A stretch of DNA of 45,788 bases, from the NCBI GenBank assembly GCA_964461915.1, contig CAYWVD010000002.1, positions 1 through 45,788 on the forward strand, read 5' to 3'. This stretch comes from an uncultured Candidatus Saccharibacteria bacterium (GTDB lineage: Bacteria; Patescibacteriota; Dojkabacteria; B142; OLB20). How positions within the stretch are numbered: position 1 is the stretch's first letter; every line of letters starts with the position of its first letter. Of this stretch, positions 1 through 45,788 are shown one piece after another. Both the position numbers and the translations under genes were made by a program. The notes under the pieces were generated by a model. That model worked only from the letters and a program-made list of their open reading frames with translations, ran no database searches and was not told the origin of the DNA.

Positions 1-135
1 TGAGCTTACAGGTTTACAATTATTTGGATTGCTTGTCCATGATATGTTGAAGGCTTTAACAGAAAAAGCCCCAACAAATGCTAGGGACATGAATACAAAA
101 ACCGAAGCTAATACTTTTAGCAGTTTATTCTTCAT
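1..135 (-). CDS. 5' end of a secreted protein; gene runs off the left edge
   Basis: ATG at 135 reads MKNKLLKVLASVFVFMSLAFVGAFSVKA-FNISWTSNPNNCKPVSS. It has a basic n-region, hydrophobic h-region and V-K-A cleavage site. Not in the ORF track. Confidence 0.75.
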   Translation of the reverse strand, partial: MKNKLLKVLASVFVFMSLAFVGAFSVKAFNISWTSNPNNCKPVSS

Positions 136-217
136 TTAAAAATTCCTTATCTACTTATTTAGTTTAACAAGTTTGAGAAAAGAAAAAAAGCGAATAGACC
201 TAAAAAAAATGTAAAAT

Positions 218-799
218 TTAATGGAAAGCATACAATTCAACTGGTTTGGCTTTAAAGTGCGGAGTTTGATTAAAATATCCGCGAATATGGTTCAAAAGTT
301 CTTGAGTAGGTACATGAGTATAAAACCATGGAGGCTCTGCACCTACATCCCAAACTGCAAATTCATCGGGAGTATGGTAACGACCATTAGGCATAAGAAT
401 TTGTGGATATCTTATTGCACCAAAAGCATGTGAAGATTCTTCCCCCTCGGGTCCGAATCTAAAAACTGCCAAAACCTTAGCAGCAGATGCGAAAAAATCC
501 ATTACTCTTTGATTATGCAATCCACCAAATGTCATACTAAGATAGTCTATACCTTCTCTTTGACCCCTTAATAAATTCCTAATCTCTTTTCGTGTTAATC
601 CGGCGATTACATTAGCTCCAATTCCTAAAAAGTTGCCTGCAGATTGAGCGCAGATATTATTAAGCTCCCGTTTATCTAGCAATTCTTGAGTAGTATGAGC
701 CGCATCTAGGGCTGGATAAAAAACAGCCCCCGATTGAGTAACAACCATGTATTTACCATATAAAACTAAAAATTCATCAGGTATGACATTTATTTCCAT
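218..799 (-). CDS. hypothetical protein, 193 aa
   Basis: ATG-started ORF 10 bp downstream of rlmN on the same strand; no recognisable motif. Confidence 0.7.
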   Translation of the reverse strand: MEINVIPDEFLVLYGKYMVVTQSGAVFYPALDAAHTTQELLDKRELNNICAQSAGNFLGIGANVIAGLTRKEIRNLLRGQREGIDYLSMTFGGLHNQRVMDFFASAAKVLAVFRFGPEGEESSHAFGAIRYPQILMPNGRYHTPDEFAVWDVGAEPPWFYTHVPTQELLNHIRGYFNQTPHFKAKPVELYAFH

Positions 800-809
800 T
801 CCGAGGAAA

Positions 810-1826
810 TTATGAATTTATTTCTCCGGCCAGTTGGCCACAGGCAGCGCTAACATCCTCGCCCATACTTACGCGGATTGTGTTGTAAACACCATACTTA
901 TCGAGGATAGCTTTGAAGTTTTGAATATTTTCCCGAGATGATTTGTCGTATTTGACTCCCTTAACAGGATTGTATGGAATCAAATTTACATGAGCCAATC
1001 TTCCTCTAAGTAACTTACCTAATCTTTCTGCATGTGAGGATCCGTCATTCACTCCATCAATCATAATGTATTCGTAGGTTATTCTTTTATTTGTTAGATT
1101 TTCGTACTGAGTTAATAATTCAAACAATGGTTTAATTGGATTGGCTTTTGCTATTGGCATTATCGATTCTCGAAGTTCTTGGCTTGGAGCATGAAGACTT
1201 ATAGCTAGTCTTACTCGAAAACCTTTATCAATGAACTTCTTAAGAGGTGCAATAATTCCGGAAGTCGAAACTGTAATTTTCCTCTGCCCAAGATTAAATC
1301 CCTCAGGATCATTTAATATTTTTATGGATTCTTCAACGGAACTTAAATTTAACATCGGTTCGCCCATTCCCATATAGACAACATTAGTGATCTTTTGCTT
1401 TTCTTTTTTTAAGATCCTTGCAAAATACATAACCTGGTCAACGATTTGCTCCGAATTCAAATTCCCTTTAAACCCTAGCTTCCCGGTTGCACAAAATGTA
1501 CAACCTACTGGACAACCGACCATACAACTTACACAAACAGTATTTCGGCCGTCCTCATGTCTCATCAGAACGCTTTCAATATTCTTATCCAGTGATTTAA
1601 CTTTGAATAATACTTTTATTGTATTTCCTTTATCAGAAACCAGTTTTTTTACTTCTTCCAAGGAAGAAAATTCAATATTCTTTTTAAGTTCTTCTCGTAA
1701 ACTTAATGGGAATGGAGTAACTTCATCAAAACCTGAAACGGCCTCTTGATAAAAAGCCTTTTTAAATTGCTTATATCTAAAGCCTGGACTACTGATTTTT
1801 TTTAAATATTCTTCGACTCTTCTCAA
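810..1826 (-). CDS. rlmN: radical SAM 23S rRNA (A2503-C2) methyltransferase RlmN
   Basis: CxxxCxxC (CPVGCTFC), MGMGEP, ISLHAP, TYEY, VNLIPYNP and C-terminal AACGQL motifs; TTG start. Confidence 0.9.
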   Translation of the reverse strand: MRRVEEYLKKISSPGFRYKQFKKAFYQEAVSGFDEVTPFPLSLREELKKNIEFSSLEEVKKLVSDKGNTIKVLFKVKSLDKNIESVLMRHEDGRNTVCVSCMVGCPVGCTFCATGKLGFKGNLNSEQIVDQVMYFARILKKEKQKITNVVYMGMGEPMLNLSSVEESIKILNDPEGFNLGQRKITVSTSGIIAPLKKFIDKGFRVRLAISLHAPSQELRESIMPIAKANPIKPLFELLTQYENLTNKRITYEYIMIDGVNDGSSHAERLGKLLRGRLAHVNLIPYNPVKGVKYDKSSRENIQNFKAILDKYGVYNTIRVSMGEDVSAACGQLAGEINS

Positions 1827-1880
1827 CGTCTATTTATATATTAAATATATACATATATTATATAACATTTTAAGTAAAAC

Positions 1881-1915
1881 AAAAAGGTTGCCGGGTCATA
1901 ACTCCGGCAACCTTT
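1881..1915 (-). terminator. Rho-independent terminator after 1940..2467
   Basis: 12-bp perfect stem AAAGGTTGCCGG/CCGGCAACCTTT, 9-nt loop, followed by a T-run on the minus strand. Confidence 0.85.
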
Positions 1916-1939
1916 CCCCTCTTTTTTAACTATCGGATT

Positions 1940-2467
1940 TTAATCTTCTGACATTCTTCTGAATTGTCTGCCCATTCCCGCTCCCATTCCTTCACCCATT
2001 CCCATACCCATACCCATACCCATTCCCATTCCGTTCATTCCACCAATCATGATATACCTTAAGGGGATATCCTTTTCATCGGCCCAATCACTTAAATCAT
2101 ATCTTAAATTTTGCATTGCTTCATGCCTTGCATCTGCAGTCAGTTCCTGTGAATTGATTTTTTCGATACTTGCTGCAATTTCAGTCTCTTTTGCTAAGAT
2201 TAAGTTTTTCTGAGCTTCTGTGATGTCACCATCTTCAACTGCTTGGGATAATCTTTCGGTTCGTTCTTGAGTTCTTGTTGACTCAAAAACCTGCTCAACT
2301 TCTGAAGGATTCAAATTAAATTTTGTTGCGATATTTTCAACAATTGTTGGATACTCGCCATTTATTAATGCTGAAACATTATTTAATGCGAAAACTCCGC
2401 CAGCAACTGTTGTTGCAACTAAGAGGACTCCCCCTGTTACTACTAAAGCTAGTTTAGTTTTTCTCAT
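1940..2467 (-). CDS. membrane-anchored or secreted helical protein with a Met/Gly-rich tail
   Basis: N-terminal basic plus hydrophobic segment; helical body; C-terminal GMNGMGMGMGMGMGMGEGMGAGMG. Confidence 0.75.
   Translation of the reverse strand: MRKTKLALVVTGGVLLVATTVAGGVFALNNVSALINGEYPTIVENIATKFNLNPSEVEQVFESTRTQERTERLSQAVEDGDITEAQKNLILAKETEIAASIEKINSQELTADARHEAMQNLRYDLSDWADEKDIPLRYIMIGGMNGMGMGMGMGMGMGEGMGAGMGRQFRRMSED
1995..2030. repeat. (CCCATW)6 hexamer array encoding (MG)6
   Basis: Six contiguous cccatt/cccata units seen directly. Confidence 0.9.
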
Positions 2468-2522
2468 AATTTAAATATAAAAAATTAAATTATCTTTAGT
2501 ATATTGACGCTTTATGAAGATA

Positions 2523-3317
2523 TTATGAAGGCTTTAAAACCTTTGCCGTTTTGTATATCTGGAGCCACTTTTCAAATGGCAACTTAGAGGGTGGGATCGA
2601 TAAATCGAGACCGATATCTTTTTTTATCCTTTTTATTTGATTAAACGAAAATTCAGTTTCTAGTGCATTTTTGAGGATATGTTTTTTTCTATCAAAAATC
2701 CTTGTAACAAATTCGATGAACGCATCCTTTTCAAAATCAATTTTATTTTCATCTATTTTTTTAAATCTAACAAGAATAACATCGGCCTTGGGGATTGGCT
2801 GAAAGTCGAATTTTGAGAATTGATGGGTAATTTCCCCAATAAATTGACACTTTAACTTCATACTTAAAATACTTTCCTGGGAATATGGCAACCCTAAAAA
2901 TCTATAGCCCGCACCTTTTTCTAAAAATATATACGAATCAATCGGAGGATTGTCGGATAATAAGAGTTTGTTGATGATATCTGCACTAATACTGAAGGGG
3001 ATATTTGAGAACACCTTGTATTTATGTACATTGACAACTTCATTTAAAAAATCTCCCTCAATAACTTCAATATTTGTTATGCAAGTTTCTGAGATTTTTG
3101 CCTTAAGTTCCTTTACAAGTTTTTTATCTAATTCATAAGCAATAACTTTTTGGCATTTTTTTGATAACTCAAAAGACAAGACCCCCTTACCGGCGCCTAT
3201 ATCCAAAACAACATCTTGAGAATTAATTGAAGTTTTTTCCCTAATAATCGATTCTATTAATTTACTTGATTTTATGAAGTTTTGTGAAATGCTTAAATTG
3301 TTGTGTTTTTCTATCAT
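2523..3317 (-). CDS. Erm-like rRNA adenine N6-methyltransferase (Erm/KsgA family)
   Basis: N-terminal SQNF, motif I DIGAGKG, YELD, motif IV NIPF, FQPIPK; C-terminal PSKL..EKWLQIY helical domain. Confidence 0.8.
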   Translation of the reverse strand: MIEKHNNLSISQNFIKSSKLIESIIREKTSINSQDVVLDIGAGKGVLSFELSKKCQKVIAYELDKKLVKELKAKISETCITNIEVIEGDFLNEVVNVHKYKVFSNIPFSISADIINKLLLSDNPPIDSYIFLEKGAGYRFLGLPYSQESILSMKLKCQFIGEITHQFSKFDFQPIPKADVILVRFKKIDENKIDFEKDAFIEFVTRIFDRKKHILKNALETEFSFNQIKRIKKDIGLDLSIPPSKLPFEKWLQIYKTAKVLKPS

Positions 3318-3324
3318 GCGAAAG

Positions 3325-3330
3325 ATTATA
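3325..3330 (-). promoter_or_regulatory. perfect -10 box 7 nt upstream of the erm-like ATG (leaderless-type promoter)
   Basis: Minus strand reads TATAAT-ctttcgc-ATG. Confidence 0.55.
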
Positions 3331-3347
3331 CAACAACTACTAACAGC

Positions 3348-5934
3348 CTATAAACAAGTTTGGACTCGGGGGTAGTATTTTGAAGCAAAAACAGCAAGAT
3401 CAGAAGCATCGATTACGCCATCATTATTGAAATCCTTCCCACCACAGCCAGTCTTAACAATATTACTATCCGAACACTTCTTTTGATAAAACCTTGCAAA
3501 TTCTTCGAGATCAATATAATTGAGAATCGAATCAGAGTTACTATCCATAAGTCCACAATTAAATTCCAATTCGCTCTCACCTCCAGAACTTTTACCGTCA
3601 GCGCATTCACAATAATTGACCCTTATTTGATTATTTGAACATGTCTTAATACATATTTTTATTCCTTCATAATTATAATTAACGCATTGGTAGCCTTTTT
3701 CGTTCCCTGCACAATCAAGGTCACTCGAGCACCCCTTTTCACCGCATTGGAACACACCTGGATCAGGCTTTTCAGTTCGAGTAATTTTGGGTGATGGTGT
3801 TCTTGTCCCCTTTGGAGTATTCGTAGGTCTTTTTGTTTTCGTCGGTCTAGGTGTTTTACTAGGTCTTGGTGTTTTACTGGGCTTTTCAGTACCCTCACCG
3901 TTCTCTAAATCTATTTCGAAAGGCTCGCCAGCATTACCCATGCCATCATAAGCAATTACTTTAATAGTCTTAAGATTTTTTATCGGAGAAAACGAAATGG
4001 TTTTGAATTTGTTATAGATGGTTTTTCTAAGCTCTCCATTGAGCCATAGCTCAACCCTCTGAAGAGATTCATCATTTTCATATTTTAGATCAAGTTTTAA
4101 ACTTGTTTTGTTTTGTAGGGATTCAGCAGAATTACTTATTTCTACATTCGGTGGAGTACCCTTAGATTTAAAAGTTTCGGCAAGATTATTAAGCGTTTTA
4201 TTTAAAACTAAAACAGATGGATAATTAAAAAAATCATTACTGGAATCATCATGCCTCATTAGGCTATCAATTGAAGTTCGATAATAATCAGCATTTTTAC
4301 ATTCAATAAAATAATCATCTTTGGCCACAAATTTACTCCACGATTGATTAGGATTTTTTTGTGAACAATTTCTATCATTATATTGCATTGTCCCAGTTGT
4401 CCCATAACTATACTCGTCGAGTACTCCAAGCGTATGAGCAAGCTCATGAGGACCTACCAAAAAGACATTTCCACCATTCCCGAATGCAAAAATTTCCCCA
4501 TCAATCCAAGTGCAACCACCTTCTTTGTTATTCTGGTAGAGTATTCCTATCTTGTCATACTTTAAGTTTAAAGCCTTTGCTTTTGCTCTTACAGCCTCTT
4601 CATCACAAGTAACACAACCACTTTGAGTAGTTGTGCAGCCAAAGTTCTGACCTCTTTCCATGAATTGCTTTGTTACTCTGACTTGCGTTGATCTTATTTT
4701 AAATGGTTCCAACTTGTAAATTTCGTTTTCGACTTGTGAGAAGCTTTTTTCAAAAGAGTCCTCGGATGAAAAAGAATCGGAAAATATTAGAATATCTAGG
4801 AATCCATCCCCAACACCATAAGTAAAAATCCCTCCCTCTTGAAAATCATTAATTGTCTTATATTCAGCAATAGTTGTTCTAAATAGTTCAACATCTCCTT
4901 TTTTAAGAATCAGAAATTCCTGATCTTTTATTTGTGGAATGAGTGTAGAAAAATCAAGCTCATTAGGGACTTCGCCTTCTTGTGGGGGGGTGATAATAAC
5001 TCTTCATCGGTGTATCGATAAATTTCTCAAACAATGATATTCCCTTATTATCTAAAATTTCTATTGAAAAGGCTTTATTATCTGGTATAACCGACGATGG
5101 GAAGTATCCGTTTACAGATTTTATTTGTTTGAAGGAGAGTGTATCTTCGTCGATTTTATAAGTAAAATACAATTCAAAATAATCAATCTTATTTTTAAGA
5201 TATGATCCAGCACTTGATTCTACGGGCAATAAACTTTGCCTTTCAATTATTACTCCGATTAAAATGGATAAAATCCCTAACAGGATTACTAAGATAGATG
5301 AGAATATATTTCCCCTTTTTTCAACTATGTTTACATCTGAATTCTTATTATTCAAATAGGCAATTGGCAATAAAAATAAAAAAGCACCAATAGCAAAGTA
5401 TATCAATTCAAAAACAATTGGATCTTCATTAGAAGAATTCTCTAAAGGATCAATAATTCTAATTAACGAATTCCCTCTTGCATTTTGAAAGTCTCTTTCA
5501 TATTTTGGAATAATTATTGGCTTTGAATTATTTCCTAATGAGGTAAACTCAACCTCATTTAACGGATTCACCCCATATGTTTCTAGCCTACCTATTAATA
5601 AAGTATTTGAGATCGAATTTTTGTTGGTATATATAATTACACAAAGAGTATCTGAATCATAATCTCCAAATTCGTCAGTATCTTTACATCCAATTTCAGT
5701 TGGGTAAATCGAAGAAATGCTAGCAACTCGGCTTTGAGGGAATTTAAACTTTAGTAAAAATGAGTCTTCATTATAAACATTGTCTGTCGCTCGAATTTCA
5801 AAATAAATATTGTCTGTATAAATAATTTCTTCTTTTTCATAAGAATTTACTATATTCGTGCCGAAAAGGTAAAACATAAAAAGTCCCAAGATAAAGGACA
5901 TTATTGATAAGGTGATTTTAATGATCTGCTTCAT
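3348..5934 (-). pseudogene. frameshifted M64-like zinc metallopeptidase with Ig-like domain, P/T/K/R linker, Cys-rich module and dockerin-like EF-hand pair (~861 aa if restored); paralog of 5935..8742
   Basis: ORFs 4963..5934 and 3348..4712 join into one frame if the C7 run at 4984-4990 is C6. The restored junction reads HPPQEGEVPNELDF...GFLDILIFSD...LEPFKIRSTQV, matching GYLDIAIIGN...FEPYNFRRSQV in the paralog. HELAHTLGVLDEY and DSNSDSILNYID/DFNNDGVIDASD motifs are present. Confidence 0.85.
4984..4990. repeat. G7/C7 homopolymer at the frameshift site
   Basis: tgt-ggggggg-tg seen directly. Confidence 0.9.
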
Positions 5935-8742
5935 TTAATTGTAACAATCTTTAGATCTTGGCGAATATTTATTTGCGAAATGTCCAAGATCAATATAGTC
6001 GATCTGTCCATCCTTATTAGAATCTTTACCACCACAAGGCCCAAAGTTAACAGAACTATCTTTGCATTTGTCTCCATAGACAATTGCAAAACTAGCTAGA
6101 TCAATATAATTTAATATACCATCATTATTGATGTCCATTGGACCGCAATTCACGACTTTTTTTGATTCTTGGCAAACACAAATATTTATCTGCACCTCGT
6201 TCGGCTTACAAACTTTTTTGCATATTTTCACAGGATTCTCAGGATTCATTGCATTCGTTACACACTTGTAATCAGGACTCCCTAAACAATCTGAATCTTT
6301 GTTACAACCAGTTACGCCACATTTTAATTGTAATTTATTTGTCGAAGTCGGTGATGGAGTAGGAGATTTAATAACCTTTTTCGTAGGTTTTGGTGTTGGT
6401 GTTTTTGTAGGTTTTTTAGTGGGTTTTTCGGTTGGTTCCTCGGGTTCATCGGTTGGTTCCTCGGGTTCATCGGTTGGTTCCTCAGGAGTATCCGTTGGTT
6501 CCTCGGGTTCATCGGTGGGTTCCTCTGGCTCTTCGGTGGGTTCAGGATCATCTGTCGGTTCCTCTGGAGAATCTGTCGGATCATCATCTCCGATTCCATC
6601 AGGATTTAACTTTATTGTTGCTGATTTACCAGTTCGATCTATTGAGTCGTATGCCTTTATTGTAAGTTGAACTTCTTTATTCGGGATAGTGATATTTTGT
6701 AATGCTTTTGAAATATTTTCAAAATCCTCATATTCAGTAAACATAATTTCATTATCGATCCATAATTCTACTCTTTGGAGATGTTCAGCATTCTCGTAAG
6801 CTATTTCCATATCAATCTTTCCATTAACTTTCTCGTGATTTTTAGGACTTAAGATTTTAGCATCTGGAGCTGGATCATCTGTTGTAAATTCACCTGTAAA
6901 AGCGTCAATTTCATCTAAAATAATCTTTAAAGAAACGGCATTGTAATATCTGGAGTCTTCATCAAAGCGCATAACACTATCAAATGATGTTCTCCACAGA
7001 TTTGTTCTTAAGTCACATCCTTGACTATAGCTGTATTTGCCAACAATATCCTTCCATGCGGGATTTTGATTGGAATCATGACAGTTTAAGCCAGTAATCC
7101 TTAGGGGGGCAGAATTTGTCCTATTTGTATATTCATCAAGTAAACCAAGGCCATGCGAAAGTTCATGAACAAAAACGCTATCAGGAGTGCTTCCTACACA
7201 TAAAAAGAAATATTCTGTTCCTACACCAGTTGAGGTTCCACATCTTTTATTTTCATTATGTATTACCGCAATTTTGTCATATTTTATTTTCTTTTGATTC
7301 AAAATATTAGTTACTAGACTATAGTCACACATAATAAATGTAGACGCATCAGCAGTTCTACAGCTTAGACTCTGAGTATTTTCCACAATCGAAAATCTTA
7401 CCTGGGATCTCCTAAAGTTATATGGCTCGAATTCTAATACAGCCTTTTTTATACTCTCAGCTAACGTTTTAAAACTGTTCATACTATTACTGGTATAACC
7501 GTTTCCGATTATCGCAATGTCGAGGTAGCCATCATTTTTACTTGCTTGATCCATTCCATAAATATCTATTATAGTTTCATTATCAACATCTCCGTCAGGA
7601 TAATACTCAGATATATCGAAATCCTGGATTAGAGAATCATTCAAATAAACCGATAAAGCTTTTTCGCTCTTTAGCTGTGGAACATTCACAATTATATCGA
7701 GGACATCATAATCAGAAGGGATTGAATTTGCCCAATTAGGATCTGTTGGTAAATTAGTTTCGGGATCAATTATAGGGTTAATCAAAATCTCTGGAATGGT
7801 CACACCCAATTCGTAAAGAGAATTCCCAGTAAAATCCTCCACCTTAATTTTAAGGGGTGAATCAGGATTGCTTTGTATTTGTGGGATAAATCCAAAGCCA
7901 GGAGAAACTTCACTTGAAACAATCGAATTTGTCCTCCAATTATATTTTATTAAAACTTGTAAATATTTAACCGGTTTATTTAATTGAGATAATGCATCAA
8001 TTACAATGGGTGCTTGGCTCTTTTGCCCTAGATATAATCCCACAATAATTGAAATTATTCCGATAAAAGCTATTAGAACGACCTCCAACAGTAATTTCCC
8101 TTTGGATTTTGTGTTTTCTTTCAATGCCTTTTGTGAAGAGATCTTTTGCCTTATAAATAATGAAGACAAAACAAATATAACCCCTATGATAAAAAGAACG
8201 ATATTAAGGTATCCTATACGATCGATTGGGGCATCTTCTTTAAATCGTGGAATTGAATTGACCACACCTTTAAACTCATTCATATTCACAACAAACTGAT
8301 CTTTTGAAAATTTCGGCTCTATCAGTAAGTTCTCATCATACACACCTTGATTATCTGTAAAAGTAGATTCTTTAACAGAATTTACAAATGGATTCATCTC
8401 GTTTGATTGAATGGTCCCCCAAATCAATGGGATATTATCAGTGGTATTGGAATCAAGTGGACTAACCTTAAGACAAATTTCCGACTTTGATGAATATGTA
8501 CATGTATCTTTGATTTCGCCACTTGAAAACAATTCTGTGACAATGCTATTAGGGAATGATATTTTGAAATCATGCGAAATTGCCGAAGAAGAATCAGTTC
8601 CACTGAAAACTTCGAAATATTGAATAATTGCAAATCCTGGGCTATTTAGTCCATTGATTATCTTGACGCCCGCACCAATTATTAAAAGAGCCCCAATCAA
8701 TAATGGGGCTAGAAAATATAGGCTTCTCTTTATACTTTCCAT
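5935..8742 (-). CDS. three-TM surface M64-like (IgA peptidase-like) zinc metallopeptidase with Ig-like domain, acidic P/T/E linker, Cys-rich module and dockerin-like repeats
   Basis: HELSHGLGLLDEY (HExxH..L.DEY), YLDIAIIGNGY, SVMR, DINNDGILNYID and DSNKDGQIDYID. ATG at 8742 follows the TTG chosen by the ORF track. Confidence 0.8.
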   Translation of the reverse strand: MESIKRSLYFLAPLLIGALLIIGAGVKIINGLNSPGFAIIQYFEVFSGTDSSSAISHDFKISFPNSIVTELFSSGEIKDTCTYSSKSEICLKVSPLDSNTTDNIPLIWGTIQSNEMNPFVNSVKESTFTDNQGVYDENLLIEPKFSKDQFVVNMNEFKGVVNSIPRFKEDAPIDRIGYLNIVLFIIGVIFVLSSLFIRQKISSQKALKENTKSKGKLLLEVVLIAFIGIISIIVGLYLGQKSQAPIVIDALSQLNKPVKYLQVLIKYNWRTNSIVSSEVSPGFGFIPQIQSNPDSPLKIKVEDFTGNSLYELGVTIPEILINPIIDPETNLPTDPNWANSIPSDYDVLDIIVNVPQLKSEKALSVYLNDSLIQDFDISEYYPDGDVDNETIIDIYGMDQASKNDGYLDIAIIGNGYTSNSMNSFKTLAESIKKAVLEFEPYNFRRSQVRFSIVENTQSLSCRTADASTFIMCDYSLVTNILNQKKIKYDKIAVIHNENKRCGTSTGVGTEYFFLCVGSTPDSVFVHELSHGLGLLDEYTNRTNSAPLRITGLNCHDSNQNPAWKDIVGKYSYSQGCDLRTNLWRTSFDSVMRFDEDSRYYNAVSLKIILDEIDAFTGEFTTDDPAPDAKILSPKNHEKVNGKIDMEIAYENAEHLQRVELWIDNEIMFTEYEDFENISKALQNITIPNKEVQLTIKAYDSIDRTGKSATIKLNPDGIGDDDPTDSPEEPTDDPEPTEEPEEPTDEPEEPTDTPEEPTDEPEEPTDEPEEPTEKPTKKPTKTPTPKPTKKVIKSPTPSPTSTNKLQLKCGVTGCNKDSDCLGSPDYKCVTNAMNPENPVKICKKVCKPNEVQINICVCQESKKVVNCGPMDINNDGILNYIDLASFAIVYGDKCKDSSVNFGPCGGKDSNKDGQIDYIDLGHFANKYSPRSKDCYN
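6429..6585. repeat. imperfect 21-bp tandem array encoding PTDEPEE repeats
   Basis: Unit CGGTTGGTTCCTCGGGTTCAT, about 7-8 degenerate copies, in frame inside 5935..8742. Confidence 0.85.
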
Positions 8743-8792
8743 CAATTAATTTGAGGAATATATAAATATTTTCTGATATTTGAAAAGACAAG

Positions 8793-9791
8793 TCAAATGG
8801 CAAGAAATAAAGCCAGAAGAGGATAGACAGGCAATATATACCAGGCAAGTTTTGTTTGAGCCAATGTGAACAATAATATTGAAAGGAATATAAATATTAT
8901 TGAATATTGTATTACCTTTTTAACAAGAAAATTTTTCGGTTTTCTTAGGGTAAATAATTTAAAAACGACCGGAATCCCAAGAGCATTCATCCTTGGATCA
9001 AGTAATATCCCCAAATAGAACAGGATTGATTCATTATGCCCTTCTAAAGGAGTTATTGCCCTACTTAGAATGTGATAATCCACAAAGTTATCCACAAAAC
9101 CCGCCCCGAATTTTAAATACATGATAACTATCCATAGAATGATTGGGATTGTGAATAATACTATCCCAGCAATGATTTCTTTAACTCGTTTTTGTTTAAA
9201 AATGTAAAACGAATTGATTAGTAAAGGAATAAAAACAAATGGCCCCTTTGTTAAAAAACCTAAACTTAAAGATAAATAACTAAGGTATATATTTTTTGTA
9301 GTTAATTTTTCAGATATAAAAATCAAGAAAAAGGATAAAACTATGAAAAATATTTGAAGGGTATCGAGATCGAACGAACTAAAAGTATGCGAAGCAAAAT
9401 ATCCCGCAGGATTAACGAAATACAATTGGGGAATCAATAATATCAGGTATAGAAACACTATTGCTTTTGAAAAACTTACATTCTTTTTTATTAAAATAAA
9501 TAACAAAAAAACGATACCGAGTGCAGCAATCACACTCACGATGCGCCCACTATGCTCAATTCCGGTTATTGGAGAGATTATTATCGAAAGATAATAGAAC
9601 AAAGGGGGCTTTTCAAAGAAATTTTCATCATTTAGTTTTAAAAAAATTGATTGCCCTTGTATTGTATCTTTAACTACTTCAATATTTGTTTGTTCGTCCC
9701 AGCGTTCAAAACCTGCTTGAAAAGCCCCATTTAAGAGCAATATCAAAAATATGGAAAAACCAAGGATGGTGAGGATTTTTTTAAGGATCAT
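8793..9791 (-). CDS. ArnT/PMT-like GT-C membrane glycosyltransferase
   Basis: WDE, FEKPPL, LTKGP and TKLAWYILPVYP motifs; multiple TM helices. Confidence 0.8.
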   Translation of the reverse strand: MILKKILTILGFSIFLILLLNGAFQAGFERWDEQTNIEVVKDTIQGQSIFLKLNDENFFEKPPLFYYLSIIISPITGIEHSGRIVSVIAALGIVFLLFILIKKNVSFSKAIVFLYLILLIPQLYFVNPAGYFASHTFSSFDLDTLQIFFIVLSFFLIFISEKLTTKNIYLSYLSLSLGFLTKGPFVFIPLLINSFYIFKQKRVKEIIAGIVLFTIPIILWIVIMYLKFGAGFVDNFVDYHILSRAITPLEGHNESILFYLGILLDPRMNALGIPVVFKLFTLRKPKNFLVKKVIQYSIIFIFLSILLFTLAQTKLAWYILPVYPLLALFLAI

Positions 9792-9797
9792 TTAAAA

Positions 9798-11852
9798 TCA
9801 ATAAACTACAATACCGGTATTGTTAAAATAGCCCCATAAGCCTAGAAATTCACTCTTAGTTTTTGTCCAAACACCTCGATTTGAATCATTCAAAATCACA
9901 TGAGTTGGATTATCAATTGAACCTTTGTATCCAACTACAACATAAGAATGCATTCCGGTTATAGCTCGAATGTCTTTACCACCCGGCGTTGTCCAATGGT
10001 ATTCGTTCCCAGCGTATGAATAGCCATTATGGGCCCAAATGACGACGGGATTACCATTTCTAACTTCTGTGAGAAGGCCGGTTAAATTCCAGCCGGTTTT
10101 TATTGAATTTGATCTATATTTACTTATTAAATTTGAAATTGGGCCCCAATACACCCCATACCCCTTGGTTTTTCCATAAATATCACCAACATATCCAGTG
10201 TATGGATCGCCAAAAATGTTATTCGCTTCATCGTACGGCGTAGTATCTTTGGCGATCTGAGAATGTAAGGTCATTACATCCTTATATACCCCCCTATATG
10301 CTAAAGCCATTCTTGTGGCTTCAAGATTGCATGAGAATCTTAGCCTTTGATAATACACAGGCACATTTAATTTGAATACCTCGTCCTGTGTTTTAAATGT
10401 GAAAGAGAACTCCTTATCACTATCAATGCCATATATACTCTTAACTCCGCTTGCTATTGTTACTTTGTAGTTTGTCGAATAGCTTAAGCTTGAATTTGGA
10501 TTAAAAATCAGCGTCGATCCATTCCAAGAAAATGAACCGGAAACTCCGGGACTAATACTGAATTTTGATTCCGCTGATGAATGATCCACTTCCTGATCAA
10601 AATGCATATTAATATTGGAATTGATTCCAACAGTTGAGGCATATCCAGCAGGATCAGTTGATTCAAGCCTTACTTTTCCAATTGTGCTAAATTTTGAGAT
10701 AAAGTCATTTTCAATAACTCCACCAATCGAACTTCTAAGCCCCTTTTTAATTGTCAATTGATAGTTGGTTTCTTTAGCAAAGGGATCATGTGTGTATTCA
10801 AAACTTTTTGGATCTTTCCATGAAGCCACTCCTGCAACACTCGGCTCTAGTTGAATGTAATTTGTTAAATCATCTTGTACCATATCATTATCAAAAACCA
10901 CAGAAACAGGAGAATTTGGAATAACTTTATCTCCCTTAGGTTCTACAGAACTTAATAAAGGCTCTCGAACAGTTTCAAAATTACCCTCAAAAAGAGTTTT
11001 AGGCAGGCCCAAAACTTCGGCAACTTCCCCACTACCCAGATCAAATCTTGCAGACGAACCAATTAATGAATATGAATATTTTGTAGATTGGTTTAATCTA
11101 CTTGAAATATTAACTTCAACAGTTTCACTGCTAACCATCATTTGAGTTTCGGCTACAGGATCGATTTTGAACTCCCATTTATAATAAAGGCCAGCTAGGT
11201 TATCTAACTTAAATGTTAAATTAACATTATCAGTAAGCATATCAACAGTTCCCGATACTGGAGCAACTTCCACCGTACTTATTTCTTTTGGTGTAAATGA
11301 ATCGACACCAAACTCCCAAGGTTCTTTTTCAGAAAGCGGATTGCCGATCCCTGCATAATACAAAAAGATCTTTTCGTTTAAAGGCAATGAAAGTTTTGGA
11401 TAAAAAACCAGCTTTCTTTTAATATATGGAAAGTTTTTGTCAACAGGCTCAATTTCCCATTTTCCTGCGACCTCAGGATAAATTTGTGGTTTTAAAGTTT
11501 TTTCATCGAGCGGGCGGTTGAATATTACGAAAATATTTTGGCGATTATCATACAAAACCTCGTCGGCTTTTGGATATTGAGCTACTACATGAGGATCACC
11601 GAGTAAATCATACCCTAAAAGAAGTAAAAAAAAGATCAAACCAAAATCCACCAAATAAAACGATTTTTTGAAAAATAAATAAGCCCATTTTTTAAACCCA
11701 GTCAACGAATCGGCCTTATGGACATTTAATTCATTTTTCCTTTTTTTTACAATATACCTTACTAACAGGATTATATTAAAAACAAATAATAATAAAAGGA
11801 CTATTGCACCTATGATTAAAGCATTTTCGTAACTTAAACCTCTTTCAATCAT
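9798..11852 (-). CDS. membrane-anchored C39-like cysteine peptidase with tandem Big_5 (SbsA-type) Ig-like domains
   Basis: Two N-terminal TMs; repeated P...I.V.F..........F.I.P...G Ig-like units; C-terminal YQRLRFSC...HSYVVVGY...ILNDS (Q, C, H, D). Confidence 0.8.
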   Translation of the reverse strand: MIERGLSYENALIIGAIVLLLLFVFNIILLVRYIVKKRKNELNVHKADSLTGFKKWAYLFFKKSFYLVDFGLIFFLLLLGYDLLGDPHVVAQYPKADEVLYDNRQNIFVIFNRPLDEKTLKPQIYPEVAGKWEIEPVDKNFPYIKRKLVFYPKLSLPLNEKIFLYYAGIGNPLSEKEPWEFGVDSFTPKEISTVEVAPVSGTVDMLTDNVNLTFKLDNLAGLYYKWEFKIDPVAETQMMVSSETVEVNISSRLNQSTKYSYSLIGSSARFDLGSGEVAEVLGLPKTLFEGNFETVREPLLSSVEPKGDKVIPNSPVSVVFDNDMVQDDLTNYIQLEPSVAGVASWKDPKSFEYTHDPFAKETNYQLTIKKGLRSSIGGVIENDFISKFSTIGKVRLESTDPAGYASTVGINSNINMHFDQEVDHSSAESKFSISPGVSGSFSWNGSTLIFNPNSSLSYSTNYKVTIASGVKSIYGIDSDKEFSFTFKTQDEVFKLNVPVYYQRLRFSCNLEATRMALAYRGVYKDVMTLHSQIAKDTTPYDEANNIFGDPYTGYVGDIYGKTKGYGVYWGPISNLISKYRSNSIKTGWNLTGLLTEVRNGNPVVIWAHNGYSYAGNEYHWTTPGGKDIRAITGMHSYVVVGYKGSIDNPTHVILNDSNRGVWTKTKSEFLGLWGYFNNTGIVVY

Positions 11853-11885
11853 TTCTCTTTCATATTACTTATATAAAAATTCTGT

Positions 11886-14328
11886 TTACGGCTCAGGATT
11901 CCTAAGCCCATAGATCCTATCAAGTGTAGTAAATATCACTGGCCCCTTCTCAGCCTCAGCTGAGTAATTGATTACATAATCCATAACCTTATTCATTGTG
12001 GCATTATCATAAGTCGTAAACCAATGTGGATGGCTCATAAAATTGACGACATTCATTTTCGAAAGTGGCATCATTTTATCAGAATATATTTCATTAAATT
12101 TGCCAATCATTACCTCTGGAGGATTATTAGTTGTATCCCGCCCGTTATTCGGCACTTCGATTATTCCAAAATTGTCATTATCACTGGCCTTGTTTTGATT
12201 CGAATTCGAAATCATATATGGAGGCTGCGAAGGGGCCAAGTCCCAAAAGCCGACTGCATTCCCCCAATTATATTTATCTCTACCGGATGTATCAATTTTA
12301 AAACCATACTTTGGAAGGACTTTCAAATTCTTTAAATCAATAAACCAACCGCCCGCTCGATAAGTCACTGGCTTTGGGAAGTTATACTCTTCAAAGAAGT
12401 TCAATGAACAATCAAGTAATTCACCAAATTCCTCTGGTGAATATGCGCTGGTTAAAACATCATGGCAATTATATCTGCTATCCCATTTGGGCTCAGTTTT
12501 GTAATCTAGTCCGCATGCTTTGAAAAGGTCACAATGCATATGCAGATGCATTCCGATCTCATCGCCTAAGGCATACCTATCAAAGACAAATTTTTTAAGG
12601 GCATCTTTTCTAATTTCACTCACATCGTTTGCTTCAAAAACTCTTGGCGTAACAAGTTGAACCATCGGAATTTTATATTTCGATGAAATCTTCGACATGG
12701 CGCTCATATTCGAATCACTAATGTCATAGCCCTCCCAATCAATAGTCCAGACAACATATAGAGGATATGACACCATAAATTCAATCGGTTCACTCTTTTT
12801 ATTAGCCCCGGTTATAAACACCTCAACGCGATGTGTCCCGATTGCGTAATCTGAAGGCTCAATTTTATAGTTATAATTTTCAGAAGCGTTGCGTTCGATC
12901 CTGTCGGCCAATTTACCATCCACAAAGACATCTATTCCACGATAGTCATAGCCTTTGTTGTTTACAGTTATATCCACAATTCCACTTTTATACTGGTCAA
13001 ATGACGGATCGTCGCTTTCGATCTTAAAGATAGTCTTTCGACTAATAAATGAATCTATTGTGAAGTTTGCATCAACTCTTTCGATATAGCTTTTATCAAC
13101 AACATTAAATGAAAGTACACTTGCAAAATCTTGATTGTAATTAGTTATCAGCCTTATCATGAAGATTCCAGCCAACCAAACTGCAGCTAAGATATAGAAA
13201 GCTCTAAAATAAACAGAATCAAAAGTCCTTAAGGAAAATCTTTCCCTAAGCGGATTCAAAACTTTATGAGAATTCGTGATATAGACAAGTATAGTTCCCA
13301 ATAAAACTATTATTATGTAGTACCCAAACATCGCTAGTGGCTCACCCAGCTTAATTCCTAATCCATATTGACCAATGAATAATAGGACCAGATGAACAAT
13401 ATAGTAATCAAATAGATTTTGCCCAATAAACGAAACTACTTTTGATTCACCATTCCCGACTAACTTTTCGATTATAAACAAAAGTATGGAGGTATAACTT
13501 AACCCAATTAATATAAACAATATGCTTGGAGGCCATCTAACGATATCCAATCCTATAGATGGATAAACGTTCCCGGCTACAAGGATTATTAGGGTAACAA
13601 ATCCAATAAAAGCCATGAGTCCATTTTTAAGCCTTAACTCTTTTGCATAATCTTTAAAGGCAATCAATTTCCCCCAATAAGCTCCGAGCAAGAAAACTAT
13701 TGAATATTGAAATATTGGAAATCTATACCAATCTGAATGCCCTACAAATATTGATTTTATGAACAAGAATTCATTTGGAACATCAACCTTGTATAAGAAC
13801 ATTCCTAAGGCATAAAGCCCGATTCCCATTACAAGCGTCAAAAAAAGGCTATTAGTAATATTTTTTAATAATGGCCTCAGATAATAGATTAATAGGTAGA
13901 AGAAAATAAAAGGAAGTAGAAACTCTACATAATTGGGTACATCAACAAATAGGATCAATCTAATTATCCTACTTAAAATATCTACATTGGAATCCAAAAG
14001 CTCTGGCAGGTATCCTATTAGGACAATTAAATAATACGATAGTAAAAGTTTAAAGGCCTTGTGTGGAATTTTTTCTTTCTTTTCATCAAATTCTTCTTTT
14101 GAAATGTCCGGTCTCAAATATGACAAAAACATTCCGATACCAGACAAAAATAACAAAACAGTGAAAGTTGTCAGATTAATAAAATTAATTATTGGAGCCA
14201 AATAAGGATCGGCTCCAAGGCCCACAAAGTAAGCCGTATGGCCAAGAATCATCAACAAGCAAGTGATACTTTTTAAGATGTCTATGGTACTAATTCTCTC
14301 GTGTTTTTTTATGTCAGTTTTTTAACAT
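11886..14328 (-). CDS. fusion of a multi-TM acyltransferase-3/OpgC-like domain, an Ig-like domain and a polysaccharide-deacetylase-like (NodB-type) domain; 5' end out of frame at an A6 run
   Basis: RISTIDILK..LLMILGH lies in frame upstream of the TTG called at 14258. C-terminal TIDWEG, EIGMHLH, YRAGGW and MSHPH motifs. ATG at 14328 is 1 nt out of frame. Confidence 0.7.
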
Positions 14329-14412
14329 ATATCTAAATATATCAAGATTTTTTTAACACATCTATAACAAACTATGACTATCTAGAACCATTTACTGTTC
14401 TATTTACTATTC

Positions 14413-14438
14413 CTGACAGTTTCTGATATAATCTGACA
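14413..14438. promoter_or_regulatory. three direct repeats CTGA(C/T)A phased at 10 bp, overlapping a TATAAT box
   Basis: ctgaca 14413, ctgata 14423, ctgaca 14433; TATAAT at 14427-14432; 20 bp upstream of the wHTH regulator ATG. Confidence 0.6.
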
Positions 14439-14458
14439 TTGTTTTTCAATTAAGAAAA

Positions 14459-15787
14459 ATGAAACATACATGGTATGAAGATATAGTTAGCACTGTCGAA
14501 AAGTGTATTTCGATCAAAATCCCTTTTGAGATTGTACACTTTCCATCCACAGGCGTAACCTCAGCCATCAACAAACTTTCCCAAACATACAAAGAATCTG
14601 AGGCCAATATTATTTTAATTCCTATCGACTTTGAAGCTGTTTCTTTTTCAAAAGACTTAAACGAAAGCCAATCTGAACTATTCCGAGTTGTTAAAACCCA
14701 AATCGAACAACAAATCGGAATCACTATTGATCACACCTCAGAAGAGAATTTTTTCAAAAAACTAGAAGAGATCTTAAAAAACTATGTGCAATTAAAAAAG
14801 AAAGTCTTTTTTGTCCTAGAAACGACTAGCAAACTAGAAATAGAAAGGATCCCAGGCTTTCACGATTTTCTAGTTTTTTTGGACATCCTAAGAGACTTTA
14901 CCGAAGGAGCAATCAACATCATTATCACATCCACTTACCCATTGTTTAAAGAAAACAATCCATGCCCTATCCCCATAATTACGCAATATTACAATTACCA
15001 AAAACCAGCAAGAGTTTTCAGAACATTTAACGAGGATATTTTCCAAAAAAAGGTAAAACCCGATAAACTACTAGAAATGATCGAAGCAACGAACGGCCTG
15101 GCAGCCCTAGGCAAAGGGATTTACAACGATCTTCAACTACTTGATAAAAAAGCAAATGATGTTGATTTCACCAAAATTGATTCCAATTTTTTCAAAGAAT
15201 TCCAAGCCACAAAACAATATATGGATAGAATAAAATCAAAATTCAATCCAAAAATTTTAGATTCATTTAAGGCAGTAGTTTTGGAGGAAAATATTGAAAG
15301 CATCGATCCAGAAACAGTAGAGTATTTACAAAAGACCGGATTTCTTGACGAAAGCAATAAAATCAAAGGGACCATATTCAAAGAATACTGTAAAATGTCT
15401 TTATTGAATAACAAAAACTGCGAGCCTATCGCCCCGAAACCATTACCAAACATTATAGCCCCCAGTTTTGACGACGACGATTTTTACAAACTGACCAAAG
15501 ACTTATTTATTCACAAAGTCTCAGGAGAAATCTATTTTAGAAACAAAATCACAGACAAATACCTCACCGAAAAAGAACTCTTAATAATCAAAGAATTATT
15601 CATCAACAGAAACTCTCCAGTTTCAAAAGAAAAAATTGCCCAAATAATTTGGAGTAAGGATTACACAGAAAAGTACTCTGAATGGGCAATTGACAAACTA
15701 ATCTCCAGACTTCGTGAGAAGCTTGAAGACAAAAAGCCTAATCATATAATCCTTACCGCCCGCAACAAAGGATATATGTTAGCCTAA
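14459..15787 (+). CDS. transcriptional regulator: degenerate P-loop/AAA-like N-terminal domain plus C-terminal OmpR/PhoB-type winged HTH
   Basis: C-terminus LTEKELLIIKELF..R..PVSKE.IA..IW.......AIDKLISRLREKL......I.T.R..GY; Walker A-like HFPSTGVT lacks the lysine. Confidence 0.75.
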   Translation: MKHTWYEDIVSTVEKCISIKIPFEIVHFPSTGVTSAINKLSQTYKESEANIILIPIDFEAVSFSKDLNESQSELFRVVKTQIEQQIGITIDHTSEENFFKKLEEILKNYVQLKKKVFFVLETTSKLEIERIPGFHDFLVFLDILRDFTEGAINIIITSTYPLFKENNPCPIPIITQYYNYQKPARVFRTFNEDIFQKKVKPDKLLEMIEATNGLAALGKGIYNDLQLLDKKANDVDFTKIDSNFFKEFQATKQYMDRIKSKFNPKILDSFKAVVLEENIESIDPETVEYLQKTGFLDESNKIKGTIFKEYCKMSLLNNKNCEPIAPKPLPNIIAPSFDDDDFYKLTKDLFIHKVSGEIYFRNKITDKYLTEKELLIIKELFINRNSPVSKEKIAQIIWSKDYTEKYSEWAIDKLISRLREKLEDKKPNHIILTARNKGYMLA

Positions 15788-15793
15788 CCCCCT

Positions 15794-17524
15794 ATGCCAC
15801 AACCACCCCCACCAGGGGAAACTCCAGAAAGTCTAATTAATCCGGTGGGATCACTAAACCGAGTTTATATACCAACCTTTCGTGAAAGGCTTGAATTATT
15901 TGGATTGCAAATGGGTTTACTAATTGCCGCTGCAAGAGAAGGTGTTAAAAGGTTATTTCTTAGAGGTAATAATCAAGAAGGAGAGATCCCTCTTGGGGTG
16001 GCAAAACCAGATGGAATAACTGCTCTGAAAGTAGTAAAACCAGAAAGCAGATTCAACCAAATCAGTGAAGAAGGGAACCAAACTCAACCAGAGCATTTGA
16101 ATATTTTATTACAAAGACAACCAGTAATAAAACATTATTTAAAGATTATTGGTGAATTTAGAAATTGTAAAATAACAGAAATTACACAACAAGGGTCTTT
16201 GCCATTCATAATTGAAAACGAAAACGAAATTAATGCACATAAAGAATTAATAACTGATAAAAAGAAGAAACATCAACGAAACCATCCAGAATATAAGCCT
16301 AAATGCAAAGTTAATAATATACAAAAGGTTTGTGGACGAGGATTAACAGGGTTTGCTCAAGTAGATAAATGTATAAACCTCATAATTGATGGACCCGAGT
16401 CAACAGCAACTACAGTGGCCTGTGTCCTTGCAATGTCAAATACCGGAATTTTTCAGGGCATAACAGACCCAGGTGGATATTATCCAAGGACTGTAAGTGA
16501 AGAAGGTAAAGACTTAAAGATTTTGACGCTAGATGATATTGAACCTGATAAAACAAAAACTTATATGTCATCATTCTTAAGAGCCTTTGCCTTGAGACAA
16601 GCACGTCAATTATTTGAAGGTTTTATAAATGTGGATATAGAAAATCCAGAACTTCAAGATGAGTTAACCAAAAAAGGACTCGGCATACTGTGCGACCCTG
16701 AAGTAAGAACTGTAGTCATTGCAGGCAAGGAGGGGCAAGGAAAATCTACATTGGTAGAAAAACTTTCAAATAGGCTTCCCAAAAGTATTGGCCTGCAAAT
16801 GAATAGTCCCCAAAAGATTATATACTGCCTTAGACAACTTGGGGAAGGTAAAAAATCACAAATTGTAATTGCTGAACAAGCCGCCCATTTATCTGCACCA
16901 AAGAGGTTGCAAGCATCTTCTAAGATCGAAAGAATTACATCAGCCCTATTGGGAAAAGAAAAAAACTTATCTCAAGATGATAAAAAATCTATTACTGCAA
17001 GATTTTTTGAGACCTTTAGTGGTTTAACTTCAATACAATTATTTTTATTATCATTACCAAGCGTAAAAGGCGTTGCTATACCATTTAGAGAGGAACATTT
17101 AACGCAGTTATTTCAAAGAATCGCAGACATTGATCTAAAGGGGCTAGATACCGTAAATATGCTCAAATCCTTATTTGAATGTTTCCCAAAAGAAATACTT
17201 AATATTTTTCTGACTGCAGTCGAGCTATCAACACCAGAAATTTTATTAATGGCAACTACCCCACCAGAAAATGCATCAGAAGATAGTAAATCAAAGCATA
17301 CAAAGTTATTTGAATCTCAGGCGAGATTTATTGAAGGAAAGAATCAAAGATTTGAACTTGAAGATAAACCCCGTGAAGGTATTTATTTTGAACTGATTAA
17401 AGCCATTGAAAATGATTTCCCAGCAGAAACCTTGACTAAACAAACTCTTATTAACTTATTACGCCAGTTAGCCCTGCTTTATGAAATATACGGTAAGGGA
17501 AAAGAAACAGACCCCCTCCCCTAA
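15794..17524 (+). CDS. hypothetical protein with a central P-loop domain
   Basis: Walker A VVIAGKEGQGKST; Walker B-like IVIAEQAAHL lacks Asp; Pro-rich N-terminus. Confidence 0.65.
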   Translation: MPQPPPPGETPESLINPVGSLNRVYIPTFRERLELFGLQMGLLIAAAREGVKRLFLRGNNQEGEIPLGVAKPDGITALKVVKPESRFNQISEEGNQTQPEHLNILLQRQPVIKHYLKIIGEFRNCKITEITQQGSLPFIIENENEINAHKELITDKKKKHQRNHPEYKPKCKVNNIQKVCGRGLTGFAQVDKCINLIIDGPESTATTVACVLAMSNTGIFQGITDPGGYYPRTVSEEGKDLKILTLDDIEPDKTKTYMSSFLRAFALRQARQLFEGFINVDIENPELQDELTKKGLGILCDPEVRTVVIAGKEGQGKSTLVEKLSNRLPKSIGLQMNSPQKIIYCLRQLGEGKKSQIVIAEQAAHLSAPKRLQASSKIERITSALLGKEKNLSQDDKKSITARFFETFSGLTSIQLFLLSLPSVKGVAIPFREEHLTQLFQRIADIDLKGLDTVNMLKSLFECFPKEILNIFLTAVELSTPEILLMATTPPENASEDSKSKHTKLFESQARFIEGKNQRFELEDKPREGIYFELIKAIENDFPAETLTKQTLINLLRQLALLYEIYGKGKETDPLP

Positions 17525-17581
17525 AAATCTTCCCCCAAATCCCATCCTTTAACCCAAGTTCCGCCTAAAATTCGATATCTA

Positions 17582-17665
17582 TGTCAGAAATCATTTATTT
17601 GTCAGAAAGACTTGCCTTTAGCGTCAACTTAAACAGGCTGCCTGTCAAGCGTTTTGCCATGTCAG
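17582..17665. promoter_or_regulatory. cluster of TGTCA(G/A) motifs upstream of the GreA-like gene
   Basis: tgtcag 17582, 17600, 17660; tgtcaa 17643; cgtcaa 17622. This is the reverse complement of the CTGACA repeats at 14413-14438. Confidence 0.4.
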
Positions 17666-17707
17666 GTTATAAAATATGACCATAGTTAAATCTTTTAAAA
17701 AATCAAA

Positions 17708-18163
17708 ATGCAGAAAAAACAACAACTCATTAATAAACTAGAAAAAGACCTTATTGTTTTAAGAAAAAGACGAGAGAAACTTTTAAAGAAAGTTGACGAA
17801 GCTAGATCTCAGTTTAATGAAGAATATGAAAGTCCGATACTCGAAGACTGCGTTTTGGAACTTCAATCGGTTGTAAGCCAAATCTGTGATTATGAGAACA
17901 CTATTAAAACAATGCGGGCTGGTAAGGACAATATTTCAATCGAAAAAGAAGAATCTATACAAGTAGGCGATTGTGTTACACTAAAAAATCATACCCACAT
18001 TAAACAATTCTGCATTGCCAAACACTCTGATTATGTTAATCCTGATTTGGGTATTATTTCAGGGAATTCACCCATTGGAAGACAACTCTTAAGTAGTAGA
18101 TTTGGCCAAAACATTGAATTATCAATTAATGGCACAAGCACTGAATATCAAATCCTTCCATAA
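17708..18163 (+). CDS. divergent GreA/GreB-family factor
   Basis: N-terminal coiled coil plus C-terminal IQVGDCV...GIIS..SPIG..LL....G motif; tip GDLSENAEY replaced by FNEEYESPIL. Confidence 0.75.
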   Translation: MQKKQQLINKLEKDLIVLRKRREKLLKKVDEARSQFNEEYESPILEDCVLELQSVVSQICDYENTIKTMRAGKDNISIEKEESIQVGDCVTLKNHTHIKQFCIAKHSDYVNPDLGIISGNSPIGRQLLSSRFGQNIELSINGTSTEYQILP

Positions 18164-18197
18164 TAATCACATTCATCTTTTTCAATTTAAATAATAA

Positions 18198-18222
18198 AAA
18201 TCAGGGGCTACACCCCTGATTT
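18198..18222. terminator. bidirectional intrinsic terminator between convergent genes
   Basis: AAATCAGGGG-ctaca-CCCCTGATTT with A/T-rich flanks. Confidence 0.8.
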
Positions 18223-18247
18223 ATTAAATCTTTAATATAAGCTAGTA

Positions 18248-18538
18248 TTACTTTCTCTTCTTTTTTGCTTTCGATTTTGAAGATTTCTTGCCAGTAGATC
18301 TAAATGATCCGCCCGATAATTTGGCTCTTAGTTCTTGACCCAAAAAAGGATAACCAAAAAGAGGTGCAATTACACAAAAATCCATTATTCCTGAAAGTAA
18401 AAATGCTGCTCCGCCGAAAGCTAATGCTAATCCATAATCCGTTGGATACATAACTCCTAAAATGAGTAGATAAAGACCAACTAATGCTTTTATAAACCTT
18501 GCAGTATTACTTGAAACTATTTTTAGGAAAGTTTTCAT
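18248..18538 (-). CDS. DUF2892/YgaP-like small membrane protein
   Basis: R..K...G...L...., two TMs, then G..DFC....LFG; basic tail. Confidence 0.65.
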   Translation of the reverse strand: MKTFLKIVSSNTARFIKALVGLYLLILGVMYPTDYGLALAFGGAAFLLSGIMDFCVIAPLFGYPFLGQELRAKLSGGSFRSTGKKSSKSKAKKKRK

Positions 18539-18619
18539 GCGGGCAGATAAATAATAAATTAATACTTAATATTAAAGATAAATAAAAAAGAACGCAACAA
18601 AGTTTTGACATTATAAAAA

Positions 18620-18657
18620 TTGACTTCACCCTCAATAATATCTAAGCTATTAGATAT
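18620..18657 (+). promoter_or_regulatory. sigma70-type promoter with a palindromic operator over the -10 box
   Basis: TTGACT (18620)-N17-TAAGCT (18643); perfect inverted repeat ATATCTAA-gcta-TTAGATAT at 18638-18657. Confidence 0.55.
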
Positions 18658-18701
18658 AGATTTAATCAACCATGTCATTTTTAACAAAAACAATTAATAC
18701 A

Positions 18702-18711
18702 ATATATATAT
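18702..18711. repeat. (AT)5 microsatellite in the signal-peptide coding region
   Basis: aca-atatatatat-tgta seen directly. Confidence 0.85.
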
Positions 18712-21700
18712 TGTATTAACAACTTTGTGTTTGACCCTATTATCAGCCCTTGCTTTCCAAATCAAGATTAGCGCCGCAGTACAATATCTCCCATGGCAAT
18801 GGACCGAAACCAACTATAATTATTATGACACTTACCAATTTTCGGACACTGACTCTTCAAACAATATTTATGTAACGAATTTGGCCGAAAAGCGAGTTGA
18901 AAAATATGATTCAAACGGCGTCTTTGTTCGTAATTATTATGCTGATTGGAATTCTCCAGATAGTCAATTCTATAGTATTAAAGGTATTGCAATTGATTCA
19001 TCCAACAACTTAATCGTAATTGATAATAATATCAATAAAGTGCATATTATCTCGAATGCAGGCAATCTTATTTCTGAATTCGCTACACAAGGCACTGCCG
19101 ATAATCAATTAAGTAGTCCAAAGGATGTCGCCGTTGATGCTGCCGGAAATATTTACATAGCCGATTATGGGAATAATTTTGTAAAAAAATTCGATTCATC
19201 AGGAAATTATATCTCAAAGTTCTCGGTAACTAAGCCGATCGGTGTTGCCGTAGATTCCTCAGGAAATATTTATGTTTCTCGCGAAGCTCATTATGTTCAT
19301 AAATATGACAGCGCATTCGTTTTGCAATGGTCTCATGGAGGATATGGTAGTGGAGATACTCAACTTGCCTATCCAAAAGGAATAGATGTTGATTCCGTGG
19401 GGAATGTCTGGATTGCGGATTCGGGAGTGTATAGATATAAAAAACTTGATACCAATGGAAATTATATCTATAAATTCGGAACTTATGGAACTTCAAATTA
19501 CCAATTTAAAAGTCCCGCGTGTATTTCAGTCGATTCCGCGGGCAACATAATAACAATCGACGATAATGAAATTAAGAAATTTTCAGTTCAATCTACTGGA
19601 TATCAAATCGGCAATTTAAATGCAGGGCTCGATATAATCGATAGAACTAGTAAAATTAACATTGAATCCGGAGCGCCATATGGTGCTACAGGTTCAGCGT
19701 ACCCTTTAAGAATATTAACTACAGCCGGTAGAATTTTAAGCGATGTTAACGCCGATTTAACTGGCGATCTTTCTTGGCCTTTAGTCGTTGGTGATAGTGA
19801 TAGGGCTACCGGAAAATCATATATTGCAAATTTAACTGCAGAACCAGGTGCATCAGCAACTCATACTTTATATGTCCCAATTCCACTTGGTGTAGTCAGT
19901 CGAGAAGTCTACATTTGCCCTGACGCCACAGATATGGCAAGCGTTAACACATCATGCACTAATGGAGTTACAAGATCTTTTGGGTCAAGTTCTGAATCTT
20001 TTGGGAATATAACTATTACACAAACCGGCATACTTGGCGATGGCGTAACCTATTGGAAAATCGAAGGTATGACTGGTAGTGGTGGTATTTATGAAGAATT
20101 GAGTTTCTCCGGCGCTGGTGATGGTTCCCTTGGGAATCCCTATCAGATTACAACATGTAATCAATTACAAGAAATACAAAATAATTTAAGTTCCAATTTC
20201 ATACTAAACAATGACATTGATTGCTCTTCACTGGATTACAACGGTGGAATTTTTATGCCCATCGGATCTTCTATAGACCCCTTTACCGGAAGTTTGAATG
20301 GCAATAATTTCAGCATTTCAAATCTTGAGATGGACAAACCCTATGATTCTGTCACTCAAGTAAATAATGTAACAGGATTATTCGGCTATACTAATGGGGC
20401 AAATATCCATGATCTTGATTTAATTAATAGCACCATTTATGGGAATAATTATGTAGGCTCATTAATAGGATACGCTGTGGCCTCAACAATTTCAAATGTT
20501 ACAGCCTCAGGCAATATATTTTCTAATAGATTTAATTACCAAAACGAATACATCGGTGGATTAATTGGATACATAGATGGCGCTTCCACTATTGATCTTG
20601 CTTCATCATCTGTAATCATAAGTTTTGGTGATGATGTTAACCTAGTTGGTGGCTTAATCGGTGTAATTAATGGAACTACAATAATAAATGATAGTTTTGC
20701 TACTGGCAGCATCAGTCTTGGCATTGATTCATATTGGGTTGGTGGTTTTGTGGGTATGATTGGTGAAGAGATGAGTAATGCAGATGTAATAATTAATGAT
20801 TCGTATGCAACTGGAAACATTTTAGTTGGTGAGGATGCCCCTTGGGACGATGGGAATAATTATTGGGTGGGTGGATTTGCAGGACAAATTGGAAGTAGCG
20901 AAAATAATAATGTGAATAATACTACAGGTACGATCACTAATTGTTATGCTACTGGAAATATTGAAGCTAGATATGCAGATAATACTTGGATTGGAGGATT
21001 CTCCGGAGAAATATCCGGTTATAGCGTTGTAACAAACTCATATTCAACCGGGTCGATCACTTCTGGGCAAGATGCTAATTCTATTGGAGGATTTACAGGC
21101 AGTATTCGAGGCATAAACCCGGAAATTTATCTTTCATGGTCATCCGGCGATATCACTTTAAATAGCTATGATGCCTTCGGTGTGGGCGGTTTTGCAGGCT
21201 GGGTCGGTGTCGGTGGATATACTAATGATTATATTATCGTGGAAGATTCATATTCACTTGGAGATATTTCAGTTGGAGCGACTGGAAACGAAACAGAATG
21301 GTCTGCTATGATTGGTGGATTTGCAGGCTGGATTAAAGGAATGATAACAACGAATCCTATGGAAATTTCGAATTGCTTTAGCATGGGGAATATTTCTGCT
21401 ATCGGAGAAGTAATAGAAGTTGGAGGATTTGTTGGGGGCATTACGGGTAATGGCACAAATGGGACTGGTTCAGTCGTAATTGATAATACCGCCAGTCTTG
21501 GTAATTTTGTCGAAGGCTATTATGAATTAGGCGGTTATGCTGGAACAATCGATGTAGCTACAGCACAATCTTTGGTAATAAAAAATTCATACACTAGATC
21601 AAATATTGTTTCCAAATTTATCGAAATTGGAAATCTTGACCAAGCCTTAATTGCCGGCTTTGTGCCCTATGTTGATACAACTGGCACAAGTTCAACGAAT

Positions 21701-22741
21701 ATTTTTAATAATTACTCAACTAGTAGCTTTAGTCAATTTGATAGCGTTGGGGCAACCATATCAACTGCTCTTACTAATCCAATAATAATCACACAAGATA
21801 CTTTTGCAGTTGACGATCCTACCGGTATAACTCAAGGAACTTATTTGATTATTAATAGACCCGTTGGAGCTCCTTTTGCTACTACTTTAACAGCTCCAAT
21901 GAATGCGACCCAATTTTCAGCCGATGTTATAGATGCAAGTGGCCTTTATGAATACTCTAGAATCACAATAGACCCGGGCGATCCTTCAAAAGAAGAAGTT
22001 GTTCAGATTAGCACTATCGCAGGTAATGTATTAAGTCTTTCCTCAAGAGAAGGGACAATTACTCATGATGCCGGCGCAGTAGTAGTTCTGGATCAATATT
22101 CTATAAGTGAATTAGTTTATGTAGAAGCAGTTAACGGTAATAATATAACAGTACGAAGAGCTGAAGGTTACACTACCGAGAGGGACTTCCCGGCGGGAAC
22201 AACTGTAAATGATTTTCAATTCCCCTTGCCAACAGTAAAGGGTTTTGTTGATACAATTAGTCCTGGTAATGTCCTTTTTGAAAATAATTATTGGGACGCT
22301 CAGCTAAGTGGAGTATCAGATTCTGCTGAAGGAATAGGCCTAACTACTGCACAAATGAAAGATCCTGACAGCTTTATCGGATTTAACTTTTCTACATACT
22401 GGTCAACAAACCCACTTGTAAATGATGAATATCCATTCTTATCTTTTGATGATCCTACAATTGTTTCATTTGATACTACCGAAGGGCTTCTTCAGCCATC
22501 ATTCCATAGACATACTCATGTTTACAATATCGATGTAGATACATCTGTGGATACAATTTCATTTAAGGCCGATGCCACCGAAGCTCTAATTCGACAAATC
22601 GATATTGATGGATCCCCAATTGCAGACAATGTTTACACAGGGGCCCTAACTTTAGTGGACTGAGCTAATCAATTTATTTATAACCTCACATCAAGAGATT
22701 TCAGATCAGTCAGCTATATTATCAATGTGAATAAAGTGGGT

Positions 22742-22929
22742 ACGCCTGCAACACCTACACCAACGCCAACCGCTACGCCAACAAGCACTCCAACTTCAAC
22801 ACCGATAATAACCGCGTCTCCAACTAGCACTCCTACACCTACGCCCACAAATATTCCGGAGGTTAGTTTGACTCCTGCAATCTCAACAGTGACGCCGACT
22901 TTATCACCTAGTGCGACGATAACACCGAC
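22742..22929 (+). repeat. low-complexity Pro/Thr linker coding region
   Basis: TPATPTPTPTATPTSTPTSTP...; codon-degenerate repeats; approximate bounds. Confidence 0.75.
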
Positions 22930-24135
22930 CGAAATTATTGATACAAATAGATGCCTTATTGCAAATTCAATTATTAAAAAAACCTATACTGGTTCAGGCA
23001 TTAATCTAAACTTTAATATCGATAATGCCAATTTATGCATAATTAAATATGGCAGAGCTGGAAGTAGCTATATTGGGCAGGTTCCTGCAATTAAAAACAA
23101 TAATAATTTTTCAGCCTCCATAAATTTTCAAGAGTTTTCAGCAGATGAAGATATTGCATATAGGATAGAATGCTCTACCGGTGATACTCAATGTACTCTA
23201 TCAGACACCATTTACAGGAACATAAATCCACCAACAGTTCCATTTTTATCGTTCAACTTTAATCTTGGAGTATATGAGTTTATTACATTAACCGGCCTAG
23301 CGCTCGGTATAATCCCAGTATCCATTGCCTTCCCTAAATTCTGGCTTTATGCATTTCTTTGGATTTTCCCTAAAAAGAAAAAGAGTCCATGGGGAATAGT
23401 TTATGACTATCAGAGCATGTCCCCTATTCCATTTGCTGCAGTTAGGATACTTGATTTAAGTGGAAATGTTTTAAAACAAACAGTATCTGATCTTCAAGGG
23501 AGGTTTAGCTTTATCATGGATCCAGGCCAATATCAACTAATGGTCGAGCATAAAGACTACAACAAAGTAAATAAGACTATTTTTATTGCTAATCAAGATG
23601 CTCAAATCAATCAAGATGTATTAATGATAAAAGTTGCAAATACAAATGCATTCTGGCCAAAATTAAAGAAAAATTTAGGTGTTTTTGCATCAAAAACTTA
23701 TTTGTTTATTGGATTCTTTGGCCTAATATTTGCTCTGCTTGCTATGATTACTAATTTTGAATTGGTAAACATAATAATATTTGGATTATATATAGTCCAA
23801 TTAATTATTTACCTTTCGATTCATCCAGATAGAAATATCGGATTTGTGAATGATCTTGATAGTAAAGAACGAATAAAGGGAGCTTTCGTTAGAGTCCAAG
23901 ATGTTGTTCAGGGTAGACAAATCGATATCCAAATGACTGACGAAAAAGGCCGATTCGGCTTTAACTTAGATAAAGGTGAATATCTTTTACTTACTGATGC
24001 CGAAGGCTATGAAGTTGCTGGAAGCACACTACCAGAAACCATCTTAAATTCGGGCGTAAAAGCATTTAAATACGATTCAGTACAGAAGAATGTAAACTTC
24101 GAGATGAAAAAGATCAGAACCTAAGAGATGGAGTT

Positions 24136-26097
24136 CTAACGAGGTAATACTACAGTGAATGTTGTTCCATTGCCAACTTCTGATTGGAATTCAATTCTAC
24201 CTCCGTGCTTTTCAACGACTTCTTTGGCTACATATAGCCCAAGACCGCTTCCTTGTGCTTGAATTGAAACGGCATTGTCACTTCTAAAGAACTTTTCAAA
24301 GATCCTTGCTTGTTGATCTTTCGGAATACCAATTCCATTATCTTTAATATTAATTCGAACAAAGCCGTCCTTAAATTCTGTATAAATCGATATTTCACCA
24401 CCCTCTGGAGTGTATTTGATAGCATTATTTACTAGATTAACAATAACTTGCCTTATTTTATCTTTATCAATATTGATTATAATTGGACCTTCCGGATTCT
24501 GAGTAACAATGAGATTTTGCTTTTTTTGAGTGGACAGGCTTTTTTGCTCTTCTATTACATCTTTTACAACTTCGATAATATCTGAATCTGCTTTAATGAA
24601 TTGCAACTCCTTACCACCCTCTAGTCTTGAGATATCAAGCAAATCGTTTACAAGCAAAGTCATTTTTCGATTTCCTTCTGAAACCATACTGATATAACTC
24701 TTTTGCTCATCTGTTAAATTTGTATTAGATTTTTCATCCATTAACATCTCAATGTACCAACTGATGGCCGTTAACGGAGCCCTTAATTGATGCGATGCAA
24801 TAGAAACAAACTCTGATCGCATTTTCTCGACCTTTCTTTGTTCAGTAACATCTTTAATAACCACAACAAGTCTATGAACTTTCCCACTTGCATCTTTTAT
24901 GGGAGAAACTGTTTCGCTAATATCAATTTTTCTTCCGTCTTTAGTCACAATTTGTGATTTGTTGAACCTTGAAAGCACTTCACCCGTTCTAAATACATTA
25001 TCAATAAAATCTTTATCCAATTCCCCAGTTTTTTCATCAATAATATGTAAAACATTAGCGTATGGCTGATTATCGAATTCATTTTCTTTATATCCCAACA
25101 TTTTTAAAATGGTTGTATTAGACATAAAAATATTCTTATCATTTTCAATAACAACAACGCCTTCAGCAATACTCTCAATAATAGCTTCTAATCTCTGTTC
25201 TCGATCTGCCACTTTTGATTTCTCAATATTTATATCCTCCAAAACATTCATGATGGCGGTTTTGGCGTTTTCTAGTTCAGCATTCTTCTCTTGTAAAGAT
25301 TTTACGGAAGATTTTACTTTTTCTTCGGCTAATTTGGTTTGAGTGATATCAATAATTTTCATAAAAATCATCTCGGTATTATTCTCTTCGATATAGGACA
25401 TACCCACACTCCCAACAAACTCTTTACCAGAGGCATCTATCATTGTTAATTCCCCTTCCCAAATTCCTTTATATTCATAAATTTTTCGAACTGCAACTTC
25501 AAAAGCTGAATATGAATCCGAAGTCATAATATCGCGACAAAGAATTGTTTTTCTATTTGCGAAATCAAAGACTTTATCAGCATTCAAGTTGTTGAATATT
25601 ATGTTTAAATTTTCAGGATTTAGAAGAATGATGGATTCGCGAATAGTATTAAAAACTTTATTATAAAATGGGTCACTTTCTCGAGCTAAAACATCGTTAA
25701 TCTTATCTGTTCGCCTTATTGATTTATAATTATTTGCAATAAAAACAAAGGCTATTGCTAAATATATCCAAGGATAGGTTTCATCGTTAATTGAGTTTAT
25801 AACAACAAAAACTAATAGCAAAACCCTAATATACAACATATAATCGGCAAGATTGTCCTTAACCCATTTCACTAACAACGATAGTAAAAAGATTGATAAG
25901 AAAATGAATACAATCATTAAACGAATAGCCACCATTGTAGTAGCTTCAGGAGTGTCTTCTATGGTTTTGTTCGATAAATTAATGAAAATAGATGCAGCCA
26001 AACCAATTGAAAGTATGACCATTAGAATCTCTGGGATTCTCGAACCTGACCTAGTTTGAATTTTCTTTTGATTTTTATCTAAAGCATTTATTTTCAT
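24136..26097 (-). CDS. membrane sensor histidine kinase with two PAS domains
   Basis: H-box SHQLRAPL, N-box NLVNNAIKYT, DNGIG, FFRS and GSGLGL; N-terminal TMs. ATG 26097 is preferred over 26115 because it follows the upstream stop. Confidence 0.92.
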   Translation of the reverse strand: MKINALDKNQKKIQTRSGSRIPEILMVILSIGLAASIFINLSNKTIEDTPEATTMVAIRLMIVFIFLSIFLLSLLVKWVKDNLADYMLYIRVLLLVFVVINSINDETYPWIYLAIAFVFIANNYKSIRRTDKINDVLARESDPFYNKVFNTIRESIILLNPENLNIIFNNLNADKVFDFANRKTILCRDIMTSDSYSAFEVAVRKIYEYKGIWEGELTMIDASGKEFVGSVGMSYIEENNTEMIFMKIIDITQTKLAEEKVKSSVKSLQEKNAELENAKTAIMNVLEDINIEKSKVADREQRLEAIIESIAEGVVVIENDKNIFMSNTTILKMLGYKENEFDNQPYANVLHIIDEKTGELDKDFIDNVFRTGEVLSRFNKSQIVTKDGRKIDISETVSPIKDASGKVHRLVVVIKDVTEQRKVEKMRSEFVSIASHQLRAPLTAISWYIEMLMDEKSNTNLTDEQKSYISMVSEGNRKMTLLVNDLLDISRLEGGKELQFIKADSDIIEVVKDVIEEQKSLSTQKKQNLIVTQNPEGPIIINIDKDKIRQVIVNLVNNAIKYTPEGGEISIYTEFKDGFVRINIKDNGIGIPKDQQARIFEKFFRSDNAVSIQAQGSGLGLYVAKEVVEKHGGRIEFQSEVGNGTTFTVVLPR

Positions 26098-26098
26098 T

Positions 26099-26611
26099 TT
26101 ATTTTGTAACAGCAATAGACCTAGTTTCGCCCTCTGGAGCGCTTATTACAATCCTTAAGGCACTATTCACACACAAAGCATATAAGGTGTTTTTTGAATC
26201 TTTAGCTTTGGGATCATATGGCATTTCTGATAAATGGCTACCAAGTAAATAACCTTCTAAATTTATTAAACCATCATTTGAACCTATGTATTGAGAATTC
26301 GGACATTTAGGGTAAGTGTTAATTATTGACCCATCATAATCATGTTCATCTAAGAATGTATCTAATGCATGGGCTATACTATCAATATCTGTCACTCTCT
26401 TTAAATCTCGGACTTCAGGTATGGATTTTTGATAATTAAAAAGACTCAGCATATATGCCAAACTAAAACTAATTATGATGATTACCAAAAAAAGCTCTAA
26501 TCTACCAATTTTCCCCAAATTCCTAACCACAATATTTAAAAAAAACAAAACTGCAAGAGATATCACAAAGATTATCAATACCCCTGTAAGTAAATCGAGA
26601 TCTGATACCAT
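26099..26611 (-). CDS. pilin/pseudopilin-like globular domain on a two-TM anchor, no prepilin motif
   Basis: RDLKRVTDIDSIAHAL..F......YP.C...L...L..MP.DP resembles PulG-type heads; no G/F-x4-E site. Confidence 0.6.
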   Translation of the reverse strand: MVSDLDLLTGVLIIFVISLAVLFFLNIVVRNLGKIGRLELFLVIIIISFSLAYMLSLFNYQKSIPEVRDLKRVTDIDSIAHALDTFLDEHDYDGSIINTYPKCPNSQYIGSNDGLINLEGYLLGSHLSEMPYDPKAKDSKNTLYALCVNSALRIVISAPEGETRSIAVTK

Positions 26612-26628
26612 TGTGAGTTAAATAAAAT

Positions 26629-27039
26629 TTAAAATTCAGCCTCTGCCCAACTAGAAATAATTGTATCTGGATTGATTTCACTTATCGAAACTTCAACTTT
26701 CCTTACAAATCCGTCCGTTCTACCAATTGTTCTTAAAACCCTATTTGAATTGCCTGTTCCGTTAATTAACATGATTTCACATTCACCTGAGCCAATAATT
26801 TGAATGACTTCATTGCCTGAATAACTATTGTCGATTTTCAATTTATCTAAAGCAATTTCTACGCAAGAATTCGCAAGACTTCGTGCCTTTGAACCTTCCC
26901 TTAAGGCTTCGACACCTTTAAGACTATCAATGTTTACTGTGATAATGCTAGTAAACACAGCAACAGCAATAAACATTAATAAAATCACACTCGCTAAAGT
27001 TACAAAAGCTTTTTTATTATCTAATTGACGCTGAACCAT
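26629..27039 (-). CDS. PilX-like minor pilin
   Basis: KKA|FVTLASVILL class III-like signal without E5; A..LA.SCVE.AL; position last among the minor pilins. Confidence 0.65.
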   Translation of the reverse strand: MVQRQLDNKKAFVTLASVILLMFIAVAVFTSIITVNIDSLKGVEALREGSKARSLANSCVEIALDKLKIDNSYSGNEVIQIIGSGECEIMLINGTGNSNRVLRTIGRTDGFVRKVEVSISEINPDTIISSWAEAEF

Positions 27040-27520
27040 AAAAAGTTTGTGAATAATTTAAATTTGATCTTCCATCTGGATTTTTAAAAGAGACATTAAA
27101 CTGCACCCTAACCAGGCCCTTTGAATCCAGTCCTGAATTATTTGAAAAAACGACTTCGGAAATTATCACATCGGGCGAATTAAGGCTAGAAAAGGGATTT
27201 GGACCTTCTGAAAGCATTAAACTGCCACTACTTAGATCAAAAATTGTTGGATTAAGATTCACATTTGTATAAGTTAAGTTTAATGTCGATGACGAATTCC
27301 CAGCGATTGGAGATGTAATCGAATCAGATTCTCTTATCCTTTGTAAAACCTTTGTCATAATAAATTGTCCTTCAGTGTTTACTGTGTTCATTGCTTTCCC
27401 TTTTTCTGTTATATCTAATAGCCCTTGCCAAAAAGTTGAGATTACAACCACAAAAACAGCTAGCATGGCTAAGTACAATAAAACTTCAATTAATGTAAAT
27501 CCTTTAAATTCTTTTTTCAT
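27017..27520 (-). CDS. prepilin-type minor pilin (PilW-like)
   Basis: KG|FTLIEVLLYLA. Confidence 0.85.
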   Translation of the reverse strand: MKKEFKGFTLIEVLLYLAMLAVFVVVISTFWQGLLDITEKGKAMNTVNTEGQFIMTKVLQRIRESDSITSPIAGNSSSTLNLTYTNVNLNPTIFDLSSGSLMLSEGPNPFSSLNSPDVIISEVVFSNNSGLDSKGLVRVQFNVSFKNPDGRSNLNYSQTFYGSASIR

Positions 27521-27525
27521 ATTAA

Positions 27526-28932
27526 TTAAGGCGTTGGTGTTGGTCCAAAAATATTAAAATCAACCGCATTACTTCCTGTACATAACAACAATTCTCTGAC
27601 AGGATCATAATCAATTCCAGCCAGAGCTGAAGCAGCATTGTACGAACCCAATAAGGTAGGACTTGCTAAATTAGTAATATCCAAAACTTGAAGTTCTCGT
27701 GTAGTATTTGCAGTTGCTAAAAACAAATTCTGATTATTTGGTATACCCAATACCATATCACCAACCAAGCCTCCAGCATTATAAACAGAAATCTGCACCG
27801 GAGTATTGGGGTTGTTTACATTAACTATATGTAAAGGCCCTGAATTTTTTGCTAAAAATACTGTCCCATTATTAACTAAAACCCTATACCCATCATCATT
27901 GTTTGTAAGATCCAAGGCACTTGTGAAAGTTGGAGCAGATAAATTTGAAATGTTTACAATTGTAAGCTCGGCATTATTCGATGAAGTTGCAATATATGCA
28001 TAGTTACCACTTACAGCTATATCATTTGCATTCAAACCTCTACCGAGGCTTAGATTAGATACCACAGTAGGGGCTAACGGGTTAGTTACATTAATTATTG
28101 AAAGTTCCGGATCAGCATTGGTATTCGATGAAGCCCTTGTTACAAAAATATAATTTCCAGATTTAGCAATGCCCAAAGCATTTGCAGTCCCGGTTAGGTT
28201 AAGACTGCTAACTTGAACAGGAGCACTAATATTGGAAATATCATGCACAATAAATTCTTTAGTATTTGAACTACTTGTTCCATATAGGTAATTTCCATCA
28301 ATTACAAAATCATAAAGTTGACCGGTAGAATCAGAACGCTTACTAAACAAGGGCGCTACACTTGCTGTATTTGTATAATTCAAAGCATGCATATCTAAAG
28401 TTGTACTATTAATAATGACATAAGCTGTATTATTGATGGCCCTTACCCTAAGCCCAGCGCTTGTTCCCGTTATATTGTATGATCCAATTAATGATGGGGT
28501 ATTCCAAATTGGAGGACCAACCTGAACAGTTCTTTCCCAATCGCTTAAACGAATTGTTTGAGAAATTTCTTTATTTCCTGCATCTGTTACCCAATTTATT
28601 TTAATTCCAGCAGATTTATTTGTTCCATCAATATCACTAATTGTAATCGATCTAGAATATCCATCTTGAATATCAGGAGAAGGTCCTAATGCCCAAATAC
28701 CAGCATTCTGAACTAATCCCCATGTTCCATTGACCAGGTTAGCATAAGAAGAATCTTTAATGTTGTAAAGTATTTCAGCAGATTCATCTAATAATAAAGC
28801 TGCCTTTGTTTCTTCTGTTACTTTTTTCCTAGAATCAAGTCCATAAAACATTCCCGAAGATAACCCCAAAACTAACACCATAAAAAGCGCTAAACTTAAA
28901 ATTATTTCTACTGTCGAAAAACCTCTTTTCAT
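27526..28932 (-). CDS. prepilin-type minor pilin (PilV-like) fused to an LVIVD-repeat propeller
   Basis: RG|FSTVEIILS; repeated GNY(A/I)Y(I/V)...EL.I.(N/D)(I/V)SN...P units. Confidence 0.85.
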   Translation of the reverse strand: MKRGFSTVEIILSLALFMVLVLGLSSGMFYGLDSRKKVTEETKAALLLDESAEILYNIKDSSYANLVNGTWGLVQNAGIWALGPSPDIQDGYSRSITISDIDGTNKSAGIKINWVTDAGNKEISQTIRLSDWERTVQVGPPIWNTPSLIGSYNITGTSAGLRVRAINNTAYVIINSTTLDMHALNYTNTASVAPLFSKRSDSTGQLYDFVIDGNYLYGTSSSNTKEFIVHDISNISAPVQVSSLNLTGTANALGIAKSGNYIFVTRASSNTNADPELSIINVTNPLAPTVVSNLSLGRGLNANDIAVSGNYAYIATSSNNAELTIVNISNLSAPTFTSALDLTNNDDGYRVLVNNGTVFLAKNSGPLHIVNVNNPNTPVQISVYNAGGLVGDMVLGIPNNQNLFLATANTTRELQVLDITNLASPTLLGSYNAASALAGIDYDPVRELLLCTGSNAVDFNIFGPTPTP

Positions 28933-28940
28933 AAATCAGA

Positions 28941-29366
28941 TCAATACATTAACCCATTTGAATTAATATTAATTACTCTAGATTTTTCAAGACTATAAAT
29001 ATTTATCGTTCCGGTAGTACTTGGCGCACCCTCGATTTTAGAAAAATATATTTCACCGACCCCTGAGAAACTTACCTTTGATCCAATTACAGTTTTAACA
29101 TCATATGAAGTATCCCTAGTAGCAAAATCCGATCCTTTAAACATTATTATATTTGGCGACTGAAATCTTACCCCCCAAGTTGAATCCTCAAATCCACCTT
29201 GCGCAAGAGCTTGTGCTGATCTCATTGATTTTAATCCAACCTCATAAGCAGTATCGATTTCGCTTCCGGTAAGTGCAGTTTGACTAAGGGGTATTCCTAT
29301 TACAACAACTGCCGAAAAAAGAGCAATTACTAATAAAATTTCAATTAATGAATAGGCCTTCTTCAT
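28941..29366 (-). CDS. prepilin-type minor pilin (FimT/GspH-like)
   Basis: KA|YSLIEILLVIA; ends INSNGL. Confidence 0.8.
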   Translation of the reverse strand: MKKAYSLIEILLVIALFSAVVVIGIPLSQTALTGSEIDTAYEVGLKSMRSAQALAQGGFEDSTWGVRFQSPNIIMFKGSDFATRDTSYDVKTVIGSKVSFSGVGEIYFSKIEGAPSTTGTINIYSLEKSRVININSNGLMY

Positions 29367-30568
29367 TCTATTTGATCAATATTATTTATTACATTTGTAG
29401 GCTGAATAGTTGTAGTTGTTAATGTACTTGAATTACCACCAATGTCATTTAAACCACCAAGAATTGAATACATTGGCATAATTATTGAAATAGCAAAAAT
29501 ACTCACAAATACCCAAATTAAGAGCAACAACATTGGCTCAAACAAGACCGAAAGATCTTTTAGAGTAGTTTCATTCTTTTTTTCGTAAATTTCTCCAATT
29601 TTTAAGAAGTTTTCTGCAATCTTGCGGGCTTTTATCCCATTGATTAGTAATTGTTTTGGATACATGGGAATATAATTATCTATTTTTGGATATGAGCTCA
29701 GAATCGTCTCCATTGTGTATCCCTTCTCAATATAATAGGCAATATATTCATAAATCTTTTTGTATTCATACATTTGAGTAGATTCAACCACAAGCCTAAG
29801 ACTTTCAGGCAGTGAAATCCCAGACCGTATCAGGCTATTCATCAAGTATCCAAATCTTGAAAGTTCAAGTTCTTGTAATAATTTGCCTATCCCTGGTAAT
29901 TTAAACATCAACATTTGACCATATCGTTTGGTGTTAACATTGAAAAACAGAATATAAATTATCAAGAAGATAATAAATAGGACTAGAGGGAAGAACCATG
30001 CGGCATTCGAGGCCATAAATTCACCTATCGCAATCAAAACCAAAGTAACTGTAGGTAATTCAATATTTAAACTTTCATAAACTCCAAGGATTTTAGGGAA
30101 AACGAATGTCATCAAAATTACAGCTACAATTAGAAGTAGAGCACCAACAAGTGAGGGGTAAAGGCTGGCAGATCTTAACTTATTATTAAAATCTCTATCC
30201 CTTTCCATCTGTTTGACGATAGTGTCTAAATTTTGAGGTAAAAATCCGCTTAATTCACCAATTTTTATCAAGGATAGGTAATGCCCTCCAACTAGCCTTT
30301 CGTTCTGGGCCATTCTCCAAATTGGGGTACCATTTTCAATTGCAACAATTATTCTATCTAAAAAAACGATCTCGGATTTATCTTTTGCCTGAGATTTCAT
30401 ATCAAAAAGAATAGTCCGGATATCTATCCCCGAAGCAAGCATCGTCGCAAGACTTTCAAAGAAGTATTTTTTAAAACTATCTCCACCTCCAATATTTGAG
30501 GTAAAATACTCTTTTATTTTTTGCCAAAAAGATTGTTTTTTAGATTTTTCTTGCATATACGCTATCAT
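29363..30568 (-). CDS. pilC: type IV pilus/T2SS inner-membrane platform protein (PilC/GspF)
   Basis: F...LATML.SGI, GE.SG.L, YPS, and EP.L repeats; ATGA overlap with the next gene. Confidence 0.9.
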   Translation of the reverse strand: MIAYMQEKSKKQSFWQKIKEYFTSNIGGGDSFKKYFFESLATMLASGIDIRTILFDMKSQAKDKSEIVFLDRIIVAIENGTPIWRMAQNERLVGGHYLSLIKIGELSGFLPQNLDTIVKQMERDRDFNNKLRSASLYPSLVGALLLIVAVILMTFVFPKILGVYESLNIELPTVTLVLIAIGEFMASNAAWFFPLVLFIIFLIIYILFFNVNTKRYGQMLMFKLPGIGKLLQELELSRFGYLMNSLIRSGISLPESLRLVVESTQMYEYKKIYEYIAYYIEKGYTMETILSSYPKIDNYIPMYPKQLLINGIKARKIAENFLKIGEIYEKKNETTLKDLSVLFEPMLLLLIWVFVSIFAISIIMPMYSILGGLNDIGGNSSTLTTTTIQPTNVINNIDQIE

Positions 30569-32276
30569 CTTTGCCTTCTACAGGAGCTACTCTTATTAAT
30601 TCTTCGAGTGAAATATCTCCAGAGAAAACTTTTGTTAAACCATCTTCAAAAAACTTAATAGCCCCTTCTGATTCTGCAGTTTTCCAAATCTCATTGCTTG
30701 AAGCCCTTTCTAGAATTAAATCTTGAATTGCTTCAGTAATGTAAATCATTTCAAAAATACCGATTCTACCCTTATTGCCAGTATAGTTACATTTTGGACA
30801 GCCCTTACCAGCATATAGTCTAGCGGGTGCAGTCTTAAAATATTTTTTATAAGTAGTTGGCATTAATTTTTTAAGTTCCGCTTCAGAATATTCGCGACTG
30901 TATTTACAAGATTGGCATACCTTTCTAACTAATCTTTGCGCTACGATTAGATTCAGTGTCGAAGCTAAAAGAAAGGGCTCTATTCCCATATCTAAAAGCC
31001 TCGGAATAGCCGTGGAGGCATTATTTGCGTGAAAAGTGGATAAAAGCAAATGACCAGTTAAAGCAGCATTAACCGCAATCTCAGCCGTTTCTTTGTCTCT
31101 AATTTCACCCACTAAAATTATATTAGGGTCTTGCCTTACAATTGATCTTAAACCTCTTGCAAATGTTATTTCGTTTTCGGGATTTACCTGAATCTGATTC
31201 ACTCCAACTATCCTATATTCCACTGGATCTTCAATAGTTGTAATGTTTACATCTGACTTGTTTAATAGTTTGAGTAAAGAATATAAAGTAGTTGTTTTGC
31301 CTGATCCGGTAGGACCAGTGGTTAAAATCATTCCATAAGTTTTTTTACTAGCCTTATCAACCAATTGAAAATTTTCATCATTCATACCAAGATCAGCTAA
31401 AGCAAGGTTCTTAATATAATCAGAAAGAACCCTGATCTCTACTTTTTGCCCTTCCATAATTGGCACAATTGAGATTCTCAAATCAAGTGGGACATCATCA
31501 AGGGCGTATCTTATTGCTCCATCCTGAGTTCTATAATGCTCATCTAAGCGAATATTGGCAAGCACTTTAACACGATTAATTAGATTTTCATAATATTCAT
31601 GACTGATACGAGCCATTTCGTGCAACACACCATCAATTCTAAATCTGACCAAAACACCCTCAATATTAGGTTCCATGTGAATATCCGAAGCTCCTTCTTC
31701 GACAGCCTCTCTAACAATTTCATCAAAATATATTGCGGCAAAATTTGGATCTTCTGAATTTAGAATTTTCTCAAGGCGTTTTTCCAAGCCCCCTTTGTAG
31801 GTTTTCAAGCCATCATCGATGTCTTCCTTAAGTGAAAAATAGACTTTAATTTTTGCTCCTGCGAATTTATTTGAAAGATATTTTTTAACTTCATCGATTT
31901 CTTTAAAATTATCAGTTGTAGCTTCAATTGCTCCCTTCTCATGTTTGACAATAATAAAGCGTAAATGTTTAGCTTCCGAAGGATCAACCATGTCATAATT
32001 TTCTCTTGGAACCGCTATTGAGTTTAAATCAAAATAAGTAAGGGAATAATATTCAGCAATAGCTTGCCCAAGAATATCTTTTGTAATTTTCTTTTCCTGA
32101 AGTAAATATCCAACAACATCATCTCTTGAGGCTACAGACTGGGCTTTTGCGAGATCTTCAGCGGATAAATAATTTAATTTTACTAAGATTTCTTCGGGTT
32201 TAAATACTTTAATAGATTTAACTGATTCGCTTTTTGTTAAAGCTTCATCTTTTTTGGGGGGCAGTTTGTTTTCCAT
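30540..32276 (-). CDS. pilB: type IV pilus assembly ATPase (PilB/GspE)
   Basis: ASDIH.EP, RFRIDG, GPTGSGKTTTLY, TIEDPVEY, RQDPNIILVGEIRD, TGHL..ST.H and CxxC...CxxC. Confidence 0.93.
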   Translation of the reverse strand: MENKLPPKKDEALTKSESVKSIKVFKPEEILVKLNYLSAEDLAKAQSVASRDDVVGYLLQEKKITKDILGQAIAEYYSLTYFDLNSIAVPRENYDMVDPSEAKHLRFIIVKHEKGAIEATTDNFKEIDEVKKYLSNKFAGAKIKVYFSLKEDIDDGLKTYKGGLEKRLEKILNSEDPNFAAIYFDEIVREAVEEGASDIHMEPNIEGVLVRFRIDGVLHEMARISHEYYENLINRVKVLANIRLDEHYRTQDGAIRYALDDVPLDLRISIVPIMEGQKVEIRVLSDYIKNLALADLGMNDENFQLVDKASKKTYGMILTTGPTGSGKTTTLYSLLKLLNKSDVNITTIEDPVEYRIVGVNQIQVNPENEITFARGLRSIVRQDPNIILVGEIRDKETAEIAVNAALTGHLLLSTFHANNASTAIPRLLDMGIEPFLLASTLNLIVAQRLVRKVCQSCKYSREYSEAELKKLMPTTYKKYFKTAPARLYAGKGCPKCNYTGNKGRIGIFEMIYITEAIQDLILERASSNEIWKTAESEGAIKFFEDGLTKVFSGDISLEELIRVAPVEGKDDSVYARKI

Positions 32277-32277
32277 T

Positions 32278-32673
32278 TTATTTTAGAATTTTGTTAATGT
32301 AATCGGGTATCCTTGCTAATGGGACATTAGATTTAATTAAAAACTCAATAGCGCCAAGTGACCTTGCATGATCAATATCTTCGGCTTGCCCGAGGTTTGA
32401 TAACACAATAATCGGGATTTTATTCCCTTTTTCTTGAAGTTTTTGCATCATAGCAAATCCGTCCATCACCGGTAGAATTAAATCTGTTAATATTAGATCA
32501 AAGGATTCTTTAGCTAGTAAATCTAAAGCAACCGAACCATTTGGAGCCCAAGAGACAACAAATTTTTCAGAAGTTAATTTTAATTTCAAAGCATTTGCCA
32601 GAGCCTCTTCATCCTCAACTACTAATATTTTTTTGGATCCCGACAAAACGCCCGGATTATTTTCTTCGTTCAT
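32278..32673 (-). CDS. single-domain response regulator (receiver only)
   Basis: ILVVEDE, LILTDL..P.MDG, VLSN, IKS; ATG at 32673 (MNEENN) is preferred over the TTG at 32724. Confidence 0.9.
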   Translation of the reverse strand: MNEENNPGVLSGSKKILVVEDEEALANALKLKLTSEKFVVSWAPNGSVALDLLAKESFDLILTDLILPVMDGFAMMQKLQEKGNKIPIIVLSNLGQAEDIDHARSLGAIEFLIKSNVPLARIPDYINKILK

Positions 32674-32781
32674 ATATACATTATTATGCAAAATATATTT
32701 AAATGATAGTAAAAATAAAGCCAAAATACAATTTCATTCTCTTTAATTATTTTGTAAACTAATTTTATAGTAGAAAAAATC

Positions 32782-34032
32782 ATGTCCATCAAAAAAAAGG
32801 CTATTCTATTTTTCGTAGTAATTTTCTCCTCATTAATAATAGTTACCACATTGATACTCGATCTAGTTGTAGAAACAAAATTTACAGAAATGGAAGTCGA
32901 CAACGAAAAAGATATCATTACCCAAATATCCAAAACTCTTCGATTCAATTTGGTTGAGATGAGGCCCTTACTAGATGACTGGACAGTATGGGATGATATG
33001 TATCATTACGCTGACTATCCTACCCAATCTTTCGAAGATGCCAACCTCGGAGAAGATACACTCAGGAATTTGGATATCGAGGCAATGTATATATTAAATG
33101 CTGAAAATGACATTGTTTACCAAGGGAGTATTAATTCGAGTGCCATTTATTCGGAATCTCAAGATCCCGAAACTGCTGATCTACTCAGACAAATTATCCC
33201 AATTTTAAAATTTGAAAACCCCAAAGAATACCTTTTAGAAATTATCGCAAATAATGAATCAGTATACTTTGTGGGAGCCCACACTATTTTAACCGCAAAG
33301 GGCGAAGGGCCAAGTCACGGTACCTTTATTATTTTTAGGAAATTTGATACAGAAAAACCAAAATCAAATGTATATTTAGAATCTATTAATACGCCTATCA
33401 ATTTTTACAATTTGTCAAAAGACTCGATTAAAAAAGATTTTTCAACAATAATTGAAGATGTTGAGGACCAAGATATCCTAATAAAAGAAATTAGTGAGAA
33501 CGAATTGAAATCCTATACAATCATTAAAGACATCTTTAAACAACCCTTAATACTTATAGAATCCACCAACACTCGCGAGATTTTTAAAGAGGGGCAAAAT
33601 TTAATGGCAATAAATGCCCTTATCATGACTGTAATATCGATATTCTTTGCTATTTATACCTTTATCGTCTTTAGAAACGAAATTCTTAATAATTTTGCTA
33701 AATTATCAAACTTTATTAAAGAACACACACAAAATCCCGGATCAAGAAGCAGATTAAGAATTGAATCCAATACTGAAATGTTAGAAATTAGTAACTCTTT
33801 TAATGATTTACTCGATAAATTGGAGACGCAGGGTGAAAGAATTTCGAAACAGGGTGAAGAACTAGAAACAAAAACTGAAGAAGTTTTAGCAAGTAAAAAC
33901 GATTTAATTAAGACTAATCAAGAATTACAAGAACTCAATAAGTTCATGGTAGGCCGCGAGATGAAGATGATAGAACTTAAAAAAGAAGTGGAAGCTTTAA
34001 GAGAAAAACTTAAAAGTGTTCCACTTCCTTAA
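32782..34032 (+). CDS. CHASE4-type membrane sensor with HAMP-like linker and coiled-coil tail, no output domain
   Basis: TM, DWTVWDDMY, second TM, E..EIS..FN.LL, and terminal NKFMVGREMKMIELKKE. Confidence 0.75.
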   Translation: MSIKKKAILFFVVIFSSLIIVTTLILDLVVETKFTEMEVDNEKDIITQISKTLRFNLVEMRPLLDDWTVWDDMYHYADYPTQSFEDANLGEDTLRNLDIEAMYILNAENDIVYQGSINSSAIYSESQDPETADLLRQIIPILKFENPKEYLLEIIANNESVYFVGAHTILTAKGEGPSHGTFIIFRKFDTEKPKSNVYLESINTPINFYNLSKDSIKKDFSTIIEDVEDQDILIKEISENELKSYTIIKDIFKQPLILIESTNTREIFKEGQNLMAINALIMTVISIFFAIYTFIVFRNEILNNFAKLSNFIKEHTQNPGSRSRLRIESNTEMLEISNSFNDLLDKLETQGERISKQGEELETKTEEVLASKNDLIKTNQELQELNKFMVGREMKMIELKKEVEALREKLKSVPLP

Positions 34033-34063
34033 ACTTACTATTACCACACCCAGAGTAAAAACC

Positions 34064-34825
34064 TTATTTACCTTTTTCCGGATAGAATTGTTTTAGTAAA
34101 GCTCCAATTAATAAGAAGCATGCCACAACTATTGCTGCAGTTGTAATTATAAATTCATTTGAGAATTTAACTCCAATTCCAGTAACTGCCCAAACGATAA
34201 CTGCCGCATAAGCAAAATCGCCATTCTTTTTTATACCAATCAATCCTAAGATCCCGGCGATTAACATCATAATCGCTGCCCAGAGCTGAGGTTGCATACC
34301 AAAACCATTGAATTGTAAAAGGTAAAGTATGTCAGTTGCATTGGCAACAGTAGCAACTGTGATCCAGCCGATATAAATACTGAAAGGCAATTTAATCAAT
34401 AGATCAAAAAATCTAGGTTTGTCAGATTCTTTAATTTTCTGAAGTTTTACTACGATGAAAATTAGTGAAACTAATAAAGCTAACATTAAGGGCAATGTCC
34501 AAGCAAAATATTCATAATGCCACATAAATAGCCAAATCGAGTTGAATACGCCTGTTAATATGACTGCAGGAGCAATTTCTTTAACTATCTTATATTGAGC
34601 AGGCTTAAGTACAAATTGATAAATTGTAAAACCAATCAATCCTAAATAGATTAGGGACCAAATACTAAAAACATAATTTGCGGGAACAAAATAAACTTGA
34701 AACTGATCCGAAATCGAAGCAGTAGATTTGCCATTCAAAGGCAAAAGTACAGCCAGCATGTTCACTACGATCGTAATGAGAACACCTGCAGCTATACCCC
34801 ATTTGTATTTGAGATTATCTTTCAT
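34064..34825 (-). CDS. TspO/MBR-like tryptophan-rich membrane protein
   Basis: FVPANYVFSIWSLIY, LNSIWLF.W, PFSIY.GWITVAT. Confidence 0.8.
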   Translation of the reverse strand: MKDNLKYKWGIAAGVLITIVVNMLAVLLPLNGKSTASISDQFQVYFVPANYVFSIWSLIYLGLIGFTIYQFVLKPAQYKIVKEIAPAVILTGVFNSIWLFMWHYEYFAWTLPLMLALLVSLIFIVVKLQKIKESDKPRFFDLLIKLPFSIYIGWITVATVANATDILYLLQFNGFGMQPQLWAAIMMLIAGILGLIGIKKNGDFAYAAVIVWAVTGIGVKFSNEFIITTAAIVVACFLLIGALLKQFYPEKGK

Positions 34826-34864
34826 AAAAAAATATTAAAATATAATAATAAATACTATGGTAAA

Positions 34865-36013
34865 TTAATTAACTTTGCACTTGAATTCGTCACTATTCTC
34901 CGTCGTTTTATCTTTATAATGCGTATGCATTAATTCGTGAGCCCTTTCGCCACCAACATTCCCAAGAAATTTATCATATAATTCTTTAACGAATTTATTT
35001 TGATGTGCAGCCTTAAACTTATGCTCTTGATCATATTCAAAAATGGCTCTTCGTCTTTGTAATAAAGTATTTTTGTCATCAGTCCACTGACCCACACCAC
35101 CAATACATCCTAAGGGACAATTCATTACTTCGATAAAATGATATTTGCACTTGCCGGTTTTTTTAATTTCTTCTAAGATTGGCTTGACTTCTTGAAGCGA
35201 ATTAAAGGTACAAATATTTAATTTTATATCGTGAAAATCAACTATTCCCTCTTTAACCAACCCTGTATTTCTAACATCATAGAGATTAAAATCTTTCATA
35301 TCTTCACCAGTGTAGTAGTAATGGGCAGTTCTAAGAGCCGCCTCCATTACACCTCCCGTAGTCCCAAAGATTGCTCCCGCGCCAGAAGATAGACCTAATG
35401 GGTTATCAAAATCGGACTTATCCACGATTTTAAAATCTACTTTTAATTTATTAAAAACTTCAACCATTTCCTTAGTAGTCAAAACCATATCAATATTTGG
35501 CTCATCCTCATATACCCAAAGCTCTTTCTTTTTTGCCTCTTCCTTTTTCATGGCACATGGGGCCAATACAAAATGTTTAAATTTATCTTTATTTAATTTG
35601 ATGCTATCTCGGAAATATGTTTTCACTACACTTGCCAGTATTGCTTGTGGAGATTTTACGGTGGAAAGATAAGGTATTATTTCGGGATACATTTTTTCAA
35701 TAAACATATACCAGCTTGGACAACATGTAGTAAACATCGGCAAAAGCTTATGCTTTCGTATCCTCTCTACTAATTCAAAAGCTTCCTCAATTACAGTCAA
35801 ATCAGCCCCAAAATTTGTATCAAAAACATAATCTATTCCAATTGACCTTAAAGCACCAATTAATTGCCCCACTAAGTTTTGACCTGGAGGATATCCAAGA
35901 TACTCTCCAATCGCAACTCTAACAGCAGGGGCTATCTGTATTGAAAATTTTTTATCTCCTTTATTTTGTAATTGTTCGATAAAAGAATCTACAGCGTTTA
36001 ATTGAGTACTCAT
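34865..36013 (-). CDS. hydA: minimal monomeric [FeFe]-hydrogenase (H-cluster domain plus small-subunit-like tail, no F-clusters)
   Basis: APAVR, DTNFGADLT..EE, P1 FTTCCPSW, P2 APCAMKKEE, GAIFGTTGGV, P3 EVMNCPLGCIGGVGQ, and AHELMHTHY. Confidence 0.9.
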   Translation of the reverse strand: MSTQLNAVDSFIEQLQNKGDKKFSIQIAPAVRVAIGEYLGYPPGQNLVGQLIGALRSIGIDYVFDTNFGADLTVIEEAFELVERIRKHKLLPMFTTCCPSWYMFIEKMYPEIIPYLSTVKSPQAILASVVKTYFRDSIKLNKDKFKHFVLAPCAMKKEEAKKKELWVYEDEPNIDMVLTTKEMVEVFNKLKVDFKIVDKSDFDNPLGLSSGAGAIFGTTGGVMEAALRTAHYYYTGEDMKDFNLYDVRNTGLVKEGIVDFHDIKLNICTFNSLQEVKPILEEIKKTGKCKYHFIEVMNCPLGCIGGVGQWTDDKNTLLQRRRAIFEYDQEHKFKAAHQNKFVKELYDKFLGNVGGERAHELMHTHYKDKTTENSDEFKCKVN

Positions 36014-36077
36014 ATTATTGAAAAATTTATGTTAACATTTATTTATTATATTTAATTTTTGGTAAGTTTAATAGGAA

Positions 36078-36617
36078 ATGAATACTTTAGGTAAAGTTCT
36101 TATTCAAGCCAACGAAAAATTGTCTATTCTTAAAAACTCTAAGGTTAAACATTTCCTACTCTCTTTAACGCTTTTTTTTATTCCTGTATTACTGCCAGAT
36201 GCACAAATAGTCACAGGTACAATAATAAACTTTTGTTTAATATATATTGCATTTAATTACAAAGGGTTTAAAACAATCCCGGCGATAATGATTCCATCAA
36301 TAGCCAACCTTATAAAAGGCACGATGTTTGGTGGATTCACTCCATTTTTATTAATAGTTATCCCCGCAATTTGGATCGGAAATTTTACAATAATTTTTTC
36401 ATTAAAAAGTTTTTCTGCAAAAAAAATGCCAATAATGTTAAATCTATTACTGTCGTCCATCTTGAAAGCTTTAGTGATTTTTGGTATTGCTTATATTACA
36501 AATCAAATTATTGAATTGCCAAAAGCGATATTAAATTCAATGGGATTAATGCAATTTGTTACTGCTTGTATCGCAAGTTCCTTTTATTATTTAACAACTA
36601 AAATAAAATGGCAGTAA
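36078..36617 (+). CDS. ECF-transporter S-component-like membrane protein
   Basis: About 5-6 TMs; Q.VTG..IN..L, .PS..., PF....IP.I..GN pattern recalled from S-component-like proteins. Confidence 0.5.
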   Translation: MNTLGKVLIQANEKLSILKNSKVKHFLLSLTLFFIPVLLPDAQIVTGTIINFCLIYIAFNYKGFKTIPAIMIPSIANLIKGTMFGGFTPFLLIVIPAIWIGNFTIIFSLKSFSAKKMPIMLNLLLSSILKALVIFGIAYITNQIIELPKAILNSMGLMQFVTACIASSFYYLTTKIKWQ

Positions 36618-37495
36618 GCCCTTTCCGACAAACCGATCCTAATGCAAATCAAAGTGGAAGTGAGAATATCCCCCGACAACAACCTGAAGCCGAAGAAAAA
36701 ATAAAAGAAACTGAAGTTGTAAATTATACTTTTCACCCCTCAGGCAAAGAAGTCCAAAAAGGTAAATTAGTATATACCAACAAAGAAAAAGGTCCACCTT
36801 GGTATACCCAAATCCCAAAAATCCTTGTAAAAATAATTACATTCCCATTTGTATTAATTCAAAAGATTCTCGAGATCATAATTAAAACCCTTAACCTTGC
36901 TCAATCCGGCTGTATGACAGCTGCATTTATAATAATGCTCTTATTTTTGGTCTTGATCATTACTGTTTTGTACAAACCAGCCTTCTTATGGAATCCAATA
37001 AAAACATTTTTAAACAATGACATGACAGTTGCTACAGTAGAAAATATTTCTGTCGATGAGGTTTACGCAAAAATCAATACTATAGGGACCAGTAATAAAT
37101 CCGTCCCTTTAAGTAATTCCGAGTTGACCTCTCTAATCAGAGACTTTTCATTGTTAGACGAAAACCTAAGAGCTGTTTCTGATGACAATGGGATGACTTT
37201 TTATATGAATATCGATACAAAAGAACGACCTCTTTGGTTTAGGATTTCAACAGAAAAATCTTCAAACAAATTAGCAATTAAAAAGATCGGCTTTGGAAGA
37301 ATCGATACTCCAAATGAATTCGCTGGCTTTTTAAATGATACAGTAGGGATTATCTTCGGATTTGTGGAACAACAGGTTACTTCGGAAAATTACATTACCT
37401 TTTTCGAAAGTATATTAAATAAATCTAAACTCAATGATGATTTAGATTTAAAACAAGTGGAAATGCGTAAAGATGAGGTGATATTATATTTCTAA
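36608..37495 (+). CDS. hypothetical membrane protein
   Basis: Polar N-terminus, hydrophobic segments at about aa 70-125, soluble C-terminal domain. Confidence 0.7.
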   Translation: MAVSPFRQTDPNANQSGSENIPRQQPEAEEKIKETEVVNYTFHPSGKEVQKGKLVYTNKEKGPPWYTQIPKILVKIITFPFVLIQKILEIIIKTLNLAQSGCMTAAFIIMLLFLVLIITVLYKPAFLWNPIKTFLNNDMTVATVENISVDEVYAKINTIGTSNKSVPLSNSELTSLIRDFSLLDENLRAVSDDNGMTFYMNIDTKERPLWFRISTEKSSNKLAIKKIGFGRIDTPNEFAGFLNDTVGIIFGFVEQQVTSENYITFFESILNKSKLNDDLDLKQVEMRKDEVILYF

Positions 37496-37502
37496 TCCCT
37501 AA

Positions 37503-38462
37503 ATGATCGAACTATATTTTGGTAATAATAACTACGAAAGTTTAAAAGCTTTGGATAAATACACGGCAAAATCTTATATTATTATCGATGGTGAAACTTT
37601 AGATTCTGTTGATACGATCTTAAATTCACTTGATAACTTTTCCCTTTTTAATGAAAGCCAAACCATTATAGTGAAAAGGTTTTGGAAGAACTCTAAAAAA
37701 GTCACCCTGCATAAAAATCTATTAAATTGGCTTTACAAGCAAGATATTTCAAAAATAAATTTAATTTTTTGGGAAGACTCAGAAATTGCAAATAAAAAGC
37801 GAAAAGCAGCTACAAAAGCGAAAAAAGCAAAGACCACATCTTTATCAAAATTCATTGAAGAAAATGGAAAAATCAATAAATTCGATGAATTGTCATGGGA
37901 TTCTTTATTAAAATGGACAAAATCCCTTACCGAAGAATTAAAAATTAAAGCCTCGAATGATATTTTAAAATCCATCCTTGAAAGACTCGGGAACAATCAA
38001 TTTATAATTGAAAGTGAATTCAAAAAAGTCTCAATATATTTAAAATCAATTGTTAAAAACGAATTAACTCACGATGAACTTGACCAATTCACATTTTATG
38101 AACCCGATCACACAGTTTGGGACTTAACTTCTGCAATTGGTCAAAAAAACAAAATCAAAGCTATCGAACTCAGTGACCAATTGCTTAAAAACCCTTACGA
38201 CTTCCCAATTGTTTTTGGCGCGACATTGAAAAACTTAACTCAATTGTTTTTTATCAAGAAATTTCCTTACGAATCTTCAAAGCTTGCAAAGAATTTGTCC
38301 ATTGGGCCATATAACTCATATGCAATAAAAAAGATCGCCGAGAAATTTACAGAATCGTACCTTCTTACCTCAATAAATAAATTAATTAACTTAGACTATT
38401 TTGTAAAAAATGGTTTAATAGATGTAAGGTTAGGTTTCACTCTTTTTATTACTTTGCTTTAA
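37503..38462 (+). CDS. holA: DNA polymerase III delta subunit
   Basis: LYFG, SLF, E..K, VW.L..AI, LD...K.G pattern; 319 aa. Confidence 0.8.
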   Translation: MIELYFGNNNYESLKALDKYTAKSYIIIDGETLDSVDTILNSLDNFSLFNESQTIIVKRFWKNSKKVTLHKNLLNWLYKQDISKINLIFWEDSEIANKKRKAATKAKKAKTTSLSKFIEENGKINKFDELSWDSLLKWTKSLTEELKIKASNDILKSILERLGNNQFIIESEFKKVSIYLKSIVKNELTHDELDQFTFYEPDHTVWDLTSAIGQKNKIKAIELSDQLLKNPYDFPIVFGATLKNLTQLFFIKKFPYESSKLAKNLSIGPYNSYAIKKIAEKFTESYLLTSINKLINLDYFVKNGLIDVRLGFTLFITLL

Positions 38463-38478
38463 ATTCTAATATAATTTT

Positions 38479-39690
38479 ATGAAGAAAACCCTTATAACTT
38501 TAATACTACTCATATCTTCCATAATTGGTTTTCTACCTAATGATTCTTTAAAGGCCCTAGAAATTCTTCCTAAAAAAGACTTCTCAATTGACACAACCCT
38601 TGTTTCTCAGATCGAAAATTTCAACTTGCCCGATTCAATTATTATTAGTCCCATAGCAATACCAGCCGATATGATCATTCAAGAAACCGATCTCTATTCA
38701 GGCATTTTTTATTACGAAACTATTAGGCTAAATCAAAAGGATTTTTTAAGCCACTATTTTGTAACGACCGAAGGACAAGTCTTGGAAGGCAATTCATTGG
38801 GGGCTGATCAAAGGATTAAACTTTACCAAAATGATAGTAAGCCTATAATAATTAATTTCTTTATTGCTGAAGGAGCAAATGACTTTACAATAAACCAGAA
38901 ACAAACACTAAAAGACCTGATTTTAAAACTTGCAAATGAACAATCAATTCCGCTTGACAGTATCTTTATTAAAGAAATTCGTTTGCTAGTTAAACCAAAT
39001 GAGCCAGTACTTTTAAAGCTTGATGATCTTCAAGGATCCTGGCAAATAGCTTTAAAAGAAATTGTAATCGAAATTACTCCTCAATATAAACCAACACCTA
39101 GATCATATTCCTTTGCAGTTGAAAAAATTACAGTCCCAACAAAAACTATAGTTTTTCCTGAAACTTTTGAAATACAAGTAGTAATAAAAAACACATCTTC
39201 AAATGTTCTTTTCCAAGACACAATCTACGAACCAATCATGTCAAAGCTAGACAATGTTCCTAGTAAATTCTTTTTAAATGAAGTCTGGCTAAGCCAAACA
39301 CAATCTCCAATAATGGATGAAAATTCAAGTATAAAACCAAATGAGAGCAAGACATTTACTGTTAAACTCAAAGCCCCACTTTATTTTGGTGAGATCAAAG
39401 AAAGTTACCAATTAATTAGTGGACTAGGCCGTGCCTATACTGGCACAAATTTCGAACTATCAGTGAATGTTGAAAGACCTGCTGGAAAAGACATCGTAGA
39501 AATTACGAAAACAGAAACAGGACAATTGAACTATAGGGATAATCCTTTTTCTTCATCAAATGTAATAGGCAGAGTTACTCCAGGACAACGATTTATTGTC
39601 CTAGAAAGAACAGATTCGGGATATATTAAATTGGATTTAGGTAATGGAAAAACAGGTTGGGTCGTAAGTAAATATACAAAAACAATATAA
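38479..39690 (+). CDS. secreted protein with a degenerate amidase_2/PGRP-like domain, NBR1-like Ig domain and C-terminal SH3b
   Basis: Signal peptide; SHYFVTTEGQVLEG; V.IKNTS...P.ES.TF...LKAP; LNYRDNP.....IG....G....V......Y.KL....GWV...Y. Confidence 0.65.
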   Translation: MKKTLITLILLISSIIGFLPNDSLKALEILPKKDFSIDTTLVSQIENFNLPDSIIISPIAIPADMIIQETDLYSGIFYYETIRLNQKDFLSHYFVTTEGQVLEGNSLGADQRIKLYQNDSKPIIINFFIAEGANDFTINQKQTLKDLILKLANEQSIPLDSIFIKEIRLLVKPNEPVLLKLDDLQGSWQIALKEIVIEITPQYKPTPRSYSFAVEKITVPTKTIVFPETFEIQVVIKNTSSNVLFQDTIYEPIMSKLDNVPSKFFLNEVWLSQTQSPIMDENSSIKPNESKTFTVKLKAPLYFGEIKESYQLISGLGRAYTGTNFELSVNVERPAGKDIVEITKTETGQLNYRDNPFSSSNVIGRVTPGQRFIVLERTDSGYIKLDLGNGKTGWVVSKYTKTI

Positions 39691-39706
39691 TTAAGAAATA
39701 ATTAAA

Positions 39707-39736
39707 TTGACAGTAGTAACATATTTTTGGTATTTT
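39707..39736 (+). promoter_or_regulatory. probable recA promoter
   Basis: TTGACA-N18-TATTTT with TG at the extended -10 position. Confidence 0.5.
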
Positions 39737-39802
39737 GAGTAAATAAATATATCAATATTTCCAACTAAAATTACCAGCTGTTTTATTTATTATTGCCAAA
39801 TT

Positions 39803-40843
39803 ATGGCCACAAAAAACGAGACTTCAAATACTGCCAAAACAAAAGAAGCTTCAGAAGAAGCAAAACAAAAAGCCCAGAGCTTAGCTATGGCTATGCAACA
39901 AATTGAAAAACAATTTGGAAAGGGTTCAATAATGAAATTAGGAGATAAAATTGACACTGTTGCCGAAAGCATCCCAACAGGAGCAATTTCTCTAGATATT
40001 GCTTTAGGTATAGGTGGTATACCAAAAGGTAGAATTGTAGAAATCTATGGTCCCGAATCTTCCGGAAAAACAACTTTAGCAATGCACATTATCGCCGAAT
40101 CACAAGCACGAGGAGGTACTTGTGCCTTTATTGATGCAGAACATGCATTCGATCCTACTTATGCCAAAAACATCGGTATTAAAACTGAAGAACTTATAGT
40201 TTCTCAACCCGATTATGGTGAACAAGCACTAGAGATTCTAGAAACTTTAGTCCGATCAGGCGCTGTTGCTGTAGTAGTTGTTGATTCTGTTGCGGCTCTT
40301 ACTCCAAAGGCCGAAATCGAAGGAGACATGGGTGATGCGCACATGGGCCTTCAAGCGAGACTAATGAGTCAAGCACTTCGAAAAATCACGGCAATTTCAG
40401 CGAAGATGGGAACTACCGTCATTTTCTTAAATCAGCTTAGGATGAAGATTGGTGTGATGTTTGGCAACCCGGAGACAACAACCGGTGGAAATGCACTTAA
40501 ATTTTATGCTTCAGTAAGATTAGATATCCGAAAAAAGGATAAAATTGGTACACTAGACGCCATACAAGGACATAGCGTTAAAGTGAAAGTTGTAAAGAAT
40601 AAAATGGCTCCTCCATTTAAAGAGGCAATGTTCGATATCATTTACCCTAACGGCATTGATAAAGTAAGCTCTTTAATTGATGCAGCTGTAACATTTAATG
40701 TCATTCAGAAAGCTGGGGCATGGTTTAGAAAAGGAGATATTCAATTGGCTCAAGGTAAAGATGCTTTAAAAGAAGTTCTAAGGGGTGATGACAAATTAAG
40801 AAAAGAAGTTTACCTTGAAGTAAGAAAAGCAGCAAATATTTAA
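39803..40843 (+). CDS. recA: recombinase RecA
   Basis: [62 protein letters not shown]. Confidence 0.99.
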
Positions 40844-40871
40844 TTTGTAATTGTTTTTATTAATTTAAAAA

Positions 40872-41471
40872 ATGGCCTCCGTAAATCTGACAAAAAACCT
40901 TGATCATCTTTTCATTTCGAAAGTAAGGATCAAAGTTATAAAATATTTTATTTTTAGTCCCGACATACCAATCCATTTAAGAGGATTGGTTAGAGAAATT
41001 CAAGAAGAGATCAATGCTGTTAGGCGAGAATTAACTAGACTTTGCGACATTGATTTTATTCGAACCGAAGTCCGGGGGAATAGAAGATATTTTGTCTTAA
41101 ACCGTGAATATGTTTTTATTAACGAATTACTAAGTATATTCCACAAATCCTTCGGTTTAGGAGGCCTAATTCTTAAAAATTTAAACAATTTAGGTGAAAT
41201 TGATTACGCATTGTTAACCGGTAGTATCATAAACTTTTTACCCCCAAACCCTAATTTAATTGATCTTGTATTAATAGGACAAATCGATGTCGCAGCACTG
41301 TCTGAATTAATAACAGAGTCTGAAAAGCGCTTAGGTCGTGAAATTAACTATACAATCATGAAACCGAGTGAATTTATTTTAAAGAAAAAGAGAAGAGATA
41401 GTTTTATCATGAACCTTTTAACTGCAAATAAAATAATGTTGAAGGGTGATATTACCGAATTTGCATCCTAA
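40872..41471 (+). CDS. HTH plus degenerate minimal nucleotidyltransferase (MNT) domain regulator
   Basis: LF.SK.R.K....F...P....HLR.L.R......AVRREL.RL, then LLTGS.......IDLVLIG and E..LGREINY. Confidence 0.75.
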   Translation: MASVNLTKNLDHLFISKVRIKVIKYFIFSPDIPIHLRGLVREIQEEINAVRRELTRLCDIDFIRTEVRGNRRYFVLNREYVFINELLSIFHKSFGLGGLILKNLNNLGEIDYALLTGSIINFLPPNPNLIDLVLIGQIDVAALSELITESEKRLGREINYTIMKPSEFILKKKRRDSFIMNLLTANKIMLKGDITEFAS

Positions 41472-41479
41472 AATAATAT

Positions 41480-42310
41480 ATGCCAAATTACAACACGCCC
41501 CAAAACGATTCAATAATGATTAAAGATCGTTATTTAACTTGGCTAAAACAATCAAAATATGATTTAGCTGCAGCTTTTTTGAGTCTTGAGAATGAATATT
41601 TTGAATGGGCAGTTTACCAAGCAGAACAGGCTGTAGAGAAAGCACTAAAAGCTGTTATCGTTCACGCTGGTCAAAGACCGCCAAAAATTCACAAACTTAG
41701 TATACTCTTTGGATTTTGTAATCAAATTAATTCCGAGTTTAAAAATACAAAGTTTAATTTTAAACATGTTGAGGCTTTTACCTTTATTTCCCGCTATCCA
41801 TTTTTAATTCCCGATGGAAACAAAACTCCACATGAACTTATTACTGAAAAAGATGCAGGTAAATCATTAAGCGAGGCATCCGAAATTCTACTTTCCATAA
41901 CAAGGATATTAAAAGTCCCAAGAGTTAAACCCGAAGAGATTTCTGAAATAGTATTTAAAACTAAATTCTACACTTTCGAAGAAATCAAAAAAAGGATCGA
42001 AAAGATCAAAGAACAACTAACAAAAGAATTTGAACCAATTCAAATCATTTTGTTTGGTAGATATGCTCGTGATTACGGAAAGCCAACCCCTGGGACCATG
42101 GACTTATTAATTATTACCGAATGTAAAGAATGTTCTTTTATCGAAAGAATATATCGCGCTCGTGAAGCAACTAAAGGCACCGAACCAATTATTGAACCAT
42201 TAGTCTATACTCCAGAGGAGATCCGTCTTCTTCAAGATAAGGATGAAGCTTTTCTAAAAAGTGCCTTCCAAGAAGGTAGAATCATTTACTCCAAGAACCA
42301 AACCTCATAA
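41480..42310 (+). CDS. HEPN-MNT fusion protein (HEPN N-terminal)
   Basis: WL..S..DL.AA.......WA.Y.A.QA.EKALKA, KIHKL, SRYP; then IILFGRYAR...MDLLII and IEPLVYTPEE. Confidence 0.8.
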   Translation: MPNYNTPQNDSIMIKDRYLTWLKQSKYDLAAAFLSLENEYFEWAVYQAEQAVEKALKAVIVHAGQRPPKIHKLSILFGFCNQINSEFKNTKFNFKHVEAFTFISRYPFLIPDGNKTPHELITEKDAGKSLSEASEILLSITRILKVPRVKPEEISEIVFKTKFYTFEEIKKRIEKIKEQLTKEFEPIQIILFGRYARDYGKPTPGTMDLLIITECKECSFIERIYRAREATKGTEPIIEPLVYTPEEIRLLQDKDEAFLKSAFQEGRIIYSKNQTS

Positions 42311-42409
42311 ATTTTTCGACTTTTTCTTCCTTTTTTTAACAAAAATCCCTTTACTTTGTCCAAATTCTTTCATAGATTCCCTTCTACTGATTAAAGGAAT
42401 TTTTAAAAA

Positions 42410-43564
42410 ATGACTTTTGAAGAAAATAACGGAGCTAAGATACTGACCCCTCAAGATGGGCAAACTGTCCGAATAATTTCAGATTTTCATGCCGGTATAA
42501 AACCCTTTGCTGAAGCTACTCAGATTGCTTTAGGACAATTAAATAATTCCGGACAAATTATTCCAGAAGGCTTCCCCGGCAATTTACAGCAAATGATTCC
42601 ATATATACAATCTTGGATTCCGCCAAATAGAGTAGGTACAGAAAATTTTGTCGACCATGTTATAGAAGCAGGCGATGGAATTTCTGGATATCCTCCCGCA
42701 AGAAAAGAGGAATCTCGTTTAGATCAAGGTTTTCGAAATCTACTGGAAATTATGCGTATTAGTGGCATTAATGGTAAAGATAGGACATTCATGCCCGGTA
42801 ATCACACACCTTTTAATATAATGCCTAGCGAATTGGTGAGCTATCTTGATAATAGTGGCATGGCAGCGGAAAAAGTAAAGATACAATTGGGTAATGGATC
42901 AATTGCATCGGTTAGACATGGGCACGAATTTGATCCTCGCGATAGTGGAGACAGATCTGGATTCAACAACCCTGTATATACATGGCTTGATGGAATATGG
43001 CAAATGGCAAGACGAGTTATGAATTTAAATCGTCTCCCCTATAACGATCCTATTGTAAATGCACTCACAACCGTTATGAACGCTCACCATATTGCTCGGG
43101 CAACAACAGGTCTTAAAAGTGGAGACATGGCCTTTGACGGACATACACATTTTGCCACTCTAATATATGACATTTGTCAATCATCTGAATTAATTGATCC
43201 CAAAAATGTCTTATCTACTGAAAATATCTTAGGATTAATTCGGGGACATCCAATGGCACAGGTTATTTTCCTAGCATTAAGAAAGTTACTTCCAAAAGTT
43301 TCCGGAGCTGGTCTGATTGTACCAAATGAAATTGGGCGAAGATATTATGGGAATACAGGGTATAGAGATGCTAATGGGATCCAAACCGCGATAGATCTTC
43401 AAATCGGTCAGCAAGTTAAATTAATTACTATGGACATAAACCAAATGCTCGGGAATCAAATTTGGCGAGTTGATGATCAAGCGATTGAGATGCAATATCA
43501 AATCTCACTAAACCAAGACGAAACCCTTCAAAAAGCAATGGATCCGGGCCTTATTGAAGTATGA
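42410..43564 (+). CDS. calcineurin-like metallophosphoesterase (LpxH-like motif set)
   Basis: ISDFH, AGD, PGNH, RHGH and GHTH in canonical order. Confidence 0.8.
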   Translation: MTFEENNGAKILTPQDGQTVRIISDFHAGIKPFAEATQIALGQLNNSGQIIPEGFPGNLQQMIPYIQSWIPPNRVGTENFVDHVIEAGDGISGYPPARKEESRLDQGFRNLLEIMRISGINGKDRTFMPGNHTPFNIMPSELVSYLDNSGMAAEKVKIQLGNGSIASVRHGHEFDPRDSGDRSGFNNPVYTWLDGIWQMARRVMNLNRLPYNDPIVNALTTVMNAHHIARATTGLKSGDMAFDGHTHFATLIYDICQSSELIDPKNVLSTENILGLIRGHPMAQVIFLALRKLLPKVSGAGLIVPNEIGRRYYGNTGYRDANGIQTAIDLQIGQQVKLITMDINQMLGNQIWRVDDQAIEMQYQISLNQDETLQKAMDPGLIEV

Positions 43565-44312
43565 TCCTTTTTACAATTGTTTTAAATTCAGAAATTTTCA
43601 AAGATTTTTTGCCTATCAAAAATCCATTAACAATATTTCTATCTTTGAACCTTGTAATGTCCGAATTATCTAAGGAACCTCCAGTATATATATCAATCTT
43701 TAATCTTGGATACCTCTTTTTTAAATATTCATCAATAAAAGAAATTTTCTCGATAGTAAGATCCAGATCGTCTTCTTTATCAGTAGCAGATTTCAATGAA
43801 GAAATGTTTTTTACACTTTCGTAAGCAATTGATAGCCTGCCATCAGCTTCTTCTTCCGAAATTGTGGACAGGCACTTGTCTAATTGCGTTTTAATTTGCG
43901 CTATTGAGTCAGTAAAATTCAAATCCCTTGTTACCTCACCTATCCCAAGTATTACTTTTAATTTTGCATCTAATGCATTTTCAACTTTTAATGAAACAAT
44001 TTCATCTGTTTCGCTCATCAACTTGCGTCTTTCGATATGGCCCAAAAAGACTCCGTCCACTCCTAATTTCGCCAGTTGTTTGGCGCTAATTTCACCGGTA
44101 AATCCACCATCTTCGGCAAACCTTGAACAGTCCTGCGCAAAAACTTTTATTTTTGTCCCTTTGAATTTAATCTTCAGGTCTTCAAGCACAAGATCAGATG
44201 CTAGAACTACAAGTTCATAATTCGAAGGCAACTGTAATTCTAGATAATTATTAGCAAGTTCCAAGGACTTTCTAAAGTCCAGGTTCATTTTCCAATTAGC
44301 TACGATTTTCAT
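43551..44312 (-). CDS. tpiA: triosephosphate isomerase-family protein with degenerate phosphate-binding loops
   Basis: ANWKMN, AQD, GFTGEIS, LGHIERR, IGE, AYE, GGSL; loops 6 and 8 are altered. Confidence 0.75.
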   Translation of the reverse strand: MKIVANWKMNLDFRKSLELANNYLELQLPSNYELVVLASDLVLEDLKIKFKGTKIKVFAQDCSRFAEDGGFTGEISAKQLAKLGVDGVFLGHIERRKLMSETDEIVSLKVENALDAKLKVILGIGEVTRDLNFTDSIAQIKTQLDKCLSTISEEEADGRLSIAYESVKNISSLKSATDKEDDLDLTIEKISFIDEYLKKRYPRLKIDIYTGGSLDNSDITRFKDRNIVNGFLIGKKSLKISEFKTIVKRIILQ

Positions 44313-44427
44313 AATTAAATATTCACTTTACTACATTGTAGTTTGAAATATTCGACTTGTCTATAAAAGATTTTTATAGCATAATAGATAAACAATTGCC
44401 CATTATCTAATTTTTTTATTTTTAAAA

Positions 44428-45207
44428 ATGTCCAAAACCGTCCAAAAAGATGAAGAGGTTTTAACCATAAACCTTGCCCCATATCTAACTCCAATTTCAA
44501 TTTTAATTTCTGGAGTAATGATTACCTTGGCAATATTAGCCTCAGGCCGATCAACAAGCGTAGTAAGTGGCAACACAAATGTCACCGTTACCCCAACAGC
44601 TGCTGCTGAAGATGTTAATCCTGCAGCTCAAACAACTATCGATGATGATCCTTATCTTGGGAACAAAGAAACAGCTAAGGTAGCAATCGTAGAATTCTCT
44701 GATTATGAATGTCCATTCTGCCAAAGGCATCATAAACAAACCTTCCCATCAATAATTAAAGATTTCGTTGATTCTGGTAAAGCAATATATGTTTTTAGAG
44801 ACTATATCGCTGTTCCCAGTCATAATCCTGCAGCAACAACCGAAGCATATGCAGCAAGTTGCTTACGAGAACAATTGAGTAGTAATGCAAAATACTTTGA
44901 ATATGCCGACCTTCTTTTTAAAAACTCAAAAGGCAATGGTGGTGGCCTTGATGGCACTGCTCTTTATGATTATGCAAAACAAGTTGGCGCAAATGCAGAC
45001 ACTTTAAAAACCTGTATTGAATCAGCTAAATTTGCCAATGAAATTGCAGCAGACGAAGCTGCAGCAGATGCAGCAGGCGTACAAGGCACTCCAGGATTTG
45101 TGGTAGGTGTTTTAGCAGCCGATGGTTCGGTTGATGGTAAAATCATTGCCGGAGCCTATCCATACGAAACATTCAAAGCAATGATCGAGGAGATGTTGGC
45201 TAGATAG
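44428..45207 (+). CDS. membrane-anchored DsbA-family thioredoxin-fold oxidoreductase
   Basis: N-terminal TM; SDYECPFC; GTPGF cis-Pro loop; GAYPY. Confidence 0.9.
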   Translation: MSKTVQKDEEVLTINLAPYLTPISILISGVMITLAILASGRSTSVVSGNTNVTVTPTAAAEDVNPAAQTTIDDDPYLGNKETAKVAIVEFSDYECPFCQRHHKQTFPSIIKDFVDSGKAIYVFRDYIAVPSHNPAATTEAYAASCLREQLSSNAKYFEYADLLFKNSKGNGGGLDGTALYDYAKQVGANADTLKTCIESAKFANEIAADEAAADAAGVQGTPGFVVGVLAADGSVDGKIIAGAYPYETFKAMIEEMLAR

Positions 45208-45236
45208 TTAAAAAGAACTAATTAGGAAAACTATTG

Positions 45237-45266
45237 AAAATCCCACCAAAGAAGGTGGGATTTTTT
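45237..45266. terminator. bidirectional intrinsic terminator
   Basis: AAAATCCCACC-aaagaa-GGTGGGATTTT(TT) between convergent genes. Confidence 0.85.
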
Positions 45267-45788
45267 ATGGTTCAGGAAATAATGCACCCGCAACTATGGT
45301 TTCAAGGGTGGTCCTAATAGGTACAGGAGAAGAATTTAAATCATGAAGAGTTAATTCATCCAATATATCTTGAAGTTTATACCCTATATCCCAATATCTG
45401 TCGGTAATTATTTCACCCATGATTGCCATGGCAGATTCATGATTTAGTGAATATTCGCCTTTAAAAGAATCGTTAAGAAATTCTTGAATTCTATTAACTT
45501 GGATATTTCTAAAAAAGAGAATTGCATTTTTAACCTGATTTATCGTTCTTTCTAGTGGCCTTATATCTTTTTTCTCTTCGGGTTCCCCCTCACCCACATT
45601 TTGATCTCTTTTGGCTAATTTAATAGCTGCCAATAATTCCCCCAATGTCCCCATCATTATCTTTGCTTTATAGAAGACATGATTGGAACCATTTCGATTA
45701 TTTTCTTCCTCTGTTGCTGTATATACTTGGATTTCAATAGGTACACCTCTTGGAATATTTTCTGGGATGTATTGTGCAGATATATGTA
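45265..45788 (-). CDS. 3' part of a RelA/SpoT-synthetase-like protein; gene starts beyond the right edge
   Basis: The frame of ORF 45265..45657 stays open to the window end and reads HISAQYIPENIPRGVPIEIQVYTATEEENNRNGSNHVFYKAK, matching H...(V/I)EIQIRT..M...AE.G...HW.YK. Confidence 0.55.
   Translation of the reverse strand, partial: HISAQYIPENIPRGVPIEIQVYTATEEENNRNGSNHVFYKAKIMMGTLGELLAAIKLAKRDQNVGEGEPEEKKDIRPLERTINQVKNAILFFRNIQVNRIQEFLNDSFKGEYSLNHESAMAIMGEIITDRYWDIGYKLQDILDELTLHDLNSSPVPIRTTLETIVAGALFPEP

Follow-up and report, generated by a model that had tools for sequence, protein, structure and literature searches.

The question raised by this locus is whether reading frames that are broken at simple repeats in cell-surface genes represent contingency (phase-variable) switches or mutations of a more ordinary kind. 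The window, by which we mean the whole 45,788-nucleotide (45.8 kb) stretch of DNA that was analysed, comes from a Saccharibacteria-like bacterium found in wastewater samples of the sewage or digester type. A RecA-query search of genome contigs was used for taxonomy, and the best RecA match was a Candidatus Saccharibacteria MAG with 73% identity, in agreement with the CPR-like organism proposed in a first-pass annotation of the DNA. That annotation had described a C7 run at position 4984 (site 1), an A6 run at 14318 (site 2), an (AT)5 repeat at 18702 (site 3) and an in-frame TGA at 22661 (site 4), which were thought to interrupt 3 surface or envelope genes. All 4 features are present at these positions, the genes concerned are of the envelope or surface class, and rlmN, recA, holA, pilB, pilC, the kinase gene and hydA are intact, as had been reported. 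Three of the 4 breaks are real mutations, and they affect 2 cell-surface genes (sites 1, 3, and 4); the third gene, which encodes an acyltransferase and was listed because of the A6 run, probably does not belong among the interrupted genes.

At site 1, a homopolymer run splits a gene for an M64-like metalloprotease that is located next to an intact paralog:

4984..4990, minus strand: C7 run (G7 on the plus strand) at which the frame shifts; with C6, a single 861-aa ORF would be restored.
4963..5934, minus strand: ORF A, the N-terminal, membrane-spanning part (about 316 codons) of the split M64-like metalloprotease gene.
3348..5003, minus strand: the ORF B frame, 551 open codons covering the last two-thirds of the split gene.
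5935..8745, minus strand: intact tandem paralog of 936 aa, Peptidase_M64-like according to Pfam and a BLASTP comparison with the repaired gene.

ORF A, the stop codon of which is located 8 codons past the C7 run, had a weak match to DUF2207_C and aligned with residues 1 to about 320 of the 936-aa paralog. The ORF B frame contains a HELAHTLGVLDEY zinc-protease motif, which corresponds to HELSHGLGLLDEY in the paralog, as well as a P/T/K-rich linker, a Cys-rich region, and a dockerin-like C-terminus. Removal of one C from the run in silico gave an 861-aa protein that was colinear with the adjoining paralog across the break (BLASTP, E=2e-48). The Pfam M64 profile (PF09471) matched the paralog with a score of 25.3 bits, just below the cut-off of 26 bits, and gave no match to the split gene. 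M64 peptidases are IgA-peptidase-like zinc metalloproteases characterised by an HExxH...DEY motif. Distant homologues with at most 36% identity matched ORF B only from their residue 180 to 380 or so onward, and they therefore have an N-terminal extension like ORF A. Site 1 is thus a real frameshift.

The same C7 run was observed in the Logan contigs L001, L002, and L094 from SRR12489243 (the same contig in 3 samples), SRR12489245, and SRR12489246, and it was identical across contigs from at least 5 sequencing runs, with no contig breaking at the tract. Searching with the repaired 861-aa protein gave no homologue, an exhaustive HMMER search recovered only relatives with 36% identity or less, and the JGI scan yielded one contig of 1.9 kb that ends short of the C7 run. 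A relative that covers site 1 with either a diverged or an intact allele was not found in these searches, which therefore provided no comparative allele for this site. C6 was presumably the ancestral state, as suggested by the paralog and by the parallel with site 3.

Sites 3 and 4 are both located in the gene for a giant surface protein with NHL, GLUG, and Cadherin-like domains, which is arranged as follows:

18672..18719, plus strand: 5' remnant of the giant surface-protein gene, consisting of an ATG and 14 codons and ending at a TAA through the (AT)5 frameshift.
18702..18711, plus strand: (AT)5 repeat, derived through a 2-nt insertion from the ancestral (AT)4, which keeps the frame.
18725..22663, plus strand: NHL/GLUG/Cadherin-like ORF of 1312 codons, beginning at a TTG and ending at a TGA.
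21580..21585, plus strand: A6 run in the surface gene, intact in the window; A5 in contig L121, giving an independent frameshift.
22661..22663, plus strand: in-frame TGA derived from GGA (Gly), inside a Cadherin-like β-sandwich domain.
22664..24124, plus strand: downstream part of 486 codons, which in the ancestral 1818-aa protein formed the C-terminal module for membrane anchoring.

The downstream part completes the Cadherin-like domain and also encodes a P/T linker, a domain that contains Cys, transmembrane segments, and 2 CarboxypepD_reg domains. Comparison with orthologs, as suggested in the first-pass annotation, showed that the in-frame (AT)4 allele exists in nature and that relatives have GGA in place of the TGA. 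Contig L098 contains an uninterrupted gene of 1818 aa with (AT)4 and GGA at exactly sites 3 and 4. The ATG at 18672 is out of frame in the window owing to (AT)5 and in frame in L098, L112-L115, L117, and L121, where it encodes a signal peptide (MSFLTKTINTIYIVLTT...). GGA was also found at the position of the TGA in L099, and glycine is present at the aligned position in the P0275 protein and in 4 of 5 distant homologues. The distant homologues are single polypeptides, and colinear alignments across sites 3 and 4 were obtained with P0002-P0014 and with L098/P0276. Furthermore, the Pfam Cadherin-like domain scored 33 bits (profile positions 8-88) for the joined sequence versus 23.4 bits (profile positions 8-57) for the truncated one. 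A scan of genome contigs with the 1312-aa protein gave no match. We conclude that site 3 is a real frameshift and that site 4 is a real nonsense mutation from GGA to TGA in which no repeat is involved. The claim that removal of one repeat unit repairs each frameshift was borne out at sites 1 and 3, in silico and, for site 3, by the natural (AT)4 allele that is in frame; it is doubtful at site 2, and the point mutation at site 4 lies outside this type of repair.

The 2 lesions thus affect the same gene on the same haplotype, as predicted by inactivation of the gene. The dN/dS value in comparison with the intact allele in L098 was about 0.08 both before and after the TGA, and most of the divergence therefore arose while the gene was intact and is older than the lesions. 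Further stop codons or frameshifts were not present in any of the fragments. The additional frameshift in L121 is known from a single ENA contig, for which an assembly error is possible.

To the (AT)5 state belonged only one haplotype of flanking SNPs, among them those at 18727-18790, which was that of the window and was represented by 5 distinct contigs from 3 accession series. The (AT)4 state was found on at least 3 other haplotypes in 7 contigs; samples with (AT)4-type strains were JGI 3300009682 and 3300010351, ERZ795063, and ERZ28615405. The 2 states co-segregated perfectly with about 11 linked SNPs and there was no homoplasy. This association of tract state with haplotype points to one inherited event and not to recurrent switching, and (AT)5 looks like a single inherited insertion. 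In comparison with strain ERR3438382, blocks of 100% identity alternated with blocks of 45% to 85% identity, and the M64 paralogs of the window were replaced in that strain by a CBASS-like island with an integrase, located beside a 332-aa gene. The acyltransferase gene has a rearranged form in L118, and the surface gene of L121 has the separate A6-to-A5 change noted above. As judged from these sequence comparisons, the region is a strain-variable recombination mosaic and its surface genes are accessory; such a location would make the genes dispensable or subject to fluctuating selection.

The remaining site, the A6 run at site 2, is associated with the start of the acyltransferase gene:

11886..14312, minus strand: membrane O-acyltransferase with Acyl_transf_3 and DUF2334 domains, the frame being counted from a conserved in-frame ATA at 14310-14312.
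14314..14328, minus strand: mini-ORF ATG TTA AAA AAC TGA, read in a different frame from the acyltransferase and including the A6 run (14318-14323).

The mini-ORF starts with the ATG at 14326-14328, ends 1 nt before the ATA, and is unchanged in L005, L119, and L118. Contig L120, from a strain with 93% identity, was without the A6 run and also without an in-frame ATG, GTG, or TTG. A frameshift at the A6 run is not demonstrated, since the lineage that has no run equally has no canonical in-frame start. Both lineages lack an in-frame ATG, GTG, or TTG before the conserved first transmembrane helix of the acyltransferase, both retain the in-frame ATA with the same spacing to a conserved Arg, and in both a tiny ATG mini-ORF ends at or beside the ATA, the one in L120 being a different mini-ORF of 2 codons (ATG CCA TAA) that overlaps the ATA. 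This arrangement hints at re-initiation coupling. The TTG codons of the acyltransferase are CTA or CTC in L120, and the codon changes between L120 and the window upstream of the ATG were 9 synonymous versus 1 non-synonymous. Coding constraint thus reaches upstream of the called start as far as the conserved ATA, which suggests a non-canonical start.

The match to Pfam PF01757 scored 53.2 bits compared to a cut-off of 31 bits and covered profile positions 3-325 of 326. It began 10 residues upstream of the first TTG and included the N-terminal helix with the conserved His, which places the protein within the Acyl_transf_3 family. The dN/dS value was 0.06 in comparison with strain L005. A homologue search with the first 80 residues of the acyltransferase returned one fragment, which led to contig L118, in which the acyltransferase is rearranged. 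The acyltransferase is thus intact and constrained, and its conservation in 2 lineages indicates that translation probably starts at the ATA at 14310-14312; site 2 is probably a non-canonical start and not a lesion. AUA and AUU starts are permitted in translation table 11, as exemplified by the AUU start of infC, and the ATA start is predicted here from sequence conservation in 2 lineages.

To place the tracts in the context of the window, we examined the other repeats. C7 is the sole G/C run of 7 nt or longer in the 45.8 kb, and (AT)5 is the longest dinucleotide repeat. Both are one unit above tracts that are stable, namely 4 other C6/G6 runs at 7104, 10289, 29171, and 32256 and 4 other 4-unit AT/TA repeats at 5628, 23787, 36240, and 43685, all of which are unbroken. 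The window also contains 41 A/T runs of at least 7 nt, all without lesions, and C7 is the single exception among 36 coding homopolymer runs of at least 7 nt, the other 35 being intact. For homopolymers of at least 6 nt, 2 of 43 were broken in envelope genes versus 0 of 87 in other genes (Fisher p=0.11), and the comparison of envelope and housekeeping runs that the first-pass annotation had suggested gave no significant enrichment.

Two homopolymers and a dinucleotide repeat are classic error-prone contexts, and the first-pass annotation had retained assembly error as an alternative. We consider a sequencing or assembly artefact extremely improbable: independent short-read assemblies from several accession series contained the same sequence at every site, the other long coding runs were intact, the TGA is located outside any repeat, and the flanking SNPs tracked the allele states. 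The proposal that slipped-strand mispairing makes reversible switches of the C, A, and AT tracts, so that surface genes change very often between on and off states in episymbiont populations, deserves more consideration. Surface genes are the targets, sites 1 and 3 are the longest tracts of their kind in the window and a one-unit change switches the frame at both, AT-tract alleles in both frames occur among strains, L121 has a further homopolymer frameshift in the same surface gene, and contig L008 terminates inside the AT tract. However, the flanking haplotype predicted the tract state without exception or homoplasy in 5 (AT)5 and 7 (AT)4 contigs, C7 was constant in at least 5 sequencing runs with assemblies passing straight through it, one of the 4 lesions is a point nonsense mutation, and the A6 run at site 2 is probably not a frameshift lesion. 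Neither C7, (AT)5, nor A6 is clearly longer than the background, in line with the earlier remark that the tracts are short for classic contingency loci, and the lesions fall in scattered ordinary runs, not in one dedicated tract. Among the assembled contigs, both length states were not observed on one haplotype at site 1 or site 3. Judged from assembled contigs, phase variation is therefore unlikely, though minority lengths may occur within a sample, and we give high-frequency switching little credence.

It could also be argued that the genes work despite the lesions. Translation of the surface protein might start at the TTG at 18725, which would leave a shortened signal peptide, and the UGA might be read through or recoded as glycine; the halves of the split protease might each function alone, or +1 ribosomal slippage on CCC CCC A might fuse them. 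No fragment showed secondary decay, the TGA falls exactly on a conserved Gly codon, the Cys-rich domain after the TGA lacks its own signal peptide and its export would depend on the upstream part, and in the 24 codons that follow the TGA third positions account for 6 of the 7 nucleotide differences. This synonymous pattern was, however, inherited from intact alleles, since L005 is a recombinant whose sequence past the TGA is of the L098 type, and for the same reason we rejected a downstream omega of 0.09 as a sign of translation past the TGA, since L098 and L099 show that L005 acquired intact-allele sequence there. UGA codes for glycine (code 25) in other CPR lineages, and an in-frame TGA at a conserved glycine in a CPR-type genome resembles the situation in Gracilibacteria and Absconditabacteria. 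In contrast to code 25, the window contained a single internal TGA in about 14,000 real-gene codons, TGA is the normal stop codon of 4 genes, GGA is present in conspecific strains, and RecA is closest to that of a Saccharibacteria MAG. An alternative code with UGA as a sense codon was rejected on these grounds, and GGA in close relatives identifies the TGA as a new mutation. Selenocysteine, a read-through element, and a suppressor tRNA in the window were likewise discarded: Rfam gave no element, SECIS included, at the gathering threshold, and ARAGORN gave no tRNA gene in the window. Programmed frameshifting at CCC CCC A, A AAA AAC, or (AU)5 was dismissed, as there was no stimulatory context and relatives are unshifted at site 3. 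No hungry or stop codon follows CCC CCC, the shift at (AT)5 would need -1 or +2 slippage for which the slippery motif is absent, and the direction of the shift at site 2 differs between lineages, which argues against a programmed event. Taken as a whole, we find it unlikely that the genes are functional as they stand. Relaxed selection was not seen in the broken genes, and expression could therefore persist in part through the TTG at 18725, low-level UGA read-through, or separate working fragments.

The account that we favour, and consider probable, is that these are recent, lineage-specific mutations that inactivate or attenuate accessory surface genes, with no lesion at the A6 run and an ATA start for the acyltransferase; decay, which the first-pass annotation had named as an alternative to phase variation, comes closest to the evidence. 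Homologues or a paralog align colinearly across the lesion at sites 1, 3, and 4, and close relatives carry the intact allele at sites 3 and 4. According to this scenario, slippage by one base from C6 to C7 would have split the gene for the 861-aa M64-like membrane metalloprotease, beside which an intact tandem paralog remains. A one-unit insertion from (AT)4 to (AT)5 at about codon 11 and a G-to-T change from GGA to TGA at about codon 1331 both hit the gene for the membrane-anchored 1818-aa surface protein. The lesions would be ordinary replication errors at ordinary short runs, with no dedicated hypermutable switch; they are inherited with the flanking haplotype and would have passed from one strain background to another by homologous recombination. 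A reduction or loss of function is expected, and the loss or attenuation of the surface genes would be tolerated and perhaps even favoured.

The pattern resembles that of strain-specific pseudogenes and null alleles that result from slipped-strand indels and nonsense mutations. The shared features are indels of one unit in short runs, a nonsense substitution of one base, the presence of intact alleles in sister strains, haplotype inheritance, 2 hits in one gene, and a variable, recombining locus. A difference from ordinary null alleles is that relaxed selection was not detectable here, which suggests that the lesions are very recent. Simple-sequence contingency loci are represented by poly-G/C tracts in Campylobacter, Helicobacter, and Neisseria and by tetranucleotide repeats in Haemophilus. 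As in those loci of host-adapted bacteria, a one-unit change toggles the frame of a surface gene, and both frame states of the AT tract occur in nature. Unlike them, the tracts described here are much shorter, do not vary within a haplotype in the contigs, and comprise several ordinary runs plus one point mutation.

That the lesions affect surface genes only, together with the independent break in L121, also fits selection for switching off such genes, which is the role of contingency loci. The C and AT tracts might then serve as low-rate reversible switches; null alleles of the adhesin-like and protease genes would be favoured again and again, with phages or the host as examples of the selective pressure, and recombination would spread them. 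We regard this as a long shot, but it would amount to a primitive, population-level contingency behaviour that is new for CPR bacteria. A full-text literature search found no paper describing contingency loci in CPR bacteria and, to our knowledge, strain-level surveys of this kind are rare in uncultured members of the group.

For annotation, the results call for caution: the 2 split genes should be flagged as disrupted, and the start of the acyltransferase has been miscalled and is probably not an ATG. True contingency loci would, as far as the full-text search goes, be the first known from the candidate phyla radiation and would bear on how episymbionts vary the surface used for attachment. 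The evidence favours the more ordinary case of strain-level knock-outs of accessory surface genes, and the locus provides a small, concrete case of recombination-mosaic variation in surface genes among strains of a wastewater Saccharibacteria-like species.

The region between 3.3 and 24 kb encoded surface and envelope functions, and within it the first-pass annotation had placed four reading-frame lesions, proposed as contingency (phase-variable) loci. The relevant features were the following:

Within 3.3-24 kb: two M64-like metalloproteases in tandem
Within 3.3-24 kb: 332-aa membrane protein with a weak ArnT-like match
Within 3.3-24 kb: protein with Big_5 and C39-like peptidase matches
Within 3.3-24 kb: acyltransferase with Acyl_transf_3 and DUF2334
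Within 3.3-24 kb: giant NHL/GLUG/Cadherin-like/CarboxypepD_reg surface protein
4963-5934 (-): ORF A, N-terminal piece of a split metalloprotease gene, with its stop 8 codons past the C7 run
5003 down to 3348 (-): second open frame, ORF B, C-terminal piece of the same gene
4984-4990 (-): C7 run, site 1
14318-14323 (-): A6 run at the acyltransferase start, site 2
18702-18711 (+): (AT)5 repeat in the giant gene, site 3
22661-22663 (+): in-frame TGA in the giant gene, site 4

The G+C content of the window was 34%, leaders were AT-rich, starts were almost all ATG, none of 39 genes was preceded by a Shine-Dalgarno-like sequence, and the stop codons were TAA (28), TGA (5) and TAG (3). The closest RecA was that of a Candidatus Saccharibacteria MAG (73% identity), and the description of the host as CPR-like is therefore reasonable. 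Some sample labels, among them the "MUNK22 ... METAG" scaffolds and several JGI Ga0116xxx metagenomes, hint at a possible sewage or digester-type origin. In this small-genome, CPR-like organism, a fused [FeFe]-hydrogenase large and small subunit gene (Fe_hyd_lg_C and Fe_hyd_SSU; 34865-36013, -) adjoined the type IV pilus genes. A 199-aa protein matching the PADLOC candidate defence family PDC-M05A (1.6e-32) was located directly 3' of recA and was followed by a fused HEPN and Polbeta-nucleotidyltransferase protein (40872-42310, +).

Sites 3 and 4 fell within one ancestral gene. Distant homologues of 1531 to 1893 aa were single polypeptides of the same architecture, their signal peptide aligned with the repaired N-terminus, 4 of 5 had Gly at the TGA position, and the TGA fell inside a Pfam Cadherin-like domain, which it divided. 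Conspecific strains, retrieved through look-up of neighbouring conserved proteins, provided the decisive evidence. The contig L098 (JGI 3300010351, 95% identical) contained one unbroken gene of 1818 aa with (AT)4 and GGA, GGA was also present in a second contig, L099, and the homologous protein P0275 had Gly at the aligned residue, so that both lesions are derived. Site 3 is a +2-nt slippage insertion and site 4 a G-to-T nonsense mutation. Both were carried by the same haplotype, and a second hit in an already inactivated gene is expected. Another contig, L121, had an intact start and (AT)4, yet contained an A6-to-A5 deletion at the equivalent of 21580-21585 (L121 3440-3450) with the frame still open downstream; if genuine, the deletion would have knocked out the same gene independently at another ordinary run, although an error is possible in a single contig.

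The window and contig L005 were 100% identical across sites 2 and 3, and L005 changed to L098-type sequence immediately past the TGA. In the post-TGA frame, the 2 sequences differed by dS=0.30 with dN/dS=0.09. We rejected this value as a sign of continued translation because L005 is mosaic there, so that the synonymous pattern is a legacy of intact alleles. When the intact allele served as reference, dN/dS was about 0.08 before and after the TGA alike, a result that establishes the recent age of the lesions and nothing more. Some residual expression of the surface protein may occur, from TTG 18725 or via UGA leak-through.

The mosaic structure extended over 8600-28200, where blocks 100% identical to L005 (12900-15800 and 17700-20700) alternated sharply with blocks of 75-85%, about 45% and 90-95% identity, and one breakpoint lay within about 15 nt past the TGA. 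This pattern points to frequent homologous recombination among strains. A 576-aa gene (15794-17524, +) with a weak NACHT-type P-loop match, preceded by a 442-aa Trans_reg_C protein, had only about 45% nucleotide identity to L005 8069-9817 (dN 0.71) between flanking genes that were 100% identical. The gene may have undergone allelic replacement or be diversifying strongly, and it had no PADLOC match.

At site 1, deletion of one C yielded a single protein of 861 aa, of which residues 1 to about 690 aligned through the break with the adjacent 936-aa paralog (E=2e-48). An exhaustive HMMER search recovered only distant relatives of ORF B (at most 36% identity), aligned only from their own residue 180-380 or so onward, and an N-terminal extension comparable to ORF A is thus the rule in the family. 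Site 1 is a genuine frameshift in one of two tandem paralogs. The C7 allele was the same in Logan contigs of SRR12489243 (one contig, 3 samples), SRR12489245 and SRR12489246, none of which ended at the tract, and a search of related sequences for a diverged or intact allele recovered none.

Inside the 936-aa paralog (5935-8745), three independent Logan contigs and the long contig from the opposite side all ended at one position, about 6457, which suggests a repeat or strain-variable junction. In strain ERR3438382, a CBASS-like island with an integrase adjoined the 332-aa gene at the place of the M64 paralog pair. This island (L106 1-3761, beside the homologue of 8793-9791) encoded SMODS/AGS_C and SLATT_4 proteins, a NUDIX protein and a phage-type integrase, so that the region on its left side is an island site of variable content.

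The proposed frameshift at site 2 was reasonable, since the first in-frame TTG lies 10 residues inside the Acyl_transf_3 domain and the sole nearby ATG is out of frame. Evidence to the contrary came from L120, in which the gene was 93% identical, the upstream region differed and there was no A6 run, but an in-frame ATG, GTG or TTG was missing there as well, with CTA and CTC in place of TTG at 14258 and 14255. In the 15 codons Arg9-Leu23, 9 changes were synonymous and 1 was conservative, the out-of-frame ATGs required opposite shift directions in the 2 lineages, and both had an in-frame TAA and, a short distance on, an ATA separated by 4 variable codons from a conserved Arg. The acyltransferase was under strong overall constraint (dN/dS 0.06), and the A6 sequence was unchanged in L005, L119 and the rearranged contig L118. 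On the simplest reading, the gene carries no lesion and its translation would begin at a non-canonical ATA codon, perhaps in coupling with a very short mini-ORF just upstream. In both lineages, the ATA directly followed or overlapped the stop of an ATG mini-ORF of 2-4 codons (14310-14328, -; L120 3925-3945), an arrangement by which this CPR bacterium may initiate without AUG or couple re-initiation to the mini-ORF. In L118 (ENA ERZ17807692, 4 samples; homologous to 13990-14340), the first 290 nt or so of the gene were fused to unrelated sequence and the product was 124 aa long; L118 represents a deletion or rearrangement allele, unless the contig is a low-coverage chimera.

Thus, three of the four lesions (sites 1, 3 and 4) are real, with coordinates and repairs correctly described, the affected genes are surface genes as claimed, and the listed housekeeping genes were all intact, whereas site 2 is a constrained gene with a probable ATA start. 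Assembly error, the alternative raised with the contingency proposal, is excluded. The contingency interpretation itself was unsupported by the cross-strain data. Among 12 distinct contigs compared at site 3, (AT)5 was present in 5 (SRR12489243, ERR3438382, ERR3438384, ERR3438387 and ERR14964769), all with an identical 11-SNP signature just downstream, and (AT)4 in 7 (JGI 3300010351, JGI 3300009682, ERZ795063, ERZ27257409, ERZ28614917, ERZ15185696 and ERZ28615405), spanning at least 3 other haplotypes. The tract state followed haplotype in perfect linkage with zero homoplasy, which fits a single inherited mutation rather than recurrent switching. The tracts at sites 1 and 3 were also unremarkable in length: the window contained four further copies of each presumed pre-insertion state, C6 and (AT)4, all stable, and 35 other coding homopolymers of at least 7 nt were unbroken. 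Low-rate reversible switching at these tracts is improbable. A literature search found no report of contingency loci in CPR bacteria, so that the proposal would be a new one, should read-level evidence come to favour it again. The data are best explained if ordinary slippage and point mutation have recently inactivated or attenuated accessory surface genes in particular lineages, within a region that varies between strains and recombines freely.

Follow-up and report, generated by a model that had tools for sequence, protein, structure and literature searches.

A seven-cytosine run splits one of two tandem M64-like peptidase genes in a 1.0-Mb genome, probably through recent, unprogrammed slippage

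Peptidases of the M64 family, among them the IgA peptidase of Thomasclavelia ramosa and the proteins BF3526 (PDB 4DF9) and BACOVA_00663 (PDB 3P1V), have the pattern HExxHxxGxxDEY in common with the tandem gene pair considered here. The predicted core fold has its best matches among M64 structures, and close relatives lie above the Pfam threshold for M64, while the sequence identity to the solved M64 structures is only 10-20%. What sets the present peptidase apart from these comparators is its N-terminal anchor of three transmembrane (TM) segments, an additional extracellular domain that goes with this anchor, a Big_7-like Ig domain, a linker of Pro and Thr, and a C-terminal anchor that is either dockerin-like or a TM segment; nothing ties it to immunoglobulins.

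One member of the pair is split at a run of seven cytosines. Frameshifted pseudogenes from slippage at short homopolymers are annotated in many bacterial genomes, and the locus resembles them in that a single-base change in a mononucleotide run splits an otherwise intact open reading frame (ORF), with an intact paralog adjoining. It differs from the usual case in its setting, the 1.0-Mb genome of an uncultured bacterium with apparently few pseudogenes, and in that fixation was checked at the level of assemblies. With programmed +1 frameshifting of the prfB type it shares the direction of the shift needed and a P-site tRNA that could re-pair on a C-rich run, but, unlike prfB, the site lacks a stop or slow codon next to it, a Shine-Dalgarno-like element upstream of it and conservation. 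It is, finally, similar to the poly-G/C contingency loci of Campylobacter jejuni, Helicobacter and Neisseria, where a G/C homopolymer within the coding region of a surface protein leads to a truncated OFF product and a one-unit change restores the frame. It is unlike them in that the tract has minimum length and is unconserved, in that mismatch repair is present, in that the tract is placed mid-gene and not near the 5' end, and in that no length variation is observed among assemblies. A poly-G/C tract of 7 is the lowest length counted by PhasomeIt, and tracts at this cut-off may mutate below 1e-5, which may make them too stable to serve as real switches; the variability documented in C. jejuni NCTC 11168 concerns tracts of at least 8 (PMC6321876).

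The window, i.e., the whole stretch of 45,788 nucleotides of DNA that was analysed, comes from a metagenome-type assembly in 5 contigs of a genome (G000) of 1.0 Mb and 34% G+C with small-genome relatives. The gene pair lies on its minus strand and consists of copy 1, the intact paralog of 936 aa (5935..8745), and copy 2, the split gene, which is divided into an N piece and a C piece; the TAA of copy 1 abuts the ATG of the N piece. The lesion is the C7 homopolymer run at 4984..4990 on the minus strand (G7 on the plus strand), one base above the in-frame length. At the run, the minus strand reads TAT TAT CAC CCC CCC ACA AGA AGG CGA AGT CCC TAA, where the seven Cs extend from window position 4990 to 4984. 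The N piece is an ORF of 323 aa (4963..5934, minus strand), which starts with the ATG at 5934, stops at the TAA at 4965-4963 and ends in HPPTRRRSP*, the tail TRRRSP* being frameshifted. The C piece is a stop-to-stop open frame of 551 codons (3348..5003, minus strand), which begins RVIITPPQEGEVPNELDF and has its first ATG, GTG or TTG codon, a TTG at 4712, 97 codons in. With one C fewer, the two pieces form one continuous protein of 861 aa with the junction SYYHPPQEGEVPNELDF, reading SYYHPPQEGEV, and with the run at codon 315 of 861; the tryptic peptide across the junction of this full-length form is SYYHPPQEGEVPNELDFSTLIPQIK. The 544 codons downstream of the run contain zero stops, have an intact catalytic motif and show no further decay, and GC3 is 0.263 in the N piece, 0.261 in the C piece and 0.269 in the genome. 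The original prediction had described both frames, one with C7 that ends in HPPTRRRSP* (4963) and one with C6 that continues into an ORF at 3348..4712; the first is borne out by direct reading of the letters and by the ORF, the second by the 861-aa fusion that appears on removal of one C.

The N piece has three hydrophobic segments, taken as TM segments, at about residues 3-30, 171-197 and 207-239, and retains the complete first extracellular domain, which is placed between TM1 and TM2. In the C piece, the M64-like peptidase core is followed by the Ig-like domain, then by a Pro/Thr/Lys linker and a Cys-rich segment, and last by a dockerin-like end. The present state of the gene encodes, as also predicted originally, a membrane stub of 323 aa that lacks both the protease and the dockerin module. 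The zinc-binding motif HELAHTLGVLDEY is intact at residues 186-198 of the C piece (4410..4448, minus strand), where H186, E187, H190, G193, D196, E197 and Y198 are invariant in the family alignment. Together with its counterpart in the paralog, HELSHGLGLLDEY, it has HExxH followed by GxxDEY, and both copies conform to HExxHxLGxLDEY.

The gathering cut-off of 26 bits for Pfam M64 (PF09471) is missed by the C piece (14.6 bits) and by copy 1 (25.3 bits), but it is passed by relatives, i.e., by the protein from the genome of a sister species (G001, a metagenome-assembled genome, MAG; 57.3 bits) and by the proteins P0006 (53.0), P0010 (57.7) and P0025 (64.9 bits). The phmmer matches to relatives have E values from 1e-51 to 1e-24. 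Since both copies are sub-threshold while their relatives are above, their full membership in M64 is by transitive homology only, and M64-like is a fair name. The model of the C piece has low confidence, with a mean pLDDT of 49.9 and values of about 60-87 for the core residues 68-190. Foldseek places M64 structures at all of ranks 1-16 (9qdh, 9i4z, 9qdi, 4df9 and 3p1v) with E values from 1e-6 to 2e-4 and probability 1.0, but with TM-scores of 0.22-0.37; a sequence search of the PDB gave no significant match. Motif, relatives and fold support the label that had been given to the gene at the outset.

The dockerin-like C-terminal module, at residues 486-538 of the C piece (3390..3548, minus strand), gives weak matches to Pfam Dockerin_1 (E 0.029) and to the PDB dockerin 2y3n_B (E 0.12), and one relative, P0036, passes the Dockerin_1 cut-off. 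A Cys-rich and dockerin-like C-terminal module is also found on large secreted proteins encoded elsewhere in G000, by about 7 further ORFs such as C1:770014-773771, and on dozens of them in related genomes. The recurrence of this module suggests a shared surface-attachment system.

Copy 1 has the same order of parts as copy 2, from the three TM segments over the peptidase and the Ig domain to the linker and the dockerin-like end, and the hydrophobic segments are found in the same places in both. Residues 1-318 of copy 1 align with the N piece (22% identity, E 0.004) and residues 349-934 with the C piece (32% identity, E 7e-78), so that the collinearity with the paralog, claimed from the beginning, holds over both pieces. 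In G001 there is a single intact homolog of 1070 aa to which both pieces align, the N piece to residues 60-317. The RrnaAD/Erm-like methyltransferase gene downstream of copy 2 (2523..3317, minus strand) can be used as a synteny anchor, because the single intact peptidase gene of G001 lies directly upstream of the homolog of this gene. In the family alignment, the N piece occupies columns 1-342 and the C piece begins at column 343, and the junction is bridged by the motif PPxLEGE, on whose conserved Pro-Pro the C7 run sits. A HMMER search yielded 397 representative clusters, and nearly all best matches are single chains with a peptidase domain that begins at residue 150-380; among 40 relatives there is no stand-alone N module. 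When genome contigs were scanned, only the sister-species MAG and one distant archaeal match were found. The fused architecture is, by comparison of sequences, the ancestral one, since copy 1, the protein of G001 and the top relatives from the databases all are single chains with PPxLEGE over the junction. The run itself is not shared: G001 codes the same Pro-Pro as CCA CCT, without a run, and copy 1 has neither the Pro-Pro nor the run at the junction. In the tree, copy 1 and copy 2 are sisters (support 95/94) whose branches measure 1.13 and 1.49 substitutions per site, and branches of this length mean that the duplication is old and that both copies were long retained.

The seventh C is present in DNA from several sequencing runs. 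It is shared by the Logan contigs L015, L016 and L020, which are per-run SRA assemblies made with an assembler different from that of the window. L015 and L016 (from SRR12489243 and SRR12489246) are 100% identical to window 3458-6457 (3000 nt), C7 included, and a product specific for the frameshift is also called in the Logan assembly of SRR12489245. The accessions SRR12489243, 45 and 46 are consecutive and probably belong to one study, which means that they represent independent libraries and not independent populations, possibly from the same samples as those behind the G000 assembly; a literature search found no paper naming these runs. A scan of metagenomes added one 1.9-kb JGI contig (L014, Ga0116172_10081604), which ends short of the junction. 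The fused C6 protein is absent among 5.8 billion proteins when these are searched with the 861-aa sequence, and a 227-aa query that spans the junction finds, in the same collection, the stub P0155 only and no fusion. Exact look-ups of the 323-aa and 454-aa ORFs returned no record. The tract length is in all cases read from assemblies, which hide minor variants such as a minority of C6 cells or low-level recoding.

We regard it as probable that the extra C is a real, recent and unprogrammed slippage frameshift that inactivates a redundant copy 2. To see how this may have come about, consider the old tandem pair as two genes for membrane-anchored, extracellular zinc peptidases of the predicted M64-like type, where copy 2 carries by chance a C6 tract (CAC CCC CCA, His-Pro-Pro). 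Replication slippage would then add one C to this tract, and translation of copy 2 would stop six codons past the run. The product would be a three-TM stub of 323 aa, which keeps the first extracellular domain but has lost the peptidase together with the Ig domain and the dockerin-like end. As for the 544 codons after the run, they are most likely untranslated, since this part of the gene is startless for 97 codons and has no export signal. Copy 1, in contrast, is intact and probably co-transcribed with copy 2, so that the loss of copy 2 should be tolerable; function would have been lost from a gene whose inactivation is neutral or whose role is redundant. A scan for promoters and terminators gave AT-rich noise only.

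That the lesion is young follows from the downstream frame, which is without a stop and has genome-typical GC3, and the lack of any other lesion in copy 2 points to a recent event, as in frameshifted slippage pseudogenes. The frame is disrupted in comparison with intact homologs and the disruption is present in the DNA itself, which is what characterizes a pseudogene. An undamaged downstream frame is, however, also expected of a gene that is maintained and sometimes expressed, and a 7-nt G/C tract reaches the loosest published cut-off for phase variation. For now, the case is a point of annotation and a small data point, namely that surface peptidase genes are expendable in this lineage, and otherwise of little weight.

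The original prediction also proposed that the run could act as an ON/OFF switch, i.e., that copy 2 is a contingency locus where selected and reversible slipped-strand mispairing turns one of two surface peptidase paralogs on (C6) and off (C7). We find this rather unlikely. A switch would accord with the surface-exposed product, which belongs to the class usually subject to phase variation, with the change of one unit that suffices to restore the frame, with the 544 intact downstream codons, their catalytic motif and normal GC3, and with a tract length equal to the poly-G/C cut-off of PhasomeIt, although at just this length the tract may mutate below 1e-5 (PMC6321876). At the site itself, C7 is common to all assemblies that cover it, no length variant appears in the public assemblies, and no fused product is on record. 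The tract is, moreover, mid-gene, and it is absent from the paralog and from G001, i.e., conserved in neither. MutS and MutL are both encoded, intact, in G000.

Nor are G/C tracts enriched in the genome. Extrapolation of the decay from runs of 4 over 5 to 6 (ratio 0.19) leads to an expectation of about 17 G/C runs of at least 7 in 1.0 Mb, and 10 are seen, so that the over-representation that marks contingency tracts is lacking in G000; for comparison, 1944 such tracts are counted in 77 Campylobacter genomes (PMC6321876). The other nine runs, one of which lies in a RuvB-like gene, leave their frames undisturbed. The longest G/C runs of the genome are G8 at C3:13588-13595 and at C3:13810-13817, C9 at C1:403616-403624, four codons before a stop, and C8 at C4:20433-20440. 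The two G8 runs are 222 nt apart on a 34.7-kb contig, one just before and one within a frame of 164 codons.

Two further repeats in the window were considered as linked contingency loci and rejected, both being invariant, fixed features. The (AT)5 repeat at 18702-18711, before the gene for a 1312-aa NHL-repeat protein, is identical in 9 loci from several studies. The A6 run at 14318-14323, which precedes the gene for an acyltransferase, is unchanged across 8 loci; these come from several studies and include a strain that in this region is only 82-87% identical. The stability of these apparent frame lesions implies that the acyltransferase and NHL-repeat genes probably start at other codons, and the invariance of both sites speaks against switching in this region. 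Nothing positive supports a dedicated switch at the C7 run; what fits one is confined to the class of the gene and the undamaged frame downstream. If there were a switch, an episymbiont of the candidate phyla radiation (CPR) type would toggle one M64-like surface peptidase between the full-length enzyme and a three-TM stub. To our knowledge, repeat-mediated phase variation would thereby be shown for the first time in the CPR, a full-text literature search for phase variation in Patescibacteria having found no paper, and mixed tract lengths would mean that phase variation driven by repeats occurs also in ultra-small, uncultured bacteria that retain mismatch repair.

A full-length protein could in principle also be made from the C7 gene by recoding, either through +1 slippage of tRNA-Pro on CCC-CCC-A or through slippage of the RNA polymerase. 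CCC-C is a known +1-prone context, against which m1G37, made by TrmD, and EF-P act as guards. It is present at the run, a P-site shift from CCC to CCC or CCA would preserve pairing and lead to exactly HPPQEGEV, and the downstream frame is intact. G000 encodes, however, both TrmD and EF-P. The stop in the 0 frame is six codons on and not adjacent to the slippery codons, and no Shine-Dalgarno-like stimulator is visible. No codon among those counted is commoner than the A-site codon ACA, with 21 per 1000, from which follows that ACA is neither a slow codon nor a stop codon, and the RNA around the run folds into no structure (z = +0.36). Since G001 and the paralog are in frame at this site without a run, there is no conserved recoding site. 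Programmed +1 frameshifting is recognized by an A-site codon that is slow or a stop, by a stimulator and by conservation among orthologs. All of these are missing here, and a programmed event is unlikely, although there may be a trace of read-through. For polymerase slippage, C/G runs of 7 are poor sites in comparison with A/T runs of at least 9. Altogether, recoding of either kind is very unlikely.

Still less probable is a functional split, where the three-TM stub, an internally initiated C-terminal product or both act as proteins in their own right. The two pieces have Logan gene calls, of 312 aa and 437 aa, both of which were found, and the stub contains a complete first extracellular domain. 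An internal start, either at the TTG at 4712 or at an ATG near 4661, would remove about 100 residues, however, and with them the strand and helix that open the peptidase core as modelled over residues 68-190. The product would be without a signal peptide or TM segment for its export, and neither start is preceded by a Shine-Dalgarno-like sequence. Such a split is also at odds with the missing stand-alone N module and with the single chains of the family described above, in which nearly all database relatives begin their peptidase domain at residue 150-380. Both ORFs belong to one disrupted gene and should not be given names of separate proteins.

Homopolymers are classic sites of indel errors, the assembly is of the metagenome type in 5 contigs and the gene is free of other defects, but an artefact of sequencing or assembly that conceals a true C6 and an intact gene is just as improbable as the split, because C7 recurs in three separate run-level assemblies from another assembler, a C6 version is on record nowhere, and 73 six-base and 9 other G/C runs of at least 7, together with thousands of A/T runs, give no second convincing split gene. 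The scans of the 1.0-Mb genome behind this last statement returned 34 homopolymer sites at which the gain or loss of one base would join two frames, each of 100 aa or more, as well as 59 looser candidates. Among these 34 and 59 candidates the C7 site is alone in having a startless junction with long coding frames on both sides, which makes it the sole convincing mid-gene frameshift found. From a single convincing split gene in the whole genome follows that the assembly is not error-prone at homopolymers, and a systematic homopolymer error is ruled out by the same scans. An A8 run at C1:239374, taken up as a second candidate lesion, was rejected as the normal boundary between the L19 gene and the RNase HII gene.

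The recent loss of copy 2, which we prefer to these alternatives, can be seen beside the variation of the locus among strains. A related strain (Logan ERR3438382, on a 72-kb contig) has 97.6% identity to the window over 24228-17504 and 82-87% over 15970-8548, but in this strain the peptidase pair is gone and only a remnant of 72 codons from copy 1 is left. After the remnant follow genes for a SMODS/AGS_C protein (343 aa), a SLATT_4 protein (187 aa), a NUDIX protein and a tyrosine integrase (287 aa), and then unrelated genes. This replacement island, at L041:4828-9267 (Logan ERR3438382_1376), corresponds to window positions below 8793 and looks like a CBASS-like defence island at the spot of the peptidases. 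The absence of the pair from a related strain means that the peptidase genes are dispensable and that the spot is strain-variable.

The JGI contig L014 shows a different kind of variation. At the C-terminal end of copy 2 it has 99% amino-acid identity with the window, with 6 of 653 nt different, and these 3 synonymous and 3 non-synonymous changes are too few for selection to be read from them. In the RrnaAD/Erm-like gene, 75 of 795 nt differ, corresponding to 45 synonymous and 19 non-synonymous codons. From the mosaic divergence between L014 and window 2124-4000 follows a recombination boundary near position 3330.

Elsewhere in the window, at 22661-24124, a frame of 1321 codons is followed in phase by one of 486 codons, with only a single TGA between the two. 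Their counterparts in the related strain are called separately, with a gap of 72 nt, and the two frames are probably two adjacent genes.
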